A program made the position numbers and the translations under genes. 64,000 nucleotides of DNA. Origin: a virus. Taxonomy: Duplodnaviria; Caudoviricetes. Numbering within the stretch: the stretch's first letter is position 1; the number at the start of each line of letters is the position of its first letter. The notes under the pieces were generated by a model. That model saw only the letters and a list, made by a program, of their open reading frames with translations, was not told where the DNA came from and did no database searches. The stretch spans positions 22,688 through 86,687 of the IMG/VR virus record IMGVR_UViG_3300031994_000058; one strand, given 5' to 3'. Below are positions 1 through 64,000 of this stretch, piece after piece.

Positions 1-634
1 AAACAACAGGTACGAGTTCATGCATCATAACGAGGAGTGGGCATGCTACTCTATTCATATCTGGATGCGCCGGTCCCGTAGTATTCGCTGCCCTAAGCTT
101 GAAGAAGTGCCGCCACTCTCTGTAATTTCCGGTAACGACGATTTCTGTTTTCACGCAGTTCGGAAGTACTGCCCTACACTCTTGTGGAGTGTGTCCGCTG
201 TCTCTCAAGTAATAATAGGCGCTCGATGCACTGGTCAAGTATTCATCGAATACCTTCTGGTCATTGAATGTAGCATCATTATACCAAAACGGTCTGATAA
301 ACACGAGTCCACCTGCCTTACCGCCATCGTTATAATCCACGTATCTGGTACTCTCTTGTGCAAACGAGAAGTGTCTATGCCTCACGATTTCATGAGACAC
401 GCCTCGGTCCGTTACAAAACGAACTGACAGAATGGAGTGTTCAAGCATTGCATCATGGCCTCTCTTGATAAGCCCCTTGACAAAACGCTTAGAAACCTCA
501 GGATCGCCATCGGGATTTGCACTCTCACTTTTGTAACAAGTTCTTGCCGCTTCTTCAATGAGGGTATACTCGTTACCCTTGATCGGGGTAAGGATCTCTG
601 TATGCGGGTCAATAATCATATGTGCTTTAGCCAT
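1..634 (-). CDS. thyX: Flavin-dependent thymidylate synthase, 3' end runs off the window
   Basis: Absent from the ORF track. Manual translation from ATG 634 (RBS AAGGAGG) gives MAKAHMII...EEAARTCYKS...GHDAMLEH...DRGVSHEIVRHRHFSFAQESTRY...RAVLPN...NYREWRHFFKLR, containing the ThyX RHRxxSxxQESxRY motif. Confidence 0.95.
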   Translation of the reverse strand, partial: MAKAHMIIDPHTEILTPIKGNEYTLIEEAARTCYKSESANPDGDPEVSKRFVKGLIKRGHDAMLEHSILSVRFVTDRGVSHEIVRHRHFSFAQESTRYVDYNDGGKAGGLVFIRPFWYNDATFNDQKVFDEYLTSASSAYYYLRDSGHTPQECRAVLPNCVKTEIVVTGNYREWRHFFKLRAANTTGPAHPDMNRVACPLLVMMHELVPVV

Positions 635-635
635 T

Positions 636-983
636 TTAGTTTTCCTCCTTGCATTCAACATTACGCCTGCCACAGTTAGGGCAATATCTTGTAAATTCCT
701 TTAAATCTGCGCCGCAAGCACAGCACTCGAACATGTCTGGTTCGTCTACATGTTCAATAATGTGTGTGATTGCTTCAGACTTGACACCGGTCTCAAACTC
801 GTGGAATACAGCATCGCCGAGATTACGAAGATTAGTATATCGATGAAACAGATTCCGAAGCGCCTCAACATGATCGGTAGTTAGACTTTCGCTTGTAAGC
901 TCGTTTTCATAGAGTATTTTATGAAGCTCTCCAGAAAATGTCTCCTCAATAGCCTGTTCATACAGTTCCTTGAAGTCTTTCAT
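636..983 (-). CDS. Hypothetical protein with C-terminal zinc ribbon, paralog of 980..1516
   Basis: CCACG...YCPNCG; N-terminus DFKELYEQAIEETFSGELH shared with neighbour. Confidence 0.75.
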   Translation of the reverse strand: MKDFKELYEQAIEETFSGELHKILYENELTSESLTTDHVEALRNLFHRYTNLRNLGDAVFHEFETGVKSEAITHIIEHVDEPDMFECCACGADLKEFTRYCPNCGRRNVECKEEN

Positions 984-1516
984 TCTTTCTCCTCCTTGAA
1001 ATTAATATTAAATCTGCCGCAATGCGGACAGTATTCTGTGGATTCCAAAAGTTCAGAACAACATCTTGTACATATATAAGGCAAATTCGCGTTCGTGTCG
1101 TGAATTACATCCATGATTCTTGTAAATGCCTTCTGGCCTTCGTCACCTTTCTCACTGTCGTTAGAAGCCACGCATTTATTAAGGTTAGGGGGTGCCATAT
1201 TTTCATAATCTTGTTTGGCCATTATAGCTATCGCTTTAGCAATGATGTCCATTTGATGTTCAGCGTTAATCTGTTCGATCGTCATCTCACTATCTTTTTT
1301 GCTGGCATCCATACGATCTCGCAGTCCGTCATCTACAAATTCAGTATCACCTAATTTGCGAAGATCCTTATATCGTTGGAACAAATTGCGAAAAGCCTCT
1401 CTATTCTCCTTGGAGAGAGGCTTTTCGGTAAGCTCATTGTCATAGAGCATTCTATGAAGTTTTCCCGAAAACGTTGCCTCAATTGCCTGTTCGTACAATG
1501 TCTTGAAGTCTTCCAT
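980..1516 (-). CDS. Hypothetical protein with C-terminal zinc ribbon
   Basis: Start MEDFK at 1516 after AAGGAGG; CTRCC...YCPHCG. Confidence 0.75.
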   Translation of the reverse strand: MEDFKTLYEQAIEATFSGKLHRMLYDNELTEKPLSKENREAFRNLFQRYKDLRKLGDTEFVDDGLRDRMDASKKDSEMTIEQINAEHQMDIIAKAIAIMAKQDYENMAPPNLNKCVASNDSEKGDEGQKAFTRIMDVIHDTNANLPYICTRCCSELLESTEYCPHCGRFNINFKEEKE

Positions 1517-1529
1517 ACATCTTCCTCCT

Positions 1530-1907
1530 TTAACCGTGCTGAACAAAAAGTCCTGTTACAGCTTTCTTAGATTCCTCTGCCAGCGCTTTACGATCAGCAT
1601 TAATCTCGTCTGCCGCCACTCCGATCCATTCACTAACGGCCTCTTCGTTTTCATTTGTTACGAAATCGACCATCGAAATATTTTTGCTATGACACTCGTC
1701 CCATTTCTCAATCATTCGATCAAGGTACCAGCGTGCTTTCTCAAGGTCCTCCTTTCCATTTTTACGAGGCGCTCGAGACACGTATTTAATTACGTTCCCA
1801 AAGTTAAATATCATCGCTTCGGGATAGTTTTTAGAGTATTCCTCGATATAGTCGATAACTTCTATCTTTCCCTGATAGTGATTTGGGTGGTTTACCTTCT
1901 CAGCCAT
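1530..1907 (-). CDS. DUF3310-like (SaV-like) phage protein
   Basis: VNHPNHY..KIEVIDYI...GNVIKYVSRA.RKNGKEDLEKARWYL signature. Confidence 0.85.
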   Translation of the reverse strand: MAEKVNHPNHYQGKIEVIDYIEEYSKNYPEAMIFNFGNVIKYVSRAPRKNGKEDLEKARWYLDRMIEKWDECHSKNISMVDFVTNENEEAVSEWIGVAADEINADRKALAEESKKAVTGLFVQHG

Positions 1908-2003
1908 TGTTTTCTTCCTCCTTTAAGTGTTTAATATAGCATTCAGGATGATAGTACATTTTATCAGTTGTGTACACATGTACAAGCTCACATCGCATGG
2001 TTT

Positions 2004-2324
2004 TCATTCTTTCTTCTCCTTACAAATCGGTGTTCCTGGTTCCGGTGGATTAGTTAACGCATTGACAACGCCAGGCGGATATACATACAAATCGTTTAAA
2101 GACGCGAGCGGTCCGCCAATATCACAGCAAGACGGCGGCAATGGGCTGCAATATGATGGTACTGGTACGCAATAGTCGAGCTCTCTATCTCCGATTTCTT
2201 TGCGCAAAATATCAATCTTTTTATGAAGTTCTTCGCATTCTAAAGCTTGCATTGCGTTGAACTTTGCGGCGATTCTTGCCCAATTTTCGTTAACCTCTTT
2301 CTGAATATCGTCATTCTTCATCAT
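2004..2324 (-). CDS. Hypothetical protein, Pro-rich C-terminus
   Basis: Likely start MMKNDD overlapping the stop of 2311..2580. Confidence 0.6.
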   Translation of the reverse strand: MMKNDDIQKEVNENWARIAAKFNAMQALECEELHKKIDILRKEIGDRELDYCVPVPSYCSPLPPSCCDIGGPLASLNDLYVYPPGVVNALTNPPEPGTPICKEKKE

Positions 2325-2580
2325 CGTCTTCCTCTCCATAATCATAAACCGTATAGAAAAGATGGTCTTTAAAGTCAATCTTTCCGTGATCGAAAAGAGC
2401 CTCAGTGGTTTCTTCCATATACTGGTATACTTGAGAATCGTAGCAATGCGCAATAATAGTTCCGCATTTACACAAACCTACACCAGTAACTGTTCCGAAC
2501 TCATTGTACAAAACAAGCACATCGTCAACCTCGCTGATTCTATATGAACCGAAATTATCACATTGATACCGAATAAGCAT
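2311..2580 (-). CDS. Hypothetical protein
   Basis: GGAGG upstream; fits tiling of minus-strand genes. Confidence 0.65.
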   Translation of the reverse strand: MLIRYQCDNFGSYRISEVDDVLVLYNEFGTVTGVGLCKCGTIIAHCYDSQVYQYMEETTEALFDHGKIDFKDHLFYTVYDYGEEDDDEE

Positions 2581-2581
2581 T

Positions 2582-2785
2582 TTAAACCTCCTGCGTAGTA
2601 AGATCGTCGATTAGAATCTCAATGTCATCAATGAGAGATTCGGCATCATTGCAGAATTTCATCTCATCATCGCTTAGAGTGTATCCTCGCTCCTCGATGA
2701 ATTCCTTTAATTGCGTAAGATGCTGGTATAGCCCAGAAATATCATCGATAAAGGCGGATTTTACAAGATTATTCTCAAAGACCAT
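2582..2785 (-). CDS. Hypothetical protein
   Basis: Tiles with neighbours; acidic helical. Confidence 0.65.
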   Translation of the reverse strand: MVFENNLVKSAFIDDISGLYQHLTQLKEFIEERGYTLSDDEMKFCNDAESLIDDIEILIDDLTTQEV

Positions 2786-3003
2786 TACTCTTCCTCCTCT
2801 GAAAATTCAACGTCAGTTCCAAACATGGCTCTCATATGCGTCCAGGCGTTTTTATTAGTCATGCCAATATCATGGATGACATATAGTCGCTCCCATGAAT
2901 TATTGTGGTTTTGTATATAATCGAAAGTCACGCCCATATTACGGAGTCTTGTTTCGACTCTTACGCAAAGTTGTCTTGTTGTAGTTTTAATTGTTCCAGT
3001 CAT
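2785..3003 (-). CDS. Hypothetical protein
   Basis: Tiles with neighbours; AAGGAG RBS. Confidence 0.65.
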   Translation of the reverse strand: MTGTIKTTTRQLCVRVETRLRNMGVTFDYIQNHNNSWERLYVIHDIGMTNKNAWTHMRAMFGTDVEFSEEEE

Positions 3004-3005
3004 AA

Positions 3006-3284
3006 TTATTTCTCCTTCACATTTAATAAATCACCAAATATAAAATCCTCATGGTGAGAATCTCGTCGAATGAACTGGTCTAAACGTAACCAATATTTAC
3101 GCCAAATCGATTGTTTCTTTTGCTTTTGCATCCAGTCTCGAAGCTCTACAACATCCATAACAAATGCCTTATATGGACCAGTGTTACTTGCTGGAAAATC
3201 ATCGTATTTCCTAATCCACATCCCAACAGTATATGGGCTAATGTCAAGAATACAAGAAACATCACGAATGTTATAGAGTCTCAT
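3006..3284 (-). CDS. MerR/excisionase-like HTH DNA-binding protein
   Basis: YNIRDVSCILDISPYTVGMWIRK winged-HTH pattern. Confidence 0.65.
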   Translation of the reverse strand: MRLYNIRDVSCILDISPYTVGMWIRKYDDFPASNTGPYKAFVMDVVELRDWMQKQKKQSIWRKYWLRLDQFIRRDSHHEDFIFGDLLNVKEK

Positions 3285-3619
3285 TCCTTTTTCGCCTTCT
3301 TTCTATACGACTTTGGCCCGTTAAGCCCAAGTTCGTTACGCTTCTTAAAAACATATTTGTGAAATTCGATTACGTCTGGCGTACCGCAATAGAATTTGTT
3401 CGCATAGAAAGAGACTCTACGATATCTTGGCCCCCATTTGTCAGAATTAGAATTCTTATGCTGAACGAGTAACCAAATATAAACGTCTCCAAGATAGAAT
3501 TTGAACACTTTACTGTTTCCACATTGCGGCATTCCTTGAGTAACCCAGTGTCGAATAGCTCCAGGGCTAACGTTTACGATCTCAGCAAGTTCTTTCGTGT
3601 TAAAAATAAGCTTATCCAT
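3281..3619 (-). CDS. HTH DNA-binding protein (MerR/Nu1-like)
   Basis: FNTKELAEIVNVSPGAIRHWVTQGMP...FYLGDVYIWL. Confidence 0.7.
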   Translation of the reverse strand: MDKLIFNTKELAEIVNVSPGAIRHWVTQGMPQCGNSKVFKFYLGDVYIWLLVQHKNSNSDKWGPRYRRVSFYANKFYCGTPDVIEFHKYVFKKRNELGLNGPKSYRKKAKKE

Positions 3620-3849
3620 TATACACCACCTCCATTATTGTATACATTGATCACAACTGGCTTAGAATTTCTTGAGACAAGACTAAATATAATTGCCGCG
3701 CACGAGAGAATGCAAGCGCCAATTAAAAGCTTTTGTCCATTTTCGCCAGTCGTTGCATTATCAACCTTCTTTTTTACTTCCTTCTTAACAGCCTTAGATG
3801 ATTTCTTAGCAACCTTCTGGCATACAGAATCGATGAGTTCATCAAACAT
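3619..3849 (-). CDS. Small single-pass membrane protein
   Basis: Hydrophobic LLIGACILSCAAIIFSLV; GGAGG RBS. Confidence 0.65.
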   Translation of the reverse strand: MFDELIDSVCQKVAKKSSKAVKKEVKKKVDNATTGENGQKLLIGACILSCAAIIFSLVSRNSKPVVINVYNNGGGV

Positions 3850-3864
3850 ACAAATTTCCTCCTT

Positions 3865-4080
3865 TTAGTCCATGTGAAAATCCGTGTCTTCAAACAAATA
3901 CCACCCATAACACCATGAGGGAAGATAATCAGTATCGAAATATAAATCATCACCCTCAATATACCACTCGATCATTCCGTTGTCACCAAATTCGTATATA
4001 TAGCCTATCTCATATGTATCGAGTAGCGATGTAAATTCTCGAAAAGCGAGAAGACTATCATCCGTTTTGGCAAATATCAA
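3865..4080 (-). CDS. Hypothetical protein, probable paralog of 4096..4335
   Basis: T(D/E)DSL...Y.Y...G..EWY pattern shared with neighbour. Confidence 0.6.
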   Translation of the reverse strand: MIFAKTDDSLLAFREFTSLLDTYEIGYIYEFGDNGMIEWYIEGDDLYFDTDYLPSWCYGWYLFEDTDFHMD

Positions 4081-4095
4081 TTGGAGTACCTCCTT

Positions 4096-4335
4096 TTAGA
4101 ATATTCGCTCTCGTCTTGCAAGTCCCGGCTCCATGCCGATACCGTTGCTAACGCCGATATGAAACGCCTCAAGTATAAAAGGTGGAATCTTTATAAAGCA
4201 TAAATTATCGCATAAAACATACCATTCGAGAACACCACCAATGTTCTTATACATATAAGGAGCATCTATGTATTCGAGCCAGTCAGACAATTTACGAATA
4301 ACTTTTAACGAATCTTCCGTCCTAAGAATCGTCAT
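4096..4335 (-). CDS. Hypothetical protein
   Basis: See neighbour; tiles on the minus strand. Confidence 0.6.
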   Translation of the reverse strand: MTILRTEDSLKVIRKLSDWLEYIDAPYMYKNIGGVLEWYVLCDNLCFIKIPPFILEAFHIGVSNGIGMEPGLARRERIF

Positions 4336-4337
4336 TT

Positions 4338-4526
4338 TTAATCCTTCCTTTCAACCTCCTCATTAAGAAGTCTTTCGAGACATTTATGACAATCACCCTC
4401 GCATTCGTTCGCATATATACCAGTAATGATGTCCCGCATACAGGTTGTTCCATTAGTCGCGTTATCGCTAAGCATATACAAGATGTCAATCATCGCCATC
4501 TTGTTCAGCTTGTCTCTCCATTTCAT
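4338..4526 (-). CDS. Small Cys-containing hypothetical protein
   Basis: Probable start MKWRDKL; CEGDCHKCLERLLNEEV. Confidence 0.5.
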   Translation of the reverse strand: MKWRDKLNKMAMIDILYMLSDNATNGTTCMRDIITGIYANECEGDCHKCLERLLNEEVERKD

Positions 4527-4719
4527 CCTCGCATACCCCTTTCTTTTCTTTACTATAAGCGCAAATATCAATCCAGTTCGAATAATCCCAACAGTCGAAA
4601 CACTCAAATACATCACCAGGTCCGGCATGATAACAATTGCTACAATTTCGTTCCATATTCATTGCTCCATTCAGAAAATAAAAAATGAGGGCAGTTGTAA
4701 AACCACCCTCGACAAACCC

Positions 4720-5196
4720 TTAATCCTTAGCGAACATCTCTTCGACATCTGCCATCATGGATACCGCAATGTCAGGCTCTTCAATGATCGCAACATCGAG
4801 TTCGTCGCCATTGTTAAACACATAAGCGCCGTTCCCGTTATCGAGATTCATCATCATAGCACCGGTAATTGCGTCCAATCTTTGACCAGATTCAGTTACT
4901 AAGTCATGGGGTTCTGTCGGTCCGGCATACGGCCCCCATTCATTGTTCTCCACGAAAAACTTTATCGTTCCCGGAGACTGCTTCTGAATCTTCTCGCCAA
5001 GTGCACGAGCATGGATCTCCATACCATTTGTCTCGCCTCGACTCTCGCCAACCTTATACGCGATTGCTCCAGTAGCAACACTACCAAGAACCGTAGTTCC
5101 GATAGCCGTCAATACCGGATGCTTCTGCGTCCAGTTGTAAGTCTTGACAATGGTATCCTCGACCTTGTCTCTTACTTTCTTCAGCTTTTCATTCAT
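4720..5196 (-). CDS. Hypothetical protein with N-terminal hydrophobic helix
   Basis: Start MNEKLKK after GGAGG, downstream of promoter 5239-5265; terminator hairpin 4687-4710 follows. Confidence 0.7.
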   Translation of the reverse strand: MNEKLKKVRDKVEDTIVKTYNWTQKHPVLTAIGTTVLGSVATGAIAYKVGESRGETNGMEIHARALGEKIQKQSPGTIKFFVENNEWGPYAGPTEPHDLVTESGQRLDAITGAMMMNLDNGNGAYVFNNGDELDVAIIEEPDIAVSMMADVEEMFAKD

Positions 5197-5241
5197 ATTA
5201 TGTACCTCCAAAATATAAAATTTTTCAGGCATCTCTGCCTA

Positions 5242-5766
5242 TTAAGAGCCCTGTCTCGTTTGCGATTCGAATAATGCATCAAACTGACGAATCTCGTAAT
5301 GCGAGAACCAAAACATCTTATTTTGTTTGTTCTTTTCCCATTGATTCTCGTCGTTTGTAAGACCCAAACCGAAGTAGCACTGATATTCCTGTTCTCTTAA
5401 TTTTCCAACGGCCGTTCGTAAGTAGTATCTATATCGAGAAGGATCGTTTGACGATAAATATAAAAAGTCCATGCCTGGCAAGCTATCCATAACTACAAAT
5501 GGTTTGTCTTCGGTGACTATACCATCATGAATATCAACCCGACGAACGAGGTTGCAGTTATGAATGAGCCACATTTGCGTTCTATAAAAACCAATCCACG
5601 ATCCATACACATCTCCGTCACCAATCCATCCGTGAAAGTCATCGACCTCGATTGGTGCTCCGTTTTCATCATAAATATAATCCGGATGGTGCATAAGCGT
5701 CGCATCGGTTTCCGGGTCGATAAGCTTTCCGTTCCTTACGATAATAGCTCCATAAATATCAGACAT
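5242..5766 (-). CDS. Hypothetical protein
   Basis: Start MSDIYG after AAAAGGAGG. Confidence 0.6.
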   Translation of the reverse strand: MSDIYGAIIVRNGKLIDPETDATLMHHPDYIYDENGAPIEVDDFHGWIGDGDVYGSWIGFYRTQMWLIHNCNLVRRVDIHDGIVTEDKPFVVMDSLPGMDFLYLSSNDPSRYRYYLRTAVGKLREQEYQCYFGLGLTNDENQWEKNKQNKMFWFSHYEIRQFDALFESQTRQGS

Positions 5767-5783
5767 GACAATCCGCCTCCTTT

Positions 5784-6221
5784 TTAGAATGGGCATGTAT
5801 GCTCTTGACAATATCCCTCATACGGTGGATCTAAACATGTTTCGGTTTCACCAAGCCTTTCATAACACGGAGTTCCATATATAACAGGATCGCCTTTTAT
5901 ATACGTATCGATAACCGTCTTCTTCTGAACCGTTAAGAAGTTATACGCATCACGAGTCATTTCCTTCACTCGGCATCCAGGCATGAGCATGTCGAGCGCA
6001 TCAAGTCTAAGATGAACCTCGTCTATAATTGTCATGACCTCATCGACAATTTGCGGGTCGTCCATCCATCCGCATTCAATGATCGTCTCGTCCTCTGAGA
6101 TATATTCGGACCCATTTAGACAACATCCACAAGGTTGCTGTGCTCCAAGTAATTCGTTGTATTTGAACACACATGTTTTACAAGGATCTTGTCCGTCATA
6201 AACCGGTTCCATAAATATCAC
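5784..6221 (-). CDS. Cys-rich hypothetical protein
   Basis: CKTC...CGCC and terminal C..C..C. Confidence 0.6.
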   Translation of the reverse strand: MIFMEPVYDGQDPCKTCVFKYNELLGAQQPCGCCLNGSEYISEDETIIECGWMDDPQIVDEVMTIIDEVHLRLDALDMLMPGCRVKEMTRDAYNFLTVQKKTVIDTYIKGDPVIYGTPCYERLGETETCLDPPYEGYCQEHTCPF

Positions 6222-6299
6222 TCCTTTTTAATTGGTAAAAAGAAAAGGGCCCTGTTTAAGAGCCCAATTCCTTCTAAGTCATTTTAACCTCCATTTTAC

Positions 6300-6524
6300 T
6301 TAGAGCGCATTGGTCGGGATGTACGCTGGATATAATGCCTCCTTGATCACGCCATTAAGCGCCAGTTCGAGACTATCGACCTCCGCGAGAAGATCTTCGT
6401 TAAAATCCTCGCCATCTTCGAGAATCTTAGGAAGTCCCTCTGCAAGTTTCATTGCCTCTTTTACGTGGCTGCATACGCACTTCCAAGAAGTTGCATCCTT
6501 CACATCCATAATCTTAATAACCAT
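6300..6524 (-). CDS. Hypothetical protein in a promoter-gene-terminator cassette
   Basis: Promoter 6562-6588, GGAGG, terminator 6247-6265. Confidence 0.7.
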   Translation of the reverse strand: MVIKIMDVKDATSWKCVCSHVKEAMKLAEGLPKILEDGEDFNEDLLAEVDSLELALNGVIKEALYPAYIPTNAL

Positions 6525-6591
6525 ATGTATACCTCCAAATATAAATTTTTGGCTTTCATGCCTATTAGGAGGGCTGTTTCGTTTGCGAGAC

Positions 6592-6810
6592 TTACTTTCT
6601 TACTTGCGACTGAATATAAGCGCTTTTAAGAAGATAGGAAACAAAAATGTTATGAAAGGCATTCGCAATATCGTCCGCAGATCGATGCTCCTTCATTCGA
6701 GTTTTTGTTTGCTCAAGCTCCTTGACGAATTCTTCATTCATCTGCTTCATGAGTTCACCATATGCATTCGTGATGCCGGCAGAAGCGACAGCGTTCGTGT
6801 AATCGTCCAT
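6592..6810 (-). CDS. Hypothetical protein
   Basis: Start MDDYT after GGAGG. Confidence 0.6.
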   Translation of the reverse strand: MDDYTNAVASAGITNAYGELMKQMNEEFVKELEQTKTRMKEHRSADDIANAFHNIFVSYLLKSAYIQSQVRK

Positions 6811-6815
6811 AAATA

Positions 6816-7259
6816 TCAATCCTCCCAATGCATAATAAGTCTATCAAGATACCATCGAGCTTTTTTCAGATCCTCAACGCCATTCTTATGCTTGGCTCTA
6901 AGAACATATTTTACAATATTCCCAAAGCGAAATCCATTGGCGCCGTTGTATTCCTTTCCGAATTCGTCAATAATATCAATGACTTCGAATTTTCCAGAGT
7001 TGTAATGAGACGGATGGTTTACATTATCCGACTCATTTTCTAGAGCTGGACGAATATCAATGAGATCGATAAGATTACGTCCTTCCATTTCGCCATCAAG
7101 AATGATACCATTAGTGTATATGTAGCCCTCTCTTGTACAGTTTCTGATGTAATTGATGACCGATTCATATATAACATCATAGCTGTCTTTGTCGTCGAAC
7201 ATTATTGTCGGTTCGAATGAGTTCTTTACAGGTCCTTCGAACTTGAATTTAACTTTCAT
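6816..7259 (-). CDS. DUF3310-like protein with N-terminal extension (second copy)
   Basis: DNVNHPSHYNSGKFEVIDII...GNIVKYVLRAKHKNGVEDLKKARWYL. Confidence 0.85.
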   Translation of the reverse strand: MKVKFKFEGPVKNSFEPTIMFDDKDSYDVIYESVINYIRNCTREGYIYTNGIILDGEMEGRNLIDLIDIRPALENESDNVNHPSHYNSGKFEVIDIIDEFGKEYNGANGFRFGNIVKYVLRAKHKNGVEDLKKARWYLDRLIMHWED

Positions 7260-7946
7260 TTATTCTACTCCTTTTACTTTCTGCTTTGCACGATACTTCC
7301 AGTTATATACCTGGCTTGTCGAAATTCCAAAATAATTAGCAACGGCATAAGACTTTTCGCTACCCCATTTGTCAAGCCAAAGAGCCGCCTCCTGAGTAGT
7401 TCTGAATAATGGATCGCCTCTCTTGACCCCTCTACGAAGACGAGTTTCCAAATCCATAATGCATTTCTTTGCATCAACCATCGGTTTCTCCGATTCTGTT
7501 ACTGTGGTTACTACTGGTTCGCTTTCTACAACCGATTCTTTAGGCTTGACATACACAGTAGTATCGTCAACGAACAACGATCTCTGAATGAGACCGATAA
7601 TTGTTTCTGTGTCATTTTCTGTGAAAGAATATAAATACTTCGTGAATTCATTAGCGCCCTTGGTCGTGATCTGAGAGATTACCATTTTTGATTCTACATC
7701 GCTAAGCGGATTGTAGAAGCAAATATCAGTGTTTCTCGTATCAGAGGACGTAATATTCGTCGTAAGGGGAACACAAGAAATCATGCTTCCGTTTACACGA
7801 ACAATAAAATAGGGCCTAGAACCATTGAGCGCCTTGTGATTCGCAGCACGAAGGGCGTCCGTCACTGCCTGTTCTTCGCCACAGAACCAAACCTGCCCCT
7901 TCTTAAATTTCTGAATATTAAATTCATACTTCTTGTACATACGCAA
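7260..7946 (-). CDS. PemK/MazF-like domain fused to a C-terminal HTH
   Basis: KKGQVWF...GSRPYFIV...CVPLTT...SKMVISQITT matches the PemK/MazF pattern; YAVANYFGISTSQVYNWKYR is HTH-like. Confidence 0.6.
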   Translation of the reverse strand: MRMYKKYEFNIQKFKKGQVWFCGEEQAVTDALRAANHKALNGSRPYFIVRVNGSMISCVPLTTNITSSDTRNTDICFYNPLSDVESKMVISQITTKGANEFTKYLYSFTENDTETIIGLIQRSLFVDDTTVYVKPKESVVESEPVVTTVTESEKPMVDAKKCIMDLETRLRRGVKRGDPLFRTTQEAALWLDKWGSEKSYAVANYFGISTSQVYNWKYRAKQKVKGVE

Positions 7947-7955
7947 ATCCTCCTT

Positions 7956-8168
7956 TTATTTACCATTACGTACGTCTTTGAGATAACAATCCGTATGCCA
8001 GTAACAATCATGCCCTGACATAACGTAGTCGTCTTCGTTAATGTTTATTTCCTTGTGGCAGCTCATGCATTCTTTTTTATAATCGTTTTGTGTATCCATT
8101 CGTCCTAGTAGTCCGGCAGCAATGATACACAGCACAATGAATATAAAGAATGTTGACTGTTTTTTCAT
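7956..8168 (-). CDS. Small membrane-anchored zinc-finger protein
   Basis: Start MKKQSTF; TM segment then CMSC...H.DC. Confidence 0.6.
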   Translation of the reverse strand: MKKQSTFFIFIVLCIIAAGLLGRMDTQNDYKKECMSCHKEININEDDYVMSGHDCYWHTDCYLKDVRNGK

Positions 8169-8455
8169 TTTGTTACTCCTCTTTGTTGTATACGGTTCAT
8201 CTGTCTGTTCTGTTTTATGTTTACCCACGTTTGAATCGCTTTGTCAGACAAACCGTAAATATAAATGAGATTGGAGACTGCTATTAGCACATCCCCAATC
8301 TCTTCTTCCATATGAGACCCATTCTCCGTCCCTCGAATCTGTTTCGAGATACATTGAATCAGTTCGCTGCATTCTTCTGTTGCGTTTGTTGCCGTATCAA
8401 TTTCTCCAAAATAATCGCAAGATGCCTTGATGAGTTCTTTGTTAATATCAATCAT
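8165..8455 (-). CDS. MazG-like NTP pyrophosphohydrolase
   Basis: Start MIDINK; EECSELIQ...EEEIGDVLI acidic motif. Confidence 0.8.
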   Translation of the reverse strand: MIDINKELIKASCDYFGEIDTATNATEECSELIQCISKQIRGTENGSHMEEEIGDVLIAVSNLIYIYGLSDKAIQTWVNIKQNRQMNRIQQRGVTK

Positions 8456-8966
8456 TATTCTGTTGTGTCTCCTTTTCAACTTTATACAGTCGATGCGGAA
8501 GAACGTCTGTAATCTTCCATTCTCCAGATGCTGTCTTGTACGGAACGAAAAGCTCGGCATCTGTCCATCCGAACTCTCTCCATTCCTGTGGAATATCATT
8601 GCTTTCCGGATATGGCAGATGCTCGGTGACAGATCGCTCAAGCATGAACTCAGCGAATGTAACATAGCCCTCATCCTTAATCGCCTGCACGATATCGCAC
8701 ATTGAGGTATACGCCGATGCCTGAGTCTCAAACGTCATCGGAACGAGGTTGAAGTCATAGTCAAGTTTAACATCCTCATCGACGTTCTCGACAGCGCCTT
8801 CTCCTTTGAACTTCGTCGTGCAAATATCAAGAGACTCTGCAACTCTGTCACAAACGCCCTTAACTGTTGCTTTGATTTGATCCTTTCTCTCGACGCCGAG
8901 ATTTGCAACATATCCTACAGCAGCACCAAGACCAAACAGAATAAGACTTTTTCTTGTGTTATTCAT
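8448..8966 (-). CDS. Hypothetical protein, N-terminal hydrophobic helix
   Basis: GYVTFAEF...FGWTD resembles the C-terminal domain of 11534..12214. Confidence 0.6.
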   Translation of the reverse strand: MNNTRKSLILFGLGAAVGYVANLGVERKDQIKATVKGVCDRVAESLDICTTKFKGEGAVENVDEDVKLDYDFNLVPMTFETQASAYTSMCDIVQAIKDEGYVTFAEFMLERSVTEHLPYPESNDIPQEWREFGWTDAELFVPYKTASGEWKITDVLPHRLYKVEKETQQNND

Positions 8967-8980
8967 AACATAATCCTCCT

Positions 8981-9382
8981 TTAATCAATGTTATTCATTT
9001 TACAGAAAGCAAAACGCTCACTATATGAATGAAGATCGTGCAAATGCTCGTTCAACGTATTCTCAATGAGATCGAGCAGTTCATCTTTTTCGGGTGTCCT
9101 TTCCAAAATATGAAAATCAATGACTACCACGGAATACCCTTCGTTGAGTTTAAGCCAGTCTTTAACGTCATTGAGTGTTGTGTTGTTGGTAATCGACGCA
9201 GCGATGAGAAATTCGTCCTCGAGACCGCGCCGAATATCATCAATTGAACTCTCTGGCGTGAAACCTCTATACCCAAGATAATCGCCCACTGCAAAACCGA
9301 AATCTTCGAAAAGACCGAGTTTAAGTCCTTTCGCAGTGTCCGGAACCAGGTCGATAATATTATGCTTTTCTACATACATCAT
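8981..9382 (-). CDS. Hypothetical protein
   Basis: Start MMYVEKH after AAAGGAGG. Confidence 0.6.
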   Translation of the reverse strand: MMYVEKHNIIDLVPDTAKGLKLGLFEDFGFAVGDYLGYRGFTPESSIDDIRRGLEDEFLIAASITNNTTLNDVKDWLKLNEGYSVVVIDFHILERTPEKDELLDLIENTLNEHLHDLHSYSERFAFCKMNNID

Positions 9383-9411
9383 AACAATTTCCTCCTTTGA
9401 AAATATAAAAC

Positions 9412-9534
9412 TTACCAACAGAAATGTCCCACAAGTAAACCAATACCAAAAGGAACGCCGAAGAGAATGACATATGCGAGAATTCGTGCAATAATATCAG
9501 TAATACTAATTTCTGGAAGTTTATCAAATTTCAT
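9412..9534 (-). CDS. 40-aa membrane peptide (below ORF-track cutoff)
   Basis: MKFDKLPEISITDIIARILAYVILFGVPFGIGLLVGHFCW; fills the gap between flanking genes. Confidence 0.55.
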   Translation of the reverse strand: MKFDKLPEISITDIIARILAYVILFGVPFGIGLLVGHFCW

Positions 9535-9537
9535 ATC

Positions 9538-9831
9538 TTACGCTCCAATCTTCAGAACTTCGTAATCAAGCCCTTCTGTAAGGGGCTCGAGCATTGCTTT
9601 GAACTCGGCATCAGAATAACTCTTCAGCTCTTTCCAGTTGAACCAGCGCTTTGTAGGAATGGGCTCCCACATAACGCCATTTACACGTACATTCAGCGCA
9701 TCCTTAAGAATCATATCCATATTATTTACCTCCTCAGATTCGGTTCGATTTCTATCGGCTCTCTCGCTAAGAAGCTCGATAGTCCTGTTCACATTGTCAT
9801 CGTTATAATCCTGATAAGTCTTAAAACTCAT
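9538..9831 (-). CDS. Hypothetical protein
   Basis: GGAGG RBS. Confidence 0.6.
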   Translation of the reverse strand: MSFKTYQDYNDDNVNRTIELLSERADRNRTESEEVNNMDMILKDALNVRVNGVMWEPIPTKRWFNWKELKSYSDAEFKAMLEPLTEGLDYEVLKIGA

Positions 9832-9848
9832 TCGTTTGCCTCCTCGAG

Positions 9849-10040
9849 CTATTCATTAAACTCTTTGCAGCAATCTGTGCAAAGCTCATATGTTTTCTTT
9901 CCGAAATATCCATCGGTAAGGTTCCATGATCCTTGGGTAATGGTGTTAAGTCCCTTAACCTTTACATTGGATCCTTGTCGATTTACCTCATAGAGGTCGA
10001 AGAATTGTCCGCATCGGTCACACTTCGCCGCTTGTGCCAT
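9849..10040 (-). CDS. Small zinc-finger protein
   Basis: MAQAAKCDRCG...ELCTDC. Confidence 0.65.
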   Translation of the reverse strand: MAQAAKCDRCGQFFDLYEVNRQGSNVKVKGLNTITQGSWNLTDGYFGKKTYELCTDCCKEFNE

Positions 10041-10384
10041 TAGAATTCCTCCTTCGGACATCTTTTAATAGTCTGATAAGAAGCGTACGGTTTATCATAG
10101 CTACCATAAGGATAGCGCCGTCTTACAGTGTCTTTTCCGTAGATACTTTCCTCAACAATTCTCGAAATACAATCCTGAATGCCTCGACGAACCTCTTCAG
10201 GAATGCATTCTTGCTTATCGATCATCGGCAAAATATCACGAAGAAACGCCACGTCTGTTTCATCACCATCAGTGAGTTCAAGCACCGTTGCAAGATTACC
10301 GAGAATGTTTCTAATGGCAGCGTTCAGACGGACATCATGATCATCGTTACGCTTCTCTGTATACTTAACAAAATTCTCCATCAT
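10040..10384 (-). CDS. Hypothetical protein
   Basis: AAAGGAGG RBS. Confidence 0.6.
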   Translation of the reverse strand: MMENFVKYTEKRNDDHDVRLNAAIRNILGNLATVLELTDGDETDVAFLRDILPMIDKQECIPEEVRRGIQDCISRIVEESIYGKDTVRRRYPYGSYDKPYASYQTIKRCPKEEF

Positions 10385-10406
10385 ATTAATATTCCTCCTT
10401 TAAATA

Positions 10407-11030
10407 TCAATAAATGAGATTGATTGTCTTCGCGGTATTACGGCTGAACTTCGAGTATGTAATGCGAACCAACGCACCAGCATACAAAGAACACCATGTT
10501 CCACGATCAATGTTAAATTGACGAAGCTCTCCTGTCGCATCGTTCATAACTGTAACATAACATCTGCACTCTCGACGAGTAATTTTTTCGTTTTCTTTAA
10601 GTCCCACATCGACAAAAGCAGGCATCGAGATTTCCTGATTTGGACCATAGGTATTTGAACGCTTCAAATTTCGCATAGGAACCCATTTCTTAATCTCGTA
10701 ATAATACTTGGTTGCATAGACAGGCTTCTCTGCGTAGGCGGTAAAACCATGCTCGTCCTTGCCAGTAGGAACCTTCTCCATCTCCTTAAACGTCCATTCA
10801 GTGCTGATAACTCTCGCGCCAGACGGAGCAGTCCATCCCGATTCCTTAACCATCTTCAGTTCTGACACTGTGACATTAGTTTCCCATCCAAGATTACGAA
10901 TCTCACCAGTGATTTCGATCGGCTGAGAATCCTTGATGAGATAAGCGAGACCGCCTGCGAGAACTCCGCAGATAGCCGTAGCAACCTTGTGCTCCTTTAC
11001 AAAGCTTACGATATTACCAAATGTACTCAT
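10407..11030 (-). CDS. Membrane-anchored hypothetical protein
   Basis: N-terminal TM (VATAICGVLAGGLAYLI) then beta-rich domain. Confidence 0.65.
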   Translation of the reverse strand: MSTFGNIVSFVKEHKVATAICGVLAGGLAYLIKDSQPIEITGEIRNLGWETNVTVSELKMVKESGWTAPSGARVISTEWTFKEMEKVPTGKDEHGFTAYAEKPVYATKYYYEIKKWVPMRNLKRSNTYGPNQEISMPAFVDVGLKENEKITRRECRCYVTVMNDATGELRQFNIDRGTWCSLYAGALVRITYSKFSRNTAKTINLIY

Positions 11031-11084
11031 AATAACTTCCTCCTTTTAGTCCGTGAGTGTTTCCTACAAAAAGAAAAAAGGAAA

Positions 11085-11188
11085 GGATGACCGAGCGGTC
11101 TTCAAAACCGCGTCTCCCGCCAGATTGACCAGCGGGCGTGTTACTCTTACCATACCATTTACGTCCCTGTCAATTCAGGAAGTCATCC
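11085..11188 (-). ncRNA. Promoter-driven tRNA-like structured small RNA (A)
   Basis: Closing stem GGATGAC/GTCATCC; arms TTCCTG/CAGGGA, CCCGC/GCGGG and GCGGT-TTTGAAG-ACCGC; U-tract at 11068-11079; promoter at 11192-11218; no convincing minus-strand ORF. Confidence 0.6.
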
Positions 11189-11280
11189 ATTCCATTAAGG
11201 CGGCTGTTTATTTTGCGAGTCGTCACTCTCATAGAGAGGGGCGTGTGGTATCGTGTCTGAAATCAGACTTTTTGCGAGTT

Positions 11281-11511
11281 TTATTCGCCGTTTACATACT
11301 CCTCGTATGAAATATAATCGTCGCCGTATTCCTTTGCGTCATCTTCGTCATACACGATGTCGATGTTTACTTCCGTCGGATCGATTCGTTCATCTGCGCA
11401 AAAGTCCTCGAACAACGTAATAGCCTCGTCTTCGGTCTTTGCGCAAAACTGAGTTCCATCTGGCCGGTCATCAATCTCCCACGAAAACTCATAGGTTTTG
11501 AACTTATCCAT
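11281..11511 (-). CDS. Acidic hypothetical protein
   Basis: Start MDKFK after GGAGG. Confidence 0.65.
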   Translation of the reverse strand: MDKFKTYEFSWEIDDRPDGTQFCAKTEDEAITLFEDFCADERIDPTEVNIDIVYDEDDAKEYGDDYISYEEYVNGE

Positions 11512-11533
11512 ATTATTTAACCTCCATTTTGAT

Positions 11534-12214
11534 TTAAATAGCAACCGGCTCCGGCAAGTCAATGATCCAAAGACCACTCATCGGAGCTCTTTTAACCGTA
11601 ATCTCAAAGTTCTTGAGATTGTCTTCGTTCCAACCCCACTTCTGTAAGATTGAATTGTTTCGCCTGTCGATGCCTTTCGCATACTCGCCACAAGCATCGT
11701 AATACTCATTGATGGAGCAGCGACCATATTCACAAATATATTCGACAATATAATTCTTAACACTTTCAGCATCGGCATATACCATCGGAATGTTCTGGAA
11801 TCCTGTCAGATAACTTGTCCGTCCATATGTAACGTTCTGTCCGAGTGGCTGATTCTGAGGCTGACGAGTGAGAGCGCTATAGTTTGTACGAGACACTCCA
11901 ACACCAAGCTTGTTCTGTCCGGTGTTAATCTTCGTATCGCCATACAGCGCCATGTCGATAGCGGCCTTTGATGCGTTCGCAACACCATCGATTACCGCAG
12001 GGAGCAACACACCAGTGATGACGAAAGCAGCTACATCCGTGGGATTTCTTCCCTGGAGAAACGTTGACTTGATTTTTCCCCAGAGTCCTGCATTCTTGGG
12101 TTTGGCTGCATCCGAGAGAATAGGACGAGGAATCTCTCGGTGTTTCTCAGCTTCTGCCTGAGCATCCTTGCTTACTTGTGAGTTGGCATACGGGTCGATC
12201 TTATGTTCTGCCAT
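11534..12214 (-). CDS. Conserved-looking phage hypothetical protein
   Basis: EYGRCSINEYYDACG...KWGW...IIDLPEPVAI; AAGGAGG RBS. Confidence 0.7.
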   Translation of the reverse strand: MAEHKIDPYANSQVSKDAQAEAEKHREIPRPILSDAAKPKNAGLWGKIKSTFLQGRNPTDVAAFVITGVLLPAVIDGVANASKAAIDMALYGDTKINTGQNKLGVGVSRTNYSALTRQPQNQPLGQNVTYGRTSYLTGFQNIPMVYADAESVKNYIVEYICEYGRCSINEYYDACGEYAKGIDRRNNSILQKWGWNEDNLKNFEITVKRAPMSGLWIIDLPEPVAI

Positions 12215-12253
12215 TTTGAATACCTCCTTATGGTTGTAAAAAATTTAAAGAAC

Positions 12254-12329
12254 GATGTAAATGACAGGATTCAAACCTGCAATCTATTGCGTTTCAGCAA
12301 TCGTGTTCCCATAACACTTCATTTACATC
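12254..12329 (-). ncRNA. tRNA-like cloverleaf RNA (B) with a 6-nt anticodon loop
   Basis: Acceptor GATGTAAATG/CATTTACATC; D arm GTGT-TATGGGA-ACAC; ATTGC-TGAAAC-GCAAT; variable AGATT; T arm GCAGG-TTTGAAT-CCTGT; no CCA. Confidence 0.7.
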
Positions 12330-12368
12330 ATTCCTACTATAGCGGTTGTAGAATTTGCGAATCACAGC

Positions 12369-13220
12369 TTACCGGTAACTGTGAAATATCGGATCGGCGT
12401 GAAGGTTAATCTTTAAACATGGAATCTCCGTATCCGGTACAAGCGCTGCATCAACAAGATTATCAACGTTAATGAGACCACTCTCGTTAATATCCCAATA
12501 GAACATATCGCCGATGTCTCTGTTTTCAGTAACACCTCTACCATTGCCAGTATCGACAGCAATCTCGTTTAGATCGGCAAGAATCTCGTTCAGACTTACC
12601 TGATCGCCATAATTCAGACGACTGTTGATGCGATTAAATACCGCCTTAACGTCATCAATCTTCGCGACAAATGGTACATTAGTATAAGGTGCTAAGAAGA
12701 TGCTGTACTGAGTATTGATCCCGACATATTCTACGGCTTTCTTATCTGGCGGATTCTTATCGACCTGATCCTGAGCAACCTTCTGGTTGATGAAGCTCAT
12801 CTTCTTTTCACCAACAACTTCCTCGGTCTTTTTCTGGAATTCCTTGAGACTCATATCAGCAATTGTGTAAGCCGCAGACAGAGCCACCTGACGCTTATCC
12901 GAAATATAATCAGACCCGATAATTGCTGCTGCTGAAAGAGCAAAGGAAAGTCCGACACCCCAATACGCAGGGATTACAGCCTTTACGGTTTCGATGGGCG
13001 TGAGTGTAATATCATCAATGTTCGTCACGCTTCCGTCTTCCGATCGATCGGCTGCTTTCTCCGCCTTAGCATTCTTGATACGAAGGTCAGCATCGTCCTT
13101 CTGTTTGATTGCCCAGATAATGGTTCCAAACATTCCGCTGATGCCAAGCGCCGTGAGAATTTTGGGACTATGCTTGACAAGTACTTTCGTCCCACTCTGC
13201 AAGATTTCGTTTACTGCCAT
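12369..13220 (-). CDS. DUF6353-like phage protein
   Basis: KHSPKILTALGISGM...IIGSDYIS.KRQVALSAAY pattern. Confidence 0.7.
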   Translation of the reverse strand: MAVNEILQSGTKVLVKHSPKILTALGISGMFGTIIWAIKQKDDADLRIKNAKAEKAADRSEDGSVTNIDDITLTPIETVKAVIPAYWGVGLSFALSAAAIIGSDYISDKRQVALSAAYTIADMSLKEFQKKTEEVVGEKKMSFINQKVAQDQVDKNPPDKKAVEYVGINTQYSIFLAPYTNVPFVAKIDDVKAVFNRINSRLNYGDQVSLNEILADLNEIAVDTGNGRGVTENRDIGDMFYWDINESGLINVDNLVDAALVPDTEIPCLKINLHADPIFHSYR

Positions 13221-13266
13221 TTTGATTTCCTCCTTGTGGTTGTGAAAAATGAAAAAGATAAAGAAC

Positions 13267-13310
13267 GATGTAAAAGGTGGGATTTGAACCCACTACATTT
13301 CATTTACATC
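13267..13310 (-). ncRNA. tRNA minihelix-like RNA (C): acceptor stem plus T arm
   Basis: GATGTAAA...GTGGG-TTCAAAT-CCCAC-C-TTTTACATC; flanks shared with element B. Confidence 0.6.
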
Positions 13311-13317
13311 ATTCCTA

Positions 13318-13701
13318 CTATGGGAGTTGTTTTGTTTGCGAGAATGGCAGTACTTTGCCTTTCCAACCATCATATCGTTCTTTATCTTTCTCAAATTCTT
13401 TCCGCACCTTTCCAAGAACATCTTCGAGAGATTCCTCGCTATTATGCGGATCATCGCCAGCATTATAAAAACTATATGCGTCAGTCATTCCGAATTCAAA
13501 TCCGCTACACCAAGGGAATAGACGAAATCGGAATCTGGGTCTCTTGTAGAATTGAGACCCAAGGACGATGTCTTCGTGTTTTAGAATTGCAAACCGTCCA
13601 TCATTAACCTTTAGCTTTTTACACGCGTGATAGTACCCTTTTGAATATCCAGAGACATACGCTTGAAATTGAAGTCTAGATTTAAGTTTCTCAAACATCA
13701 T
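13318..13701 (-). CDS. Hypothetical protein
   Basis: Start MMFEK after GAGGAGG; ends in TAG. Confidence 0.55.
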   Translation of the reverse strand: MMFEKLKSRLQFQAYVSGYSKGYYHACKKLKVNDGRFAILKHEDIVLGSQFYKRPRFRFRLFPWCSGFEFGMTDAYSFYNAGDDPHNSEESLEDVLGKVRKEFEKDKERYDGWKGKVLPFSQTKQLP

Positions 13702-14119
13702 CGTCCTCCTCGAGTGGTTCGTCGATAATGGCATCCATGGTGGAGAAAATAAGGCGAAGAATATCTTCTACCTTTCGCATAATTCGACGATTCGGGAAAT
13801 CATAAACGGTCTCCTTATCGTAAATGTTTGCGGCAATAAACTCAACCCAGCAGCCTTTTGCTCTCCACCATTTGTCGTAAAAATATACAACGTCGGCTTC
13901 TGCTAGTTTTTGGATGGATGCTCCAAGATACCATAGACGAGGGGCATTTAATGGGGCATTCTCGTGTTTAATAGTTTGAATAAGTTCGAGTTCGTCGGTC
14001 TCCTTAAGTCGCTCTTCATTTGTAAGGTCCTCTTTCAGAATCTTAAGAGCTTTACTCATATCTTCCTGTACTTCGTTGTCGGGTCGGCCATTCATTTTTA
14101 AACTGATAAACGCTTTCAT
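13691..14119 (-). CDS. Nucleoside 2-deoxyribosyltransferase-like (DUF4406-type) protein
   Basis: AFISLKMNG...LWYLGASIQKLAEADVVYF...W..AKGCWVE. Confidence 0.7.
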   Translation of the reverse strand: MKAFISLKMNGRPDNEVQEDMSKALKILKEDLTNEERLKETDELELIQTIKHENAPLNAPRLWYLGASIQKLAEADVVYFYDKWWRAKGCWVEFIAANIYDKETVYDFPNRRIMRKVEDILRLIFSTMDAIIDEPLEEDDDV

Positions 14120-14132
14120 TTTGATTTCCTCC

Positions 14133-14489
14133 TTAGTTAAAATCGACGTATTTTCTAATCATTTCGCAGATAAAGTCTTTGTCAACATCACAATCATTGT
14201 GGTAATTAGCTTCCTGCTCTTTGAATTTGTCAAATTCTTCTTTTGTCGCTCCACCATAGCACATAGCGACGAATAGGTATTGAAGAATCGCTGACGAGTG
14301 ATAAGGATACTCGACATGTAGCGGATTCTCATCATCGATATAAATCGTGAGCTCATCAATCGGAAGACCAACGCCTAATTCTCGCTCAATTGCGAGTGAG
14401 ATGTCATTGTTTTCTGGAACTTCAATTTGTTTGCAATCAAGCCGGTTTCTGTCAAGACTATAATAGTCAACAAGAACTTCTACTTTCAT
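14133..14489 (-). CDS. Hypothetical protein
   Basis: GGGAGG RBS. Confidence 0.6.
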   Translation of the reverse strand: MKVEVLVDYYSLDRNRLDCKQIEVPENNDISLAIERELGVGLPIDELTIYIDDENPLHVEYPYHSSAILQYLFVAMCYGGATKEEFDKFKEQEANYHNDCDVDKDFICEMIRKYVDFN

Positions 14490-14543
14490 ATCTGATTACC
14501 TCCCATTTTGATTTGGACAAAAAAAAAGAAAAGAGGAGAGGCA

Positions 14544-14822
14544 TTACGCCTCCGCCTCCTCTTCAGGTTCTATCTCAGTTTCCTCTTCCTCCTTCTTCAG
14601 CTCTGTTGTCACAGCCTTTCGAATCGCCATGATGCCTTCGATGCAGTCATTAGCGCCATTCATCGCCACTCCTCCCGCAGCAAACAGCAATGCGAAATAA
14701 CCAACCGCCTCGACGGGGTTAGTAATCTTTGCATCACCGTAAAGCTTGCTGCCGAGCTTGTTGGCGATAATAATGCCGCCAAGACCTGCTGTTGCATTAA
14801 TAACAACCTTCCAAGTGTTCAT
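14544..14822 (-). CDS. Small membrane protein with acidic tail
   Basis: Two hydrophobic helices, E-rich end; stop lies inside terminator GAGGCGTAATGCCTC. Confidence 0.7.
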   Translation of the reverse strand: MNTWKVVINATAGLGGIIIANKLGSKLYGDAKITNPVEAVGYFALLFAAGGVAMNGANDCIEGIMAIRKAVTTELKKEEEETEIEPEEEAEA

Positions 14823-14878
14823 AACAATACCTCCAAATAAGTAGTAGACTTTTTACAGTCCCTATTAAGAACGTTGTT

Positions 14879-15250
14879 TCATTTGCGAATTCTACCCTTC
14901 TCGTCAAGCCTTGCGATTAAACGTAAAAGTGTCATAACGTCACCATCTGTAAGATTCTCGATAACGCCGTCAGTAATCTGCGTGTCGTAACAAAGATGCC
15001 CTTCCCATGTGACTGATAACTCAAATAAATCCTTATCGGCACCGTGAGAGCCACGTTTCTTAATTACTGACGCTCCGTACTTTGTATCCGGATAGTGAAT
15101 GATGTATGCGAACCCATTGGCGTTATGCCGCGTCTCAACAAAGCACCCAAGCTTATCAAGTTCCATCCACACCTCGGGCTTGAATGGATGTAAAATAGTC
15201 GATAAGGACTGCGGCCAAGATTTAATTTCGATAGGCTTTTCTGTTGTCAT
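14879..15250 (-). CDS. Hypothetical protein
   Basis: YGASVI...SHGADKDLFELSV; GGGAGG RBS. Confidence 0.6.
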   Translation of the reverse strand: MTTEKPIEIKSWPQSLSTILHPFKPEVWMELDKLGCFVETRHNANGFAYIIHYPDTKYGASVIKKRGSHGADKDLFELSVTWEGHLCYDTQITDGVIENLTDGDVMTLLRLIARLDEKGRIRK

Positions 15251-15301
15251 AACATTTTACCTCCCATTTTGATTTGGACGAAAAAAGAAAAAGGAGAGGC
15301 A

Positions 15302-15523
15302 TTACGCCTCATCCTCGGTTTCTGTATACGCTTCTCGGATCGTTTTTGCTGTTTCAGAAGCCAACTCCTTTCCAACTCCATCAGCCTAATTAAGCTTATT
15401 ATAGAGCAGGTATCCACAGATAGCTAGTCCATGCAGACCCAGCATAACAGCGATGCCCCCATAATAATCGCCCTTTGTGTAAGGCTGCTTTGCCCACTCT
15501 CTAAAAGTCATCTTCTTTTTCAT
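15302..15523 (-). pseudogene. Small membrane protein with acidic tail, interrupted by in-frame TAG at 15386-15388
   Basis: MKKKMTFREW...GYLLYNKLN*ADGVGKELASETAKTIREAYTETEDEA; final TAA sits in the same terminator as in 14544 and 17073. Confidence 0.6.
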
Positions 15524-15685
15524 ATTAACTCCTCCTCAAATATGTATATAGGGTTTTCACCTCTATAAGGAGAGCTGTTTCGTTTGTGAGGCGTCACTCT
15601 CGTAGAGATGGGCGTGTAGTATCGTGTCTGGAAACAGACCTTTTGCGAAAAAAGAGGATGGCTGTAAAACCACCCTCGCACGAAA

Positions 15686-16147
15686 TCACATCGTATCGTG
15701 GAAGCACGTGCCGTCTTTGTATGCCATTGATCCAAGATAGTTATCCGGACTATCGACACCCTCGTCGGTGCCAAAGTTCGTTATACAACTATACTCGATT
15801 CCATGATCTTTACAAATCTGGTCCACTTCCTTAAACTTCTCTATAATATCATGCTCAGCCTGTTCCCAGCCAACCTCCTGTTTGATAAGTTCACAAAGTT
15901 CTTCATCATCACACGTTGCATCAGACGAAGGCAAGTCTTTTGCGATATCGAGTTTCGTGACATCGCTAAATTCCTCATCAATCGAATCTGCGGCTTTCTT
16001 AAAGAGTACAATACCGCCGACCGTTACAGCCGTACCGATTGCAATCTTAATCAAGCCACTCTTATGCTCGACGACAAACGTCTTTGCTTTGTCCTTAACC
16101 TCTGATACCTTTTCCTTGAAAGTCTTCTTTTCCTTCTTCTCATCCAT
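15686..16147 (-). CDS. Membrane-anchored acidic hypothetical protein
   Basis: Start MDEKK; TM IAIGTAVTVGGIVLF. Confidence 0.65.
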   Translation of the reverse strand: MDEKKEKKTFKEKVSEVKDKAKTFVVEHKSGLIKIAIGTAVTVGGIVLFKKAADSIDEEFSDVTKLDIAKDLPSSDATCDDEELCELIKQEVGWEQAEHDIIEKFKEVDQICKDHGIEYSCITNFGTDEGVDSPDNYLGSMAYKDGTCFHDTM

Positions 16148-16271
16148 AATGGATTCCTCCTTTAAAGATTTTTGTGGTTTACTTACCATTAAGGCAGGTG
16201 TCCCATTTGCGAGATTTACTGCCATTTTGAAAAAAAAAGGAAAGGACGTTGTGTCCAATCCTTTTTGCGGG

Positions 16272-16652
16272 TTATTTCTTGAGCACCCGCATGCTCTTTA
16301 AGATGTCCTCCGTAAACTCGCCATCCCGCTTCCTTCGAGAAATTTCTATTCTCTCGTCGTTCGTAAGCTTCCGCTTAAGCTCCCAGTGAAATCCGCTCGA
16401 GGGATCGTAATAACACTTTCCCATTCTGTCCTCATGCCGATCCGCCGCACTGCCTCGAACCGTTCTAATAAACTTAACGGTTCCCGTCGCAATAGCAAGC
16501 ACAACCGGTGTGAGTTTCAGAATTGTTTCTGCGTGATCCATAATCCATCTTCCAGCTTCACCAGCCTTGTTCTTAAGCTTCGTCTTCGCATCCGAGAATT
16601 TGTCTCTGAGTTTCTCCATAAAGCTTCTGGTATCATTCACAACAATATTCAT
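16272..16652 (-). CDS. Membrane-anchored hypothetical protein
   Basis: AAGGAGG RBS overlapping promoter 16666-16692; terminator 16244-16256. Confidence 0.65.
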   Translation of the reverse strand: MNIVVNDTRSFMEKLRDKFSDAKTKLKNKAGEAGRWIMDHAETILKLTPVVLAIATGTVKFIRTVRGSAADRHEDRMGKCYYDPSSGFHWELKRKLTNDERIEISRRKRDGEFTEDILKSMRVLKK

Positions 16653-16736
16653 ATAGAACACCTCCTTATTAAGGTGCGTGTTTCATTTGCGAGAAAAAAA
16701 AGGAAAGGGCATTGCGCCCGAATCCTTTATGCGTTT

Positions 16737-16820
16737 TTATTTCTTCTTTTCATCTCGACCACGCATTATAATCGAGATGAAGATTAAGATTACGGCTGCA
16801 ATCAAAAGCATGTCTGCCAT
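16737..16820 (-). CDS. 27-aa membrane peptide
   Basis: MADMLLIAAVILIFISIIMRGRDEKKK; AAGGAGG RBS; terminator 16707-16719. Confidence 0.55.
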   Translation of the reverse strand: MADMLLIAAVILIFISIIMRGRDEKKK

Positions 16821-16991
16821 TTAATCAACCTCCTTTTCCTTTTTCTTGTGAGCGCCGAACATAAATCTCACCAGCGCTATTAGCTCTCGGATAATTAGTA
16901 GCAGCACTACCAACGCTCCGATGAGCAATAATATGCCAGCCAGACCTAAGCCCAGCAAACCAAGCAGAATTCCGGTTAATGTTTCTAACAT
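16821..16991 (-). CDS. 56-aa very hydrophobic membrane protein
   Basis: MLETLTGILLGLLGLGLAGILLLIGALVVLLLIIRELIALVRFMFGAHKKKEKEVD; AAAGGAGG RBS. Confidence 0.65.
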   Translation of the reverse strand: MLETLTGILLGLLGLGLAGILLLIGALVVLLLIIRELIALVRFMFGAHKKKEKEVD

Positions 16992-17072
16992 ACTATTTCC
17001 TCCTTTGCCATATCTTCTATAAGGAGGCGTGTCTAGTTTGCGAGAAAAATATAAAAGAAAAAGGAAGAGGCA

Positions 17073-17354
17073 TTACGCCTCAACCTCCTGTTCTGTCGGA
17101 GTTTCCGTTTCTACCGCCGGTTCTGTCGGAACTTCTTCCGTTTCAGTCCCCGCAACATCTTTCGCTTCGGCTTCAACGACGCCTGGGTCGTCGGGCTTGA
17201 TCGCATCCGTCGGAATCGACACTGCATTACGTCCTTCCAGAGCATTCATGCCCTTGTCCATAATAGCGCCGATAACAATGCCACCAAGACCCATTCCCAT
17301 AGCCTTGAGTCCGGTCTTAGCGATTTTCGTTGCAATACCGCTGAAATTAATCAT
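17073..17354 (-). CDS. Small membrane protein with acidic tail
   Basis: Gly-rich hydrophobic helix, E/T/P-rich tail; stop inside terminator 17067-17081. Confidence 0.7.
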   Translation of the reverse strand: MINFSGIATKIAKTGLKAMGMGLGGIVIGAIMDKGMNALEGRNAVSIPTDAIKPDDPGVVEAEAKDVAGTETEEVPTEPAVETETPTEQEVEA

Positions 17355-17584
17355 ACTTATTCCTCCTTAAAATCCGGGTAGACCTCTCTGGTCTCCTCTA
17401 TAAGGAGAACTGTTTCGTTTGCGAGTCGTCACTCTCATAGAGAGGGGCGTGTAGTATCGTGTCTGGAATCAGACCTTTTGCGAGAAAAAAAGAAAAAACC
17501 TAAACAAGCGGCATAACTTCATCCTAGCAGCATAGCCTTTCGCCGTGCCAAGATTACGTGTTACCCTCTTGTTAGGTTCTTGGT

Positions 17585-17713
17585 TTACTTATTATACATT
17601 CTTACAATTATTGCCATGCCTTTAGTCTCAATCTTGTAATGGTCAAACTTGGTGCTGAATCGCTCGATCAGCTCATAAGCCTGGTCCATCGAAAAAACTG
17701 TAATTGTTAACAT
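17585..17713 (-). CDS. 42-aa hypothetical protein
   Basis: MLTITVFSMDQAYELIERFSTKFDHYKIETKGMAIIVRMYNK; AAAGGAGG RBS; own promoter 17754-17780. Confidence 0.6.
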   Translation of the reverse strand: MLTITVFSMDQAYELIERFSTKFDHYKIETKGMAIIVRMYNK

Positions 17714-17839
17714 AACAATACCTCCTTTAGATATGTATAGGTTTATATTCCTTCTATAATATACCTTGCAAATATTGCGAGGGTGTATTTTACTGCCATT
17801 TTGAAAAAAAGAAGGGCCCTGTTTAAGAGCCCACTTCTT

Positions 17840-18202
17840 TTATTCATAAAGTAAGGCGTCTAGTTCAGCCTTCTCTTCAGCTGTAAGACCTCCGTGAGTT
17901 TTTCTGTAATATAGATAGTTCAATCTATACGTATCATAGCAGTACTGAGCCGCGTCGTTTTGATGCTCCTGAATCCGGATCATCATTTGAAGAAGCCAGT
18001 CGTTGTATTCTCTACTTGACCCGCCAAGCAGAGAATTTACAAACGGCGAGCGTTTCTTCTCTTTGATAATTTGGTTTAGAGTATCCATTTCCGACATAAC
18101 CCAGTCTAATGCATATGATTCACATTGATCAACATACCTACACCAACGTTCGTTTACCTCTTCTACAGTCTTTGCCAGCTTATAGCTTTCCTTATTCAGC
18201 AT
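17840..18202 (-). CDS. Hypothetical protein in cassette
   Basis: Promoter 18215-18241; terminator 17814-17832. Confidence 0.7.
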   Translation of the reverse strand: MLNKESYKLAKTVEEVNERWCRYVDQCESYALDWVMSEMDTLNQIIKEKKRSPFVNSLLGGSSREYNDWLLQMMIRIQEHQNDAAQYCYDTYRLNYLYYRKTHGGLTAEEKAELDALLYE

Positions 18203-18287
18203 AAGACCACCTCCTTATTAAAGCGGGTGTTTAAAATGCGAAAAATTGAGAAGCCCTGTATAAAACACGAGCTTCTCGTCAGTTTTG

Positions 18288-18536
18288 TTAGTCGTCGGAT
18301 TCTTCAGATTCTTCCCAGCCGTACAAATCGCCGATATGTCTCCACTCGGCTTCAAAAGTGGCGTCCATCTTGTCCATGAGGCCTCTGGCCACGTTAAGGC
18401 TCACCTTATCCTGCGCCCAATTCGGCAGGAAGGCGCGTCCATATAACTCTGTAGCCGTCTTCTCGTAGGCCTTGATCAACGCGTCCTCTCGAAGCTTTCG
18501 GAGATCGTTCGCCGTCTTAAATTCTTCCACTTTCAT
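18288..18536 (-). CDS. Hypothetical protein in cassette
   Basis: Promoter 18573-18599; terminator 18248-18277. Confidence 0.7.
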   Translation of the reverse strand: MKVEEFKTANDLRKLREDALIKAYEKTATELYGRAFLPNWAQDKVSLNVARGLMDKMDATFEAEWRHIGDLYGWEESEESDD

Positions 18537-18617
18537 AGTTATACCTCCTTTAAATCTTTGAGACTAACATCTCTATAATAGACATTGTCTAGTTTGCGAG
18601 AAAAAGAATGGCCCTGT

Positions 18618-18845
18618 TTAAGAGCCCTTACTGAATGGTGGTAGCGTTAAATCAAATCCTCGAATAGACCCCTCAAAGGTCGACGTATAAGGAATACCAA
18701 GATGCTCTGAAATAAAACTCCAAAATTCGTTTCCCGATATCCAACGCCGGTTCTTAAATTCTGGTATGTTATTCCAAGATCCAATTCTTATTAATTTTTC
18801 CTTATTAGTCGATTTCTTTACGTGACATTTGATATACTTTTTCAT
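18618..18845 (-). CDS. Hypothetical protein in cassette
   Basis: Promoter 18858-18884; terminator 18610-18627. Confidence 0.65.
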   Translation of the reverse strand: MKKYIKCHVKKSTNKEKLIRIGSWNNIPEFKNRRWISGNEFWSFISEHLGIPYTSTFEGSIRGFDLTLPPFSKGS

Positions 18846-18939
18846 AAAGCCACCTCCTTATTAAAGTCAATGTTTGAAATGCGAGAAAAAATTTAGGAGC
18901 CATGTATAAAACACGACTCCCATTTTGAAACCTCCTTAA

Positions 18940-19290
18940 TCAGTCCTTAGACTTTAAGAAATCCTTAATTCCGACAGCAGCTGTCTTGAACCACTTCGGA
19001 ACCACGTGCTCCTCGTCATACACGAGAAGCAGCAATGTCGATCCTAAAGACCCCGCAAGGGTCAGACCACCCGCGATAAGCGTGTTCGGATCTACCTTCT
19101 TACGCTGTGGCTGAGTTTCAGCAACCGCTGCTCTCTGTTCAGCCAATCTTGTAAGATTGCAGACCGCCGCATTGTATTCGGCCGAATCTGATCCGTGTGT
19201 CTCCAGAATCTTCGCTGCCTCCTCCTGTGCCTGCACGATCAGTTCATCCAGTGCCTCAAGCGCTGTCTTTTTCTTAGTCTTCTTAGCCAT
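18940..19290 (-). CDS. Membrane-associated hypothetical protein in cassette
   Basis: Start MAKK; promoter 19314-19340; terminator 18896-18920. Confidence 0.7.
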   Translation of the reverse strand: MAKKTKKKTALEALDELIVQAQEEAAKILETHGSDSAEYNAAVCNLTRLAEQRAAVAETQPQRKKVDPNTLIAGGLTLAGSLGSTLLLLVYDEEHVVPKWFKTAAVGIKDFLKSKD

Positions 19291-19377
19291 ATAGACCAAC
19301 TCCTTTCAAGTTTCTATAATAGTCCGTGTTTCGTTTGCGAGTCGTGTCTGAAATCAGACCTTTGCAAAAGTATCTGA

Positions 19378-21882
19378 TTACGCCGTACCAGTCCAGTTGA
19401 TTGTAAAGTTCGTAGCTCCCCATCCATTTGCATATCCTGAAATAGCGTTCTCTTTGCGATTGATGTTAAACGTTATACCATCGCAGCCCGCAAACGCGGA
19501 AGAGTTAATAGTCGTCATCGTATTCGGAAGATTAACAGTTACCAAACTTGTACAATTCAGAAATGCGTTGGCGTTAATAGTTCTTAGCACAGGATTAGAT
19601 TCAGAAGAAGGCGTAAAGGTTGTCATATTACTGCATCCTTCAAAAGCGTTCGCGTTGATCGTTGTTACCTTAGGCGGTAATATAAAATTGACAAATCCGA
19701 CACAACCTCTAAAGCAACCGGTGCCGATAGACGTCCATAATGGTGCCGTTATAGAGGTAAGACTTGCGCAACCGTCAAACATATAAGACGAACCACTCGT
19801 TTGTTTAGAAATAGTTGCCGATTGCAAGGCTGCGCAATTCTCAAACGTACTAGCGCCAATGGACGTCGGCATAGAAAGTGTTATCGATGTAAGACTAGTG
19901 CAACCGCTAAAGCACTTCTCTCCAACAGTATAAGTTTTTGCGTTTTCAGTAAACGTCGTCAAACCGGTGCATCCAGCGAATGCTTGGATGCCTACTGCCG
20001 TTACCGCGGTTGGTAAAGTGAAAGACGTTAAAGAAACACAATCCTTGAACGCCGTTTTAGCGATAGTCTTTATAGTAGATTGAAGTTCGATTGACGTAAG
20101 CGCCGAGCATCCCTCAAAGCAAGACTCGCCAATAGTTGTGTATTTTTCACCAATGACTGTTGTAGATGGATTCTCAGTGTTAATCGTAACTGTTTGAAGA
20201 CCGGTACAATGATAAAATCCTAATTTTGGCATAGTTGTGCAATTTCGAGGAAGCATGATGCTAGTTAAACTGGTACAATTTTGGCACATTCCCTCGCCCA
20301 ACGACGTCACTGTTTTAGCGATTGGTAAATCTTCAAGAGCCGTGCAACCAGAGAAAACATAATCACCTATAGTGGTTAGTTTAACTGTTTGTCCATCTGG
20401 AATAACATATTCGAACTTCTCCATGGCAGAGCATCCCTGAAAAACTGAATCGCCAATCGACGTGACTGTATAAGGAATACGTACCGCATCACCTTGAGAT
20501 ACTACAGCATCTATATCGGGGTAGCTGATGTTTTTTAGTTTAGTGCAGTTCTTAAACGTTTCATTGAGAATAGAGGTTATTAATGATGAATAAGTAACGC
20601 TGGTGTTACTGTAATCGACCATTGATACACTAGTCAAATTAATACATCCGTCAAATACACTAGCCTCCAATCGTTTGGTAGATCCAGTACCGCCAACGAT
20701 TGTAATATGATCCAACGCCGTACACCCATAGAATGCGTGATCGCTTGGATATATTACCTTACCAGTTTCAAACGCAATGAGCGATTCACAATTATAGAAA
20801 CCGGCCTGACCAACGACAGTGGGATTTTCTGTAAGAGTTATATCAGTGAGTTTTGAACACCCGCTAAACATATATGCTGACACATTGCCAACAGGAACCG
20901 CATCCGTGTTAAACTTAGGCATTTTAGCTTCGACCAAATTCTCACATCCCATAAACATTGAGTTGTAGTCAGTTGTTTTGGTACTTGCTAATTGTATATC
21001 GTTATTTGCAGGTTCAAGATTCGTTAAATCGACATACGTCAAAGATGTGCAATTTTTAAAAGACGTTGGATAAATGGATATAACGCCCTCAGGGATGACG
21101 AGTCGAGTAATTGCACAATTCTCAAAAGCGTTATTTCCGATCACATAGATAGACGATGTTATGATATTGCTGACATCGGTAAGGCCTGTACCTTTAAACA
21201 TATTGTCAGAAATGAACCACAAATTTTCCGGCATGTCGACCGTCGTTAATGATTCGCAACCCTCAAACATCGACTCATAGTGCTCCTGTGCATATTCGGC
21301 GGGCCACGTAGAGCTAGCTCCGGAGGTTCTCTCCTGATTTATCTCAGTGACTGTTTTAATGTTTACAGTAGTCGGCAGATCGATCTCAGTAATTGATTTG
21401 CAACCTTTGAAACAGTGTTTTCCGAATGTAATTTTATTGTCCGGAATCTCGATCTCAAGAAGACTTTCACAATTTAAGAAGGCATCATCCTGGATTTCCA
21501 TCGTGCCTTCAGGAATAACTACCGACTCGATAGAAGTAATGCCCTTGAACGCTTCACTGCCGATTACTGTACATTCGGTGGGAATAATCGCACTAATAGT
21601 GTTCGTGCTAAGTCTAAAAGTGGTTGGGTCACTAAGAAATATCGCACCGCTACTGCTTCCGCCTTCTTGTTGAGAAAGCTTGTAAAGAGCGTCGTGAATA
21701 GCCATGCGGATGTCTTTTCCATACGTACTTTCACGAATAGTAGTCAGCTCACCTTTAATTGCCGATCCAGGATACATAAGTTTTACCAGCTTCTCTAAAG
21801 CCGAATCAACGTTATTTAGGACGTCTTCACCACCAGATTTAGACTTTATAGCCTCAAGCTGAGAACTAATATCAACTGCCAT
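19378..21882 (-). CDS. BspA-type (TpLRR/LRR_5) leucine-rich repeat protein, 834 aa
   Basis: Many repeats of the L..I.IP..V..IG..AF.GC..L type; N-terminal YGKDIRMAIHDAL; C-cap GWGA..FTINW. Confidence 0.92.
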   Translation of the reverse strand: MAVDISSQLEAIKSKSGGEDVLNNVDSALEKLVKLMYPGSAIKGELTTIRESTYGKDIRMAIHDALYKLSQQEGGSSSGAIFLSDPTTFRLSTNTISAIIPTECTVIGSEAFKGITSIESVVIPEGTMEIQDDAFLNCESLLEIEIPDNKITFGKHCFKGCKSITEIDLPTTVNIKTVTEINQERTSGASSTWPAEYAQEHYESMFEGCESLTTVDMPENLWFISDNMFKGTGLTDVSNIITSSIYVIGNNAFENCAITRLVIPEGVISIYPTSFKNCTSLTYVDLTNLEPANNDIQLASTKTTDYNSMFMGCENLVEAKMPKFNTDAVPVGNVSAYMFSGCSKLTDITLTENPTVVGQAGFYNCESLIAFETGKVIYPSDHAFYGCTALDHITIVGGTGSTKRLEASVFDGCINLTSVSMVDYSNTSVTYSSLITSILNETFKNCTKLKNISYPDIDAVVSQGDAVRIPYTVTSIGDSVFQGCSAMEKFEYVIPDGQTVKLTTIGDYVFSGCTALEDLPIAKTVTSLGEGMCQNCTSLTSIMLPRNCTTMPKLGFYHCTGLQTVTINTENPSTTVIGEKYTTIGESCFEGCSALTSIELQSTIKTIAKTAFKDCVSLTSFTLPTAVTAVGIQAFAGCTGLTTFTENAKTYTVGEKCFSGCTSLTSITLSMPTSIGASTFENCAALQSATISKQTSGSSYMFDGCASLTSITAPLWTSIGTGCFRGCVGFVNFILPPKVTTINANAFEGCSNMTTFTPSSESNPVLRTINANAFLNCTSLVTVNLPNTMTTINSSAFAGCDGITFNINRKENAISGYANGWGATNFTINWTGTA

Positions 21883-21902
21883 TTTGATTCATCTCCTTCT
21901 TA

Positions 21903-22679
21903 TTATGGATCCCACACGACGGTCGCAAATCTAGCGCCCCATGGAGCATAGGAAGAACCTACTACCTGGTCGGCAGACTTGTGAACTACAATCGTATTAA
22001 TATTAGTACAATTATAAAAAGCCTGCTGCTGTATTTCCAAAATAGACGATGGTATCTCTACAGTTCCGCGAATGTTAGAGCAGTTAGCAAAGCAACCGTC
22101 CATTAAAGTTTCAATACCATCTTCAAACGCGAGCTCTCGAATCATGGAATATTGCAAGCATCCGCCATATATAGTTTTTATATTACCAGGAATGGGACCA
22201 CCAATATCTTCGATATTACCATAGTTCCAAGAAGACGCCGCGTATACACCGGGCTTTATAGCATTTATACTTCTAGGAAAATTTACTTTTTTAAGTAACG
22301 GACAACCACTCATAAAGCTATTGCCCATATCGGTTATTGCATCACTAACATGACAGGCGAGTACGGTGCTAAATGAAGAATATAGGTTTGCAGTTAGAGC
22401 CACAGGTTCAATTTGTGATCCAAAATATAGCCCTAGTCTTTTGTACCAGGTCCATCTTCTGAGAGCGTTTGACACCTCTGAATGATCTGTAGATGCTAAT
22501 AAAACCTCAGTAGGTTCTAACGATCCGTTTAATATCGTGATACTTATTTTAGTCTCATCTATTAACACTGGAGGGTCTACCGGAGTGAATCTTTGCCATA
22601 AAAGCTCATTATCTTTGTAGATCTTCTTTAATGGTATCTGTCCATAATAGATGGATGAGTTATATATCGTCATTATCAA
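21903..22679 (-). CDS. BspA-type LRR protein with phage-fibre-like N-terminus
   Basis: IYYGQIPLKKIYKDNELLW; LRR units; C-cap APWGARFATVVW. Confidence 0.8.
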   Translation of the reverse strand: MIMTIYNSSIYYGQIPLKKIYKDNELLWQRFTPVDPPVLIDETKISITILNGSLEPTEVLLASTDHSEVSNALRRWTWYKRLGLYFGSQIEPVALTANLYSSFSTVLACHVSDAITDMGNSFMSGCPLLKKVNFPRSINAIKPGVYAASSWNYGNIEDIGGPIPGNIKTIYGGCLQYSMIRELAFEDGIETLMDGCFANCSNIRGTVEIPSSILEIQQQAFYNCTNINTIVVHKSADQVVGSSYAPWGARFATVVWDP

Positions 22680-24415
22680 TTACCTCCAAGCCATCTAATC
22701 TCGCAATCTTCTGGCAAATATGCTGTATAGGCTTTCGGCGTCCACGGATTTCCATTAGAATCAACTATACTTCCTTCTGTGCGATTTATATTTATTCTTT
22801 TTAAAGCCCTACAACCGGCGAACACTCTCGGATTGCTTGGATCATCAAAAATTTGTTCAACAGCATTACCTATAGTAACTGATTCTAGTGAACTACAACC
22901 ATTAAAAGCCCCACCGCCAATATATGTCGGGCCATTGGGTATACTGATCGTTTTTAAACTTCTGCAAGATTCGAAAGCCGCTGCTCCGATACTAGCTACG
23001 CTGCTAGGAATGGATACCGATTCTAATGCAATACAATGTCCGCATACATAGTTGCTAATATCAGTGAGGTGTGGAGGAAAGGCCAGAGAAGTAAGTGATT
23101 GACAATTATAAAACGCAAACGCCTCTATTGACGTTAGAGACTCCGGAAGAACCAAATTATCTAAAAGCGTACATCCCCAAAATGCATGATCTTTGATGGT
23201 TATTAGATTATCAGACAAGCTGATGGCAGTCATACTTTCACAAGACTCAAACGCTTTTGTTCCGATCGTTTGTACAGAGTTAGGTATGCTTATATAAGGC
23301 AATGATGTACACTCGGCGAACGCTCTCGCTCCTATATCTTTAAATGCTGGTTCATCCTGCAACACCACAGTTGTTAAGGCATAACAATTGTCGAAGCATG
23401 CTTCTGGTATTGAAATCTGATTACCGGGATGAAATACAACGGTTTTTAAATTAGAACACATCATGAACGATCCTATGCCCAAATATGATATACTCGCGAG
23501 CTCTATTCGCTCCAAGGAATAACAATCTCTGAATGTCTCGTTCCCTATATGGGTCACATTTGACAAGTCGATATCTTTAAGCGCCATGCAATATGCAAAA
23601 GCGTTATTGTTTAGATAATATGCATTGTTCAAATCGACAGTAGTTAATCCCTCACATCTATAAAAAGCATTGGACTCTACATCGGTTATTGAATCCGTAA
23701 ATACAACATCATCAAGAAGCCTGTCATATTCGAACATATTATACGTTACTCGTGTCATCGATTCTCCGAATGTAACATTAGTCAGGTATTCGTTCCAGCT
23801 ATATTCGTGTCCCCTAGTTGATGAGTGAATATATCGATTCGGTATTACCACTTCGCTAAGTTTTGTATTATGAAACGCGGATCTCTCTATGAATAATCCG
23901 ATATCAGACTCCGTATACGTAACATATCGAAGTGTACTTCCAGTAAATGCATATTCGCGAATAGCTGTAATTGTACCAGGAACATGAAATGCAAGAATGT
24001 TTTTGCAGGTTTGAAATGTTCTATTAGGAACTTCGGTCACTCCACACTCTTCACCAATCCAAATTCGATACATAATGTTTGGATCATTCTCGTAATACTC
24101 ATCGAGCTTGGCACGGGCTTCGGCGAGCGTCTTACAATAGAAAACATCATCGGTATCCGCATCACCATCCAACATGATTACCGAAATCCAATAATCTTTC
24201 CACACCGGTTCTGTGGGATCATATATACAATATGCAACGTTTTGCTCCTTTACTTCTAAAGCATCATACTCCTCTTGCGTTACAAGTTTTTTCGTGGTTG
24301 CTCGAAGTCCATGGTTGTAAAGAATCCAAAGAGCATCTGAAATAGGTCCTCGAATATCTTTACCATACGTACCTTTGCGAATTTCCCGTCCTTGTCCCTC
24401 TATATATACTGCCAT
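22676..24415 (-). CDS. BspA-type LRR protein, 579 aa
   Basis: YGKDIRGPISDAL, TQEEYDALEVKEQNVAYCI, then about 15 LRR units. Confidence 0.92.
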   Translation of the reverse strand: MAVYIEGQGREIRKGTYGKDIRGPISDALWILYNHGLRATTKKLVTQEEYDALEVKEQNVAYCIYDPTEPVWKDYWISVIMLDGDADTDDVFYCKTLAEARAKLDEYYENDPNIMYRIWIGEECGVTEVPNRTFQTCKNILAFHVPGTITAIREYAFTGSTLRYVTYTESDIGLFIERSAFHNTKLSEVVIPNRYIHSSTRGHEYSWNEYLTNVTFGESMTRVTYNMFEYDRLLDDVVFTDSITDVESNAFYRCEGLTTVDLNNAYYLNNNAFAYCMALKDIDLSNVTHIGNETFRDCYSLERIELASISYLGIGSFMMCSNLKTVVFHPGNQISIPEACFDNCYALTTVVLQDEPAFKDIGARAFAECTSLPYISIPNSVQTIGTKAFESCESMTAISLSDNLITIKDHAFWGCTLLDNLVLPESLTSIEAFAFYNCQSLTSLAFPPHLTDISNYVCGHCIALESVSIPSSVASIGAAAFESCRSLKTISIPNGPTYIGGGAFNGCSSLESVTIGNAVEQIFDDPSNPRVFAGCRALKRININRTEGSIVDSNGNPWTPKAYTAYLPEDCEIRWLGGN

Positions 24416-24434
24416 TTTGAATTTTCACCTCCGA

Positions 24435-25253
24435 TTATCTAAGCCACACAATCTCGGCATCTGGTGCTCCCCACGGTGCCAAATCGATAGAATCCGCTTC
24501 CTTATCGATAACAATGACTTTAAGAGCATCACATCTCTGAAAAGCGTTTTGCCCGATGGCGGTTACTGAATTCGGGATCTCAATACGCTCAAGTCTATTG
24601 CAATGAACAAATGCTCCGCCGCCAATATAAAGCAAACCGTCGTTTAACCGTATTGACTCCAGTGTGGACAGCCCCTGAAAAGCACCATTATCGATGTAAC
24701 GAAGTAGCGGATGACATATGAATTCTTTTATCGCTACATCATCGTTGAATAAACCAAAGGAAATGGTGTCCTCCGTGATCCCATCGAATGCACGAATGTA
24801 ATATTGAATGTTTGTCGGTACACCCTCGTCCTCACTATAGGCTTCTTTAAGATATCGACTGAGAGCTGCGAGATTCTGGAATTTATATGCATTTCCAGTC
24901 CGTACTCCGGTATCATTATTGTACTCTATCGCCACGACGGAATCCGGTTCTACAATACCATACAAAGTATATGGATCTGGAGCAGGAAGCCCATCATAGG
25001 CCTCCTGTGTCTCCTCAATAATCTCCAGATTTGGATCCATGACAGACTCTGCCATCTTCAGGAGTGCATCATGGATCGCCATACGAAGCTTTCGACCTTC
25101 GGGAGAAGTGGCAATTATAGACAGCTCCTCATGAATGTTTGCTTTGACGTACATTGTAGTGTTAAGAATCCTCATAGCTTCAATGATCGCTGCTGATACT
25201 GGTTCGCCAAGAGCCTGATTGTCAACAACGTCGAGCTCATCTACAAATGCCAT
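24435..25253 (-). CDS. BspA-type LRR protein, 272 aa
   Basis: GRKLRMAIHDAL, TQEAYDGLPAPDPYTLYGI, LRR units, C-cap APWGAPDAEIVW. Confidence 0.88.
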   Translation of the reverse strand: MAFVDELDVVDNQALGEPVSAAIIEAMRILNTTMYVKANIHEELSIIATSPEGRKLRMAIHDALLKMAESVMDPNLEIIEETQEAYDGLPAPDPYTLYGIVEPDSVVAIEYNNDTGVRTGNAYKFQNLAALSRYLKEAYSEDEGVPTNIQYYIRAFDGITEDTISFGLFNDDVAIKEFICHPLLRYIDNGAFQGLSTLESIRLNDGLLYIGGGAFVHCNRLERIEIPNSVTAIGQNAFQRCDALKVIVIDKEADSIDLAPWGAPDAEIVWLR

Positions 25254-25275
25254 TATATAGCCCCTCCCTAATAAA

Positions 25276-25539
25276 TTAAACAGTATGCTTAACTCTATCT
25301 GCTTCTTCGGCTCTTTTGCCGTCGTTCCATCGACTCATATCACCTACAAGATAGCCGGTGATGCGACGAATGCGCTCGAACGGAATATCCTTGAGCGTCC
25401 ATTCAAGATCAACGTACTCGCCGTCAACCTTGATAGTAACGCTCTCAAGTTCTCTCTTGCCGACCTTCTCCTTGACATAGTCGACGTAAATCTTCTTTTC
25501 ATCAGGGTGAATAGCTTCACCAATAACTTTTACTTCCAT
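25276..25539 (-). CDS. Stand-alone class III ribonucleotide reductase (NrdD) C-terminal glycyl-radical-motif protein, 87 aa
   Basis: PFERIRRITGYLVG...WNDGKRAEEADRVKH; far too short to be a full NrdD. Confidence 0.8.
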   Translation of the reverse strand: MEVKVIGEAIHPDEKKIYVDYVKEKVGKRELESVTIKVDGEYVDLEWTLKDIPFERIRRITGYLVGDMSRWNDGKRAEEADRVKHTV

Positions 25540-25568
25540 TTTGAAGTCCTCCTTAGAATTTAGGTTGC

Positions 25569-25698
25569 TTATTTATATCCATAGAATTCCCATGGGGTTC
25601 CATCAAAAAATACTGGATGGTATGGTGATGGCATTAGCGATATCAGTTTTGGCTGTAATGAGCCTGGAAAGGTTTTCTGCTATTGTGTGTTCAGGCAT
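25569..25698 (-). pseudogene. Internally deleted remnant of a fibre/adhesin gene
   Basis: MPEHTIAENLSRLITAKTDIANAIT matches 24/25 aa of the 42900..44399 N-terminus; stop at 25603; another frame reads PVFFDGTPWEFYGYK* ending at 25569. Confidence 0.75.
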
Positions 25699-25713
25699 TT
25701 TTGTGACCTCCTT

Positions 25714-28700
25714 TTAAGACCATCCTGTACAAAGTCCCTTATCAAAATGTAGTGTACTCGTGGTGCCATCAGTGCCAGTAACAACTGTTATGTCTCCTCT
25801 AGCACCATATGCACCACCCCATCCATCAGGGAAAACAGTACCTCCTAGCACTATAGGACCGTCGAGTATTATAGGACCGTTACCAGTCGCAACTATTCGA
25901 ATACCGGTGGCGCCATCTTGATATACGTCACCCATGTAAATTCTTCCGGCTACTGTCCACGGATGCTGAGGGTCTGGTGGATCATTATACACGCTTCCTT
26001 CTATGATGCCATCATTGATCATAATTTGACGCGTCTGGCCACCATAGTCTGCCGCTATACCCTGCTGCAATATACCTTTGTCCTTATTTATTTCGACCAT
26101 ATTACCATGATCTTCATCGGATCCCCAAGGCAGTTTTGTTGGACTCTTGATGATTATCTGACCATCGGGAACATTATCATCTGGAGAACCGCCAACTCCA
26201 AGTGTGAGCGTGCCACCCATGATGCGATCGGCATACATAGTGCCGGCGAGGATACTATTAGCTATAATCTGACCAGTAGAATTAACGAGATCAATAGTTG
26301 ATGCGCTGCCCAATCCATCACCATAGAATACAATGCCTTCATGATTTATGAGTAGACATCTTATATTTTTCATTGAAGGATCGGCTTTTATCTCATTCCA
26401 TCGCGCACTTGGATAACCACCAGTATACTCAGAATAATATCCGTCTGGATGATCTTGATCAGGCTCATGCCAAACCTTGAAGAAGCCTACACCGGTCGGT
26501 TGATCGACATCGTTTGTTACTGTAATAACGGCACCAGTACCAAAACCGTCAACGATTATTGCTTCGGCATTCTTCCTAGCTTCGCTTAAAATATAACTCT
26601 GGCTGGAACCTGCATTAATCTTAGCGAGAAGTTCGCTGTTAGTGTTGTTATTAATGGATGTTAGTGTCTGTACCGTTTCAGAGCCGAGGTCAAACTGCAT
26701 ATTCTCAGGCTTATTAAGCGGAATATCAAGAGCGCTAATCTCAAAGAATCTTGCTAAACCGTGCGGACGTGAGGATACATAGATGTAGGAGTTAACGTCA
26801 AGAGCATCGGTATCAACGCCCAGAATACTCAAATCAAGCGCCTTTACAGACAGGGTCATCTTGTCGAACTGACCGGATGCAAGATACGTCTTAGCCTTAT
26901 AGTAAAGCTCATCAGGATTCTCACACTCGTTAAACGTAATAACCTTCTCAATCCAACCGTATTCCTGAAGAGAAGAATTAGCCGGTTCATACATTGACGG
27001 AATGCTGGCCCCCTGCTCGAACATAAGCTCTGATACTGCACTGATGGCAGTTGCTTCATCTGCTACATCGTCGTGAGACGAATAGAACATGAATTTAACC
27101 TTGGATCTAATTTTCTTACCAGCATCGTCGCCTTCTTCATACTCGCCTCTATCTGGGATTGTAATTTTGGCTCCTGAATTGTCTGTCATTTTGATCCAAT
27201 CAGTACAGTCAGCATAAGTTTCGTCCTCGTTGTAGAAGAACACCTTAACGTTAATCACACGAGTATCGTCAGCGGAGGTTTTTGTGGTTCTGCCATGAAT
27301 GAGATAATCGCCCGGCTCAAAGCCAATTACCTTACCATCGCGACTGAGCGTATAGAGAAAATCGGCGGTTCTGATTCGGCTCATATCGGTAACTTGATTC
27401 GGTTTACCAATGAGATCGCCAGACTCAAACAATCCGCCCTGCTCCATCGATGAGTTGAACAGGTTCTTAGACTCTGCTGTTACATACAAGCTACCGTGTT
27501 TCTCGCCTTTAGTAACGACAAGTTTAGTGACATAGCTCGACGGATCTGGAAATTCCGCAGTAGACGTAGCGTATTTGAGCATTACCTTTATCTTATATGT
27601 GGTGTTTCCATCTACTGGAAGCGTAAATCGAGCTGGTAACGTAAGCCACTCAGTATTTCCCTTAAATAATCCTGCATAAGTATACCACAAAACTCTAGCC
27701 TGTAATATCTTATCCTCAGTAGTAGCGACATTTACAGAGTACTGTCCGTTTTCGAAAAATGGATATGTACTACCATTTTGAATAAAATTAGCGGATCTGA
27801 TAAAGCGCCTATCAACTTCGCCAGTTTCGCCTGGATTATCCTCGCCTTTCACGTTGAGTTTACCGTATTCGAATCCGGGCAAATCTCCTTCTCCAGGCAC
27901 ACCATCGGTCAGGTTTATCGTAGAAACAAGAGCGTCCTCAGCGGTGTAGTATTCATCGAGCTGGTCGGTTACCTGTGCCGATACATTTACTCGAAGTTGA
28001 ATGTCGCCACCGAATGAACCGACAGTCAGTACATAGTATTCGTCAGTTGTGCTCACTGGCACCTCGACAGCTTCTTCGACCATGTCAGAAAAGCCGAGAG
28101 GAACGGACGAGAACTTGCCAGAGGTATACTGAAGCTCGGGATCCTTGGTCTGCCAAGTGTACATGCCCCAACCGGCATGCATACGTGAACTGATGTAAAT
28201 CGTATTCTTGACTTCGTTAGTAGATGCTTTGATTTTTAGTACAGCAGTTGAGTAACCTTCCCATCCAGGTTCGCCCTCGTGTTCTCGATTGATGATGTCG
28301 CCGCCAGCCCGAATTGTATCTTCGTCGTTAATGTATGTACCGAGGGTTTTTACCTGTTCAACACCCCAACCACGATCTGCGGAATACGCAGCATACGTGT
28401 CCAGATTAATTGCATCGCCAATCTGAGTGGTATTTGCTCGAGTTTTTACTGCACCAAGAGGTACAATAACCGTAGCGAGTTCAGACATATCGAAGTTCGA
28501 AGTATAATCGAGAAGATTTTTACCGAATTCGACAGACTGAGTAGACGAGCTGATAACACCGGTAAAGAACTTAATGTAATTACCGTATACTCCGTCAATT
28601 GTTTTCTTCTCAATCTTCATATGACAATTGTAGTCAGTACATACCTGATTGAGAACCTCGAGTGTCTGCTCAAATTGCGTTGCCCTGTACTCGATAACAC

Positions 28701-29121
28701 CACCTTCAACTGCCTGGTATTCGAAATAGATTTTACGGTTATCGGGCACTTTTGAGTTGTGAATATCAATAACAGACTTGATAAACTGTTCCAAAGTCAC
28801 ATTACGGTATTCTCTCTGGGGCTGACAGGTATCGTTGAAGTAAGCAAGAGCGCCCTCACAATAGATATGACGGTTCTTAACAAAATCATAGCTATCTTCA
28901 ACTATTCTGCCTTCCCAGATTTCTTTATCATTTCGCTTAACAGTAAGCGTCGATTTCATTCGTTTAAGTGTGTTATATCCAACATTGACAGGAGGCAGGA
29001 CCGCGTCTAACGATCCTGCTGCACTGTCTGTTATTTTGAGCACTGGGGAGTCCATCTTGTACTCAGGTGTTGGATATCGATCATTGTATATGCATACTCC
29101 ATCAGCGTATATACTATACAT
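25714..29121 (-). CDS. Tal-like tail tip protein (phage endopeptidase family) with inserted domains
   Basis: Follows Dit; YCEGALAYFND, FGKNLLDY, YGWIEKVITF, MQFDLGS. Confidence 0.8.
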   Translation of the reverse strand: MYSIYADGVCIYNDRYPTPEYKMDSPVLKITDSAAGSLDAVLPPVNVGYNTLKRMKSTLTVKRNDKEIWEGRIVEDSYDFVKNRHIYCEGALAYFNDTCQPQREYRNVTLEQFIKSVIDIHNSKVPDNRKIYFEYQAVEGGVIEYRATQFEQTLEVLNQVCTDYNCHMKIEKKTIDGVYGNYIKFFTGVISSSTQSVEFGKNLLDYTSNFDMSELATVIVPLGAVKTRANTTQIGDAINLDTYAAYSADRGWGVEQVKTLGTYINDEDTIRAGGDIINREHEGEPGWEGYSTAVLKIKASTNEVKNTIYISSRMHAGWGMYTWQTKDPELQYTSGKFSSVPLGFSDMVEEAVEVPVSTTDEYYVLTVGSFGGDIQLRVNVSAQVTDQLDEYYTAEDALVSTINLTDGVPGEGDLPGFEYGKLNVKGEDNPGETGEVDRRFIRSANFIQNGSTYPFFENGQYSVNVATTEDKILQARVLWYTYAGLFKGNTEWLTLPARFTLPVDGNTTYKIKVMLKYATSTAEFPDPSSYVTKLVVTKGEKHGSLYVTAESKNLFNSSMEQGGLFESGDLIGKPNQVTDMSRIRTADFLYTLSRDGKVIGFEPGDYLIHGRTTKTSADDTRVINVKVFFYNEDETYADCTDWIKMTDNSGAKITIPDRGEYEEGDDAGKKIRSKVKFMFYSSHDDVADEATAISAVSELMFEQGASIPSMYEPANSSLQEYGWIEKVITFNECENPDELYYKAKTYLASGQFDKMTLSVKALDLSILGVDTDALDVNSYIYVSSRPHGLARFFEISALDIPLNKPENMQFDLGSETVQTLTSINNNTNSELLAKINAGSSQSYILSEARKNAEAIIVDGFGTGAVITVTNDVDQPTGVGFFKVWHEPDQDHPDGYYSEYTGGYPSARWNEIKADPSMKNIRCLLINHEGIVFYGDGLGSASTIDLVNSTGQIIANSILAGTMYADRIMGGTLTLGVGGSPDDNVPDGQIIIKSPTKLPWGSDEDHGNMVEINKDKGILQQGIAADYGGQTRQIMINDGIIEGSVYNDPPDPQHPWTVAGRIYMGDVYQDGATGIRIVATGNGPIILDGPIVLGGTVFPDGWGGAYGARGDITVVTGTDGTTSTLHFDKGLCTGWS

Positions 29122-29123
29122 GA

Positions 29124-30098
29124 TTAAATCCTCCCAGGTTTAAAGTTTACTGATACGTAACCATGGCCTCGGACTCGTATCTGGACGTTATTGATCCCTG
29201 TGAAATTACTAATAATATAAGAAGGGATGGCTTTATTTATTTCTCCATTATAGACGTCCCATTCATGTTCTTCATGCCCGAGACCAAGTTCTTTATTTAC
29301 ATACTGAACATACATTTCTGTATTCGTATCGGGATGGATATGCAATGTGAGAGACACGGGCATACTACCAATGGCATCAGTTACGAAATTTCGTCTATAA
29401 AAATAACCATGATATGTTCCATCCTCTTCATGCTCTTCGCCAAGAAACGCCTCATTCGATGTGTCGATGACTTTATCCCAATCGCCAGCGCTGAGATCCA
29501 AATCGACATCAACACGATGATAATATGGATTCCATCCTCCATTCGCGCCAATTCTCTGTGCTATAATACCGCTTTGAAAGTTAAACGGATCCCAAAGCCA
29601 ATTGCCAAGGATGTCATACAAACGATACTTATAAGGTTCGAGATTGTACTTGAGTGTCAACGTAGAGCGTGTCTTTCCAGTAACCCAAGACTGCACCTCC
29701 CATCGACCAACATAATACCACTCTGGGTCTTCCTCATATACACAGAAAAGCTTCTTCCCATGAAGAGTTGCTAAAATGTCGCTGTATGCCTCTTGCCAGT
29801 TTCTAAAATCATTCAGAACGGCAAATTCTATAGATCCTGTGCGATTCCCATATGTTGGATAGCCAGTAAGAGCTTGTGAAAGATCTAAAACACCATTCAT
29901 ACCATCAATTGACACTTCTCTGGTGTTTATAGACGGAGGGGCAAAAGAGGGCCGGCTCGTAGGCACGACCCTCCAATGATCCCATGTGTTTCTGGCTCTG
30001 GTTAGATTATAAGATTTACGTACAGCACTATCAGGATCCGGCTGATAAACACCCTTGTCGTTATAAATCGGATCTATAAACGTCATAGAATAGTACAT
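29124..30098 (-). CDS. Distal tail (Dit)-like protein
   Basis: Start MYYSMTF right after the TMP stop; IDGMNGVLDLSQALTGYPTYGNRTG, WYYVGR, LKYNLEPYKY. Confidence 0.75.
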   Translation of the reverse strand: MYYSMTFIDPIYNDKGVYQPDPDSAVRKSYNLTRARNTWDHWRVVPTSRPSFAPPSINTREVSIDGMNGVLDLSQALTGYPTYGNRTGSIEFAVLNDFRNWQEAYSDILATLHGKKLFCVYEEDPEWYYVGRWEVQSWVTGKTRSTLTLKYNLEPYKYRLYDILGNWLWDPFNFQSGIIAQRIGANGGWNPYYHRVDVDLDLSAGDWDKVIDTSNEAFLGEEHEEDGTYHGYFYRRNFVTDAIGSMPVSLTLHIHPDTNTEMYVQYVNKELGLGHEEHEWDVYNGEINKAIPSYIISNFTGINNVQIRVRGHGYVSVNFKPGRI

Positions 30099-30099
30099 A

Positions 30100-33000
30100 T
30101 TATCGGCCTCCCCTTCTCTGACGTTGTGCTCTCTGACCCAAAGCATTATCATACTGAGCAACAGTAGCCCCGACAAGTGCCCCGGAATCGAGATAAATGT
30201 TTGTATTCATCATGTTGTCGTTGAGCGAACGAATATCAGTCCTGAGGTCGCTAATAGACTGAACTACATTCTTGTCGTTATACTTATCGTTGCGCTCATA
30301 CTCGAATGCTGTATTAACATACTGACTCGCACTAGCGGCCAGCTTCTTAGAAACTGTTGGTGTCTTAAACAAGGTGTCAACTTCATTTGCTGTCTGTCTC
30401 ATGTTGGACATATCAATGACTGGTCGGATCTGTGGCGTTATTTCAGAGAATTGCCCGAATGTAACCGCGTCGCTAATCTCATTGATGGACTGTTGCATAA
30501 CCTTAAGTGGCATGTCATTTTGAAGTCCGATAGCAAGTCCTTCCATTGCGAACTGACCTAAAGCAAAGAACAACTTAGACGGTGAATTAACCTTCCATTC
30601 GTTGTATGCCGTATCAATAATGTTCGCCATTTCACTAACAAGCCAATCCTTTGTGACTCCAAACTCGACTTCCATACCTCTTTTAAGTTCGTGCACAAGC
30701 GTGAAACCTGCCTGATAGAACGGCTTCTTATAGGATTTTACTGCAGTAACAGTATTCTCCATATTTTTGTCAAGTTCTGCAGCATTGCCATTAGCAGCCT
30801 CAATAAGTTGCTGCATAGAATCGGAACAACCGTCGACATTGTCGGTAACGGCAGAAGTGGTATCGCCCCAAAGACCCTGAATATTACCAAGATGTGCATC
30901 GGTGGTAATGTCCATATTACCAAGATCTATGCCGTATTCATTGGTCATGTTGTCCATTATGGTTTGCATGTCAGTACTAGAAATCTCGCCCATATCCACC
31001 ATGTTTGAAAGATCACCGACGACTTGGTCAATTGGCAGCTTATCAGCAATCACGTTCCAATCCACGGCACTAAGATCAATTTCTCCATCTGACCAACCAG
31101 TAACGTCCTTGATTGTGTCTACGAGATCTAAATCCTTCAGCTTGCTGTTTTCCAGACCGACCTTGATCGATCCGGCTACATTATCACCAGCTACTTTCGC
31201 AAACTTCTCTGATTGATCGGAAAGAGCCTTTGCAGCATCCTGTTGCTGCTTCTCGTAGTCGACTGGATCGATGCCAAGCATATCTCTAAGCTCATTTTTG
31301 GCTGCATCATCGAAATTGTTCTTTCGGAATTCTGTCCACCATTCTATGCCAACGGTATGATCCATCTTGGCATAATCTTTCCAACCATTTTTTATTTCCA
31401 GAGCATTTGCTTCTGCTTCTTCATCCGCAGTTTTAATCTTTTCCCATGCTGTTCGTTCCTCATCTAGCATTTTATCTGCAGCGGCTATAGCTCCTATATC
31501 ACCAGCCGCTGCTGCAAGTCCCTTGCTAAAATATAGACCCAGCATCGTAGCATAATGCTCGGCACCATGCAAGATTTTCTCCCACATATGACTACCAAGA
31601 ATCCACAATTCCCATATATCTCCACCAAGGTCGACAAGCGAATTGTATATAAAAGTACCAATAGCGCCGAACAACCCAGCGAGAGCAGGCATGATTAGAT
31701 TGCCAATCGACATGAGAATGCGCACGATAACGTACCAAATATAATTGGTATTAGCGTCGATTGCATCCGCAAGCTTCTCAAGCAGATTTAGAACGAATAT
31801 GAGAAGTGACTCTACAAGCGTGCCAGTAATCTCTCCAAGATATGCAGAGACCATGACAACAATACTTTCGATAGTCTTAAGAACCTCAGGACTTGTCTGA
31901 CTAAGAGCAGCACAAATGCCAAGGACAATCGCCGCTACTGTCATCATTGTCTTTTTACCAATCGCCGGAAGACCGCCACTATCGTTCAGTGATTTGAATG
32001 CCGTCGCAATAATAGCGATAACGCCAAAGATTGCAGCGCCTACAAGTACTACAAAGGCACCAAAGGCTAATGCGGCAATAAGAAGCGTTCCGCCATCGTC
32101 CTTGATTTTTTCACAGAATTGATGAAGTGAATCACCAAGGGCCGGTAAACCATCGACAAGAGCCGGAATTGCCTTTCCGAGAACATCCAACGCAACACCG
32201 AAGACTAAGATAGCAACGGATACGCCAAATAGAATTCCAGCAATGCCAAGAAGTATATACCCGAGAGCTTGCAAAATTGCCCCTGCTTGAGGTGCAACAT
32301 AGGCCAAAACGGCGGCTAGTCCACCCATGACAAGGATGAACATTCCAAAAACAGCAGCGTATCCTTGCAGATCCTCTACAGATACGGTTTTTGCCAACAA
32401 TGCAAACGCCCCAGCAATAATCATCAACCCGCCACAAAGAGCAAGAATCGCAACAGACATGGCCTTAATATCACCAGTCTCGACTTCATTCAGTGCACCC
32501 AACCATGTCAACATGCCCATAAATGCCGCCATAAGAGCAACAAGAGCTATAGCCATGGTCGCTGCAACAGCTACAAATTCACCAACAGTAGAGTTATTCT
32601 GCTTGAGAGTTTTGAGAACTCCGGAGAATACGGCTGCGACAATCGCCATAAATGCGCCAATCGACACAATAACTGACGACATAGCAAATACCTGACTGCC
32701 TTTTATCTTCTCCATTGCTTTGAGACAAATAGCAATAGCAGCGCCAAAAGCAACAACCATCATTGCAATAGCACCGGCAATTTTTATAGATGCCAAAGGA
32801 TCGTTATTAAATTGCTCAATAACTGCAAGGGCACTAATTACCGGAAGGAGATGATTAAGCGTCGTAGCGAATATGAGCATTACTGCTGCCATCGCTAACA
32901 TTGGCTTTAGGATGCCATTTTGATTTATAGAGGTCTTAGACGAAAGTAACGCAAGAAGCGATGCAATACCAGCTAAGACGACTAACAATCCGCCAATTAC

Positions 33001-36000
33001 CGTGATTATACCTTGCATCATTCGGCCATCGACGTCATCCTTCGTAAGAGCAGCCACAACAATTATAGCGGGAATTAAGAGGTCAACAGCCAATGCTAAA
33101 CTGGTTATAACAACCGACATTGCTAAAAGTGCTTCAATTGCCTTTGAGAGTTTCTTTGCGTTAGTATGTGTTGCCATATACTCTGTGAGATACATAATAC
33201 CAGCCATTATACCGCCAAGTATAATAACGATAGTAGACACAGCTGTAAATGCGTCCAACAGTTTAGTTCGAGGAATCTTGGCCAATTTAGTCATAGCATT
33301 CACTATGATTTCTATCGCACCGCCAATAGCCAGAATAGCAACTGCAAGCGATGTAAACACTCCGCTCGGCCCCTCAGACTTTGTCGCAAAACCAAGGAAT
33401 TTGGTTATGGATTTAGAATCAAGCTTCTTTGCCGCTTCAGCGAATGTGTATACTAAAACGCCAAGAAGACCCATGAGAATAACAACGATACCAACAGCTA
33501 TAACAAGTCTTTGCATTCCCTCTGTTGTACTAAGGTCAATGTCCTTAATCATCGTGTTAACCTGACTTAACGCACTAGCAATAGCCAAAGCAAACCCGGC
33601 GATTGCCAAAATCATGGCAGCGACACCAAGAGTTCCGGCATCAATGTTCGCGGTATTATTAGATAACAGCGTTAATGTTTTATTACCGGAGTTGCTAATT
33701 TTTGTACGATTGATGGATGTTAGGCTGGTGTTCATCTTTGACACAATCTTAGCAAAGATGGCAAAGAATGTGCCAAGAATTACCATTGCTGCTATACCCT
33801 GTGACAATTCATTTTCTGGAAGTTTACCAAGGAGAATTACAGCACCAGCAACAGCGACCAATGCATATACATAAGACTCAATAACCTGTGCCTGAGTAAT
33901 CTGTTGTAAAGAGGTCTTTGCCTGCGCGACGGTACCTTTTACGTTTGCCACTACGTCATTGAAATTCGAGAAGATGTCAGCAATACTAAGCGGAACCTTA
34001 GCAAGCTTATCAAGCGCGTCACTGAGATTCTTCGTGCCTTTGCGGAATTCAACCAAACCCCAAATGATAGCGAACAAAGACGTGATAGTCTTAAGCTTCT
34101 CCCAGTCAATCTCAGTATTCTTAAAGAAATTGGTGACAGCTTCACCAATACCAGTCAATACATTTCCAAAGAATTTCGCACTACCACGAGTAACTTCCTC
34201 AGAATCAGTATTACCAAGAACGCCAGAAAGGCTAGTGCTCATCTGTGAGAAAATGTCTTTATTACCAGAACGAGTATCGCCACTGCCATTTTGAATTTTA
34301 TCAATAAATGCATCAACCCAAGAGATGACGTTAGCGATTCCTGTTACAAGATTGTTAAACCCGGTAGCGAGAAGTTCAACAACGCCAAGAAGAACGTTAA
34401 GCCAACTGAATGAACCTTCACCCTTCTTTCCCTCATTGACAAGAGAACTCATGGCTCTGTCCGGAGCCTTGGCGTTGTCTTTACCAAACAGATTTGAGAT
34501 TGCTGTCGATAAGTTGCTAAGAACTGTGCTAACATTCTGAAAAACCTTTGAGTTTGTGATGTAATCTTTGACAGTATTAGCAAGGTTTACAACCCAAGTG
34601 ACTGCTTTAGAAATTACACCAATTACTACTTTGCCGACATCAATAATTCCGCCGATAATTTCTTTGGCTTTCTCAAACGCTTGCGTCAAACCATAAATAA
34701 ATGCTTCAACAGCAATGTCGTCATCTGCGAACGAAGTGAGAACATCTCCGATAGCCGCTAGAATGTCCAAGAACGTCGGAAGAACATTTTTTGTAGCAAC
34801 TTTTAACGTTTTACCAAACAGTTTCGATACGAGCTTTGTGACAATTCTCAGCATTGCCGCAATACCAGAAAAGATTCTAGTAATACGATCGTTCTCGTTT
34901 AGCGCTTGTCGAACGCTATTAATGCCATCAATAAGCCCAGAAAGCGCATTTCTCACAATGTCTAAAATATCAATGTCACCAAATACATTATGAAAAGCGT
35001 CACTCCCTGCCTTTCCGAAATCTCGGATTACACCTGTGAAAGTATTAAACAGCGTGACAAGCTGAGAAACAATCGCACGGACCTTGAGCAGTCCTCCATT
35101 CGCTACCGTATCCGTAATTGTTCGAGCTACATTTGCGATAGGGTCAAGAATCCAATGCACAATGTTTTTGAGCCCCGAATTTTTCTTCATGGACTGCCCA
35201 AACTGATCAATTGCCGAACGAATCATTTCTACCAGAGACCAGAATCCGAGAAAAATATCATAGATCGTATGGTAAACAGAATCGTCAAAGAACACTTCAC
35301 GAATGGCATCTGCAACTCCACCAAGAACTTTACCAAGTTTAGAAGACATACGAACAATGCCGCTTTCTTCTTCCTCTACTTCTTCGAGCCCTTCACTTAC
35401 GGATTCACCAACGGTATAGCCATCCTTGACCATCTGCTCATGGACCTCATCGAGCGATTTCTTTGAGCCATATGCAATCTGATTGACATGCTTTTGTACA
35501 TACTTTGGGTCTAATCCAAGCGCCTCAAGCGCACGTACACGAGCCTCGCCATTACCAAAACTACCCTTAGTCCAAATATCAGACACGGCCTGAAAAGCTT
35601 TCTCGACATACTCGCTGGCTTCCTGAGCGGCTTCACTAACTTCGTCGATTGTCTCTTCAACAGCGCCAAATGCATCCTTTACAGAGTAAATGGCATCGTA
35701 AAGACCACTGTTCGTAAAAGCGTTGGTAAACGCCTCATGATAGGATGAGAATGCATCACCAACTGCCTTAACAATTCTAAGGAAATTATACCAAATATCA
35801 GCAAGCTTTCCAAGAATACCATTAGTTGCACTGGCTTCCAAGCGATCTGTAAAGTTATGGAATGGATTAAGAATCTCTTGGATTTTTGTACTATTCATCT
35901 CGCCGAATACATCCGTCCAGCCTTGTTTTATAGCTTCAGTAAAGGCGGCAACAGTGTCCATAATCTGGTAAAGGCTTTTACGGAATCTATCGAATCCTTT

Positions 36001-37278
36001 AGGAGACCAATCATCAAGGGCACTATTCAGATTATCAATCGGCGCTGAAAACACATCCCAAAGGGTATTTGCAAGATCTGTCCAAAGTTCCTTAGCCTGC
36101 TCATAGTTGCCGATAAAATGCTCGAATGCGGTCATGAAACCTGTAGACACGGCATCCTTTACAGAATCAATAGCATCCGACAGTGTTCGCGCTTCCTGTG
36201 AGGCCTTGAACGCTTTAAGTCCGAGATCATCTTCACTAACACCAAGAGCCTTAATTGCATCAGAAGTATACTCGATTTCATCATGCGCTTGCATGAATTC
36301 GTAAAGTTCTTCTGTCGTTCCGCCAAAACGCTTAAGGGCTCTAGTCATGACATTAGTCGTTAACCACTTGGCCTTTGTCATGGCGTTCTCGAAATTTTCA
36401 ATTGTTACGATGCTGTCATCGTCGAACGATCCAAAAGCTCCGTATACGCCTTCGGCGCCTTTTTCAAGTACCCCTTCCGCCACAGCAGCGTCGATCAGGG
36501 CCTCCTTGAATTGTACCGTGTCCATGTGAGCAGTTTTGATCCAACTCCATCGCTGTCTATCCATGTAGCCTTGTGCGATTGCTCCAGAGAAACCCTCCAT
36601 GGCGTGCGAAGCATCCTGAACAGAAGAACCAGCAAGACCTGCAGCATTACCGATACCAATCATGGCCGTGATAGCATCGTCGAGTGCGATACCAGCATTG
36701 GTAAACTTACCAATATTGTTTGTCATATCGGTGTAGGCATACGACGTTTCGTCAGTATACCAGTTTAGTTTCTTAAGCTTCTCAGTAACCTCATCAGCGC
36801 TCATCCCGGTCGCTGACATAATCGATGCGACGGATCTTGTCTTTTCGCCAAACTTTTCCCAACCAGCAGACAACTGATCGATAGTAAGAGATTTAGCGAG
36901 GCGTTCGCCAGCATCAAGGGCCTGTTCACCAAGCCGTCTGAGCGCTCCGACAGATATTTCTTCGAGCTTGCTGAAAGACTGAGAAACGGCTTCTGCATTT
37001 GCTCCGAGTTCCTTTAAATTTCTTACAGGATGAAGTGCGACATCGCCGAGCTTTTTATAGACATTGTAGAATTTCTCGACACCTGTAACGGCCCCGGAAA
37101 CAGTAGATGTAACTTTTTTCAAGCTATTTGCGATGGTCTCAAAACCAGACTTTACTCCACTGAAATCCAGACTTTTCTTCAGTTTGTCAACAGTCTTCAG
37201 TGACTGAGCGGCATTCTTTTCAAAGTCTTTGTTATTAAATTGTAAATTTACGATCTGATTGTCAATTGTTGTACTCAT
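30100..37278 (-). CDS. Tape measure protein, 2392 aa
   Basis: Length, position after tail chaperones, helical N-terminus, long Ala/Ile/Val-rich amphipathic middle. Confidence 0.95.
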   Translation of the reverse strand: MSTTIDNQIVNLQFNNKDFEKNAAQSLKTVDKLKKSLDFSGVKSGFETIANSLKKVTSTVSGAVTGVEKFYNVYKKLGDVALHPVRNLKELGANAEAVSQSFSKLEEISVGALRRLGEQALDAGERLAKSLTIDQLSAGWEKFGEKTRSVASIMSATGMSADEVTEKLKKLNWYTDETSYAYTDMTNNIGKFTNAGIALDDAITAMIGIGNAAGLAGSSVQDASHAMEGFSGAIAQGYMDRQRWSWIKTAHMDTVQFKEALIDAAVAEGVLEKGAEGVYGAFGSFDDDSIVTIENFENAMTKAKWLTTNVMTRALKRFGGTTEELYEFMQAHDEIEYTSDAIKALGVSEDDLGLKAFKASQEARTLSDAIDSVKDAVSTGFMTAFEHFIGNYEQAKELWTDLANTLWDVFSAPIDNLNSALDDWSPKGFDRFRKSLYQIMDTVAAFTEAIKQGWTDVFGEMNSTKIQEILNPFHNFTDRLEASATNGILGKLADIWYNFLRIVKAVGDAFSSYHEAFTNAFTNSGLYDAIYSVKDAFGAVEETIDEVSEAAQEASEYVEKAFQAVSDIWTKGSFGNGEARVRALEALGLDPKYVQKHVNQIAYGSKKSLDEVHEQMVKDGYTVGESVSEGLEEVEEEESGIVRMSSKLGKVLGGVADAIREVFFDDSVYHTIYDIFLGFWSLVEMIRSAIDQFGQSMKKNSGLKNIVHWILDPIANVARTITDTVANGGLLKVRAIVSQLVTLFNTFTGVIRDFGKAGSDAFHNVFGDIDILDIVRNALSGLIDGINSVRQALNENDRITRIFSGIAAMLRIVTKLVSKLFGKTLKVATKNVLPTFLDILAAIGDVLTSFADDDIAVEAFIYGLTQAFEKAKEIIGGIIDVGKVVIGVISKAVTWVVNLANTVKDYITNSKVFQNVSTVLSNLSTAISNLFGKDNAKAPDRAMSSLVNEGKKGEGSFSWLNVLLGVVELLATGFNNLVTGIANVISWVDAFIDKIQNGSGDTRSGNKDIFSQMSTSLSGVLGNTDSEEVTRGSAKFFGNVLTGIGEAVTNFFKNTEIDWEKLKTITSLFAIIWGLVEFRKGTKNLSDALDKLAKVPLSIADIFSNFNDVVANVKGTVAQAKTSLQQITQAQVIESYVYALVAVAGAVILLGKLPENELSQGIAAMVILGTFFAIFAKIVSKMNTSLTSINRTKISNSGNKTLTLLSNNTANIDAGTLGVAAMILAIAGFALAIASALSQVNTMIKDIDLSTTEGMQRLVIAVGIVVILMGLLGVLVYTFAEAAKKLDSKSITKFLGFATKSEGPSGVFTSLAVAILAIGGAIEIIVNAMTKLAKIPRTKLLDAFTAVSTIVIILGGIMAGIMYLTEYMATHTNAKKLSKAIEALLAMSVVITSLALAVDLLIPAIIVVAALTKDDVDGRMMQGIITVIGGLLVVLAGIASLLALLSSKTSINQNGILKPMLAMAAVMLIFATTLNHLLPVISALAVIEQFNNDPLASIKIAGAIAMMVVAFGAAIAICLKAMEKIKGSQVFAMSSVIVSIGAFMAIVAAVFSGVLKTLKQNNSTVGEFVAVAATMAIALVALMAAFMGMLTWLGALNEVETGDIKAMSVAILALCGGLMIIAGAFALLAKTVSVEDLQGYAAVFGMFILVMGGLAAVLAYVAPQAGAILQALGYILLGIAGILFGVSVAILVFGVALDVLGKAIPALVDGLPALGDSLHQFCEKIKDDGGTLLIAALAFGAFVVLVGAAIFGVIAIIATAFKSLNDSGGLPAIGKKTMMTVAAIVLGICAALSQTSPEVLKTIESIVVMVSAYLGEITGTLVESLLIFVLNLLEKLADAIDANTNYIWYVIVRILMSIGNLIMPALAGLFGAIGTFIYNSLVDLGGDIWELWILGSHMWEKILHGAEHYATMLGLYFSKGLAAAAGDIGAIAAADKMLDEERTAWEKIKTADEEAEANALEIKNGWKDYAKMDHTVGIEWWTEFRKNNFDDAAKNELRDMLGIDPVDYEKQQQDAAKALSDQSEKFAKVAGDNVAGSIKVGLENSKLKDLDLVDTIKDVTGWSDGEIDLSAVDWNVIADKLPIDQVVGDLSNMVDMGEISSTDMQTIMDNMTNEYGIDLGNMDITTDAHLGNIQGLWGDTTSAVTDNVDGCSDSMQQLIEAANGNAAELDKNMENTVTAVKSYKKPFYQAGFTLVHELKRGMEVEFGVTKDWLVSEMANIIDTAYNEWKVNSPSKLFFALGQFAMEGLAIGLQNDMPLKVMQQSINEISDAVTFGQFSEITPQIRPVIDMSNMRQTANEVDTLFKTPTVSKKLAASASQYVNTAFEYERNDKYNDKNVVQSISDLRTDIRSLNDNMMNTNIYLDSGALVGATVAQYDNALGQRAQRQRRGGR

Positions 37279-37679
37279 CTATCAGTCACCTCCAACCATA
37301 CATCTTTCTTGAACTTACTTACATAAGGCTCAATTGTAGGAGTTACAAAATCATTAGGAGGAATCCAGTATCCATTTGCTGTGGCATGACCATTTACAAT
37401 CAACAGAACAATCGGCGTTAATCTATCAGAGTTGTAGTAATAACCCTCTACATGATTTGAGTTTGTCCATGTAATTGTCGTTGAATTCCTTGTGGTTTCG
37501 ATTTCATAACCCCAAGATTCTGAAGTTTTTCCCGTATCCTTAGGCGTCGCTTCCTTTAAAGCTTCAGTCACTTCCTTTGCAAAACTGTCGAGCTTCCGAT
37601 ACCACTTCTTACTAGTTGCTTGTCGTAAAAGGCTTTCTGTATGCTTGAAGTTTCCTTCACTATTTATTCTAATGCCCAT
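37275..37679 (-). CDS. HK97 gp10-like tail completion protein
   Basis: Start MGIRINSEG; ALKEATPKDTGKTSESWGY...GHATANGYW. Confidence 0.7.
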   Translation of the reverse strand: MGIRINSEGNFKHTESLLRQATSKKWYRKLDSFAKEVTEALKEATPKDTGKTSESWGYEIETTRNSTTITWTNSNHVEGYYYNSDRLTPIVLLIVNGHATANGYWIPPNDFVTPTIEPYVSKFKKDVWLEVTDR

Positions 37680-37725
37680 AAAAGAAGCGCCGCCCTTTCG
37701 TAAAAATTTATAGAAGTTGTAGAAT

Positions 37726-38280
37726 TTACGTGCGTGGTTTTCGTCTAGCCTTATTGACCATATGGTTCTGTCTAAGAACATCCTGCTTAGACATTTTCTT
37801 AGACGGTTGGCTTTTAATGCTAGCAACCTTTAAAAGCGTCATGAGTCTATTAAAATGCCAATACTGAGTCTCAAAAGGAATTTGTGCAGCCGCCATCCAA
37901 TAATACACTAACTCACTTGTAACGATTTCGTTATTGCTAGGGGTTTTGCCCTGTTTTAATAATTTATCATTAAACCAAGTTGCTGTCATGGAATCGTTCA
38001 TGTATTCGGCAATCTCGTTTTGTTGGGCCTTGGTTAAAGCTTGTAAAACGAGTGGATTAACATTGTCATCCAGAATCATACATCGAATGTAATCAAGCAT
38101 TTGTTCTTGGGTTTTCTTGTGTCGTTTATCATCTGCGAGAAACGCAATCTTCCATTTTGATTCCCACTTAGCTATTGCATATAGACTATGCTCTAAATGG
38201 AGAGTCTGCGGTTCTATAGTCACAAACTCTCCATTAGCTTCATCGTAAAATTCTACAGCGTTAACCTGCAGTTCGAGCAT
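37726..38280 (-). CDS. Tail assembly chaperone-like protein 2
   Basis: LEHSLYAIAKWESKW...WHFNRLMTLL; located before TMP. Confidence 0.65.
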   Translation of the reverse strand: MLELQVNAVEFYDEANGEFVTIEPQTLHLEHSLYAIAKWESKWKIAFLADDKRHKKTQEQMLDYIRCMILDDNVNPLVLQALTKAQQNEIAEYMNDSMTATWFNDKLLKQGKTPSNNEIVTSELVYYWMAAAQIPFETQYWHFNRLMTLLKVASIKSQPSKKMSKQDVLRQNHMVNKARRKPRT

Positions 38281-38714
38281 TACTTATGCTGGAGCGCAGG
38301 ATGATTTGCATTCTGATTGCCCGATGCCTGAGCCTTCTCTCGTACATCGGGAGGAAGGATGCCATTTACAAAGTTTGCAGCCTCTTTGTCATCACTTACG
38401 AGCTGCATATAGAGAACGCTGTACGCCTCTGTCTCGATAAATTCGTCGGCAAGTCGATGTCCGTCAGGTGCCTTCTTGATGAATCGCTTACCGTCAGCAG
38501 ACTTCTCACCATAAGCGAGCATGATAAGCTCCTTAAAGAGCTTTGCCAGAGTAGGTACATCTTTAGCCGCAACGATCTTGGTGATGTACTCACCAAAACC
38601 GCCAGCCTGGGACATCTGAAGCTCTGCAAGCTCTGCCTGTGTCAGATTGAAGTAGAAATCTTCCTTCATCTCGACGCCATCAAAATTCGTGTACTCGATT
38701 GTCTTCTTAAGCAT
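38280..38714 (-). CDS. Tail assembly chaperone
   Basis: MLKKTIEYTNFDG...EDFYFNLTQAEL...AYGEKSADGKRF. Confidence 0.7.
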   Translation of the reverse strand: MLKKTIEYTNFDGVEMKEDFYFNLTQAELAELQMSQAGGFGEYITKIVAAKDVPTLAKLFKELIMLAYGEKSADGKRFIKKAPDGHRLADEFIETEAYSVLYMQLVSDDKEAANFVNGILPPDVREKAQASGNQNANHPALQHK

Positions 38715-38758
38715 AATAATTACCTCCGCTTGTTTCTTGTGGTTTTTCTATTTATCCA

Positions 38759-39658
38759 TTATACGCGCTTGACGTATTTGGAACTGAGATTAATCCAGCC
38801 TACGCCGGAAATAAGCTTGCCCCAACCATTCTTCTCCTCGATGATGGAGTAAATCTCATTCTTATGAACGATTGCGGTACGTTTATAGGATGCTCCCGGT
38901 CCAGAACGAACGTTCAGTGCATAGCAAATTACTTTTACATTGAACTTCTTCACGTTAGTCGGGGTTGTGGGTTTTGTGGGTGTTATAGTTGGCGCCGGGG
39001 TTGGAGTAGGAGTCGGCTGTGTCGCAGGTGCGTCGGTCTTCGCAAAGCCATTCTTACCGGAAGCCTTGATGATCGACGGAAAGTCTTGATAACATTCATC
39101 GAGATCCACCTTACCGTTGATGCCTTTAATAGACCCTTTATCACTCTTCTGCCAGATAGCATACGGATCCGGATAGTTGGTTTTACTTACACCGTAATGT
39201 GCAACCCACATCGTATACTTCTGTCTCGTAGTGGTGGAAATGTTATCTACCAGAGGATAACGAGAACCGTAGATACCTGCGAAATATCCAGCAGCCTCGA
39301 GTTCGGAACAGAATGCCTCAACGATCTCGGTAACGGCGGTTTTAGAAAGGGCAAGCTGCTTTTCATACTCAACATCCATGTAAATCGGATACTCAAACTG
39401 TTTACCAGAGAGAGCCTTGATACAAGCCTTTGCCTCCGATCTCGCTGCAGCAGGAGTGAGAGCCTTGGAATACCAGTAAGCACCACAAGGAATGCCATGT
39501 GCCTTACATTCTCGGTAATTTCGCTCATACTTGACATCTGTTGCAGTACCAATACCGGCGCGCATGATAATGAACTGTGCCTTAGGATCGGTCTTTACCT
39601 TGCTGAAATCTGGGTCACCCTGCCATTTTGAAATGTCAATGCCATAAACGGTAGCCAT
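38759..39658 (-). CDS. Endolysin: GH25 muramidase, Pro/Thr linker, SH3 domain
   Basis: YGIDISKWQG...YMDVE...WQKSDKGSIKGINGKVDLD; ALNVRSGPG...KNGWGKL. Confidence 0.93.
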   Translation of the reverse strand: MATVYGIDISKWQGDPDFSKVKTDPKAQFIIMRAGIGTATDVKYERNYRECKAHGIPCGAYWYSKALTPAAARSEAKACIKALSGKQFEYPIYMDVEYEKQLALSKTAVTEIVEAFCSELEAAGYFAGIYGSRYPLVDNISTTTRQKYTMWVAHYGVSKTNYPDPYAIWQKSDKGSIKGINGKVDLDECYQDFPSIIKASGKNGFAKTDAPATQPTPTPTPAPTITPTKPTTPTNVKKFNVKVICYALNVRSGPGASYKRTAIVHKNEIYSIIEEKNGWGKLISGVGWINLSSKYVKRV

Positions 39659-40011
39659 TAGTCGTTACCTCCTCCCATGAGATACATAAGAATAAAAAGC
39701 CAAAGCACGTCCCGCGAAGAATCAGACTTAAACACATTGGGAATGTTTGTCTCCTCGATTCGGTTTTCAAAGCTGGGGAGATTGTACTTGATGTCGAACG
39801 TTGTTGCTCGTGCGATGAGAACGGACAGATACTTGCCCATTGTGTCGTACTGTTCCTGAAGCAAAGAATACTCGGGTGAATCCTCACCGATTTTCTTCAT
39901 ATGCTTCTCGAGACCATACATACGAAGATCACACTGTTCGATCTCTGCGACGAGCCGCTCCTTCCAGTCGTCTGACATCATTCCGTCAATGGTGTCTCTT
40001 AAAGTCTTCAT
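39658..40011 (-). CDS. Small coiled-coil phage protein (crAss001_48-like)
   Basis: TIDGMMSDDWKERLVAE...LQEQYDTMGKYLSVLIARA. Confidence 0.55.
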   Translation of the reverse strand: MKTLRDTIDGMMSDDWKERLVAEIEQCDLRMYGLEKHMKKIGEDSPEYSLLQEQYDTMGKYLSVLIARATTFDIKYNLPSFENRIEETNIPNVFKSDSSRDVLWLFILMYLMGGGND

Positions 40012-41059
40012 ATGAAATTCCTCCTTTTATTATAGCTTTTAAAAGCCTTATAAATTTTAGTTTTAGATATCGATTTTTGAGTTCTCTTGTGGTGGTGATA
40101 GTTAATAATGACAATCGTGAAAGCATTCCGGACGCCATCTTAGAGGTCAGAACTAAGTTATTACGGATCCTGGAATGAAGAGATCTGTACTTTCTTTTAA
40201 GACGTAATAGAACCGGTTTTCGAAGCATAAATCTGGTCCCTTGATACCGGTAACCAAGAGCCGATACGGGACGAGATGATACTTTGTACACTTGCCAGTT
40301 AGGTTTTAACCGTAAACAAATGCCGTTTAAGTAATCGGATATGGCCCGAACTACTTTATGGAGCATTCTCTTATTAGAATGAAAAAGTGTTAAATTGTCC
40401 ATATAACGAAGATAATGCGGTACATGAAGAACCTCACGAATGTAATGATCGAGAGGTTGAAGAAGGACATTCGCGAACCATTGACTATGGAATGCGCCTA
40501 TCATTACACCATCCTGTATTGATATTTTTATCAATTTCATCACTCGCTCATCATTTATAAGACTTCGAAATCGACTTTCTATAATTGATGGTAAAATGGA
40601 CTCATAAAAATGATGAATGTCGAGTTCTGCACAATATTTGGTATGCTTTGGATCATTTTTCAGCCATTTACGAATACCAGTTTGTCCGCGTTTTAGACCT
40701 CGACCTTTAATCGAACCGCAGCACCAATAGTCCATTCCTCGCATCATTACGGGCATCAAAGCCTGTACAAGCATATGGTGGATGTACTGGTCGGGCCATA
40801 ATTTAGGCTCTGTTATAGTTCGAATCTTCTTGGCGTTGTGGTCATATCGCCTAGTGACTTTTGGTCTACTTGGCTTAAATCCCTTTATTACGATGTTTCG
40901 TAACTCTCTAACACGCTCTTCTAATGTAGCTTCTATCCATATCACGGTTCGATTAAGACCCTTACGTGTGCGCCTGTGGGATTTGTTTACGTCTCTAATC
41001 GCTTGTTTAATGTTGTCATCGCTAATTAATATGGGAAAGAGATTCTTTACTCTCTTCAT
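39986..41059 (-). CDS. DGR reverse transcriptase (YMDN variant)
   Basis: PDQYIHH, GSIKGRG, ELDIHHFYESI, GVMIGAFHSQWFAN, HYLRYMDNL; adjacent TR/VR pair. Confidence 0.92.
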   Translation of the reverse strand: MKRVKNLFPILISDDNIKQAIRDVNKSHRRTRKGLNRTVIWIEATLEERVRELRNIVIKGFKPSRPKVTRRYDHNAKKIRTITEPKLWPDQYIHHMLVQALMPVMMRGMDYWCCGSIKGRGLKRGQTGIRKWLKNDPKHTKYCAELDIHHFYESILPSIIESRFRSLINDERVMKLIKISIQDGVMIGAFHSQWFANVLLQPLDHYIREVLHVPHYLRYMDNLTLFHSNKRMLHKVVRAISDYLNGICLRLKPNWQVYKVSSRPVSALGYRYQGTRFMLRKPVLLRLKRKYRSLHSRIRNNLVLTSKMASGMLSRLSLLTITTTRELKNRYLKLKFIRLLKAIIKGGISYEDFKRHH

Positions 41060-41195
41060 GAGGTGTTTGCTTCCTTGTTGCTTTTTATGGATGTTCGCGG
41101 ATTTACGTTACTAGTCCATACCCATTTAAGCAAAATTTTCACCAAGTGGTGTGCGAAAGGCCGCGCCGAGTAGAATATAAAAAGTGCAAACAAGT

Positions 41196-41337
41196 AGACG
41201 AGCGCCGATGTTACCGTTCGAGTTCGAAGAACTGTTATTGCCGTTCAGATAGAACATACCATAGTTCCGGTTCTGGTTGTAGTTACCGCCAACGTAGAGA
41301 ACCACACCAGACGAATTATAGTTACAGTTATCGGCGA
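41196..41337 (-). mobile_element. DGR template repeat (TR)
   Basis: 142 bp with 13 AAC/AAT codons; differs from 41466-41607 only at TR adenines. Confidence 0.95.
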
Positions 41338-41421
41338 GACTGCGCGACCAGTCCCATTTTGATTAAATTTCTGACCAGATTTGGGTGTTCTGTTTAAAAT
41401 TGTTACGATTGATTTATCCGT

Positions 41422-41437
41422 GGGGGAAGTATCCCCC
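41422..41437. other. GC-rich hairpin just 3' of the VR gene (probable DGR target-recognition hairpin)
   Basis: GGGGGA-AGTA-TCCCCC, 10 nt past the target stop codon. Confidence 0.6.
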
Positions 41438-41446
41438 TTCACCCCC

Positions 41447-42883
41447 TCAAATGGGTAATTTCTGGAGACGAGCGCCGATGCTACCGCCCGAGTCCGAAGA
41501 ACCGTTATTGCCGCCCAGATAGAACATACCATAGCCCCGGTACTGGCCGTAGTTACCGCCAACGCAGAGAACCACACCAGACGAATCATAGTAACAGTAA
41601 TCGGCGATGTAAGTAGAATAACTCGAGTCTGATACGATAGAAGACGGATATAATGCCCATTCGTAGTCGGTGGCTGTCGGAACGCCGAAAGCACTGATAC
41701 AGCCAGACGAGGTGTATCTTGTACCAGTGTTAGTACCACCAGAAGAATCGGAATACGTAGAGGGGTTAAGATAAGTGTAAATCGAAGAAGATGAAAATCT
41801 AATACCATCACACCAATCGAGGACATTATCCCAGATACCCTCGATATACCGGTATTGGGTTGAAGCGGCATAAGTCGTTCTGGAAGAAGCCATTGTACCA
41901 GTATGGTAGGGCATAGAGTCAGTATAACCCATCGTTACGACGGACGAGCCATTACCACATCCATAGCCTATTACTTTCTGAGAATCCCAATCGGCGAATT
42001 CCACAATGTAAAGCATCCGGATGGTCCAGAACATAGCAAAATCAAATTGCCAATAGTCAGATCCCAGGTTATGAATGCTGGTTCTTGCGGTGGATCTTGT
42101 GATGGAAACCTTAGGCGAAGAACCGGATGTGGACTTATAGTTAGTCGAAGAACAATGGTACCGTCCTACATACACATAATCCCGTTCTCCAACACCATCA
42201 CCTCTGTCCATATGGGCAGGAGAGACAGAAAAGCCTTCAACGGGGCCATTTGCGATCTGAAACGTCATGGCAGAACCGGTTTTCGTGATTTTATACCAGA
42301 ATTTAGGAATCTCAACGAGTTCGTTTCCATCTAGAGTCACTCTTCGTATTCCAGACCAAGGCATAACATCGTCGAAGGGCGAATATCCGGGATGATTGTT
42401 GTCATTAACATATGGGTCTGGATTAGAGAAAGACGCAGCATCGTCTGTTCTGGTCATAGTGGTAGTGGAAGAACCATCCCAAAATACGCCAAAGGTCTGA
42501 GTAAATGCAAGACTTGTTGTGTATGTCGTATAATCATCTACCACAACAGTCTTTGTGACGCTATCACCATCCAGTTCCATCGTACATGTCCACGTGCCGA
42601 GGTTGACAAGATAGGTTTTCGGGGTTCCGTCGGATGTGTACGTGTGGGTGGTGGTGCCATCTGTCAGAGTCACTTCGCCACCTTCAACTGCTGTTACAGC
42701 GAGCTTAGCGAAGGCGAGACTAACGGACTGCGTGGTGTTGGTTGTGGTGGTCTCGATGTATTTCGTTTCAGAGGTCGCACCTTGGAGAGAGGCATTGACC
42801 TGATAGAGACCAGGGTCATCGATATGGAGAACCGCATTGCCGGAAGAGTCGGCAGTGGCGGTGTATATTTTTGGTAGACTCAT
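41447..42883 (-). CDS. DGR target: tail fibre/receptor-binding protein with C-terminal C-type-lectin-like VR domain
   Basis: IEGIWDNVLDWCDG...VGGNYG...IGARL; carries VR1 at the extreme C-terminus. Confidence 0.9.
   Translation of the reverse strand: MSLPKIYTATADSSGNAVLHIDDPGLYQVNASLQGATSETKYIETTTTNTTQSVSLAFAKLAVTAVEGGEVTLTDGTTTHTYTSDGTPKTYLVNLGTWTCTMELDGDSVTKTVVVDDYTTYTTSLAFTQTFGVFWDGSSTTTMTRTDDAASFSNPDPYVNDNNHPGYSPFDDVMPWSGIRRVTLDGNELVEIPKFWYKITKTGSAMTFQIANGPVEGFSVSPAHMDRGDGVGERDYVYVGRYHCSSTNYKSTSGSSPKVSITRSTARTSIHNLGSDYWQFDFAMFWTIRMLYIVEFADWDSQKVIGYGCGNGSSVVTMGYTDSMPYHTGTMASSRTTYAASTQYRYIEGIWDNVLDWCDGIRFSSSSIYTYLNPSTYSDSSGGTNTGTRYTSSGCISAFGVPTATDYEWALYPSSIVSDSSYSTYIADYCYYDSSGVVLCVGGNYGQYRGYGMFYLGGNNGSSDSGGSIGARLQKLPI
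41466..41607 (-). repeat. DGR variable repeat (VR1)
   Basis: 16 mismatches to TR, all at TR A (13 A>G, 3 A>T on the coding strand), no indels. Confidence 0.95.
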
Positions 42884-42899
42884 GTTAATTCACCTCGCT

Positions 42900-44399
42900 T
42901 TAGGAATTGGGTGGGAGGTACAGAAGGCGAGCGCCAACGAACGTGTCATAGTCCGACGAGCCGACGTCACCGCGCAAGCAGAACAAGCCGTAGCCCAGGT
43001 ACTGGCTATAGTTACCACCGAAGTGCAGCACCACACCGGAACTGTAATAGTACACACGATCACAACAATAAGTAGCATAATTACTGTCACTATATACATC
43101 ACTGGGATATACAAAACATTCATAGCCACTTACTGTGCTGTCTTTCCATGCTTTAATCTCATTAGAAGAAGTTGGTCTAGTACCAACCAACGTTCCTCCA
43201 CTACTATCAGAAAAATTAGCAGGATTCTTAATGGCATAAATATTAGCGCTAGAAAAATAAATACCATCTACCCAGTCCAATACGTTTCCCCATAAATCTT
43301 CAATCCATCTATATTGTGTACCAACACCATATGTTGTTCGAGAAGATTTCATGGTGCCTGTGTGGTAAGGCATACTATCAGAAGCACCGAGGTTTTCAGT
43401 TGCTGAGTTATTACCACATCCATAGCCTATCTTTGCTTGAGAATTCCAGTGCGCGAATTCTACAAGGTATAAATACCAAATGGAGATCAGGGTCATCATA
43501 TCAAACTGGCAATATCCAGTACCTCTACCAGAACATCCACTTCTTGCCGTAGATCTGGTAATACTTGCAAGAGGTTTCACACCAGAAATTGATTTATAAC
43601 CAGTACTTACATGATATCTGGATACGTATACATAATCTCTTTCTCCCTTACCATCACCACGATCTTGATGAGCCGGAGATACAGAGAATCCAGCAGTTGC
43701 TTTATCTGCAATTTGGATTTTTCTTTTTGTACCAGTTGTGGTAACCTTAACCCAGAATTTAGGAATCTTTACAAATACATCTGTACCAATTGTTTCTTTT
43801 ACCATACCACTCCATGGCATGAGGTCATCAAATGGTGAACTACCAGGATGGTTTCCGTCATTCACGTATGGATCGGGATTATCAAATTCGGCAGCGTCAT
43901 CTGTCCGTGTCAATGTCGTTTCTGAGCCGCCGTCCCACTCGACTCCGTATATATGACCAAATCCAATCTTCATTTCATATTCTTTGACATCATCAATATC
44001 AATTTGCTTCGTATAAGTATCGCTGCCGTCAATAGCTGTCACTGTCCATGTCCCTGAAAACGGAAGCATGAAGGTAACTGCGGTAGTCTCACCGGCACCT
44101 GTACCTGTCAGTACCGTATACCCGTCTGTGATGTTCAAAGCAGAATTCGTCGGTGCATACACCTTAAGAACATAAGAAACACGAGTTGCGGTGACAACTG
44201 CGCTGGGTTCAGTGGTGACATTCACGGTAGATTTGAAACTGGACTCGCCGCCTGCCGGAATCGTCAGAATATCATCGGGAAACTCCTCAAATCCGTCCCC
44301 AGTATTAACCGTGCCACCCATCGTTGTGATAGCATTGGCGATATCGGTCTTAGCGGTTACTAAGCGGCTAAGGTTTTCTGCGATTGTGTGTTCTGGCAT
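42900..44399 (-). CDS. Paralogous fibre with a diverged VR-like C-terminus
   Basis: Shares TRTDDAA.F.NPDPYVND.NHPG.SPFDD.MPWSG and the lectin-like end with 41447..42883. Confidence 0.88.
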   Translation of the reverse strand: MPEHTIAENLSRLVTAKTDIANAITTMGGTVNTGDGFEEFPDDILTIPAGGESSFKSTVNVTTEPSAVVTATRVSYVLKVYAPTNSALNITDGYTVLTGTGAGETTAVTFMLPFSGTWTVTAIDGSDTYTKQIDIDDVKEYEMKIGFGHIYGVEWDGGSETTLTRTDDAAEFDNPDPYVNDGNHPGSSPFDDLMPWSGMVKETIGTDVFVKIPKFWVKVTTTGTKRKIQIADKATAGFSVSPAHQDRGDGKGERDYVYVSRYHVSTGYKSISGVKPLASITRSTARSGCSGRGTGYCQFDMMTLISIWYLYLVEFAHWNSQAKIGYGCGNNSATENLGASDSMPYHTGTMKSSRTTYGVGTQYRWIEDLWGNVLDWVDGIYFSSANIYAIKNPANFSDSSGGTLVGTRPTSSNEIKAWKDSTVSGYECFVYPSDVYSDSNYATYCCDRVYYYSSGVVLHFGGNYSQYLGYGLFCLRGDVGSSDYDTFVGARLLYLPPNS

Positions 44400-44400
44400 A

Positions 44401-44928
44401 TCAAAGCACCTCCTCTAACACGGTGTTGATGTTACCAAGAATCGTATACACACCGCCACTTGTGATGCAGGCAGTGCTTCCGCTTGTAGCAGAGTCTGTT
44501 ACGTCTCGGTAAGCGGCATTATTAAGGTTGTTAATATTAGCGAGATTCGCCGCCGTTACAAACCTATTAGTCTTATTTGTATCATCTACCAAATCAGAAC
44601 TCAGTTTGCTATTAGACGTAATCTCAGACTGAAGACCAGAAATAAGACCTCCAATCGGGAATGTTACGTAAGTTCCGTTCTTGAGTTCAAGCTTGATAGC
44701 GTTACCATATGTTGGATCATCACTGACATATTCACCGCCTACTACCATTGTTTCAAGCGGAAGGTCGATTCCTGTGGACGTACTAATGACTGTTCCAGAG
44801 GCATCCTTTAATGTTGCGGTAAGAACGTAAGTCGTCGGATCAATACTAAGGTCGATAGTTCTTGCCGAGGAAGCATCTTTGAGAGTATAAATTATATCAT
44901 TAAGTTTAATTGCGGATATATCAGCCAT
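44401..44928 (-). CDS. Fibre-associated hypothetical protein
   Basis: Start MADISAIKL; IDLPLETMVVGG, ITSGGVY. Confidence 0.65.
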   Translation of the reverse strand: MADISAIKLNDIIYTLKDASSARTIDLSIDPTTYVLTATLKDASGTVISTSTGIDLPLETMVVGGEYVSDDPTYGNAIKLELKNGTYVTFPIGGLISGLQSEITSNSKLSSDLVDDTNKTNRFVTAANLANINNLNNAAYRDVTDSATSGSTACITSGGVYTILGNINTVLEEVL

Positions 44929-45062
44929 TTTAAAGCCTCCTTCAAAATCTAAAATTTGTTTTAAACAAGTCCTTAAAAGGACTGATAGGTCTAATAAACA
45001 TTTAAGAAGACATACCCCGCCTCCCATTTTGAAAGACGGGGTCATTAGTCTTCATGACTTCA

Positions 45063-45929
45063 TTACGTGTTGTTTTCGGGAGTAACGTAGTCGGAATCGG
45101 TGCCAACAGTGAAGTTGGTAATATTACCGGTTGCAGTGTTGGAACCGGTAGAGGTAAGCTCCTCGCCAGTGAATGCCAGCTTAACAGAAGTACCAGCCAG
45201 GTTTACAGTCTGAGTGCCGGTAGCATCTACAGTAACATCAGTTACAATGCTCTTAGCAGTGAAGGACGGCAGAGTAACATCAGTAGGCGTACCACCATTG
45301 AAAGTGCCCTTGTCGAAGGTGATGGTGAGGGTCTCAGCCTCAGAGCCAGTACCAAGAGATGCAGTCAGGCTCGGATCAACGGTGAAGGATGCTGCAGTAC
45401 CAGCGGTTACGGAGCCACCACCAGTAGCACTTGTAGCAACATAGTTGCCAGTAGCCTCAGTGGTAGGAGTTACAGTAGTAACCGGGCAAGCTACAGTACC
45501 AGCAGGGGTGTAGGTCGTGCCGACGCCAGTGGACGGGTTTACGTTAACAGCACCTGCCGGAGTGCCCTTTACCGTAGCAGTGAATGCAGTACCCTCGAAA
45601 GTAGCGGAACCAGTGCCAGTGGGCTTAGTGTAAGAAGCCTTGTCGTAGTATGCCAGATCGCCAAGGGTGGACATATCACCAAACTCATGCCACTTGCTGT
45701 CAGAGGAAGAGTAGATGAATTCCTTACCGGAGTAGATTGCCAGCATACCATTCTTGGCAGTTACACTTTCGCTGCCGATAGTGATCGTGGAGGTGGATGC
45801 GCCGTCAGTCAGAGCAGTGGTAGTAATACCAGCATAGATGACGCCACCAGCGGCTGTCTGTCGAGCTACGGAGTCCTTGATCTCATACGTAGTGCCATTG
45901 AGTTTAATTTTACTTACTTCGTTTGCCAT
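45063..45929 (-). CDS. Thr/Gly-rich fibre- or decoration-like protein
   Basis: ISKIKLNGTTYEIKDSVARQ fibre N-terminal motif; TPAGTV repeats. Confidence 0.7.
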   Translation of the reverse strand: MANEVSKIKLNGTTYEIKDSVARQTAAGGVIYAGITTTALTDGASTSTITIGSESVTAKNGMLAIYSGKEFIYSSSDSKWHEFGDMSTLGDLAYYDKASYTKPTGTGSATFEGTAFTATVKGTPAGAVNVNPSTGVGTTYTPAGTVACPVTTVTPTTEATGNYVATSATGGGSVTAGTAASFTVDPSLTASLGTGSEAETLTITFDKGTFNGGTPTDVTLPSFTAKSIVTDVTVDATGTQTVNLAGTSVKLAFTGEELTSTGSNTATGNITNFTVGTDSDYVTPENNT

Positions 45930-45944
45930 AGCGATTAGCCTCCT

Positions 45945-46418
45945 TTAAGACTTTGTGATGATGAGTGTTTCGGCGTCGTCAATATCCATATAGGCAGTGA
46001 CTTTATTATTCCAAAAATCGCGTTCTGCTTCCGTAATGGTACCAGACGCTACAAACGGCATATCGATAAGTCTCGTCACACCATCTCCGACCTTTAAAGC
46101 AGCAATCTCAACCCCGCTGGAAGTTGTCATATAGTCTGTGTAGACATAAATGACATCCTTATCTGTCACGAGGTCAACGAGATAGTTCCACTCAGCAGTC
46201 GTTTTGGACAGCACCGGCTTGTTAGCAACCGCGATTTCCGAAATTCGTTCGTTGAGGTTCACATATGTTCCGCGAGCTTCCGTTACTTCGTCGGTAACAG
46301 ATTTTAAACCCGCCTTAACCTCTGTGTCGTCGTAGTTTTCGAGTCCTACTGTTTTGTCCAGAAGGTCGTCGATTTGTTTACCTGTATATTTGAGCACGTA
46401 GTCTGCCATGAAGCTCAC
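45945..46418 (-). CDS. Fibre-associated protein (Mtd/hyaluronidase N-terminal-like)
   Basis: YTGKQIDDLL, EVTEARG, IYVYTDY...LKVGDGVTRLIDMPF. Confidence 0.6.
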   Translation of the reverse strand: MSFMADYVLKYTGKQIDDLLDKTVGLENYDDTEVKAGLKSVTDEVTEARGTYVNLNERISEIAVANKPVLSKTTAEWNYLVDLVTDKDVIYVYTDYMTTSSGVEIAALKVGDGVTRLIDMPFVASGTITEAERDFWNNKVTAYMDIDDAETLIITKS

Positions 46419-46801
46419 CTCCTAGATAACAGTTTATTATTGAGAGAATCGAACAATGCAAAGCCGTCGAATGAGAATAGATACTTTGGCTCAGGATTCG
46501 GATCGAGATCGGTTGCCTCAATCTCAACACGGCTAAGACGCTCGCCCTCATACTCTACTCCGTTTACGAAATCCTTGAAGATCTCTTCGATTCGAGAGAG
46601 TGCTTTATCAGCGTAACTTTGGCCTTTCATATAAGCCAATAGTATCTTTTCCCATCGACTAAGTGGCGGTGCATTGTATTCGGTTCCATCAATAATGGCT
46701 CTGACTATCTTTTCGATTCTGGAGGATGGCGTATGGACATTTACAGTAAAGCCCATAAGATCTTTGAGCAATGCTTCAAGTCTACTAAGAGCATCATTCA
46801 T
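46415..46801 (-). CDS. Hypothetical protein with five SRxE repeats
   Basis: SRLE, SRIE, SRWE, SRIE, SRVE at about 21-22 aa spacing. Confidence 0.65.
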   Translation of the reverse strand: MNDALSRLEALLKDLMGFTVNVHTPSSRIEKIVRAIIDGTEYNAPPLSRWEKILLAYMKGQSYADKALSRIEEIFKDFVNGVEYEGERLSRVEIEATDLDPNPEPKYLFSFDGFALFDSLNNKLLSRR

Positions 46802-46827
46802 GTCTCTATCCTCCTATTTTGATTTTA

Positions 46828-47556
46828 TTACGTGCCAGAAAGCAGTGCCAGGACTTCATCGGGCAGAAGAACGTGTGGATCAGTTCCTGTGGAACCCTCT
46901 GTACCATCGCCATCTGTACCGAACAAAGCGTCCTTAATCTTCTTAAGCTTTGCACGACCGGTTGCATCTGCGAAAAGCGGACCGGTGGAATCGATCTTAA
47001 GAATAGCCGTATTCTTATAACCTTTAACCGGAACGGGTGTCGTTGTAAAGTCCCAAGACAGTTCCTGAGGCTCCGGACTATCATTGATTGTCTGATACTC
47101 ACGCTCGGACGGAGATGCCGTTGCGTTGTAAATGATATGGATAATGTAACCATAATCGTTACCTTCCAGATCATTACCCTTCTGAGTTACATAAGCCAGG
47201 CAGAACGGAACCCGAGTCTGCTGACCAATAGTAATGCCAGTTCTTGTTCCGCCGGCACCAACCATCAGATCTGCTGTACCATCGCAAGCATCAAACTCTG
47301 CGGGAGACTGATAAGCGGTAATAGAACCACCAAAGTCCTCAACACCGCGCAGAGCCAGGTACTTGATGTTATCAGCGTAGAAAGCTTCCTCATCCGCACC
47401 TTCTGGAGTCTCGGTTACAGAAATAAGGCCATTCCATGCGTAACCTCTATCCCAAGTAGCGTCAGCACCAGTACCGGTTCTCGGGTACAGAACACCCTGG
47501 CTAATACCAGTTTCATAAAAGTGCTCGCCACTCTTATCCCATTTTAAAGCTGCCAT
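46828..47556 (-). CDS. Major tail protein
   Basis: LKWDKSGEHFYETGISQGVLY...AWNGLISVTE...YADNIKYL. Confidence 0.9.
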   Translation of the reverse strand: MAALKWDKSGEHFYETGISQGVLYPRTGTGADATWDRGYAWNGLISVTETPEGADEEAFYADNIKYLALRGVEDFGGSITAYQSPAEFDACDGTADLMVGAGGTRTGITIGQQTRVPFCLAYVTQKGNDLEGNDYGYIIHIIYNATASPSEREYQTINDSPEPQELSWDFTTTPVPVKGYKNTAILKIDSTGPLFADATGRAKLKKIKDALFGTDGDGTEGSTGTDPHVLLPDEVLALLSGT

Positions 47557-47574
47557 ATGGTTTTCCTCCTTCGA

Positions 47575-47883
47575 TTAGTAGAATAGCGTATAGTTATAAT
47601 GATTGAGATTGTCTTTCGTGAAAAAGTTATTCAGAACGCAATGCTCAAATCTTTTCGGTAATTCTTCGATAATTGGATTGTCTGGATTTTTTGTAATGAG
47701 CGTAACATTATAGCGTCTTGTGAACAGATATACTTTATCATCAGCTCTATCTATTTTGGCTGTAGAGAGATTGTATATGATACAATCGAATTTGAGTTTC
47801 ACTGACTCAGGAGGCTGATAATAGCAATTCTTATTTCCAAGAAGAGATTCAAACTCTTTGTGCAGAGACAGTCTGCGGTCCAT
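47575..47883 (-). CDS. Tail terminator-like protein
   Basis: Start MDRRL; YYQPPESVKL...YNVTLITKNPD...DNLNHYNYTL. Confidence 0.7.
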   Translation of the reverse strand: MDRRLSLHKEFESLLGNKNCYYQPPESVKLKFDCIIYNLSTAKIDRADDKVYLFTRRYNVTLITKNPDNPIIEELPKRFEHCVLNNFFTKDNLNHYNYTLFY

Positions 47884-47978
47884 TCTACATCTACCTCCAT
47901 TCTTGTTCAGTGATTGAGAATACTTCTGATATAGCAGTCCTTCCAAACATGCAAAATATCAAAAAGCATGATCCGACT

Positions 47979-48305
47979 TTATTTATTATACAAATCGCCA
48001 ATGGATAGAACTAATCTCGGAAACTGTACCTCAACGTTTGACACTTCCCACAAAGTGCCGTTCCAATCCACATATCGAATCTTTTTGAAGTTGTCCGAGG
48101 CATATGGATCTGCAAGAATACTAATCCTAGTGGTGATAGAAATATCATCGTTTAGATTGCTGGTGTTCTTCCACCGACTAGAATAAGTCGACAGATGTTC
48201 ACCATAATATGCTCGCTCGACCCAGGTTTCCTCGAACACTCCAGGATGGTTTTCAGGATCTGTTTCAACAGTATCAAGAAAACCAATCTTTCCGTAGAAC
48301 TTCAC
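47979..48305 (-). CDS. Head closure / head-tail adaptor
   Basis: MKFYGKIGF...PGVF...ISILADPYA...VEVQFPRL. Confidence 0.75.
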   Translation of the reverse strand: MKFYGKIGFLDTVETDPENHPGVFEETWVERAYYGEHLSTYSSRWKNTSNLNDDISITTRISILADPYASDNFKKIRYVDWNGTLWEVSNVEVQFPRLVLSIGDLYNK

Positions 48306-48441
48306 CTGATAAACCTCCTATTTTGAATTAAAAAGTTAGGATGGCCCAAACCCAGCGTCGACTTAGTCTAGGCCACCCTTTCCACAAGAGAGGAAGCAAT
48401 TAGTCCTTCTCCCCAAGTGAACTTTTAGAGAGAAGCGTTAA

Positions 48442-50310
48442 TTAGCCCTGAGCCGGAACATACTCAAGCACGAGTGCGGACTTCGGCTTAACAAGGCAAC
48501 CAGAGCAACGAGTCTCCATCAGGTACTTCATCTGGTTGTAATCGATGTCGAAGTCATCAAAGGTATTGATCTCGCCACCCTTATCAGCGCCGACAACGTA
48601 GTCTGCCGGGTTTACAATGATACCAGCCAGAGTGCGAGTTACAGCAGAAGCGCCCTCACCAGTGGTTCTGGTAATGCCTGCCATGGGCTCAACAGTAACG
48701 ATCTTAGAAACGAGCAGTGCGGTTGCAAGCTCATCCTTAGTTCTGTAGAGTCTTCGGCCGATACCATCCTCAACGAGCAGCAGATCTGCCAGAGTATCCT
48801 CAGTAGTATAGAATGTCGGATTACCAGAACCCTTATAGTTCTTGCGTGCCTTGATTGCAGCCTTAACGAGAGCCTTGGCCTTAGCCTCCTCATCGTCATC
48901 GGCAGCAACCTCAACGTCGACCTTTACGGAGAACAGGTCGTCATCAGTGTAGATCGGACGAATGCAATCCTCGTTGATCTTGTCGTCTGCCTGGGTTACC
49001 GGATCACGACCATCACCCAGCAGAAATGCACGAGCGAGTTCCTCATTCAGCATGACTCTCATCTCACGGCGAACGTATGCTACTACATCGAAATCAGTTA
49101 CATCAATGATGTCATCACGATCGAACTTCTGCTTCTTGTAAACGGTGGTCGGAACGGTGATTCTCTTCAGGAGCTTGAATACTTCTTCGAGCTTCTTCTT
49201 ACCCTTCACGTAACCTCTTGCACGAGCCTCCTCGGCAGTAATGTCTGCAAAGATAGTCTTAATACGAGCGAACGGGCTACGCTTAACCGAATTCAGGAAC
49301 GCAGATACCCACTCCATATCTCTGGAGATAAGCTCGGGCTCCTTAGTCCAATTCTTAGCATCCGGGAACAGCCAGTCGATGTCCTTGATACCATAGGCGT
49401 CTGCATGAGCAAGAATAGTATCCTTCAGGCTCTGCTGCTTCTTGGAAGCCTCTGCAAAAATTGCGGAGGTCTCTGCTCTCAGTTCCTCGCCGTGCTTTAC
49501 AGCATTCTCATCAGAGGACTGAATGCCGGTGTAGGTTGCGGAATTGTCAAATACGTTGTGCTTCATTTCTTTTTCATCCTCCTTGGATTCGTTCGTTGCT
49601 TCGTTGTTAGATTTGTTATTACGCTTCATAGCCTCGCCGACCATAAAGTATACAACCATTTTCTGCTTCTCGGACATTGCGTCAAAGACATCCTTGATGG
49701 TTTCCTCGTCATTGTCAGCATGCTCGAGTTCGTCATCTTCGGTGTTCTCGGTCTCAGTCTCGGTTTCGGTTTCCTCAGGCTCTTCATCCTCATCTTCATT
49801 AGAAAGGAAGCAGCTACCATCGGCAGCGTGACACAGGAAATACGGAGTCTCGAAGTCGATGACCTCGTCATTGTATACGAATCCCTGCTCGCCATATGCT
49901 TCGCTACCATCAGAATGTGTGATGATGTTGTCGATATACGCGCCAGGATTTGCGCCATGCATTACAAGGCTTACCTCACGAATTACACCATGAACAACAT
50001 CAGGGCCATTCTGGGTAAGCTGATTAGCATAGATAGAAAGCGCATCAAGATCACCATGCTTAACCGCTTCTAGAGCAGCCTTGCCATTCTCGGAGTCATT
50101 GAGTGCGCAGTAAGCATATACGCCCTCTGCACGATTCTCAAGAAGTGCATGGCCGATTACGGATGCGGGAGAAGAATGATCATGCTGCCACATAAGCGGA
50201 ACAACATCGCAATCATTGTCCTTGAACGCATCGCGCTTAATTACGCGACCATCTGTGCACTTGAGATTGTTTCTAGTGGCCCAGCCACTAAAATCAAATC
50301 TTTCTGCCAT
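48442..50310 (-). CDS. Prohead protease fused to major capsid protein (HK97 fold)
   Basis: Start MAERFD; PLMWQHDH...IREVSLVMHGANPGA protease; acidic linker; FDDFDIDYNQMKYLMETRCSG capsid end. Confidence 0.92.
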   Translation of the reverse strand: MAERFDFSGWATRNNLKCTDGRVIKRDAFKDNDCDVVPLMWQHDHSSPASVIGHALLENRAEGVYAYCALNDSENGKAALEAVKHGDLDALSIYANQLTQNGPDVVHGVIREVSLVMHGANPGAYIDNIITHSDGSEAYGEQGFVYNDEVIDFETPYFLCHAADGSCFLSNEDEDEEPEETETETETENTEDDELEHADNDEETIKDVFDAMSEKQKMVVYFMVGEAMKRNNKSNNEATNESKEDEKEMKHNVFDNSATYTGIQSSDENAVKHGEELRAETSAIFAEASKKQQSLKDTILAHADAYGIKDIDWLFPDAKNWTKEPELISRDMEWVSAFLNSVKRSPFARIKTIFADITAEEARARGYVKGKKKLEEVFKLLKRITVPTTVYKKQKFDRDDIIDVTDFDVVAYVRREMRVMLNEELARAFLLGDGRDPVTQADDKINEDCIRPIYTDDDLFSVKVDVEVAADDDEEAKAKALVKAAIKARKNYKGSGNPTFYTTEDTLADLLLVEDGIGRRLYRTKDELATALLVSKIVTVEPMAGITRTTGEGASAVTRTLAGIIVNPADYVVGADKGGEINTFDDFDIDYNQMKYLMETRCSGCLVKPKSALVLEYVPAQG

Positions 50311-51577
50311 TTTGAATTTCCTCCTTGTTAGATAGTATATCGGAATAAGAATCATCAACAACTGGCGAATTATTTATTGGATTGCCATTATCGTCTGTCG
50401 CTTGGTTTAGATTCTTGTTTCTAAGTTCGTTTGCGGCCGGATCATCAACCGGTTTGTAGCCAACGATTGCTCTAACCTCATTAGAACTGAGAATCTCATT
50501 TCTAGTGAATTTATCAGCAATGTCAGCAACCTTCTCGACAGGAACGAGCTTAAACGGATCTCTAAAGAACCAGATTGATTCTCTTTGAGTAATAGCAGTT
50601 CTTGATAAAAACTTTCGTTTAAATTCGTCTGCGATTGCCGCGAGAATGGGCTCGACGGTTCGGCTATAGTAGTTTAGTAATTCCTGCTCTGATGCACTGC
50701 CATCAAGAATGGCTTGTGTGATGCCAAGCTGTGCATAAAGATCAGTCCGTAGATCCTGAACCTGTGTAGAAAGCTGATTTTCTACAGGTCTATTAAGCTG
50801 AATTACCTGCTCTGTACCATCCGTATAAGCAATGCCATATTCAGAACTCGTAAGCTGGGTCTCAATGTCTTTTCGACGTTGTTCCGCTTGTTGACGCCGA
50901 ACTTCGCCTTTAACGATATAGGGAAGCTGAATGATAAGATCGAGCTTGCGTCCGCTGTTTCTTTCATCCAGCATATCGATTAGATTGAGCTTTCGCATGA
51001 GTCTTTTTGCCGTTGAGTTAGGTTCATTCATGATTGAATAGAACGGATTCTCAATAATAGCAATGGTTCGCTTAGGACAAATGATCTCCTTATGCAGTCC
51101 ATCTCGTTCATCATACAAACGAACACGAACTCTGTCAGGATACCATTCCATAATCTTACCGACTCTCATTGACAAGATGTCATAAGATTCGGTAACATCT
51201 GGGTTTTTATCCGTTTCGGTTGGTACAACAGCTACTACTCCTTCATCAAACATCGATAGAACAAGGTCAAGAACGAATGCTCGACCAGTCTGATCGATAT
51301 TTGCTTCAACGGTCATACATCGATTGAGCTTGTCTTCAATAGTTGTGACGTATTTACCATTAGCGTCGAGCTTTGCATGGAGTAGATTAATCTGGGCGAC
51401 ATCATTCGCAATTCGATTGTAAATTGCGTTGACGATTGAACGCTCATTTCCTCTACTCAGCACGGCTTTATCGGGTCTTGATCCATATGACGCATAGAAA
51501 GGATACTGTTTTTCTTTCGTCGGATCTCGCCCGATAAAGGCGTTCCAACCATTTTGAAATCTTGTAAATAATGACAT
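50294..51577 (-). CDS. Portal protein
   Basis: IYNRIANDVA, LDLIIQLPY, GIAYTDGTE, EILSSNEVRAIVG; between TerL and capsid. Confidence 0.9.
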   Translation of the reverse strand: MSLFTRFQNGWNAFIGRDPTKEKQYPFYASYGSRPDKAVLSRGNERSIVNAIYNRIANDVAQINLLHAKLDANGKYVTTIEDKLNRCMTVEANIDQTGRAFVLDLVLSMFDEGVVAVVPTETDKNPDVTESYDILSMRVGKIMEWYPDRVRVRLYDERDGLHKEIICPKRTIAIIENPFYSIMNEPNSTAKRLMRKLNLIDMLDERNSGRKLDLIIQLPYIVKGEVRRQQAEQRRKDIETQLTSSEYGIAYTDGTEQVIQLNRPVENQLSTQVQDLRTDLYAQLGITQAILDGSASEQELLNYYSRTVEPILAAIADEFKRKFLSRTAITQRESIWFFRDPFKLVPVEKVADIADKFTRNEILSSNEVRAIVGYKPVDDPAANELRNKNLNQATDDNGNPINNSPVVDDSYSDILSNKEEIQNGRKI

Positions 51578-51592
51578 TGGTTTGGCTCCTTA

Positions 51593-52306
51593 TTAGGATT
51601 GAAAAGCGAAGTGTTTTACAATAGGACTGATCTCTCGTTTCTGCTTAATGTCCTTCAAATCTTCAATAGACTTCGTTGCATATCCGAAATTATCAAAAAC
51701 ATCAGATTCGACAATCTTGTCCATTAATGAGTCATCCATCTTGACACGATCATCGGCAATAAGCTGCGCAAGATTGAAAGCATCATTTTCATTAAGAAGA
51801 ATTCTGTTTCGATTCTTCTCGCTGAGTTTGGTGTTTATCTCAGACAAGACTAGCGAAGCGAGAACTCGACTTTCGAGTGTTGGTATAAATGACACAACAG
51901 GCATCATAAGCTTTGTGGCCTTAAGATAGTCATCGGCTCTTTTTTGTCGATTATGCTCCTCAGATAAAGCTCGTACATAAGCCTTTCCAGAATCAACACT
52001 CTTTACGATTCGTTCCAGACCCTTCTCGCCATATTTATTGACAAGATCTTTGTACGTTTGCTCGTCATCAAATCGGGATCGAAGTTCGGTCAATCGCTCT
52101 ACTTTTTTCAAAGTCTTCTTCTGGGATCTTGTAAGCTCTCCGTGAATCTCATCTTTTACTCGACGTTTGCCGGGATGTCTAGGTTCTCCAGAATATCCAT
52201 AATGTTCTCTTCCTTCAGGAGTGAGGGAGCCATCTTTGTTCTGATAACGACGTTCTCCCCACTTCTGTCCGAGGATGCCATGATGCATAAGAAAATCTTC
52301 TGTCAT
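51593..52306 (-). CDS. HHG..WG-leader protein
   Basis: LMHHGILGQKWGERRYQNKDGSLTPEGR. Confidence 0.8.
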   Translation of the reverse strand: MTEDFLMHHGILGQKWGERRYQNKDGSLTPEGREHYGYSGEPRHPGKRRVKDEIHGELTRSQKKTLKKVERLTELRSRFDDEQTYKDLVNKYGEKGLERIVKSVDSGKAYVRALSEEHNRQKRADDYLKATKLMMPVVSFIPTLESRVLASLVLSEINTKLSEKNRNRILLNENDAFNLAQLIADDRVKMDDSLMDKIVESDVFDNFGYATKSIEDLKDIKQKREISPIVKHFAFQS

Positions 52307-52313
52307 ACCAGTA

Positions 52314-52991
52314 TCACCCCACTCCGAAGAAATCTTTGACGAATTGAACACCTTGAGAAACTGCAGGTTTAATCTTCTTAGAATTAGCTTTCATAGAAGA
52401 CGCCGTATACTCAACATATCCGTCAATGAACTTTCGAGCCTTCTTCGCGGCTGACACGTTCTGTTCCGCTTTAGATGCTGCTAAAGAATCCAGATAGGGC
52501 TTCTTTCTTTTGTACGTATCAGCACGTTTTTTAGCAGCTTCGAGTTTGGCTTTTTCATTTGCTACATAATCGACATTCGCGATATTGTAATTGACTCTGC
52601 CATAACGTTTTCTGGCTGCATCAAGTTTAGCTTTTTCGTTTTCGGCGTAGGCATTTGCAGTATTTCCTTGGACACCGCGTCGATGCTTTTCCGCTGAAGA
52701 TGTCCATTTCCAAACGCCTTTATTCTCGTCATATGAGAAGCCAGCGGCGTTCCATTCTCGCTCTTCTTTATCGTTCTTCGGGTACACACCTTGAGGGAGG
52801 TAGGTATAAGAGCCAGATTTTTGTGCATCTTTTACATACTCTTTAAGACTGTCAGGTATCGTGTTTCCTGTAGTAACGTTCTTCCACCGCTCTTTATTTT
52901 CCCGATAGTATTTTGCATTATACTCTTTCTCGCGTTTCTTCTGTTCTGGAGATTTTCCCCAAGAATGTGCGAGTTCTTCCAAAAAATCCAT
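52314..52991 (-). CDS. HSWGK-leader protein
   Basis: LAHSWGKSPEQKKREKEYNAKYY; paralog of 61136..61705. Confidence 0.8.
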   Translation of the reverse strand: MDFLEELAHSWGKSPEQKKREKEYNAKYYRENKERWKNVTTGNTIPDSLKEYVKDAQKSGSYTYLPQGVYPKNDKEEREWNAAGFSYDENKGVWKWTSSAEKHRRGVQGNTANAYAENEKAKLDAARKRYGRVNYNIANVDYVANEKAKLEAAKKRADTYKRKKPYLDSLAASKAEQNVSAAKKARKFIDGYVEYTASSMKANSKKIKPAVSQGVQFVKDFFGVG

Positions 52992-53005
52992 AATTTCACC
53001 TGCCT

Positions 53006-54751
53006 TTAATAGAACAAATCCTTGTTGTTTTTCCAAGCGACATAAGCATCCATCATGGCGGACACATTATCGATTTTTTGGTCGCTTCGTTTCTTCAGAA
53101 GTTTGCGATTTCCATTTGTGTCTTCAAGTGTGATACAGTTACCCATACAAAACTTCATAATCTCTTGGTCGAATCTAAGCATTCGATCTTCCGATAGAAT
53201 CTTAAGTTCTCCAAGGGGCACTGTTTCTGTTCGTGCACCCTGTGCCACTTTCTCGACACCAAACGGTGTATTTTCCGTAGACCAACGTGTAATGAATTCT
53301 TTTGCGTTGTATGGGTCATAACCCACAGACACAACATCATAAGAGTTTGCCTGTATATACGCATCGAGTTCATCATATACTTGATTCATGTCTAAAACGG
53401 AGCCGTCCATAATAATAAGACTGCCTTCATTTATGAACATCTCATACGTCGATCGCATCGCAAGCGGAAGATTGCACAACGTTCTCTCTGTAATGTAACT
53501 CCTCGCTTTTACGCCGAAAGAACCATCGCGTAATGGAAAGAGAAATGTGAATGCACAGAAGTCATCACCTTGAGACAGGTCACATCCCATCGAGCAAGCC
53601 ATGGACCAGTAGTCTCGATGCTCGTGCGGTATGGTTTCGTCATAGGTAAAGTAATACGTATAGCCTTCCATAGGAATGCCAAAACGCTTTGCCAGAATAT
53701 CATTTCTGGTTGCAGGAGCTTTCTCAGCACGTTCTTTATCGAGCTGATATGTCTCGTAACTAACTGTCTTACCAAGATTCGGATTTGCTTTAATCCACAT
53801 ATTAGGATCCGCAACTTCCTTAATGTCATCGAGTCGATACCACCAAATAGAAATGTGAGGGTTGATGTAATCGCCCTTCAGAATGTCCATCAATTCCATT
53901 TTGATTGTATCACCACTGCCGTTTCTGACTGTACCTTCGGATGAAATCGCGACAATGAGATAATCGTCAAGTTTTGACGCGCCCTGCTCGATTGCACCAA
54001 CAACATCCTCTCGTACGTCTCCAGAAAGCCACTCGTCGATCGTTGCGATTTTACAACGGAGACCCTGTAGCTTATCTACAGACATCGGTCGAATTTCCAA
54101 TAGACTTGATGTCAAGAAATTCTCAATACCCTTTTTTGTCGCCGATAATTTACACCGATTCATCTTAGAGCCTGTGGTGTTTTGAATCGAACCCTCTGTT
54201 AAAAATTTGAATAGTGGTCCTCGTGCTCTTGCGATGGATGTACGTATCGGCGACATAACCTCTTCCGCCTGATGCATTGTTGGGGCGGTTGTTACCTGAT
54301 GTGTGGTGAACGGATCTATGTTCAGAAAATAATTCTGAATGCAAGATGCATACATAGACTTCGCCGCGCCTCGAGCTACGATAAGATACTGTTTGTTGGT
54401 GAGCCGCTTTTTAATACGCTTCATTTCGTAATGACCGCCGTACCCATCCTTATCAGGGACGAATACTGAGCGATCAACGAAGTAATACCAACCAAATATC
54501 TGTTCTGCCCATAGCTTAAAACTATCGAGCAGGTGTAGCTCGGTACCATCAGTAAGGGTAAGCTCATTTTCACAATAGGCAATAAACCCATTGATAGCTT
54601 CGTCATCATAGTAGATGTTTGGGTTCGCAATGAGATCGTCAATGCGATTCATCTCCATTGAGATCTCTTGATTTACTGGTATTTTTCTTTGCAAAACTGC
54701 TTCTCGAAATTGCCCGTAATAGATTGGAACCGCAGTATTTGATAAACTCAT
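53006..54751 (-). CDS. terL: Terminase large subunit
   Basis: Walker A-like LIVARGAAKS, Walker B ATIDEW, nuclease GCDLSQGDDF, KIDNVSAMMDA. Confidence 0.95.
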   Translation of the reverse strand: MSLSNTAVPIYYGQFREAVLQRKIPVNQEISMEMNRIDDLIANPNIYYDDEAINGFIAYCENELTLTDGTELHLLDSFKLWAEQIFGWYYFVDRSVFVPDKDGYGGHYEMKRIKKRLTNKQYLIVARGAAKSMYASCIQNYFLNIDPFTTHQVTTAPTMHQAEEVMSPIRTSIARARGPLFKFLTEGSIQNTTGSKMNRCKLSATKKGIENFLTSSLLEIRPMSVDKLQGLRCKIATIDEWLSGDVREDVVGAIEQGASKLDDYLIVAISSEGTVRNGSGDTIKMELMDILKGDYINPHISIWWYRLDDIKEVADPNMWIKANPNLGKTVSYETYQLDKERAEKAPATRNDILAKRFGIPMEGYTYYFTYDETIPHEHRDYWSMACSMGCDLSQGDDFCAFTFLFPLRDGSFGVKARSYITERTLCNLPLAMRSTYEMFINEGSLIIMDGSVLDMNQVYDELDAYIQANSYDVVSVGYDPYNAKEFITRWSTENTPFGVEKVAQGARTETVPLGELKILSEDRMLRFDQEIMKFCMGNCITLEDTNGNRKLLKKRSDQKIDNVSAMMDAYVAWKNNKDLFY

Positions 54752-54775
54752 TACTAATTGCTTCTTTCTTTTTTA

Positions 54776-55864
54776 TTACGACTTGGTTTTATTGTACAGT
54801 TCCTCTATCTGATCGTCCTCTAGATCATATCCTTCACAAAGTTTCTTAAACTCTTTAAGACTAAGATTCTTTGTCTTCTGGACCTTAAGCCTGTTATCGG
54901 GATCGATAACGCCAAGAGGCATGCCATCACTAAGAAGCTTTTCCATCATAAGATCTACTGGGTTTGCATCAACGCCGGCTCGAGTATTCTTTATGTGCAG
55001 CTTCTTAGCTTTAGCGGCTCGTTCTTCAGGAGTTGTGAATGTACCGACAGCTTCATTCGTAACAGCTCCGATTTGCTCATATGCCTTCCAACCAGCAAGA
55101 GCCAGACCGCCAACGCCAGCAACGATTTTGGTAGCAGTGCCAAGATTTTCGATGATCTGTTCTGTTTTGGTCTTACCATCTTTTTCGGATTTCTGAGCAG
55201 CGGTCTTCTTGTCAGGGTCTATTTTGCTCAAAGTATCAATTCTGGAGAAAGCACTCTTAAGCTCTTCATCGGTAAACAGGTGCCTATTATCATAAATTTC
55301 TTTTGGATCCGCCTTGGCAAGTATCGCAGCTTTCTTCTTTTCCTTAGCACTCTCTTTGACTCCAAACAATCTATCCATAAGAGATTTCTTTTCAGCCGGG
55401 GCTTCCTGTACAGGCTGCGCGCCCTGTTTGTTCTGATTGCCTTGAACCGTCTGCCGATTTTGCATAGGAGGATTGATCTTCTCAATCTTATCGATGCGCT
55501 TTATCGCTTCGTCAAGCTCGTCATTTGTAAACAGTTGTCGATTATTATAAACCCCATTTCTGTCACCAGTTTCGATGAGCCTTTTCTTAGTCGCTTCGAT
55601 TTCATCCGCCTGTGCTTTTTTCTTAAGCTCGATTTTCTTAAGCTTCTTTGCTTTCTTTAAAGCCAATCTTTCAGCTCTCTCTTCTTTTGTTTCCAATCGA
55701 AAAGATTTGCGTTTCTCTCTAGGAGGACCGATTCCCCAATGACGGCGTCCTTCAGGAGTTAAGGAACCATCTTTATTCTGGTATCTACGCTCTCCCCACT
55801 TCATGCCGAGGGTTCCGTAGTGCTTAAGGAACGTTGTATCAAGCTTTTGATTCTCTGTCTCCAT
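54776..55864 (-). CDS. HHG..WG-leader protein with internal repeat
   Basis: LKHYGTLGMKWGERRYQNKDGSLTPEGR; repeats RQLFTNDELDEAIKRI / RHLFTDEELKSAFSRI. Confidence 0.8.
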   Translation of the reverse strand: METENQKLDTTFLKHYGTLGMKWGERRYQNKDGSLTPEGRRHWGIGPPREKRKSFRLETKEERAERLALKKAKKLKKIELKKKAQADEIEATKKRLIETGDRNGVYNNRQLFTNDELDEAIKRIDKIEKINPPMQNRQTVQGNQNKQGAQPVQEAPAEKKSLMDRLFGVKESAKEKKKAAILAKADPKEIYDNRHLFTDEELKSAFSRIDTLSKIDPDKKTAAQKSEKDGKTKTEQIIENLGTATKIVAGVGGLALAGWKAYEQIGAVTNEAVGTFTTPEERAAKAKKLHIKNTRAGVDANPVDLMMEKLLSDGMPLGVIDPDNRLKVQKTKNLSLKEFKKLCEGYDLEDDQIEELYNKTKS

Positions 55865-56267
55865 TCATCTTCACCTCCTCTTTGGAGTCCGTGCTACCAT
55901 TTTGAATTTCTTCGTTCATACTGTTTAAAGCCTTATCCACAAATTTTGGAATAGGAACTCCTAATTTTTTAAGATTCTCACAGATACTTACGATTTCCAT
56001 AAGAATGATGTATAAAGAGAATGCTGACAGAATATAGAATGGAAAGTTCATTCCCGCGGTAAAAAGCTGGCCAATGAACAAAATCATTATTTCTCCAAAT
56101 TTTCTGCCGAGGCCCTCTCTCATTTTATAAGACTTAAGATGCCCACTTGCCCATGCATGGATCACGCCTGTTAGTACATCAATACCCATTAAAGTTACAG
56201 GAATAAGCATGATCCAACCACCATCATGAAAACTTACATCTACGAAAATGTTAGTGATCTCGTTCAT
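55839..56267 (-). CDS. Holin (toxin secretion/phage lysis family 4)
   Basis: IDVLTGVIHAW...KSYKMREGLGRK...MEIVSICENLKKLGVPIP. Confidence 0.9.
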   Translation of the reverse strand: MNEITNIFVDVSFHDGGWIMLIPVTLMGIDVLTGVIHAWASGHLKSYKMREGLGRKFGEIMILFIGQLFTAGMNFPFYILSAFSLYIILMEIVSICENLKKLGVPIPKFVDKALNSMNEEIQNGSTDSKEEVKMNGDRESKA

Positions 56268-56338
56268 TGGTCCTCTCCTTATAAGAAGTATAAGAGCCCG
56301 CCCCGATTATTACCGAGACAGGCTCTTACAATCATTGC

Positions 56339-56896
56339 TTATTCGCCTTTCATGGAATCGATAACTCGAATGAACTGATTAAGTCTATCACGCTCGTAGT
56401 TAGACTGAGCGCTGTCCATCATCTGTTCGATCTTATCGATTACTCTATCCTCAATACTATGGCCACTCATACCGCTATCATAAGCGAACGAACCATGCAT
56501 ACGACGGCCGGACGTTCTCATGTCATCATGGTAATCATCATGACCGTATGAATATCTTCGACCATCTCGACTGACGTATCTGCCAGTTGCTGCGTCTCGA
56601 CCACGGGCATAAGAATGCATCCTTCCAGAATATCCGTCATACATCATGGGTTCATCCCATCCATAAGAATACTCATGATTAGGATAATACATCCGAGGCA
56701 TACCTTCAGAAGTTTCATACTTATACTCTGCTTTTCCGCCGCGCATTACATCGTCGATCTTCTCAATAAGGCATACCGCATTCTTAGCATTCTCAATCTC
56801 CACAGGAGAAAGAGAAGGCTTGGAAGCAACAAGCTGCTCAATATCTTTTTCGACATGCTCACGGAGATTCATGAGTGTCTTGTTCTCCATTTCCAT
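56339..56896 (-). CDS. Accessory-module protein with Tyr/Gly/Arg low-complexity region
   Basis: YSGR/YSYG repeats, ARGRDAATGRYVSRD. Confidence 0.7.
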   Translation of the reverse strand: MEMENKTLMNLREHVEKDIEQLVASKPSLSPVEIENAKNAVCLIEKIDDVMRGGKAEYKYETSEGMPRMYYPNHEYSYGWDEPMMYDGYSGRMHSYARGRDAATGRYVSRDGRRYSYGHDDYHDDMRTSGRRMHGSFAYDSGMSGHSIEDRVIDKIEQMMDSAQSNYERDRLNQFIRVIDSMKGE

Positions 56897-56913
56897 TTTG
56901 AATTCCTCCTGTG

Positions 56914-57399
56914 TTAATATGTTACGGCGAGATCGGGTCTACCGAAAATGATGTTGGGATTCTGAACAAGAATCGGAATGTCGCTAGTGTTTCTAACAGA
57001 AACCGTTTCACAACAACCATTCCATACATCAACATTGATCTCTCTGCTAACATTGAAGAATTCCTCGACTGCTGCAGGGGTGACGATCATTGTGCTTGCC
57101 GGAACAGTAGCCCCATCGACGGTAATTGCGAGAGAAATCTCACCGACTGTCTCGCCGGTCGGAACTGCGATGTTCGCCCCAAAGTTTACCCGATAATTGG
57201 CACTATTAATTCTTCTACAACAGCACCGATTTCGGTTAAGGCATCTTGGAATCCATCCAGAAAGAAGAAAATTTCCAGTTCCACTACGCCAACGAACAAG
57301 ACCTCTTTCGCAAGGGCTAGGGGCAAGTGTGAAAACCACAGTCTCACCAGGTGGTACTGTCTGCAACGTGTTATTGGTGTATTCAGCCATTGCTGTCAC
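56914..57399 (-). CDS. Cys-rich beta-sandwich accessory protein
   Basis: QTVPPGETVVF...YRVNFGANIA...GCCETVSVRN. Confidence 0.7.
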   Translation of the reverse strand: MTAMAEYTNNTLQTVPPGETVVFTLAPSPCERGLVRWRSGTGNFLLSGWIPRCLNRNRCCCRRINSANYRVNFGANIAVPTGETVGEISLAITVDGATVPASTMIVTPAAVEEFFNVSREINVDVWNGCCETVSVRNTSDIPILVQNPNIIFGRPDLAVTY

Positions 57400-57405
57400 C
57401 TCCTA

Positions 57406-58323
57406 TCACGCGTTGCAACCGCAGCCGTTGTAGAAATTCTGATTAGCACAGCAGTTGGGATTCTGAACAACATATGCTGGAATGGGAGACGGATTCAGAT
57501 ACTGCTCGAGCGCCTGAGTCTGAGCCTGATTGTCAGCCAGGATAGCAGCACGGTTAGCCAGGCCCTCAGCGCGAATATTCTGTGCGGTGATCTGGTTCTG
57601 CAGAGCATTGTTCTGAGCCTTGAGTGCCTCGATCTCCTGCTGACACAGCTTATCCTGAATGCTCTGGATGCCATTGTTGATGGTATTAAGCAGCATCTGA
57701 GTGTTTGCGGTATTGTTCGTGATGATGTCGCGAGTGTTGTTAGCAGCCTCATAGCGATCCTGGCAATGCTCCTGAGCATTCGCATACTTAGAATCCAGAA
57801 CTGCCGCACGATTCTCGCAGCAACAATTCTGCTGTGCCATAGAAATCGTATTGAGCTGGTTAGAAAGACCGGTCTGAAGATTAAACATCTGATTCATGTT
57901 AGCCATCTGGCGAGCATTATCGGATGCTTCGGCTGCGGAGAAACCAGAATTTACAGCAGCCGTGACACCGTTAAAGCCGTTGCACAGAGCCTGATTTACA
58001 CCGGCAAAGCCAGAGCACATGCCCTGATTCACACCAGCGAAACCGTTAGTTACAGCACCAGTAAGGCCATTGATTCCAGACATAACTGCCTGCTGATCAA
58101 AGCCTCTCTGTACATCGTTATTAGTGGTGTTGTTCATGATGTACGGCATAGCACCGTTACCATATCCGCCACCCCAGCCATTGCCGTTGAAAGCAAACAG
58201 GAACAGAACCAGCAGCCACCATGCTCCGTCGCCGCCAAATCCGTTTCCGAAGCCACCTCCATTATTATAGCCAGTGGGAGTTACAAGCATTGTCGTGTTT
58301 GTTCCGTTTTCTGCAAGACTCAT
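57406..58323 (-). CDS. Gly/Asn/Gln-rich protein with 11-aa repeats and Cys clusters
   Basis: TM WWLLVLFLFAF; GFAGVNQGMCS-type repeats; QQNCCCENR; NPNCC. Confidence 0.8.
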   Translation of the reverse strand: MSLAENGTNTTMLVTPTGYNNGGGFGNGFGGDGAWWLLVLFLFAFNGNGWGGGYGNGAMPYIMNNTTNNDVQRGFDQQAVMSGINGLTGAVTNGFAGVNQGMCSGFAGVNQALCNGFNGVTAAVNSGFSAAEASDNARQMANMNQMFNLQTGLSNQLNTISMAQQNCCCENRAAVLDSKYANAQEHCQDRYEAANNTRDIITNNTANTQMLLNTINNGIQSIQDKLCQQEIEALKAQNNALQNQITAQNIRAEGLANRAAILADNQAQTQALEQYLNPSPIPAYVVQNPNCCANQNFYNGCGCNA

Positions 58324-58409
58324 AGTAAAGCCCTCCTTGAATTAATTAGTAGATTGTAGTAGTGTAATTGTTAATGCAATATCCAAAACCTGCGCAGGTT
58401 TTTAGAACG

Positions 58410-59282
58410 TTATTTAATATCTCCATAAATCATCGCTTTGACTGTGGCTATTGGTATATCCAATATTGAGCCCATCTTGCTATCCAAGTAAGACAGATTA
58501 CTAGTGTCAAAGATGATTACTGGATTTTCTCGTTTGAAATTTGTACCATAGTGAGAATCATTAGTATCGATGGCTGCGCCATAACCTTGACGCTTGAGTT
58601 CTTTAAAGAATCTGGCTCGCTGCCTTTGAAGGTCTGGATCTTCATTCGGAATCGTGTAATTGAAAAACCTGTAAATCTTATACAAATCTTCAGAAGATAC
58701 ATTTTGATTCTTTCGTTTTCGAACTTTTTCAAGCGTTTTTATTGATTCCTTATACGCCGGATTTTCCTTATGATTGTCAGGCATCAAAGATTCCATTCTT
58801 TTTGGATCTGTTACAAAGTTCCAAAAATCTTTAGACTTTTCGACGCATTTCGTAAAAGCTTCAACAGATGCTTTTTCATCGGCCACTTTAATGTCTTTAT
58901 TCGCCTTATTTCGAATTTTGTATAACATATGGAACGCGGGACCAATGCGCTTTCCATTCTCGTCTACCTCGTCATTTTTTATGACCTTTTGAAACATCGC
59001 ATTATAAAAATTCTTATCACGATCTGTAAGCGCTGCGTAATAAAAATCGGAATCTCTTGTTCGATCTTTATCCTTAGACAAAGTCTGTGCGACACTCCCA
59101 CGTTTTATGATCGTCGGCGAACTTTTAGCCTCGTAATCGACTCGTTTCACTCTATGGCCTTTTAATGGATACGGCGGGCCATTACGCACGCCCCACTCTT
59201 GGCCTTTAATTCCGTGATGAGCTAAGAAATCAGTGTACAATTCTATTACCCCTCCTCCCCGATTTTTATTTAGCATTCTCAT
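58410..59282 (-). CDS. HHG..WG-leader protein, possible ADP-ribosyltransferase-like C-terminus (true start likely slightly inside)
   Basis: LAHHGIKGQEWGVRNGPPYPL; LKRQGYGAAIDTND...PVIIFD. Confidence 0.7.
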   Translation of the reverse strand: MRMLNKNRGGGVIELYTDFLAHHGIKGQEWGVRNGPPYPLKGHRVKRVDYEAKSSPTIIKRGSVAQTLSKDKDRTRDSDFYYAALTDRDKNFYNAMFQKVIKNDEVDENGKRIGPAFHMLYKIRNKANKDIKVADEKASVEAFTKCVEKSKDFWNFVTDPKRMESLMPDNHKENPAYKESIKTLEKVRKRKNQNVSSEDLYKIYRFFNYTIPNEDPDLQRQRARFFKELKRQGYGAAIDTNDSHYGTNFKRENPVIIFDTSNLSYLDSKMGSILDIPIATVKAMIYGDIK

Positions 59283-59343
59283 TTTTTTTCTGGTTATATC
59301 TATAATACTATTTCTCAGCCGTTTTCTACGTAAGGCTCTTACC

Positions 59344-60003
59344 CTAAGAATGCTGGAGAGAATCTAAGTAAACGGTGTTAAACATTTCTCTTCTAAAGCC
59401 CCACTCATCATTTAGAGCTTTATAGTTATTGCTAAGAGTTGCAATAGGATGATTCAACCGGGCTTTCATATATTCACTGTGCATATATTTGTCGACAGCT
59501 TTAGCGGTTTTCTTATAATTTTTGTATACGTCTTTGCACTTCTGTTTGACCAACTTATCAAAATTGGGAGACTTGCCGCCATTAAGTTCATCAGCATATT
59601 CTGGCGCATCATAGCGACGTTCAAACACGTCTTTATAGAATTTTTCACGAGCCTTCGGATTAGAATGATCATAATCTTTGTTTGTATAGATTTGATCCAT
59701 CAGTTTCATCCCGTGTTCTTTGATTTCTTTAGCGGTGAGTTTTCGATGACTTTTTTCGTATTCTTTCTTTACTGCTTTATACTTTTTATCGTATTCGCGG
59801 CTGGCGTCAAAGGCTGCATCTTGCTTTTGCTTATACTTCTTAACCGACGACTTACTAAGATTAAGAAAATGCTTCCTGCCCATCGGTGTGAGGGAGCCGT
59901 CCTTATTCTGATATCGTCTTACACCCCACTTTTGTCCGAGAACACCATGATGATAGAGCTCGTCATCATTCCCGGTCAAAATATCTTGAAGAAAATCTGT
60001 CAT
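59344..60003 (-). CDS. HHG..WG-leader protein
   Basis: LYHHGVLGQKWGVRRYQNKDGSLTPMGR. Confidence 0.8.
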   Translation of the reverse strand: MTDFLQDILTGNDDELYHHGVLGQKWGVRRYQNKDGSLTPMGRKHFLNLSKSSVKKYKQKQDAAFDASREYDKKYKAVKKEYEKSHRKLTAKEIKEHGMKLMDQIYTNKDYDHSNPKAREKFYKDVFERRYDAPEYADELNGGKSPNFDKLVKQKCKDVYKNYKKTAKAVDKYMHSEYMKARLNHPIATLSNNYKALNDEWGFRREMFNTVYLDSLQHS

Positions 60004-60006
60004 CGC

Positions 60007-60228
60007 TTATCCTTTCCCCATAAGGTGATTCGCCATTTGAGCAACGGCGTTGAACTGCTCCTGAGAGATTTCGCCATTTTGAATTTTCTGCTGAATAATC
60101 TGCTGTGGGCTCATCTGAGCAGAAGCATTAAACTGCTGCTGAAAATTATTAAACTGGTTTACAAAATTATTGAAACCACCAAGCTGACTGAATAATGGAT
60201 TCTGCGGATTAAAGTTAAAGCCGTTCAT
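60007..60228 (-). CDS. Small Gln/Asn-rich protein
   Basis: NNFVNQFNNFQQQF...PQQIIQQKIQNGEISQEQFN. Confidence 0.75.
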   Translation of the reverse strand: MNGFNFNPQNPLFSQLGGFNNFVNQFNNFQQQFNASAQMSPQQIIQQKIQNGEISQEQFNAVAQMANHLMGKG

Positions 60229-60234
60229 ATACTA

Positions 60235-60729
60235 TCACCCCTTAAGTTCGTTGTAAAGCGCTTCAAACTTTGCTTTCAGATCATCAAACTCCGCCTTCGG
60301 AACTGTAGATTCTTGCGATGTCTGATACTTCTCAGTTTGCGACGGTTGCATCATAGGATTTGGAGTCGTCTCTGTCAGACTCCATGTGCGTGGACTTAAA
60401 TCAATTCCATATACGTCTTTTGCTTTCAAGCAAAGTTCATGTTCAGAGAAGTTAAACAGGGCGATCGTTTGTCCAGCCATTGGTGTATAATAGTTGTAAT
60501 CCGACTTATTATTCACCATGTAACAAACTGTGATGCCTCTTTGCTCTGTGGCAAAAGGAACCGGTTGAAGTTGCGTTGTTGGTTGTGGATTAATCCAATT
60601 ACTATAGTTTGGTTGCACCTGTTGTATTTGCTGCTGTTGAGTTGTTTGCGTAGGCATTGGTTGTGTCCGTGTTGTACTTTGCATAGGCTGAGTTCCAGCA
60701 TTCGTATAATTTGCGAGCACTATTACCAC
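60235..60729 (-). CDS. Gln-rich accessory protein
   Basis: Q/P/T-rich N-terminus, then YTPMAGQTIALF...LKAKDVYG. Confidence 0.7.
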   Translation of the reverse strand: MVIVLANYTNAGTQPMQSTTRTQPMPTQTTQQQQIQQVQPNYSNWINPQPTTQLQPVPFATEQRGITVCYMVNNKSDYNYYTPMAGQTIALFNFSEHELCLKAKDVYGIDLSPRTWSLTETTPNPMMQPSQTEKYQTSQESTVPKAEFDDLKAKFEALYNELKG

Positions 60730-61100
60730 TCCTTTCTGTAATAGTAAATCGGCGATTTATCTCCAGAATCAAACGTGTCATAATAATCACCATTCACAAC
60801 GGCTATTACATGACCGGAGGTTTTAAGAAGATATGAACCAATCGGATGATCATCACAAAAATCTCTAACTGTATAGCAATCAGGACATGTATCCGGTATC
60901 AAATATCTTCTATAACCTCGCATCGATAGGAATTTACCCCACATCTTATCAGAAGAAGGCATGTCATAATTTTCCCGACAAATATCTGTTACGCTGTCAA
61001 ATGCTTCTAACCATGTAAGACCTTCGAGTCTACAAATGGCCCTTATTGTACAGTCTGTGACATGTTTTCCTTTGGGGTTCGGATTATAGTAGATAAACAT
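60723..61100 (-). CDS. Possible papain-like (Cys-His-Asp) small peptidase
   Basis: DCTIRA...GHVIAV..GDYYDTFDSG. Confidence 0.5.
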   Translation of the reverse strand: MFIYYNPNPKGKHVTDCTIRAICRLEGLTWLEAFDSVTDICRENYDMPSSDKMWGKFLSMRGYRRYLIPDTCPDCYTVRDFCDDHPIGSYLLKTSGHVIAVVNGDYYDTFDSGDKSPIYYYRKEW

Positions 61101-61135
61101 TTTGAATTAACCATAAAAATTTGATCTATAAGACT

Positions 61136-61705
61136 TTACTTAAGCGGAATAAAACTCGGTGTCGCGTAAAGAATCTCTTTCGGCGTTCTATTCTTATTCA
61201 TTCTTGCTATCTCATCGATTGCATGCTGGTTTGAAACGCGGGCACTTCGGACGGCTTTCTTGTATGGCTTATAGTACTTCTCGGCTTTTTTGACGGTTTT
61301 CTGCATAGAGAGTGAGTCTAGGAAATCTTTCGCGGCTTTAAAAAGTTTACCGTTTCTAAAGTTTACCAAAGCAGACATCTTAGTTGCTTTAACGTCGTCC
61401 ATTACGTCTTTTGTAGCCACTTCATATGTCCAAACTGTATTATTTAAAGCCCTCTGTTGCTCTTCGAGAAGATACTGTGCGCGTGACAATTCCTCCTTAC
61501 GAACATTTCCAGGATCAACCGAGTCTCCCTTTTCGACTCCTGCACCGCCATTCGTGACATACTTCTCTCTGGCTTTTGGGCGATTGTCCTGCCACTTCTC
61601 TTTGTGCTTCTTGTAGTATTCGGCGTTATACTCAGATTCACGTTTTTTTTGTTCTGGAGACTTCCCCCAAGAATGACTGAGTTCTGCCAGAAAATCTTGT
61701 TTCAT
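61136..61705 (-). CDS. HSWGK-leader protein
   Basis: LSHSWGKSPEQKKRESEYNAEYY. Confidence 0.8.
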   Translation of the reverse strand: MKQDFLAELSHSWGKSPEQKKRESEYNAEYYKKHKEKWQDNRPKAREKYVTNGGAGVEKGDSVDPGNVRKEELSRAQYLLEEQQRALNNTVWTYEVATKDVMDDVKATKMSALVNFRNGKLFKAAKDFLDSLSMQKTVKKAEKYYKPYKKAVRSARVSNQHAIDEIARMNKNRTPKEILYATPSFIPLK

Positions 61706-61716
61706 GTGTAAGCTCC

Positions 61717-62076
61717 TTATAATTTAGTGATTCCGGGATCTACTTCGACATTAAGTCGCCACTCAAGTTCCTTGATTGCTTCTTTCATCTTCTCATTTGC
61801 AATGGAGCTTGCTGGCGGATCGAAGATAAGCTTTACTTGCATGTAAATATATGATCGAACTTGCGGGAGCCTATTTGCAGGATAGTCGTCGCCAAGAAAG
61901 TCGTGCCACGTTTGTGTCTCGTCTGTTAGAATGAATTCAGGAGTTCCAACGCCCATCTGAACAAGATTCGCAAGATATGTGTTGGCATGAATCATGATGT
62001 CTTGGTCGAAATAATTGTAATCTGTGGCGGCTCCGCCAAGAAGTTTTCGCAAACTTGCTAAGATGGATTCGTCCAT
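61717..62076 (-). CDS. Head-tail connector (gp6-like)
   Basis: SILASLRKLLG...FDQDIMIHAN...LVQMGVG...VKLIFDPPASS...ELEWRL. Confidence 0.7.
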   Translation of the reverse strand: MDESILASLRKLLGGAATDYNYFDQDIMIHANTYLANLVQMGVGTPEFILTDETQTWHDFLGDDYPANRLPQVRSYIYMQVKLIFDPPASSIANEKMKEAIKELEWRLNVEVDPGITKL

Positions 62077-62089
62077 TTACTTGCCTCCT

Positions 62090-62389
62090 TTATTTTTTAC
62101 CATAAAGGTATCTATTACCAACGTCTCTTAAATGATGACCGCTTCTGTCATGAAGTCTATTTCTATTAGTTAGGCTCTCCACTACACCTTCATAGATCCA
62201 ACCCTCACCGATTATCGCTTTGGCCTTATAGAATTTGCGATCTGTCCAGTCATATGTGACATTAGATTCGTCGATCTCAATGACTTCGCCATTTTGAATT
62301 TCACCAACGACATCTTCTGAAATTTGAGTAATCCATGGAGCTCGTCTCAGAGATGCTTTCTTACAATTGGCGATTTTTACTTTAGTCAT
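62090..62389 (-). CDS. SH3-like domain protein
   Basis: IANCKKASLRRAP...VVGEI..GE...EGWI. Confidence 0.55.
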   Translation of the reverse strand: MTKVKIANCKKASLRRAPWITQISEDVVGEIQNGEVIEIDESNVTYDWTDRKFYKAKAIIGEGWIYEGVVESLTNRNRLHDRSGHHLRDVGNRYLYGKK

Positions 62390-62398
62390 AAGACGATA

Positions 62399-62812
62399 TC
62401 ACCTCCAGGGAATTGTATCATTTGGTGTTCTATCCGCAGGTCTTCGAGATTTAACTAGATCCATGTTTCCATAGTGAATCATCTGATGCGTGTCAAATGA
62501 AACACAGACAACGTTGTTTGGATCGAATACACAAATGTCTCGATTAAGGATGTTCTCAATTGTGATTGGGTTTAGGTGATGGATGTAAAGACCCTTATTT
62601 ATTGGGTAGTCTGGATGAGCTAAGTCACAGCCATGATCTCGAACGACTATTTCTCGCCTAAACTTCTGCCATTCATAGGAATGATAGAGCGTTTGGTTTA
62701 GATGCCTATGTGAACCAAATGTTGCAGATCCTGGTTGACCGTTTAGAAACAGATACTCCAAGCGCTCATCGAATGTCGGCAGCGATATAAGCTCTTGGTA
62801 GGTTCGGATCAT
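62399..62812 (-). CDS. HNH endonuclease (packaging-associated)
   Basis: EWQKFRREIVVRDHGCDL...IHHLNP...NVVCVSFDTHQMIH. Confidence 0.88.
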   Translation of the reverse strand: MIRTYQELISLPTFDERLEYLFLNGQPGSATFGSHRHLNQTLYHSYEWQKFRREIVVRDHGCDLAHPDYPINKGLYIHHLNPITIENILNRDICVFDPNNVVCVSFDTHQMIHYGNMDLVKSRRPADRTPNDTIPWR

Positions 62813-62832
62813 TTTGACAACATCCTTTCGGT

Positions 62833-63441
62833 TTATTCAAGCCACTTTTCATAATTCACAAATGTACCTAATTCAGGATCAGTAAATCTTTCAAATTCTT
62901 TAAACCCCATCTTTTCAGCAAGGCGTCGAGAACCTTTATTTTCTTCAAGAGCTGACCAAAGAATTGGCTTATCCCAATCCAAAGAACTTTTATTCTTTTC
63001 AATCCACTCGATTCCTCGCTTTGCGGCTTTTGTAGCGTAACCTTTTCCTCGATTTTCTTTTCCACCCCTGATTCCAAGTGAAACGTTGTATACCTCGTTA
63101 TACTCGTCAATATTAAAAAACGACATCGGAATACTTCCTGATTTAATAATTGTCGAATGAACCAACCTTGTGGCATCTCTATAATCATCGGTTCCTTTAT
63201 ACCCGTGTTCATATCCCAACAAACGAAGATCATCTTTGCTCATGGAATTGATTATACTTTCGAGTGATGGATCAACTCTATGGGTTCTAGAAACGTTACC
63301 GTATCGTTTCCGCCCCTCATCAGTCAAAGAGCCGTCGGTGTTTTGGTATCGTCTTACACCCCACTTTTGGCCTTTAATTCCATGGTGTGAGAGCGAGGTG
63401 TTCGAGTTTTGTGTGAGTTCTATTAGAAAATCGTGTTTCAT
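62833..63441 (-). CDS. HHG..WG-leader protein fused to a GNAT acetyltransferase
   Basis: LSHHGIKGQKWGVRRYQN; ENRGKGYATKAA (acetyl-CoA motif A)...ENKGSRRLAEKMGF. Confidence 0.85.
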   Translation of the reverse strand: MKHDFLIELTQNSNTSLSHHGIKGQKWGVRRYQNTDGSLTDEGRKRYGNVSRTHRVDPSLESIINSMSKDDLRLLGYEHGYKGTDDYRDATRLVHSTIIKSGSIPMSFFNIDEYNEVYNVSLGIRGGKENRGKGYATKAAKRGIEWIEKNKSSLDWDKPILWSALEENKGSRRLAEKMGFKEFERFTDPELGTFVNYEKWLE

Positions 63442-63444
63442 TAG

Positions 63445-63780
63445 TTACTCCTCATACTCTTCATAAGGTGTCTGACCTTGATATAATCGCATTGCGTTGA
63501 TAGCATCGCCATAAAGGGCCTCAACCCTCTTGGCGGATTCGATTGCTTCTGTCTTTGCTTCCAGATTTCGCATCTGCTTCTCCATCAATTCCTGTTCGAG
63601 CTGCGCCTTGGTTGTGCCGAGCTTCAGGTAATGACAGATTAGCTGATTTGACGCTGTTCCATCCAGTAATTTTTCTTCAGCCAAATCCATGGCCAAAGAA
63701 ATCAATTGATTCTCTCTTGCTTCAGGAGTCTTTGCTGGAGGGAGGCGTCTTTTAGCACCACTTTTGTTTGTGTTTGCCAT
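63445..63780 (-). CDS. Putative terminase small subunit
   Basis: First gene of the packaging block, helical, PAKTPEARENQLISLAMDLAE; assignment is positional. Confidence 0.5.
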   Translation of the reverse strand: MANTNKSGAKRRLPPAKTPEARENQLISLAMDLAEEKLLDGTASNQLICHYLKLGTTKAQLEQELMEKQMRNLEAKTEAIESAKRVEALYGDAINAMRLYQGQTPYEEYEE

Positions 63781-64000
63781 AGTTTCTTACCTCCTTATAA
63801 GACTTTTATCTATCTAATATCTAGTTTTCATGTCCTTTCTACAGCGTTTGGGAGACTTTTCAAACGCGAAAGGAGTACACGTTTGTGCGGGACGGACGAT
63901 AACACGGACTGTAGATTGGAGGCTCCCCCAAACGCTATAGACAAGACATGAAAATTCTATGGGAAAATATAAAAAATCTTCCGCCGGAATATTTCCGGAG

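Follow-up and report, generated by a model that had tools for sequence, protein, structure and literature searches.

Around window positions 11188-11085, the minus strand of a phage genome of the Caudoviricetes carries a short segment with the appearance of a small structured RNA, which raises the question whether this is an RNA in its own right, how it is related to tRNA and what it could do for the phage. The window is the whole analysed stretch of 64,000 nucleotides, and the virus record holding it comprises 86,687 bp and is rated complete. From the letters alone, the segment had been read as a stand-alone tRNA-mimic RNA with arms resembling those of tRNA-Asp, an extra hairpin, its own promoter and its own terminator; this is referred to as the sequence-only reading.

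A closed multi-helix RNA is predicted to form on the minus strand from 11193 to 11080. The 121-nt stretch that was folded has an MFE of -46.3 kcal/mol, compared with -33.0 +/- 3.5 for its shuffles (z = -3.8), and none of 200 shuffles folded as well. The pairings named in the sequence-only reading (GGATGAC/GTCATCC, TTCCTG/CAGGGA and GCGGT-TTTGAAG-ACCGC) and the AGAC segment are all present on that strand. GGATGAC/GTCATCC forms a 7-bp closure of 11188-11182 with 11091-11085, which extends, as had been proposed, to 12 bp with one mismatch (U-U; 11193-11182 with 11091-11080). This closing helix, termed P1, has GGAAUGGAUGAC as its 5′ strand (11182-11193); its 3′ strand, GUCAUCCUUUCC, is preceded by the junction J5/1 (UCG), the two together covering 11080-11094. 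Inside P1, and likewise on the minus strand, P2 is an extra hairpin that ordinary tRNA does not have (11165-11180; UCCUG-AAUUGA-CAGGG). It is followed by the A-rich single strand J2/3 (11156-11164; seven nucleotides, a U8-like U and one further base), which reads ACGUAAAUG in the window and AACAAAAU(G/A/C) in distant homologs. P3 is a degenerate D-arm-like hairpin (11138-11155; GU(AUG)GU / ACAC with the loop AAGAGUA), located in a 27-nt 'linker'. This fifth helix, clear in distant homologs and degenerate in the window clade, is absent from the sequence-only reading. P4 (11116-11136) occupies the position of an anticodon arm and corresponds to the proposed CCCGC...GCGGG arm, of which the pairing could be verified but not the 11-nt loop: the stem has 8 bp, including two G-U pairs, and closes on the 5-nt loop UCAAU. 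AGAC (J4/5; 11112-11115) is the variable-loop equivalent and is identical in all six homologs described below, and the T-arm-like hairpin P5 (11095-11111; GCGGU-UUUGAAG-ACCGC) is nearly invariant.

A tertiary contact between two of the loops is suggestive only. In the window, the P2 loop AUUGAC is complementary over 6 bp to GUCAAU at the P4 loop; in L047 and L060 the complement comprises 4 bp (GUAA/UUAC), and in L046 and L049 the P4 loop is complementary to J2/3 instead (UGUUA/UAACA). Pairing of the A-rich J2/3 with the U-rich tail as the true acceptor stem was also considered and was rejected as driven by composition, without covariation.

Six distinct full-length versions of the element were found, four of them from phages whose neighbouring proteins share 34-39% identity. 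Close relatives were reached via the downstream 207-aa protein, and the distant relatives L046, L047, L060 and L049 via the upstream phrog_4079 protein (34-39% identity) and via the conserved core pattern. L023 carries an identical element and the same leader, but a different, 63-aa gene comes next. A version with 8 substitutions is found in L004, L015, L025 and L043 (50-kb and 85-kb relatives); relative to such a phage, with an 81%-identical downstream protein, 4 of the 8 differences make up two compensatory pairs, in P4 and P3. Between L025 and the window the element is 93.7% identical, compared with 71-84% for the flanking coding DNA. The 20-nt core GACGCGGKUUYGAAGACCGC is unchanged across the phages with phrog_4079 proteins of 34-39% identity.

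The element is conserved independently of the genes around it. In L046, L047, L049 and L060 it has a promoter-like box upstream and a U tract downstream, and it lies at the syntenic site in all of these except L049, where the upstream gene differs as well. The downstream gene is a different one for each copy (207 aa; 63 aa; 66 aa; 30 aa; about 45 aa; a 106-aa HTH_17 gene). Complete genomes carry one copy. The element is missing from the syntenic place in L057 (a 51% relative) and from L024 and L062, and in L059 it is reduced to the closing helix and the same T arm; it is therefore dispensable. A blastn search of a phage collection gave no match. Searches of viral, metagenome and genome collections with exact and loop-anchored DNA patterns returned one known relative as well as L049 and chance matches, and nothing else, and the search for IMG/VR relatives via the 207-aa, DUF6353 and phrog_4079 proteins returned the same 50-kb contig alone. 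The known sequences thus number six, from about three or four lineages, and are rare in current databases, which limits the generality of the family.

The same fold is kept across these homologs. Independent MFE folds of L046, L047, L049 and L060 gave the same five-helix architecture despite very different sequences, and RNAalifold on an unfitted MAFFT alignment recovered the same five helices, with 32 pairs, 20 of them changed on both sides. When the alignment was guided by the structure, 188 of the 195 pair cells were canonical, and both sides had changed in 23 of the 35 pairs; neither value was reached by any of 2000 shuffles, and sliding the registers left about 40-50% pairing. Since the fit to the structure was built into this alignment, the unfitted alignment and the single-sequence folds serve as its independent checks. 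Changes on both sides are found in 10 of the 13 pair columns of P1, in 4 of the 5 pairs of P2 (28/28 cells paired) and in 7 of the 8 pairs of P4 (45/45 cells paired). P3 forms a clean 4-bp stem with the loop AAnGGUA in the distant homologs, and between the window and L025 it shows a compensatory change from G-C to A-U. P1, P2, P3 and P4 hence covary; P5, which reads GCGGG-UUCGAAG-ACCGC in the distant homologs, and AGAC are invariant. Conservation of the pairings in homologs had been proposed as a check of the sequence-only reading, and it holds: the six distinct versions retain five helices by compensatory changes.

The G-U pairs fit the minus strand only and would be A-C mismatches on the plus strand. 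A plus-strand reading had been considered on account of the exact pattern GCGGTTTTGAAGACCGC, whose matches in viral contigs were mostly the reverse complement of the anticodon arms of UCA-anticodon tRNAs. It was rejected because the distant homologs alter the loop, the G-U pairs are specific to the minus strand and the order of the arms is wrong.

The same data bear on the view that the segment is a decaying tRNA pseudogene, an attP-type tRNA fragment, a chance structure without RNA function or a short ORF. The degenerate P3 of the window clade, the relatives without the element and a 28-codon ATG frame running through it in the window and L025 would agree with this. No reading frame is open across all homologs, however, and in L060 each of the six frames is interrupted by stops, which makes the element non-coding; the small ORF, seen in the window and L025 and not preceded by a Shine-Dalgarno sequence, was rejected as a candidate. 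No integrase context was seen. Compensatory changes in four helices over about three or four lineages, and an identity above that of the flanking genes, largely refute this explanation, which is left with a very small probability.

The genes around the element are all on the minus strand and are arranged as short cassettes, each behind a promoter-like box. The box of the element (11192-11218) consists of TCGCA (11218-11214), a 16-nt spacer and TAATGG (11197-11192), the final two G of which double as the opening bases of P1. It belongs to a family of about 28 copies with the consensus TCGCA-N16-T(A/T)AT(A/G)(G/A), which occur exclusively on the minus strand of the early region, ahead of early genes. 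Boxes of the TCGCA-N16-TAATAG type span window positions 5265-19340 (genome positions 1655-21591) on this strand, and a small hairpin at the presumed +1 opens most of the leaders behind them. A sigma-70 scan listed neither the box of the element nor its sister boxes, and the box geometry is different from the sigma-70 -10 arrangement. Among the proteins encoded by the phage, neither a T7-type RNA polymerase nor a sigma-70 region 2 was found. In several cassettes (e.g., at window positions 16692, 18241 and 18884) the Shine-Dalgarno sequence begins immediately 3′ of the box, and therefore transcription must start at the end of the box.

At the other end of the element, P1 runs straight into a U tract (UUUUUUCUUUUU; 11068-11079), a candidate leaky intrinsic terminator. 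In all six homologs a P1 of 10-13 bp is directly followed by 7-11 U within 9-12 nt, the arrangement of stem and immediate U tract expected of a terminator. The element was not listed by the terminator scan because its 'loop' is a four-helix domain of 90 nt. The stretch from 11067 to 11028 contains the leader, the Shine-Dalgarno sequence AAGGAGG (11045-11039) and the ATG (11030) of the downstream 207-aa gene; no separate promoter box was found between the U tract and this Shine-Dalgarno sequence. The promoter-like box and the U tract proposed from the sequence accompany all six copies regardless of their flanking genes.

Two cassettes upstream of the element share its outer helix at their start and close on a similar U-rich tract, so that GGAAUG(G)AUG.../...CAUC(C/G)UUYC, a U-rich tract and a Shine-Dalgarno sequence are common to three neighbouring cassettes. 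The first of the two, element A, is a tRNA-like RNA of 71 nt (12256-12326, minus strand) that scores 50.9 bits against the Rfam tRNA family. Relatives of it are located at L023:378-448, L025:3752-3823, L046:2173-2244, L048:95-165, L057:1878-1951, L059:829-901 and G001:134-206. Its 'anticodon' loop is 6 nt long throughout these relatives (UGAAAC, UAAAAC, UGAAAU, AUACCC, UUACCC). The stems covary, and the T stem does so freely, in contrast to the invariant T arm of the element studied here. Pairing of leader and trailer lengthens its acceptor stem to about 14-15 bp, followed by a U tract. Element A is probably a conserved non-decoding tRNA-like RNA. Element B (13269-13307, minus strand) is a mini-helix of closing helix and T arm only; in the 81% relative L025 (about 2800-2870) it is a plain hairpin (GGAAUGAUG-UAUUUCG-CAUUGUUCC). 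A mini version with the T arm of the studied element is found at L059:2851-2920, and interiors unrelated to any of these are enclosed by the same helix at L047:976-1058 and L057:2875-3010. The common design of closing helix, U tract and leader may mean that part of the function lies in the helix and the U tract alone.

Two genes between these RNAs encode a phrog_4079 protein (11534-12214, minus strand) and a DUF6353 protein (12369-13220, minus strand). Both are syntenic with the tRNA-like RNAs, and this synteny is kept in relatives of only 34-51% protein identity. The phrog_4079 protein has 442 representatives at E <= 1e-3 and no sequence relative in the PDB; in its AF2 model (pLDDT 68) the C-terminal domain is confident, and Foldseek gave weak winged-helix-like matches for it (E >= 0.15).

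The relationship to tRNA was assessed arm by arm. ARAGORN called no tRNA on the element or its homologs and no tmRNA in the window. Rfam contained no family matching the element, searched as 151 nt, at the gathering score or at E <= 10, and the homologs L046, L047, L049 and L060 were likewise unmatched. The sole local Rfam match was that of a plus-strand hairpin to the anticodon arm of tRNA-Sec (13.7 bits, E 2.7). A pseudogene call or none had been predicted for tRNA finders, and none was obtained. The nucleotides of the tRNA core and elbow are nevertheless retained, and this is clearest in the distant homologs: U8, A14, G18 G19, A21, purine 26/A44 and U54 U55 C56 R57 A58. In L046, L047, L049 and L060 both a D-like arm (4-bp stem, loop AAnGGUA) and a T-like arm (loop UUCGAAG) are formed, and P3 is preceded by U-N (U8, N9) and followed by a purine (position 26). 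Both arms are weakened in the window clade (UUUGAAG; AAGAGUA), where C56 is replaced by U and the G18 position is degenerate; this degenerate D-like arm and the G18 and C56 positions weaken the elbow. A61 stands opposite G53 or U53 in place of the usual C61.

Two covariance models connect the element with its tRNA-like neighbours. Model R1, built from the element, matches the tRNA-like elements nearby with E values from 8e-5 to 7e-3 in an arm-by-arm alignment, a score that is owed in part to the shared closing helix and U tail. Model R2, built from the tRNA cores alone of those neighbours, matches the L047 copy at E 3e-5 and the other copies weakly (E 0.2-0.4), with L060 and L049 directly after the tRNA-like elements and the copy of the window fourth. 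Since the two models detect each other, the element is, as judged from sequence comparison, derived from tRNA.

It lacks essential parts of a working tRNA. There is no 5-bp anticodon stem whose 7-nt loop carries U33 and a conserved triplet: P4 has 6-8 bp and a loop of 4-9 nt that varies in sequence and differs in every clade (UCAAU, GUUACA, GUAA, GACUAUGUU). The anticodon arm of tRNA-Asp with its GTC, central to the sequence-only reading, therefore has to be given up. In place of an acceptor stem, P2 and J2/3 put about 24 nt between P1 and U8, and 3-4 nt separate P5 from the 3′ strand of P1. The ends are paired through the 10-13 bp of P1, without a free CCA end. With neither an anticodon nor a free acceptor end, the RNA cannot decode. 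The proposals that it serves as a decoy for anticodon nucleases or as a ligand of T-box or stringent-response sensors have become unlikely, because each of these depends on an anticodon loop or a free 3′ end, if not on both, and here no anticodon loop is conserved and the ends are paired without a free NCCA. Of the tRNA-mimic idea, the general part stands, namely a conserved, structured, non-coding and tRNA-related RNA, and the Asp identity does not.

For the same reasons there is hardly any likelihood that the element is an unusual but functional tRNA precursor that is charged after processing, e.g., a suppressor or frameshifter tRNA. It does have an acceptor-like 7-bp stem, in the window with a U-U mismatch at the -1/73 position, as well as the T arm and the AGAC variable segment, and it adjoins the tRNA-like gene with 50.9 bits. 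Against this, no homolog is called by ARAGORN or the Rfam tRNA model, the P4 loop of 4-9 nt holds no conserved triplet, U8 is preceded by a 24-nt insertion, the T stem is separated from the 3′ strand by 3-4 nt, and G1 is not conserved. Most likely, judging by the sequences compared, the element represents a new tRNA-mimic RNA family that matches no catalogued RNA family.

We propose, at a probability of about 50%, that the element mimics the tRNA shape and engages a factor recognising the elbow and T arm of tRNA, and that P1 together with the U tract forms a leaky terminator. The element would constitute an early phage gene that is autonomous and yields a tRNA-descended non-coding RNA of about 115-125 nt. 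Transcription would start at the end of the TCGCA-N16-TAATGG box, so that the first bases of the RNA already form P1. The predicted fold would place P1 at the position of the acceptor stem, P2 as an extra hairpin, P3 as D-arm-like, P4 as a structural arm and P5 as T-arm-like. Acting in trans, the RNA would present a tRNA-shaped ligand to a factor that reads the elbow and the T arm, possibly a host enzyme of tRNA processing or modification, a defence protein directed at tRNA or a protein of the phage itself. Leaky termination at P1 and the U tract would end the transcript, and read-through would supply the downstream gene. Four covarying helices and a 20-nt invariant core, independent of the flanking genes, argue for an autonomous RNA whose whole shape is important.

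The main rival is an explanation in cis, which is regarded as somewhat unlikely. In it, the element is a 5′ leader in which P1 and the U tract act as a promoter-proximal attenuator or terminator, as a stabiliser of the mRNA 5′ end or as a 3′ end-protector of transcripts reading through from upstream, and the interior is at most a processing signal, serving RNase P or RNase Z in the manner of tRNA punctuation or t-elements. The three neighbouring cassettes with their common outer helix, U-rich tract and Shine-Dalgarno sequence speak for it, as does the exchange of their interiors, which range from a complete tRNA-like fold and a mini-helix to a plain hairpin and to hairpins of unrelated kinds. 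A minimal substrate of RNase P or RNase Z consists of an acceptor-like helix and a T arm, and the mini versions (window 13269-13307; L059:2851-2920) resemble one. The passage from the U tract to the downstream Shine-Dalgarno sequence without a separate promoter box also fits a leader. A terminator or stabiliser, however, needs neither the covarying P2, P3 and P4 nor the 20-nt invariant T-arm core, and each homolog has a different gene downstream. RNase P acts poorly on substrates with a fully paired 5′ end, such as the one seen here, and a cut by this enzyme a few bases past the start would be of little use.

Among known RNAs, canonical tRNA (RF00005) and element A share with the studied element the order of the arms, the 4-nt variable segment, the UUCGA T loop and the core nucleotides. 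They differ in that the element lacks an anticodon loop, has a hairpin and an A-rich strand of 7 nt ahead of U8, places 3-4 nt between the T stem and the 3′ strand, carries A61 for C61, and pairs its ends over 10-13 bp without CCA. The tRNA cluster of phage T4 encodes the stable small RNAs species 1 and 2 (rnaC/rnaD) next to tRNA genes, whose function is, to our knowledge, still unknown. They resemble the element as phage-encoded small RNAs beside tRNA genes; the T4 RNAs are excised from the transcript of the cluster, in contrast to the units described here, each of which lies behind a promoter-like box of its own. Plant mitochondrial t-elements and the mascRNA of MALAT1 are tRNA-shaped, non-decoding parts of longer transcripts and are recognised by RNase P or RNase Z via the acceptor/T-arm domain. 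A tRNA-shaped module without decoding function is common to them and the element, but here the 5′ end is fully paired, and the additional conserved P2 and P4 are not needed for such signals. The tRNA-like structures of plant RNA viruses are also viral tRNA mimics; they are 3′-terminal and aminoacylated at a free CCA end, in contrast to the paired ends and U tail of the element.

Y RNAs (YrlA; Yrn1) are likewise non-decoding, with a stem formed by the ends and a tRNA-like domain with T and D arms, and some are encoded by phages (PMC4201824). That the element is an RNA of this type (Deinococcus Yrn1/YrlA), binding the Ro60/Rsr ring of the host and thereby redirecting or blocking RNA decay by Rsr-PNPase, is improbable. 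The architecture is similar, with the ends in a long stem and internal T and D arms. In Yrn1 in particular, the closing stem takes the acceptor position and the 'anticodon' loop comprises 6 nt (PMC4201824), a loop length shared by element A, and YrlA RNAs are carried by phages. In YrlA, by contrast, the closing stem is at the anticodon position, and here it is at the acceptor position. Y RNAs are defined by binding to Ro60/Rsr and are encoded next to rsr, the known YrlA genes lying within 4 kb of it (PMC4201824), whereas this phage has no TROVE/Ro60 gene. The TROVE search covered the complete record with positive controls, and neither a CCA-adding enzyme nor RtcB was found in the phage. No Y-RNA family was matched in Rfam, even at E <= 10. 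The sequence of P1 differs in every clade, and as it is not conserved, no fixed Ro-binding site or conserved Ro-binding helix is visible.

The proposed tRNA-shape mimic would be of interest beyond this locus. The tRNA genes of phages are commonly interpreted as codon supplements, or as substitutes for tRNAs that host defences have cleaved. In this phage lineage, tRNA-derived RNAs unable to decode are kept, with a core and T arm under strong purifying selection. They are located in the earliest expressed region, each behind a promoter-like box of its own. Together, these features point to mimicry of the tRNA shape as a function in itself in a DNA phage, for which Y RNAs and the tRNA-like structures of RNA viruses are comparable cases. 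The new RNA family comes with a covariance model and a secondary structure that can be tested, and it offers an entry to a tRNA-elbow reader during infection.

A broader version of the proposal is unlikely. According to it, this phage group would possess a small arsenal of closed, non-decoding tRNA mimics that are expressed first in infection, under phage-specific promoters, and bind host factors reading the shape of tRNA and not its anticodon, comprising the five-helix RNA, the neighbouring tRNA-like RNA with the 6-nt loop and a third kind in G001. Their targets, to be neutralised or hijacked, would be a tRNA-directed defence nuclease, RNase P/RNase Z or an RNA-decay machine of the Rsr type. 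If true, this would be a new RNA-based strategy of counter-defence or host takeover. The third kind of closed tRNA-like RNA lies behind the same promoter-like box at G001:36937-37011 (minus strand; locus L071). Its parts are a closing helix, a D arm and a 7-bp arm whose loop has 5 nt, along with AGAC, a T arm, a spacer of GGGG and a U tract; P2 is absent.

Some further observations were made in the vicinity of the element and elsewhere in the window. Upstream of the box of the element, a 59-nt insertion with two small hairpins (11221-11279, minus strand) lies between two ACTCGCAAAA repeats; it is found in the window and L023 and is missing from L004 and L025. In the 76-aa gene upstream of the element (11281-11511), a TGG codon of the window corresponds to an in-frame TAG in L025 (about 4600-4610). 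Furthermore, the phage encodes an endolysin with GH25 and SH3_3 domains, which suggests a Gram-positive host. An RT-18 RNA motif (41071-41151, minus strand; 59 bits, above the gathering score) was identified directly upstream of a reverse transcriptase of 357 aa (RVT_1; 39986-41059, minus strand), and the two are possibly parts of a diversity-generating retroelement. They are followed by genes for a small crAss001_48-like protein and the GH25 and SH3_3 endolysin.

Follow-up and report, generated by a model that had tools for sequence, protein, structure and literature searches.

The nine-base word TCAAAATGG, as read in gene direction (CCATTTTGA on the plus strand of the window, i.e., of the whole 64-kb stretch of DNA analysed here), is a real, one-directional signal limited to the late (virus-particle) genes of a rumen/gut siphophage. 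We propose, with a probability of about one half, that it may be the core of the late-class promoter of a phage lineage, placed at or beside the transcription start and read by the lineage's own putative single-chain RNA polymerase.

A one-directional word in the late module

Every gene of the source record (86,687 bp) lies on one strand. All copies of the word fall in the structural and lysis part of ~50 kb, and the first 34,210 bases of the record, i.e., the non-structural part of ~34 kb, hold no copy of TCAAAATGG. An exact-match search of the window returned 25 copies of CCATTTTGA on the plus strand and none on the opposite strand, compared with a dinucleotide-shuffle expectation of 1.1 on average and five at most, and all 25 copies of TCAAAATGG read in the same direction as the genes (Table 1). 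The original prediction had listed 24 copies, seen none in the opposite orientation and put the chance expectation at about one per strand; it was right on each point, all 24 coordinates being correct, and had overlooked a single copy at 53896-53904. The copies avoid one another along the window, the smallest gap being 687 nt where random placement gives a median of 63 (P < 0.001); the gaps have a coefficient of variation of 0.61, vs 0.94 at random. Since the genes are all co-oriented, the polarity of transcription is inseparable here from that of replication or packaging.

Seven of the 25 copies supply a real gene with its start codon and have a Shine-Dalgarno sequence 5-8 nt upstream, one opens a mini-ORF of 18 codons, about seven are non-coding (four after terminator-like hairpins, three running straight into the Shine-Dalgarno sequence of the next gene) and ten are internal to genes. 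The earlier division into seven start-codon, eight intergenic and nine internal copies thus holds for the first class and is redrawn for the others. Likewise, the recurring IQNG-type peptides described before apply to most internal copies, which are framed xxT CAA AAT GGx, whereas two copies read SKW and one IKME. The copy on the start codon of the capsid-protease fusion gene recurs at the corresponding site in many relatives (e.g., DrGrey, Gravy and Count), and the terminase copy occurs in ~51 of 66 homologues, Gordonia and Rhodococcus phages among them. The portal copy lies 20 nt into the gene here and on the start codon in several relatives, so the ATG of the motif need not be a start codon.

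Table 1 Copies of the word in the window, in order of transcription (strand of TCAAAATGG; G001 and G002 are related genomes)
Position	Strand	Placement
62289..62297	-	Within 99-aa ORF 62090-62389, codons 31-34, IQNG; retained in G001 despite diverged flanks
60074..60082	-	Within 73-aa ORF 60007-60228, IQNG; retained in G001 and G002
56893..56901	-	ATG is start codon of 185-aa gene 56339-56896; Shine-Dalgarno upstream
55897..55905	-	3' end of holin gene 55839-56267; next gene (DUF7211-leader protein, 54776-55864) starts 29 nt on
53896..53904	-	Within large terminase gene 53006-54751, in-frame I-K-M-E
51549..51557	-	Codons 7-10 of portal gene 50294-51577
50307..50315	-	ATG is start codon of major capsid-protease fusion gene 48442-50310
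45024..45032	-	Non-coding or possible start, before ORF 44401-45045, after T-rich stretch; site reads TCAAAATGA in G001
41354..41362	-	Gap between tail-protein gene 41447-42883 and reverse-transcriptase gene 39986-41059
39623..39631	-	Codons 10-12 of endolysin gene 38759-39658; retained in G002
38152..38160	-	Within 184-aa gene 37726-38280
34286..34294	-	Within tape-measure gene 30100-37278, near codon 995
32915..32923	-	Within tape-measure gene 30100-37278, near codon 1452
27773..27781	-	Within 1135-aa tail protein gene 25714-29121; retained in G002
25536..25544	-	Start codon of 87-aa gene 25276-25539
24412..24420	-	Start codon of 579-aa gene 22676-24415
21879..21887	-	Start codon of 834-aa gene 19378-21882
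18920..18928	-	After Shine-Dalgarno; starts 18-codon mini-ORF; overlaps foot of terminator-like hairpin 18922-18894
17796..17804	-	Right after terminator-like hairpin 17832-17814; 24 nt before TCGCA-N16-TTATAG promoter-like motif
16222..16230	-	After hairpin and T-run; 18 nt before TCGCA-N16-TAATGG motif
15264..15272	-	After terminator-like hairpin 15310-15296; GG runs into Shine-Dalgarno of gene 14879-15250
14503..14511	-	After terminator-like hairpin 14553-14537; GG runs into Shine-Dalgarno of gene 14133-14489
13217..13225	-	Start codon of DUF6353 gene 12369-13220
12211..12219	-	Start codon of 226-aa gene 11534-12214
11524..11532	-	Last along transcription; GG runs into Shine-Dalgarno of next small gene; borders motif-free non-structural region

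The structural region shows no promoter candidate besides the word: a bipartite promoter-like motif (TCGCA-N16-TWATRG) is absent from it, both in this genome and in G002. Where a gene of the cassette array (11.5-19 kb of the window) follows a terminator-like hairpin, the bipartite motif, TCAAAATGG or both stand ahead of it, and no bipartite promoter lies between copies 15264 and 14503 and their respective next genes; judging from this arrangement, TCAAAATGG can apparently occupy the promoter's slot. The non-structural region has a counterpart word, T(T/G)ATATTT, in equivalent positions, which sits within 5' leaders, downstream of the bipartite motif.

Selection and conservation of the word

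Permutation of synonymous codons within genes (500 runs) gave 2.05 +/- 1.31 internal copies for the late region, with a maximum of seven, vs 12 observed by the gene calls used in that shuffle; for the non-structural genes 0.05 were expected and none observed. Third-codon positions inside internal copies are identical at 22 of 22 sites in comparison with G001 (flanks, 59%) and at 15 of 15 with G002 (flanks, 61%; pooled Fisher test, p = 3.5e-8). From these two tests it follows that the word is under purifying selection as nucleotides, whether DNA or RNA, and not as protein. Both tests had been suggested with the original prediction; the enrichment it reported persists under the codon-shuffled null, its internal copies are invariant at synonymous sites, and its view of a selected, polar, sequence-specific signal that ribosome-binding-site preference cannot explain is upheld.

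The word is conserved across phages whose hosts span two phyla, Actinobacteria and Firmicutes. Among 87 related sequences (2.05 Mb), TCAAAATGG occurs 446 times in the forward and once in the reverse direction, and its carriers include cultured phages of Faecalibacterium, Lactococcus, Streptomyces, Gordonia, Arthrobacter, Rhodococcus and Microbacterium. Variant counts in the same sequences indicate that all nine positions matter, the best-tolerated changes being last G to A (99/6) and G7 to A (52/3), and the fuller form of the motif is A-W-TCAAAATGG-n-A-G-T. A motif domain of ~40-50 kb is also present in G002, G003, G005, FP_oengus, P162 and the actinophages. Genomes without the word at the terminase site have both synonymous sites altered (ATT AAG), among them G004, in which only the weaker form TCAAAATGN is enriched. 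Our literature search found no paper describing the motif.

We give practically no credence to the enrichment being a by-product of codon usage, of a favoured start-codon context or of duplicated intergenic DNA. AAA-ATG-GC is a common start context and the intergenic copies 14503 and 15264 are clearly duplicates of each other, but the start context with the motif occurs in 0 of 84 non-structural genes vs 7 of 65 late genes, and the codon-shuffle, synonymous-site and strand-ratio results rule this reading out.

A candidate polymerase as reader

Relatives encode a putative single-chain two-barrel RNA polymerase of ~905 aa (phrog_4291 match, E=0; weak Pfam RdRP match) with an invariant GADFDGD and helix-turn-helix (HTH) domains fused at the N- and C-termini. 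The motif domain starts just downstream of its gene: in an independent set of 31 loci, chosen by the polymerase protein alone, TCAAAATGG occurs three times in 246 kb upstream, never within the polymerase gene and 91 times in 289 kb downstream, although three polymerase-bearing loci (L195, L206, and L227) have almost no exact copy within 5-10 kb downstream. A tblastn search found no polymerase gene in the present record; synteny with G002 indicates that ~12 kb are missing at its ends, the record appears cut where the gene would lie, and we infer that the phage possesses the polymerase, its record being without the gene. An HNH endonuclease and a helicase/polymerase are also common to the lineage (10.1101/842583). 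Co-occurrence by itself would fit readers other than the polymerase, and another lineage-conserved protein, e.g., this HNH endonuclease, could read the word.

Koert et al. (10.1101/842583) described an HTH-flanked "putative RNA polymerase" in an actinophage supercluster, Lactococcus 1706-like phages and Faecalibacterium FP_oengus. Family and lineage are the same as here, with the relatives' polymerase, terminase and capsid-protease fusion all matching, but the paper reports the protein and the shared ancestry, not the 9-mer nor its limit to one module; the term "promoter" is absent from its text and a search on "motif" gave no DNA word.

Phage two-barrel polymerases that read late-gene promoters without sigma are known from phiKZ, whose non-virion enzyme recognises 5'-TATG-3' with G as +1 (PMC4666361), and from AR9 (AACA-N6-T-A/G, the last base being +1; PMC5312081). 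These promoters are, as the word would be, short, strand-specific, devoid of a -35 element and located directly at the start site (PMC4666361, PMC5312081), with the reader and the start remaining putative in our case, and the word ends in A-A-T-G-G, resembling T-A-T-G. The phiKZ and AR9 enzymes, however, are multi-subunit and belong to myophages of 200-280 kb, as opposed to a single ~905-aa chain with HTH domains in siphophages of 55-110 kb, and the phiKZ promoter has four fixed bases whereas the word, with nine, is far more specific. A further parallel is YonO of the Bacillus prophage SPbeta, a single-chain two-barrel polymerase that transcribes the virion and lysis genes, i.e., late genes, directly downstream of its own gene (PMC5467207). 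There, however, a single start site upstream of yonK (P(yonO)) serves the whole operon (PMC5467207). YonO lacks these HTH domains, the polymerase of the lineage being a separate family (phrog_4291), and in the SPbeta stretch with yonO and virion genes TCAAAATGG is at chance level only.

Competing explanations and late transcription

A role in late mRNA, modelled on T4 RegA and RegB, in which a phage-encoded ribonuclease or RNA-binding protein would cut or bind at the word and control how late messages are translated or processed or how stable they are, is unlikely but live, and weaker than a late promoter. Some 40% of copies either cover a start codon or immediately precede a Shine-Dalgarno sequence, T(T/G)ATATTT occupies like positions inside 5' leaders in the non-structural region, and transcripts always carry the word in sense orientation. 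Close to half of all copies, however, are distant from starts yet conserved at synonymous sites, where cleavage or repressor binding would have no obvious use, some follow a terminator and precede the next promoter-like motif, a place where transcripts should be scarce, and the ORFs opened by the ATG of internal copies are random in length (3-31 codons). On inspection, no complementarity was evident between the word and either the 3' end of 16S rRNA or the initiator tRNA loop. Start-associated sequences (SAS) of Cluster K mycobacteriophages, and similar repeats in Microbacterium Cluster EF phages, are likewise asymmetric, well-conserved words and lie at the ribosome-binding sites of some genes (PMC7302621), but these are found only just upstream of start codons and within one cluster, whereas about half of our copies are far from starts and the word is common to phages across phyla. 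We consider it rather improbable that the word serves as a strand-specific site on DNA for nicks (as in T5 or Pseudomonas phage tf, perhaps by the HNH endonuclease of the lineage), for lagging-strand priming or for packaging guidance. Its strict one-strand polarity, its even spacing without close pairs and its presence midway along very long genes (the tape-measure gene, 7.2 kb, has two copies) all look density-driven, and the common HNH endonuclease and helicase/polymerase (10.1101/842583) would suit such a role. On the other hand, nicking, priming and packaging act chromosome-wide, so that a limit to the late module and a different polar word in the other module are unexpected, and placement after terminators and before ribosome-binding sites indicates gene expression. 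The original prediction, sound in recognising a polar signal constrained at the nucleotide level, is affected by the same point, as its listed roles fit poorly: packaging, ejection, replication and Chi/KOPS-like functions should not stop at the structural/non-structural border, and a Chi-like signal read by the host would be expected to differ between phages of Actinobacteria and those of Firmicutes. A class-specific late promoter was not among its candidates.

Late promoters of T4 (TATAAATA) are 8-bp elements without a -35 element, numerous and also found within genes, and are used by the host polymerase with gp55, gp33 and the gp45 clamp. They share with the word a length of ~8-9 bp, occurrence in dozens at late genes only and frequent location within the preceding gene, but differ in sequence and lie 10-100 nt before start codons, not on them. 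It is quite improbable that the word is a late promoter for host polymerase redirected by a phage sigma-like or gp55-like factor, with CAAAAT as a -10-like hexamer (A-11 and T-7 kept), GG as the beginning of the discriminator, a start ~7 nt further downstream and the phage polymerase serving other genes. CAAAAT does agree with TATAAT at four of six positions, both critical ones included, the conserved n-A-G-T after GG would occupy the discriminator, and in a sigma-70 scan the CAAAAT of two copies pairs with TTCACA/TTTACA at 16-nt spacing. But a logo built from 295 distinct copies shows no -35-like partner, the adjacent Shine-Dalgarno sequences would be cut off by a start 7 nt downstream, a 9/9-specific word identical across phages of Actinobacteria and Firmicutes favours a phage-encoded reader, and no sigma-like, gp55-like or gp33-like protein was seen among the ~50 proteins scanned, a set that leaves many small proteins outside. 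The stoperators of Cluster A mycobacteriophages, asymmetric sites present in dozens, oriented with transcription and often overlapping starts and stops, are the model for another reading, in which the copies would bind a regulator gating or blocking late elongation. This reading is very unlikely, even though the relative FP_oengus carries an integrase: no repressor or integrase was seen among the scanned proteins of this record, the actinophage members that we found described are reported lytic (PMC7302621), half of the copies are deep within genes, and immunity specificities tend to diverge, unlike the word, which does not vary between phyla. Both stoperators and T5/tf nick sites are polar, multi-copy and asymmetric like the word, some overlapping gene junctions, but they are genome-wide and serve an immunity repressor or a nickase, whereas copies of the word do not occur outside the late module.

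Returning to the late promoter read by a phage polymerase, we infer both the promoter function of TCAAAATGG and the identity of its reader wholly from sequence. If transcription started at the first G of GG, which is a guess from likeness to T-A-T-G of phiKZ (G as +1), the 27% of copies on start codons would yield RNAs without the AUG of that gene, including those from the conserved capsid-gene copy. Such a loss would be odd unless the start is a few bases upstream or start-codon copies serve only downstream genes. The likely reader would be the putative two-barrel polymerase (phrog_4291), with its GADFDGD catalytic loop and its HTH domains at both ends, acting alone or with a late factor. We postulate that many copies are distributed over the ~50-kb virion and lysis module wherever a compact genome has room, i.e., in the spacer between Shine-Dalgarno and ATG, in the space after terminators and in tolerant codons (I-Q-N-G), and that late transcription would in this way be kept high throughout the module.

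Polarity and confinement of the repeated word

All long ORFs of the window, which covers bases 22,688-86,687 of its IMG/VR record and thus reaches the record end, lie on the minus strand, and the 9-mer studied here, TCAAAATGG as read in gene direction (the word), occurs in 25 exact copies on this gene strand and in none on the other, as against a mean of 1.1 and a maximum of 5 copies in dinucleotide shuffles. The 24 positions listed by the original prediction are all right and its one-strand polarity holds, but it overlooked one further copy, within the large terminase gene. No copy beyond these 25 is present in the whole 86,687-bp record, of which the non-structural part is free of the word. 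The motif-bearing ~50 kb, i.e., the late module of virion and lysis genes, encodes the large terminase, portal, major capsid-protease fusion, connector, a 2392-aa tape measure, tail proteins, holin, endolysin and a reverse transcriptase, together with a block of small cassettes bounded by terminators. The motif-free part carries small genes without assigned function, an RNA ligase, a thymidylate synthase and a MazG-like protein. The reverse transcriptase adjoins two paralogous tail proteins, an arrangement resembling a diversity-generating retroelement with a tail protein as its target.

Synonymous codons were permuted gene by gene, with proteins and codon usage preserved (500 runs), and under this null the late genes would hold 2.05 +/- 1.31 internal copies (maximum 7 in 500 runs) vs the 12 observed; in the non-structural genes, 0 were observed vs 0.05. 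The start context TCAAA-ATG-G is found in 7 of 65 late genes vs 0 of 84 other genes. Third-codon positions within internal copies are the same in the related phage record G001 at 22 of 22 comparable sites (flanks 59%) and in a second one, G002, at 15 of 15 (flanks 61%), and synonymous-site conservation pooled over seven relatives gives p = 3.5e-8. A codon-aware null and synonymous-site conservation were the very tests on which the original prediction had staked its claim, and both favour a signal. Chance and codon bias are excluded as the source of the copies. The copies also avoid one another (the smallest gap in the genome is 687 nt vs a random median of 63) and occur mid-gene in very long genes. 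Tandem pairs exactly 12 nt apart are seen in several relatives, i.e., the record G003 and the related loci L027, L029, L035, L077 and L081.

Coordinates of features in the window, unless another sequence is named
Feature	Position	Details
Word-free non-structural part	record, first 34,210 bases	0 copies
Overlooked copy of the word	53896	large terminase gene
Cassette block	11.5-19 kb	
Mini-ORF with hairpin	18894-18928	18 codons
Reverse transcriptase and two tail proteins	39986-44399	reverse transcriptase 357 aa, phrog_1423, Pfam RVT_1
Two paralogous tail proteins	41447-42883, 42900-44399	phrog_5302
Five DUF7211-leader proteins	51593-52351, 54776-55864, 58410-59282, 59344-60003, 62833-63441	Pfam DUF7211
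Bipartite motif TCGCA-N16-TWATRG	5265-19340; record 1929-22687	21 copies, all gene strand
Second polar word T(T/G)ATATTT	mainly 1-11500	67 forward in whole record
Tandem pair of the word	G003, 22409-22429	12 nt apart

With the capsid-protease fusion as query, 250 relatives were recovered from IMG/VR, mostly from rumen and gut samples, and nearly all of the 80 loci fetched from these hold several copies each, always in gene direction. Related sequence totalling 2.05 Mb contains 446 exact copies in forward orientation and a single reverse one. The word is enriched in 10 of 10 cultured or GenBank members examined, recurs without change in phages of Lactococcus, Faecalibacterium, Streptomyces, Gordonia, Arthrobacter, Rhodococcus and Microbacterium, and in all full genomes its copies form a single contiguous stretch containing the structural genes. 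The sole reverse copy of Faecalibacterium phage FP_oengus lies in the endolysin start, a site without a minus-strand gene, and the single minus-strand late gene of this phage has no copy. The capsid-protease gene of phages DrGrey, Gravy and Count has its annotated start codon within a copy. At the terminase site D-T-I-K-M-E-L the word is kept in about 51 of 66 homologues, the third positions of neighbouring codons being freely variable, and the homologues without it mostly have one or both synonymous sites altered, most commonly to ATT AAG. One relative, G004, has lost the word at the terminase site and nearly all exact copies, and the weaker TCAAAATGN form alone is enriched there; the few-copy loci (G004 with L195, L206 and L227) show decay or this weaker form, and no clear replacement word was found in them. 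A megablast of 11 kb of the window against the phage collection gave no match.

Exact copies of the word in whole records of relatives, in gene direction (forward) and against it (reverse)
Relative	Forward	Reverse
G001	25	0
G002	17	0
G003	21	0
G005	13	0
G006	7	0
G007	11	0
MT835495	11	0
Faecalibacterium phage FP_oengus	17	1
Lactococcus phage P162	6	0
Streptomyces phage DrGrey	4	0
Gordonia phage Gravy	5	0
Arthrobacter phage Qui	14	0
Rhodococcus phage ReqiPoco6	9	0
Microbacterium phage Count	7	0

Anatomy and placement of the word

The logo of 295 distinct copies from relatives is compact and reads A, A/T, TCAAAATGG, any base, then A-G-T, with no -35-like partner, longer conserved flanks or conserved hairpin. 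TTCACA/TTTACA at 16 nt was considered as a -35 partner and rejected, as it accompanies two copies only, which are paralogous duplicates of each other. In the related sequence, single-base variants are near background at all positions, the mildest substitutions being G to A at the last position (99 forward, 6 reverse) and at G7 (52 forward, 3 reverse).

Of the 295 copies, 27% supply, with the ATG of the word, the start codon of a gene that is preceded by a Shine-Dalgarno, and about 10% precede a start by 17-25 nt, the GG opening the Shine-Dalgarno in the examples read. The portal copy moves by 20 nt around the gene start among relatives. An apparent peak of starts 14 nt downstream of the word proved to be the conserved terminase site I-K-M-E-L-M and no gene-start class, and tiny upstream or overlapping ORFs opened by the word's ATG were likewise discarded, their lengths being random (3-31 codons at internal copies). 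Four copies in the cassette block follow terminator-like hairpins, and in two of these cases no other recognisable signal separates the terminator from the ribosome-binding site that follows. One copy opens a mini-ORF behind a strong Shine-Dalgarno, which spans a 12-bp terminator-like hairpin and T-run; the arrangement could be attenuator-like, or due to chance.

Two other polar motifs accompany the word in this genome. TC(G/A)CA-N16-T(T/A)AT(A/G)G has a fixed spacing and is restricted to the non-structural and cassette regions (in G002, to the non-structural part), and in neighbouring cassettes it occupies the slot that the word fills elsewhere. T(T/G)ATATTT, which populates the non-structural region, is also strongly polar (67 forward copies vs about 5 for comparable reverse words), is often found directly before the Shine-Dalgarno or between it and the ATG, and has no -35 partner that we could see. 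Forward and reverse counts of the core NATATTY reach extremes among the actinophage relatives, with 94/0 in DrGrey, 104/0 in Gravy, 150/2 in ReqiPoco6 and 175/9 in Count, and its copies in Gravy and ReqiPoco6 are concentrated where TCAAAATGG is lacking; it has A, A and T in common with the late word at alternate positions.

The candidate reader and the genome ends

The candidate reader is the ~905-aa single-chain, putatively two-barrel RNA polymerase of this lineage, annotated in FP_oengus as 'putative RNA polymerase'. Homologues are encoded by all full-length relatives examined (G002-G007, FP_oengus, MT835495 and P162) and by many loci, FP_oengus aside at 40-57% identity, and IMG/VR holds > 450 of them. 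The protein matches phrog_4291 end to end (E = 0) and Pfam RdRP at 19.2 bits, below the cut-off; it has a C-terminal HTH and more HTH-like segments near the N-terminus, and the DxDGD metal-binding loop of the double-psi beta-barrel is present as GADFDGD, invariant in 7 homologues (45-50% identity). Searches against PDB chains, with the single sequence and with a profile, returned HTH fragments only. An AF2 model was poor (pLDDT 59.8) and with it Foldseek gave no match at E <= 0.001, the 50 best weak matches all being two-barrel polymerases (QDE-1, bacterial beta' or the largest subunits of Pol II/Pol IV). Koert et al. (10.1101/842583) had already recognised the protein as a YonO/RdRP-like polymerase candidate, at 95.7% in HHpred, and as the signature of a supercluster uniting actinophages, Lactococcus 1706-like phages and FP_oengus; promoters are not discussed there.

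An independent set of 31 loci, selected by the polymerase protein alone, holds 3 copies of the word in 246 kb upstream of the polymerase gene, 0 inside it and 91 in 289 kb downstream, where the nearest one usually lies 1-4 kb from the gene. The polymerase gene itself is absent from the present record, which is rated 100% complete, and a 697-aa non-structural protein (phrog_1735) is not recognisable as a polymerase. In gene direction, the record picks up precisely at the point where G002 runs on past the polymerase gene and ends just before the helicase/polymerase gene. Thus, about 12 kb relative to G002, with the helicase/polymerase and RNA polymerase genes, are most probably missing, and we infer that this phage carries the polymerase. 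Many related contigs stop 0.3-0.9 kb beyond the polymerase gene, suggesting that the genome physically ends there, and Microbacterium phage Count is reported to have defined cohesive ends (PMC7302621); the polymerase gene would therefore be the last at the right end of a linear genome, with the late genes beginning at the left end.

Five late-region proteins with unrelated bodies, one of them a GNAT acetyltransferase, share an N-terminal leader, approximately F-L-x-H-H/Y-G-x-x-G-x-x-W-G, and a similar one (HYG...SGRYPWGSG) opens the RNA polymerase of relatives. The leader could be a head-targeting tag, in which case the polymerase would be packaged and injected.

A putative late promoter and its rivals

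We consider that the word is most likely a class-specific late promoter read by the phage-encoded polymerase. Late genes must be transcribed from promoters, and the word is the sole candidate in their module; the bipartite motif is confined elsewhere. A class-specific promoter is also argued for by a word that is limited to one temporal module, has a domain beginning just downstream of the polymerase gene, can occupy a promoter slot, is kept inside genes and shifts around the start of the portal gene, and its identity in phages of two phyla points to a phage enzyme as reader. Transcription might start, at a guess, at the first G of the GG, in which case the messages of several genes would begin with their own Shine-Dalgarno, GGGAGG. 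The start-codon copies are a misfit, as such a start would yield RNA without the AUG of that gene. Transcription may in fact begin several bases further upstream and yield near-leaderless messages; alternatively, a signal serving downstream genes may simply cost least when placed between Shine-Dalgarno and ATG.

More tentatively, at about one chance in three, the word and the HTH-flanked polymerase would together constitute a self-contained system for late transcription, independent of any host sigma factor, in which the fused DNA-binding domains of the enzyme find TCAAAATGG and transcription starts at its 3' end. Not being read by the host, the word would then have survived unchanged as the lineage switched between Actinobacteria and Firmicutes. 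Class-specific promoters for phage polymerases are an already known kind. Those of phage-encoded two-barrel polymerases are short, conserved one-strand words repeated before or inside the genes of one temporal class, the pattern found here (25/0, 446/1 in relatives, structural and lysis module only). The two-barrel enzymes of phiKZ and AR9 use short promoters ending at the start site, i.e., T-A-T-G with G as +1 (PMC4666361) and AACA-N6-T-A/G (PMC5312081), respectively, which are the model for our word. YonO of SPbeta transcribes late genes, but its promoter has not been defined and, like the need for extra factors, was stated to require further work (PMC5467207); the word of the present lineage is not enriched in SPbeta.

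Among the rivals, an RNA-level late signal, one of the roles originally proposed, carries the most weight. The start-associated sequences of Cluster K, which include the ribosome-binding site, always precede a start codon by a few bases; here, in contrast, 138 of the 295 distinct copies (47%) are outside -60 to +80 nt of every predicted start. Next in weight is a polar DNA site that serves something other than transcription, e.g., nicks; the strand-specific nick sites of T5 and tf are physical single-strand interruptions at a word in virion DNA. Chi/KOPS-type words occur throughout a replicon and, because a host machine reads them, are host-specific, and the Chi/KOPS-like role first suggested does not fit a word missing from the 34-kb non-structural part and identical across phages of seven host genera.

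A late promoter read by the host polymerase with a phage factor ranks third. T4-type late promoters, with TATAAATA at -10, are read through gp55/gp33; the word here is another sequence, and no gp55/gp33-like protein was found among the proteins scanned in the record. Roadblock sites come last. The stoperators of Cluster A mycobacteriophages are bound by the immunity repressor of the phage and go with a temperate life style; the proteins scanned in the record include no repressor or integrase, an integrase is present in FP_oengus, and Cluster EL relatives are described as lytic (PMC7302621).

Full-text searches for the 9-mer returned primers and unrelated matches only, and publications dealing with the Rhodococcus, Microbacterium and Arthrobacter relatives contain no mention of the word. 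Thus, we found no published description of it in the literature searched, and what appears new is a defined candidate promoter for the YonO-like single-chain class, together with its cross-phylum conservation. YonO and related enzymes draw interest because they are minimal relatives of cellular RNA polymerases, whose ancestor this class is thought to resemble, and a self-contained system, if true, would provide its first defined promoter. Cultured members of the lineage grow on Lactococcus, Faecalibacterium and five actinobacterial genera, and the sharply defined 9-bp candidate is present dozens of times per genome, so that available phage-host pairs allow a direct test of the promoter question. 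If such a test confirms it, the enzyme and its promoter may offer a compact orthogonal expression pair for Gram-positive bacteria. In metagenomes, the word is also a marker of this phage group and of the late module, and a promoter unread by the host would help to explain how one phage lineage works in two host phyla.

Follow-up and report, generated by a model that had tools for sequence, protein, structure and literature searches.

In plant mitochondria, mRNA ends are formed where t-elements or stem-loops resembling an acceptor stem guide RNase P and RNase Z, as has been proposed or shown, and the processing of t-elements yields stable t-element RNAs (Forner et al. 2007, PMC1920247). The element of a tailed phage described here resembles t-elements in that both are non-canonical cloverleaves with a conserved T arm located beside mRNA ends (PMC1920247), and the graded series leading from a full tRNA through the t-element to an acceptor-like stem-loop has a graded counterpart in the phage. 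In contrast to the organellar t-elements, the phage element follows a promoter of its own, is clamped by a covarying 8-bp helix and is followed by a U-run, and its cleavage is a proposal.

The mascRNA of MALAT1 and the tRNA-like/miRNA transcripts of murine gammaherpesvirus 68 are tRNA look-alikes which are cut by RNase P and/or RNase Z. A non-aminoacylated look-alike serves there as the handle that splits one transcript, as is proposed for the phage, although those transcripts are made by eukaryotic Pol II or Pol III whereas the phage element lies in the leader of a bacterial mRNA, and we do not claim that the sequences are related. Processing handles that resemble tRNA are already known, then, from organelles, from a herpesvirus and from a long non-coding RNA of humans.

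With the canonical phage tRNAs (RF00005) the element shares the cloverleaf, G18-G19 and the T-loop motifs, and its D arm is identical to that of ordinary phage tRNAs, e.g. tRNA-Gly(UCC) at L016:763-835. It differs from them in its 6-nt loop (4–7 nt in homologues), in the absence of a conserved anticodon and of CCA, in its paired leader and trailer and in serving as an mRNA leader. Frameshift-suppressor tRNAs of the sufD and sufJ type have enlarged anticodon loops. One alternative drawing of the phage element, made by ARAGORN with an 8-nt loop and a four-base anticodon, looks like these suppressors; unlike in them, however, a G-C pair reduces the phage loop to 6 nt, the loop is not conserved, and no four-base codon usage was detectable.

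Phage "tRNAs" with odd anticodon loops are usually discarded as pseudogenes in annotation. Here, such an element was found to represent a conserved covarying RNA family, a tRNA body without decoding that is wired into early-gene transcription units. The open-access literature that we searched contained no description of promoter-proximal, helix-clamped, anticodon-less tRNA mimics leading protein genes of tailed phages.

The phage genome

The analysed stretch of DNA (the window, 64,000 nt) is the last 64 kb of a one-contig virus record of 86,687 bp from an uncultured phage, the completeness of which was estimated by CheckV as 100%. All genes are located on the minus strand. The CW_7 repeat and the strong Shine-Dalgarno sites suggest a Gram-positive host. 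ARAGORN reported a single tRNA-like gene, 12254-12327 (-), with an undefined anticodon, both in the window and in the whole genome, and no canonical tRNA was found in the genome.

An RNA ligase of 212 aa (PF09414/phrog_548) is encoded outside the window (G000:C1:7416-8054 (-), L034), next to the gene of a 697-aa protein of unknown function (phrog_1735). RNA repair in a phage that also makes tRNA mimics is a possible role of this ligase.

Structure of the tRNA-like element

The Rfam tRNA model RF00005 matched 12256-12326 (-) over the full model positions 1-71 with 50.9 bits (E 5e-10; gathering score 29), and the sole irregularity with respect to the model was one base deleted in the anticodon loop. 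When the region 12000-12600 was scanned by cmscan with the other families of Rfam 15 (tmRNA, Y RNA/YrlA, T-box etc.; E<=10), tRNA remained the only family identified; the two further matches were at chance level, far under the gathering scores. The parts of the element are as follows.

12256..12326 (-), tRNA-like cloverleaf core (RF00005, ARAGORN, fold z, covariation)
12320-12326/12257-12263 (-), acceptor, within the cloverleaf core
12303-12317 (-), D arm, within the cloverleaf core
12286-12301 (-), anticodon-like arm, within the cloverleaf core
12291..12296 (-), 6-nt loop UGAAAC replacing the 7-nt anticodon loop (direct reading, RF00005, fold)
12264-12280 (-), T arm, within the cloverleaf core
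12256 (-), discriminator, within the cloverleaf core
12327..12334 (-), 5' strand (leader) of the closing helix, 8 bp, which pairs with 12248-12255 and extends the acceptor
12248..12255 (-), 3' strand (trailer) of the closing helix, no CCA (reading, fold, covariation)
12238..12247 (-), U-rich tract past the closing helix (U-run also in homologues, flanks read)

Direct reading gave an acceptor of 7 bp, the linker AA, a D stem of 4 bp with the loop UAUGGGA, an anticodon-type stem of 5 bp (AUUGC/GCAAU) closing the 6-nt loop UGAAAC, a 5-nt variable region (AGAUU) and a T stem of 5 bp with the loop UUUGAAU. The core of a tRNA (7/4/5/5-bp stems, G18-G19 and the UUCRA T-loop) is present, with the T-loop position C56 occupied by U in the window copy and the loop UUCGAAU in relatives. 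Canonical anticodon loops have 7 nt, U33 and a purine at position 37; in place of such a loop the element has UGAAAC. The discriminator A is followed by UCG and the element therefore has no CCA. Beyond the 7-bp acceptor, leader and trailer add 8 bp, which results in an outer helix of 15 bp.

The free energy of the 84-nt stretch was -29.3 kcal/mol as compared with -14.9 ± 2.9 for shuffled sequences (z = -4.9), and none of 200 shuffles was as good. The C31-G39 pair was retained in both the minimum-energy and centroid folds; it is open in the ARAGORN drawing, which thereby has an 8-nt loop with the four-base anticodon gaaa. The near-perfect cloverleaf with a 6-nt loop and no CCA, as described in the first-pass annotation, is borne out by the Rfam score, the direct reading and the fold. 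That annotation had given the loop as 6 nt, or 8 nt if the last pair opens: the former agrees with the fold, the latter appears in the ARAGORN drawing only. The acceptor is indeed extended beyond 7 bp, although to 7 + 8 = 15 bp and not to the 10 bp originally stated.

Homologues and their loops

A nucleotide search with 11000-14000 against GenBank phages gave no match, and only distant protein relatives (<=31% identity) were found among these phages. With the upstream 283-aa DUF6353 protein (phrog_2152) as a query, 36 homologues were obtained from metagenome protein collections, and their contigs were taken from IMG/VR, ENA and several Logan runs. A tRNA-like homologue adjoins the DUF6353 gene in nearly all the fetched contigs, being located downstream of it in the closest relatives, L001 and L006, and upstream in the others. 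Fifteen homologues from independent assemblies of related phages had loops of 4, 6 or 7 nt at the anticodon position. The loops observed are listed here with the contigs that carry them.

UGAAAC, window and L028
UAAAAC, L001
UUAAAC, L006
UGAAAU, L007
UUACCC, second copy in the 91-kb relative G002
GCGA (GNRA tetraloop), L011, L033 and L008
UUAU, L005, which is the human-faecal phage record MT835485.1
GAAA, further paralogue in L030/L031
UAGAUAA, CAGAUGA, UAGAUGA and UAGAUGG (7-nt loops, all with A33 instead of U33), L009, L032, L012, L013, L014 and L024

In the L009- and L013-type members the acceptor/D/T junctions are off-register, and L013 and L014 score under the Rfam report threshold.

IMG/VR (one contig and a second record), Logan (two contigs) and ENA (one scaffold) each contributed sequences with the 6-nt loop. 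Since the same loop length recurs in these independent assemblies, it is neither an assembly error nor a private deletion. The single base missing with respect to the Rfam consensus, and nothing more, would fit an ordinary tRNA gene of the phage that was altered by a private 1-nt deletion or by faulty assembly. This explanation, which the first-pass annotation had set against its own, is refuted by the relatives: they do not carry a normal tRNA-Phe with a 7-nt loop.

It is also very improbable that the element is a working tRNA, either a tRNA-Phe(GAA) whose loop is unusual or a suppressor of +1 frameshifts that reads UUUC with an 8-nt loop, in spite of the good tRNA body (RF00005) and the four-base anticodon gaaa proposed by ARAGORN. 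One loop position is G, A or U across three close relatives, which excludes a conserved anticodon, and no anticodon is conserved among the orthologues; other homologues have tetraloops in its place. The label "Phe-like" is unsupported as well, since the loop base varies among the closest relatives (UGAAAC, UAAAAC, UUAAAC, UGAAAU). The 8-nt loop would leave a stem of 4 bp, whereas the fold holds C31-G39. Moreover, UUU followed by C in frame was observed 65 times against 71 expected and is not avoided, and the three TTTC +1 junction candidates found genome-wide are at chance level and all lie at ordinary gene borders. Four-base decoding of UUUC was rejected on the grounds that no intact 5-bp stem with an 8- or 9-nt loop, no codon depletion and no conserved loop were found.

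RF00005 searches of four related phage records detected tRNA-like elements alone, an ordinary tRNA being found in none of the four. When IMG/VR was scanned for exact patterns taken from the element, a single true relative was obtained, in addition to chance matches in coding sequence (L002, L003). A pattern consisting of the D arm and the T loop was tried as a probe for the family and was abandoned: it returned ordinary phage tRNAs (Glu, Gly, Trp, Arg), which indicates that the D arm is not specific to the element.

The 91-kb relative G002 carries its second full tRNA-like element at one end of the record (G002:C1:125-215 (-); L039, L042), behind the same promoter motif, and part of this element is repeated at the other end (91065-91112 (-)). 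The end repeat points to terminal redundancy or to a circularly permuted assembly. Three unrelated IMG/VR phages contain tRNA-like sequences with odd anticodon arms at L020:10880-10932 (-), L022:5253-5303 (+) and L017:10408-10454 (-); their D and T arms are normal and ARAGORN made no call at those positions.

Covariation and sequence conservation

Seven members with canonical geometry, including 9-nt flanks, were aligned by plain MAFFT (alignment A4). When the alignment was compared with the cloverleaf plus closing helix, 98.5% of the cells formed standard pairs and both sides changed in 17 of 29 pairs. The covariation score was 0.644 against 0.242 ± 0.036 for shuffled alignments, none of 500 reaching 0.644, and pairing fell to 36-56% in controls in which the partners were shifted by 1-3 columns. 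Compensatory two-sided changes that keep the stems were therefore detected across related phages. They affected 6/8 pairs of the closing helix, 6/7 of the acceptor, 2/5 of the anticodon-type stem and 3/5 of the T stem; the D stem was invariant in A4. A covariance model built from A4 (R1) recovered 22 matches. In the R1-fitted alignment of 20 distinct sequences, which leans towards the model, 95.7% of the cells pair and 27/29 pairs are two-sided, with 4-5 covarying pairs per helix.

Comparison of the window with L006 gave 86.5% identity for the element as against 65.5% for third codon positions of the DUF6353 gene; the respective values for L001 are 90% and 74%. The element thus evolves more slowly than third codon positions, which means that the cloverleaf is under purifying selection and is not drifting. 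G18-G19, the UUCRA T-loop and the variable region are conserved, as is the 12-bp acceptor+T stack; the loop at the anticodon position (4-7 nt) and its stem (5-8 bp) are variable. A fixed body with a free loop is the pattern expected if the distance from acceptor to elbow is read and the anticodon is not. The earlier suggestion that tRNA shape is selected rather than decoding is in agreement with the variable loops, the covarying stems and the difference between 86.5% and 65.5% identity. As judged from the sequences, the element is a selected tRNA look-alike, neither a working tRNA nor a decaying one.

These data bear on a different explanation, according to which the closing helix and the U-run alone are selected, as a 5'-terminal mRNA stabiliser and/or as the intrinsic terminator of the upstream gene, and the cloverleaf is an old tRNA gene trapped and eroding within this functional hairpin. 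The covariation in 6/8 closing-helix pairs is what such a hairpin would produce. However, the inner stems covary too (anticodon 2/5 and T 3/5 in seven sequences, with the 20 sequences giving 4-5 pairs in each helix), G18-G19 and both the D arm and the T loop are near-invariant though the flanking protein is only 45-60% identical, and evolution slower than that of synonymous sites is unlike a neutral relic. We consider a trapped relic unlikely.

Promoter motif and gene context

The element is located between a promoter-like motif and the start of the gene 11534-12214, with the following signals on the gene strand.

12354..12360 (-), first promoter box TCGCAAA, a repeated phage motif
12334..12339 (-), second promoter box TAGTAG (consensus T[A/T]ATAG), a repeated phage motif
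12212..12229 (-), ribosome-binding site AAGGAGG (12223-12229) and ATG (12212-12214), start of the gene 11534-12214 (phrog_4079)

The motif consists of cTCGCAAa, a fixed 16-nt spacer with a conserved ACA and T[A/T]ATAG, and it occurs in 28 copies on the gene strand of the whole genome (e.g. at window positions 18884, 18241, 16692, 17424, 6588 and 5265). The leader position of the element and the promoter 12334-12360 proposed in the first-pass annotation are thereby supported, both the ribosome-binding site and the ATG of 11534-12214 having been found; the transcription start is a predicted one. The motif also precedes each homologous element whose upstream flank was read, and these homologues are followed by a U-run, a ribosome-binding site and a gene, with no second promoter in between.

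In at least four other copies of the motif a Shine-Dalgarno sequence directly abuts the second box, from which we infer that transcription starts in or at this box. Such a start does not correspond to sigma-70 geometry, as far as can be judged from the motif copies, and the closing helix would begin within 1-2 bases of the RNA 5' end. The promoter motif of the phage was missed by a sigma-70 consensus scan. Among the large ORFs, neither Pfam nor PHROGs recognised a phage RNA polymerase or a sigma factor.

No space is left for another promoter, and the gene 11534-12214 is therefore necessarily transcribed through the element. The stop codon of the DUF6353 gene lies 8 nt ahead of the promoter and this gene has no terminator of its own; read-through transcripts consequently place the element between two cistrons. 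The 15-bp closing stem is rich in A/U and G.U pairs, has a branched interior and is followed by the U-run, and a terminator consensus scan made no call there. The U-rich tract 12238..12247 may play a terminator-like role. Both the U-rich run past the closing helix, seen wherever flanks were read, and the lack of a separate terminator of the upstream gene ahead of the promoter are further features that a hairpin enclosing a tRNA relic would have.

The 9-mer TCAAAATGG, found e.g. at 12211-12219 and 13217-13225, represents a translation-start context (...TCAAA-ATG-G) shared by the gene starts that were read.

Paralogues and reduced forms

Two other leaders in the window resemble the element, and further forms were found at equivalent sites of related phages.

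13260..13316 (-), mini-helix paralogue (R1 42.2 bits, RF00005 24 bits), with a promoter copy at 13315-13341
11082..11168 (-), possible third, degenerate paralogue, weak (R1 16.7 bits, E 0.12)
L006:2375-2462, four-arm form which has lost the D- and T-loop motifs
L008, form without the T arm
L001:3929-4003, plain hairpin with the same closing-helix sequence
L030/L031, unrelated, non-tRNA interior in a similar closing helix

The mini-helix 13260-13316 shares the closing-helix and acceptor sequence with the cloverleaf and has a canonical T arm, but neither a D arm nor an anticodon arm, and it leads the DUF6353 gene 12369-13220. The cassettes 12197-12360 and 13203-13341 form direct repeats, about 80% identical, on either side of this gene. 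The possible third paralogue has a T-like arm, whose loop is UUUGAAG, and an anticodon-like arm of 8 bp that ends in a 5-nt loop; it is preceded by a promoter copy at 11218 and leads the gene 10407-11030, and its counterpart in L030/L031 has the GAAA tetraloop. That the closing helix is kept while inner arms are lost in 13260-13316, L008, L001 and L030/L031 again fits the idea of a selected closing helix around a relic.

Private variants are common to both leaders of one genome (12248-12335 and 13260-13316 in the window; 2375-2462 and 3386-3474 in L006): the trailer ends with ...ACATCGTTC in both window copies and with ...ACATTGTTC in both L006 copies. This suggests concerted evolution, by gene conversion or recombination between the repeats flanking the DUF6353 gene.

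The possibility that the element is a part of an integration site (attP) was dropped: the full cloverleaf covaries, several copies are linked to promoters and no prophage counterpart is known to us from the searches, since protein-guided scanning of JGI metagenomes and 185,579 species genomes yielded nothing new and did not find a prophage copy of the element.

Discussion

On the best reading of these sequence data, the element is a non-decoding module derived from a tRNA, which serves as a 5' leader and stands between cistrons. We assign a probability of roughly 0.45 to the more specific proposal that it acts as a tRNA-shaped punctuation and leader module at which RNase P and RNase Z set mRNA ends and a tRNA-like RNA is released. 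A tRNA-derived RNA would have lost decoding and retained its L-shaped body, i.e. the acceptor/T-arm stack and the D/T-loop elbow, for this function. Transcription from the phage-specific promoter would place the closing helix and the cloverleaf at the extreme 5' end of the 11534-12214 mRNA. Host enzymes acting on tRNA ends, which read the acceptor, T arm and elbow only, could then recognise the element, provided that the RNase Z and CCA biology of the host is as assumed. A cut by RNase P at position 1 would end the upstream mRNA, and a cut by RNase Z after the CCA-less discriminator would define where the downstream mRNA begins and hence influence its stability and translation. The CCA-adding enzyme might act after RNase Z, and a stable tRNA-shaped RNA of ~72 nt would be released. 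In the uncleaved RNA, a protected 5' terminus and a terminator-like 3' boundary would be provided by the paired 5' end together with the U-rich tract. The transcription start, the two RNase cleavages and the consequences for the fate of the mRNA are all inferred parts of this model.

The conserved elbow, the free anticodon end, the mini-helix, the absence of CCA and the location at an mRNA boundary point together to enzymes that measure the distance from acceptor to elbow, namely RNase P, RNase Z and the CCA-adding enzyme. As in the case of t-elements, non-canonical cloverleaves and a mini-helix with a conserved T arm lie directly beside mRNA. A mini-helix composed of the acceptor and T arm is reportedly the minimal substrate of RNase P. 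It is recognised by RNase Z and the CCA-adding enzyme as well. The paralogue within the same genome is exactly such a mini-helix, which was counted in favour of processing. On the other hand, a paired leader and trailer hinder both RNase P and RNase Z in pre-tRNA processing. The 8-bp leader/trailer helix covaries, which indicates that the unprocessed form is under selection and counts against processing. The same holds for the form without a T arm in L008, the upstream copy in L006, the L001 hairpin and the L030/L031 leaders, which RNase P and RNase Z should not recognise.

A released mimic could also act in trans. A decoy with a loop that can be neither cut nor read would soak up a host factor that binds the tRNA body, such as a nuclease or toxin of a defence directed at tRNA, or an enzyme that modifies or processes tRNA. 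We regard this function as rather doubtful, and the same applies to its extension to the whole family, in which anticodon-less mimics with sealed or shortened loops, freed from the 5' ends of early mRNAs, would constitute an RNA-based counter-defence. The genome carries two firm copies and a weak third one, each behind the strong repeated promoter, several homologues have sealed tetraloops, and the absence of normal tRNAs from all four related phage records (0/4) suggests that the element does not belong to a decoding set. The RNA ligase encoded by the phage (PF09414/phrog_548) would fit as well; phage T4 uses an enzyme of the RNA-ligase class to repair nuclease-cut tRNA. However, it is the anticodon loop that the characterised anticodon nucleases recognise, and precisely this part is absent or variable in the phage elements; a decoy, moreover, would not need the strict leader position before a protein gene.

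If RNase P and RNase Z do act on the element, tRNA-punctuation-style mRNA processing would occur in a tailed phage. Processing would explain how such phages set the ends and lifetimes of their mRNAs, and the element would be a processing signal that is both compact and portable. Action in trans would instead make it an RNA decoy that counters functions of the host directed at tRNA. In either case the family offers a defined 87-nt substrate and natural variants (cloverleaf, mini-helix, T-arm-less form and plain hairpin) for direct tests.

Two observations concern other loci of the phage. A second DUF6353 paralogue of 378 aa (G000:C1:10297-11433 (-), L034) is likewise preceded by a copy of the promoter, by a 5' hairpin and by a U-rich run. 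Amid the tail genes an RVT_1 reverse transcriptase is encoded at 39986-41059 (-), with two large BspA-type leucine-rich-repeat proteins nearby (19378-21882 (-) and 22676-24415 (-)), and these genes may form a diversity-generating retroelement.

Follow-up and report, generated by a model that had tools for sequence, protein, structure and literature searches.

The stretch of DNA analyzed here (referred to as the window; 64,000 nucleotides) spans bases 22688-86687 of a complete 86.7-kb phage record from IMG/VR, referred to as G000, and coordinates are those of the window unless otherwise stated. The genome encodes tail, large terminase, and portal proteins and a reverse transcriptase with an RT-18 RNA; tyrosine and serine recombinases were sought as possible integrases in the complete record, and none was found. 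The feature of interest, referred to as minihelix C, lies between the gene for a 138-amino-acid (aa) protein (13318-13734) and the gene for a 283-aa DUF6353 protein (12369-13220), and all genes flanking it are on the minus strand. Approximately 1 kb downstream is a full-length paralogue of C with a cloverleaf fold, referred to as element B (12249-12360 with its promoter, minus strand).

Elsewhere in the window, the RT-18 RNA (41071-41151, minus strand; 59 bits, above the cutoff) is located 12 nt 5' of the start codon of the reverse transcriptase gene on the same strand (39986-41059, minus strand; PHROG E-value of 3e-67), and two paralogous tail protein genes (41447-42883 and 42900-44399) adjoin the pair. 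Our guess is that the RT-18 RNA, the reverse transcriptase, and the tail paralogues form a diversity-generating retroelement. Two large paralogous proteins composed of BspA-type leucine-rich repeats (LRR_5 E-values of 2e-119 and 5e-83) are encoded at 19378-21882 and 22676-24415 (both minus strand), with the early cassette region on one side and the tail genes on the other.

DNA-level comparisons covered G000 and two relatives only: G001 (50 kb; DUF6353 at 77% aa identity) and G002 (91 kb; DUF6353 at 52% aa identity). The local gene order around the site of C is identical in all three genomes, and the site lies between homologues of the 138-aa gene and DUF6353 in each. Other DUF6353 homologues are known as proteins, at 97, 81, 62, and 58% identity (approximately 54 to 62% for the more distant ones); G001 is thus the closest relative among the genomes compared, the 97% and 81% proteins being closer and compared by protein only. 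An exact 17-mer search of viral contigs gave 60 loci, of which G001 was the only related one, and among the matches listed for two gapped patterns of the helix arms, there were only G001 and chance matches. A 20-mer search of genome contigs gave two chance matches, both in Bacteroidota MAGs. Protein-guided scans of viral and metagenome contigs with DUF6353, its alignment, and the 138-aa protein recovered G001, G002, and no other contig except the distant L304, at 25% identity, and an annotated phage collection held no DNA match and only protein matches below 32% identity.

Read along the minus strand, the region opens with promoter box 1 (TCGCA; 13337-13341), which overlaps the last codons of the 138-aa gene. 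A 16-nt spacer leads to box 2 (13315-13320) in the variant form TAGTAG, the usual forms being TAATAG and TTATAG; the first TAG of box 2 is also the stop codon of the 138-aa gene. The 5' arm of an 8-bp base helix, an extension of the acceptor stem found in both the pair table and the fold, occupies 13308-13315. Covariance-model alignment places the 5' strand of the acceptor stem (tRNA positions 1 to 7) at 13301-13307. Next comes a 7-nt linker (13294-13300) that aligns with positions 8 and 9 and what is left of the 5' strand of the D stem, followed by the T arm (13277-13293), with a 5-bp Watson-Crick stem and a 7-nt loop, UUCAAAU, closed by G53-C61. The 3' strand of the acceptor stem (positions 66 to 72) and the discriminator A73 lie at 13269-13276; positions 6 and 67 form a U.U mismatch. 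The base after A73 is U, and CCA is not encoded. The 3' arm of the base helix spans 13262-13269, in which A73 (13269) pairs with U-1. A U-rich tract (13245-13261) then leads to the Shine-Dalgarno (SD) sequence of the DUF6353 gene (13229-13235) and its ATG at 13220. The bases directly after the helix are U, U, A, U, and C, so that the tract, although U-rich, does not open with a run of U; the helix, for its length, is rich in A and U.

The whole helix of C (13315-13262, minus strand) is a 15-bp stem with 14 of 15 positions paired that encloses the linker and the T arm. It folds at -20.8 kcal/mol with a z-score of -4.96, none of 200 shuffles folding as well, and is both the minimum-energy and the centroid structure. 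Eleven of the 12 pairs of the acceptor and T stems form, all but the U.U at 6:67, and the two stems are separated by a bulge of 7 nt on the 5' side. Leader and trailer pair for 8 bp, including U-1:A73, and the flanks of the potential cleavage sites are consequently not unpaired. An earlier note made from the sequence alone had placed the minihelix at 13267-13310 and described a 9-nt linker and a T arm as all that is left beyond the acceptor stem: the helix is real but reaches 13315 and 13262, and the T arm is as described, with a linker of 7 nt if G7-C66 is counted as a pair and of 9 nt if it is not. The terminator scan listed only the T arm of C, with a poor tail; its loop limit of 8 nt made the base helix unscorable.

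An inverted repeat of 31 nt (81% complementary, 16-nt perfect core) has one arm at 13363-13393, inside the 138-aa gene, and the other at 13250-13280, reaching from the 3' side of the minihelix into the U-rich tract. If transcription reads through, the two arms would pair in a longer outer helix that replaces the base helix. We rejected this repeat as a conserved switch, as it is absent in G001 and G002.

The likeness of C to tRNA (RF00005) lies in the acceptor stem, the T stem, and the T loop, and the model aligns 13269-13307 from position 1 to position 71 with 33 positions of the D and anticodon region deleted. The alignment scores 24.0 bits (E-value of 4.5e-4 per genome), under the gathering cutoff of 29 bits, and ARAGORN called nothing at C. 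C is therefore not a four-arm cloverleaf: it has no D arm, anticodon arm, or variable loop, its acceptor end is held in the 8-bp extension, and it cannot decode. Its T arm, at 13293-13277, carries the complete signature G53-U54-U55-C56-R57-A58...C61. A scan of the three genomes for canonical T arms found only promoter-driven elements, with C the sole minihelix among them, which argues that minihelices are not a repeated device here. Recognition of the acceptor/T-arm half and the elbow by RNase P, RNase Z, and the CCA enzyme is established (PMC4810234).

The earlier note also held that C is a paralogue of element B, with the same promoter variant and extended acceptor stem but with the D and anticodon arms removed, and this is borne out by the direct repeats and by the B-C alignment that it proposed. 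The flanks in that alignment are near-identical and are interrupted by a single 32-column gap that spans the D and anticodon arms of B. Both elements have the TAGTAG form of box 2, a 15-bp stem with an identical 5' arm and a 3' arm differing at one base, the same discriminator context, and a motif before the SD that occurs only twice in the window. The direct repeats that flank DUF6353 measure 53, 53, and 39 nt at 79-81% identity. B itself (12256-12326) scores 50.9 bits with RF00005 and is reported by ARAGORN as "tRNA-???," with a 6-nt anticodon loop. The T stems of B and C differ at three pairs, two of which have changed on both sides, so C is not a simple or fresh deletion of the present-day B. 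The linker of C resembles the 5' side of the D arm (positions 8 to 13) of B and of an element in G002 referred to as X, and it is unlike the G002 element at the orthologous site. Loss of approximately positions 14 to 48 from a B-type ancestor is thus the simplest path, with the linker as the apparent scar of the deletion; its endpoints are ambiguous because a short G-G-U-U stretch is common to the D loop and the T stem.

Several other leaders in these phages are built in a related manner. In both G000 and G001, elements A and B are complete in all arms and show compensatory changes. Element A (11085-11188, minus strand; L005:4466-4572 in G001) has a promoter, a base helix that starts from box 2, a multiarm interior with a T-loop-like arm, and a U run, and G001 retains it, with one stem showing a compensatory change. 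The 6-nt anticodon loop is found in B (12256-12326), in B of G001 (L005:3381-3455), and in X of G002 (L307:132-207, minus strand), and the anticodon and T stems of all three stay paired via compensatory changes; from these sequences, the short loop looks like a conserved trait and not like decay. The T arm of X appears at both 158 and 91083 of the 91-kb G002 record, so the ends of this record overlap, and it is probably circularly permuted or terminally redundant. Outside the window, a second DUF6353 paralogue of 378 aa (G000:C1:10297-11433; L320:2298-3434) has a leader built as that of C is, with a plain 8-bp hairpin in place of the tRNA-like part. Another hairpin outside the window (G000:C1:3575-3620; L003) follows a promoter of the same class, has a 5' arm like that of B and C except at 2 of 15 positions, and possibly represents a further decayed relative of the B/C leader. 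Between DUF6353 and the homologue of the 226-aa gene p226 in G002, there is no counterpart of B. In G000, p226 (11534-12214, minus strand) is 95.6% identical to 45372-46052 of G001, compared with 70-81% for its neighbors, which suggests that the p226 cassette was recently exchanged between the two lineages.

The site of C exists in three states: a full four-arm element in G002, the minihelix in G000, and a bare hairpin in G001. The G002 element has a D-like arm, a 6- to 7-bp stem with a 5- to 7-nt loop, and a canonical T arm, all inside a 14- to 15-bp helix, and is weakly tRNA-like by the covariance model. In G001, an 11-bp hairpin forms from the same base-stem arms, followed by a U-rich tract and an SD, with neither a T arm nor an acceptor stem. 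The 5' arm of the extension is identical in C, B, B of G001, and this G001 hairpin. The base helix covaries, as three pairs have changed on both sides between G000 and G002, and swaps between G-C and G.U keep it paired in G001; the G.U pairs fit an RNA of the minus strand only. The promoter, a helix at the likely transcription start, the U-rich spacer, and the SD are constant in all three phages.

The promoter belongs to a class with many members. Matches to its motif (TCGCA, a 16-nt gap, and a TAATAG/TTATAG-type box 2) number 26 (stricter pattern) to 32 (looser pattern) on the minus strand of G000, and the looser pattern has 35 and 18 coding-strand matches in the two relatives; nearly all matches precede genes. 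In several copies, the SD abuts box 2 with no gap, so transcription must start at the end of box 2, and for C, we infer a start at or just after the last G of box 2 (approximately 13315). The helices of C, B, and A all begin with this last G. Among 73 leaders of the class in the three phages, 52% open with a hairpin of -3 kcal/mol or lower within 3 nt of the end of box 2, compared with 25% of random windows (P = 6e-7), which makes a 5'-end helix the rule in this phage group. A/U-rich spacers also follow the 5' hairpins of many other leaders of the class. A sigma-70-type promoter was rejected, since a box 2 that abuts the SD cannot be a -10 box at normal distance. We found no phage sigma region 2 or large RNA polymerase among the scanned open reading frames (ORFs) of at least 300 aa (a set without the largest, of 2,392 aa), and the 697-aa and 352-aa ORFs match no Pfam family. 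Two minus-strand promoters of the class in G002, at 33504 and 11542, are followed by long stretches with no SD nearby; these may be further structured RNAs.

The explanation that we favor, with middling confidence, is that C is an internal-deletion remnant of a B-type tRNA-like RNA, held in a conserved helix of the 5' leader that probably has a protective function at the mRNA 5' end. The insert at this site is full, half, or absent while the promoter, helix, spacer, and SD stay constant, and this is what leads us to read C as a remnant. The deletion would have taken roughly positions 14 to 48, that is, the D loop, the 3' strand of the D stem, the anticodon arm, and the variable loop, along a path suggested by the linker. 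The remnant would now occupy the loop position of a long helix in which the start of the DUF6353 transcript pairs with the stretch that precedes the U-rich spacer and SD. The working unit would then be the entire leader, with its phage-specific promoter, a helix from the probable +1, a U-rich spacer, and a strong SD. Protection of the 5' end is, in our analysis, the most likely function of the helix, which would shield the mRNA from 5'-end-dependent decay by RppH and then RNase J1 or RNase E, a route that needs unpaired 5' nucleotides. RppH of Bacillus subtilis requires at least two unpaired 5' nucleotides, and the ompA, papA, and aprE mRNAs are stabilized by 5' stem-loops (PMC3997798). The acceptor/T-arm part would extend the helix to approximately 20 stacked pairs and would still resemble the top half of a tRNA, but would be a passenger that this site can do without; whatever role the tRNA-like RNAs have would fall to the full-length copies, B and A, the latter of a different build. 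In this view, B, C, and A are each a 5' helix with a tRNA-shaped insert in its loop.

Signs of relaxed constraint in C are the U.U in the acceptor stem, the 7-nt bulge, and the score below the tRNA cutoff. Other features count against a remnant. The T arm of C is perfect and G+C-rich and keeps every signature base of the T loop, and its paired compensating changes relative to B and to B of G001 could indicate selection on the T arm since the deletion, although they may be older than it. The combination of a long helix with a U-rich tract behind it is compatible with an attenuator as well. The direction of change, with the insert lost and not gained, is taken from parsimony over three taxa. As a side matter, RNase III substrates span about two helical turns. 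RNase III cleavage was rejected as a general mechanism, as the base helices of the family, at 10 to 15 bp, are under this length.

The main competitor, which we regard as possible but unlikely, is that the acceptor/T-arm half is itself the functional unit, as the earlier note suggested for these leaders in general. Acting in cis, it would be a signal for RNase P cleavage before 13307 and RNase Z cleavage after 13269 that frees or destabilizes the DUF6353 mRNA; acting in trans, the excised and CCA-tailed piece of approximately 40 nt would be a mimic of, or a decoy for, readers of the tRNA top half or 3' end. The canonical T loop, the perfect T stem, the 11 of 12 pairs, the U at -1, the A73 followed by U without CCA, and the end-to-end alignment with the model are all as this would predict, and the enzymes that act on tRNA ends do read the elbow and the top half (PMC4810234). 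Signals of tRNA-like shape that direct the cutting of mRNAs have a precedent in plant mitochondrial t-elements (PMC1920247), and phage tRNAs are reported to be counterdefense tools (PMC11555353). No terminator precedes the B or C promoter, so read-through RNAs would hold the element internally. However, at the orthologous site of G001, the half is gone and the gene, promoter, and base helix remain, and conservation in relatives, whose absence the earlier note had named as counting against its reading, there extends to the base of the helix only. G002 has a full four-arm element at the same site, A and B keep all arms in G000 and G001, and the leader of the second DUF6353 paralogue is a plain hairpin. 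The cut sites in C are buried in the 8-bp leader-trailer helix with U-1:A73 paired, unlike a normal substrate of RNase P or RNase Z with a free acceptor end. There is no D loop with which to form the elbow, the bulge breaks the stack, the U.U mismatch weakens the case further, and C is the only minihelix in three genomes. The claim that the top half is the functional unit of these leaders therefore did not hold up. A more specific version, which we find less probable again, is that C is a minimal tRNA mimic. RNase P and RNase Z, or else termination with trimming, would release it, and a CCA tail would be added; it would then either mark a cut that decides what becomes of the DUF6353 mRNA or act as a decoy for those host proteins that recognize the top half or 3' end of tRNA. 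The hairpin, half, and full states would in that case be alternative working solutions and not stages of decay.

Somewhat less probable still is that the helix and the U-rich tract act as an attenuator or terminator that halts part of the transcripts, yields a short promoter-proximal RNA, and throttles DUF6353. Such a structure would also stop transcripts that read through from the 138-aa gene, as no terminator separates the stop codon of this gene from the promoter. In C, B, A, and the counterparts in G001 and G002, the helix is followed by a U-rich tract, and in A and X of G002, a run of 6 to 8 U directly follows a helix closed by G-C pairs. The helices of C and B, however, are followed by U, U, A and no U run, and their base is rich in A/U and G.U pairs. 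The evident terminators of the phage are short G+C-rich hairpins with 6 to 8 U that lie upstream of promoters and not downstream, and leaders with nothing more than small hairpins also have comparable A/U-rich spacers before the SD.

We give little weight to a mainly DNA-level module, in which the promoter-plus-stem repeats that flank DUF6353 provide homology for the shuffling or deletion of cassettes and the minihelix is a by-product. The direct repeats of approximately 40 to 50 nt at approximately 80% identity, the missing B between DUF6353 and the p226 homologue in G002, and the apparent recent exchange of p226, at 95.6% identity between G000 and G001 against 77% for its neighbors, all agree with such a module, for which the promoter early stem-loop (PeSL) cassettes of T4-type phages are a precedent (PMC2839356, PMC4122927). 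It leaves unexplained both the covariation and G.U pairs of the RNA helix and the intact T-loop signature, and it is compatible with a role of the helix at the RNA level rather than a rival to it. Fragments of tRNA genes are usually 5' or 3' halves left by integration. Partial tRNA genes are reported to be common in prokaryote genomes (PMC9897764), and C is likewise a partial tRNA-derived sequence, scoring under tRNA thresholds, but we consider an attP/attB remnant of site-specific integration or a chance hairpin highly improbable, given that no tyrosine or serine recombinase was detected in the complete phage record and that C retains both acceptor strands around an internal deletion and is not a 3' half, has a promoter and a paralogue of its own, and gives a fold z-score of -4.96 and a covariance-model E-value of 4.5e-4.

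If C is a remnant within a protective leader helix, its nearest functional parallels are the stabilizers of ompA, papA, and aprE (PMC3997798), with which it shares a helix that begins at the probable first base, lies upstream of a strong SD, and is conserved in structure. Those stabilizers are simple hairpins, whereas C has 15 to 20 bp and carries a tRNA-derived insert, and the likeness is drawn from sequence. Plant mitochondrial t-elements (PMC1920247) and mascRNA/menRNA (RF01684) are tRNA-like pieces of longer transcripts that are cut by RNase P and RNase Z. C is likewise a tRNA-like top half with no decoding role, embedded in a longer RNA, here an mRNA leader next to the coding region. The ends of those RNAs have been mapped, whereas C is known as a sequence that follows a promoter at +1, has paired ends, and is absent in G001, the closest relative among the genomes compared. 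PeSL cassettes resemble the C region as short, repeated intergenic modules of promoter and stem-loop among small variable genes in a plastic region; they differ in being described as composites of terminator and early-type promoter, whereas in C, the stem-loop follows a promoter of another type. No recombination products or junctions were seen at the repeats flanking DUF6353 in the genomes compared.

These comparisons have implications for how tRNA-like sequences in phages are interpreted. Not every tRNA-like half in a phage intergenic region should be read as functional. If the minihelix is in fact processed, it would be a bacterial-virus counterpart of the mitochondrial t-elements. The three phages amount to a natural deletion series at one site, with a full element, a top half, and a bare hairpin between unchanged flanking genes and behind an unchanged promoter, and this series supplies ready constructs for asking whether the element is processed, whether it stabilizes the message, and whether it acts in trans. 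The series suggests that the part of these tRNA-like leaders needed in cis is the 5' helix and not the tRNA half.
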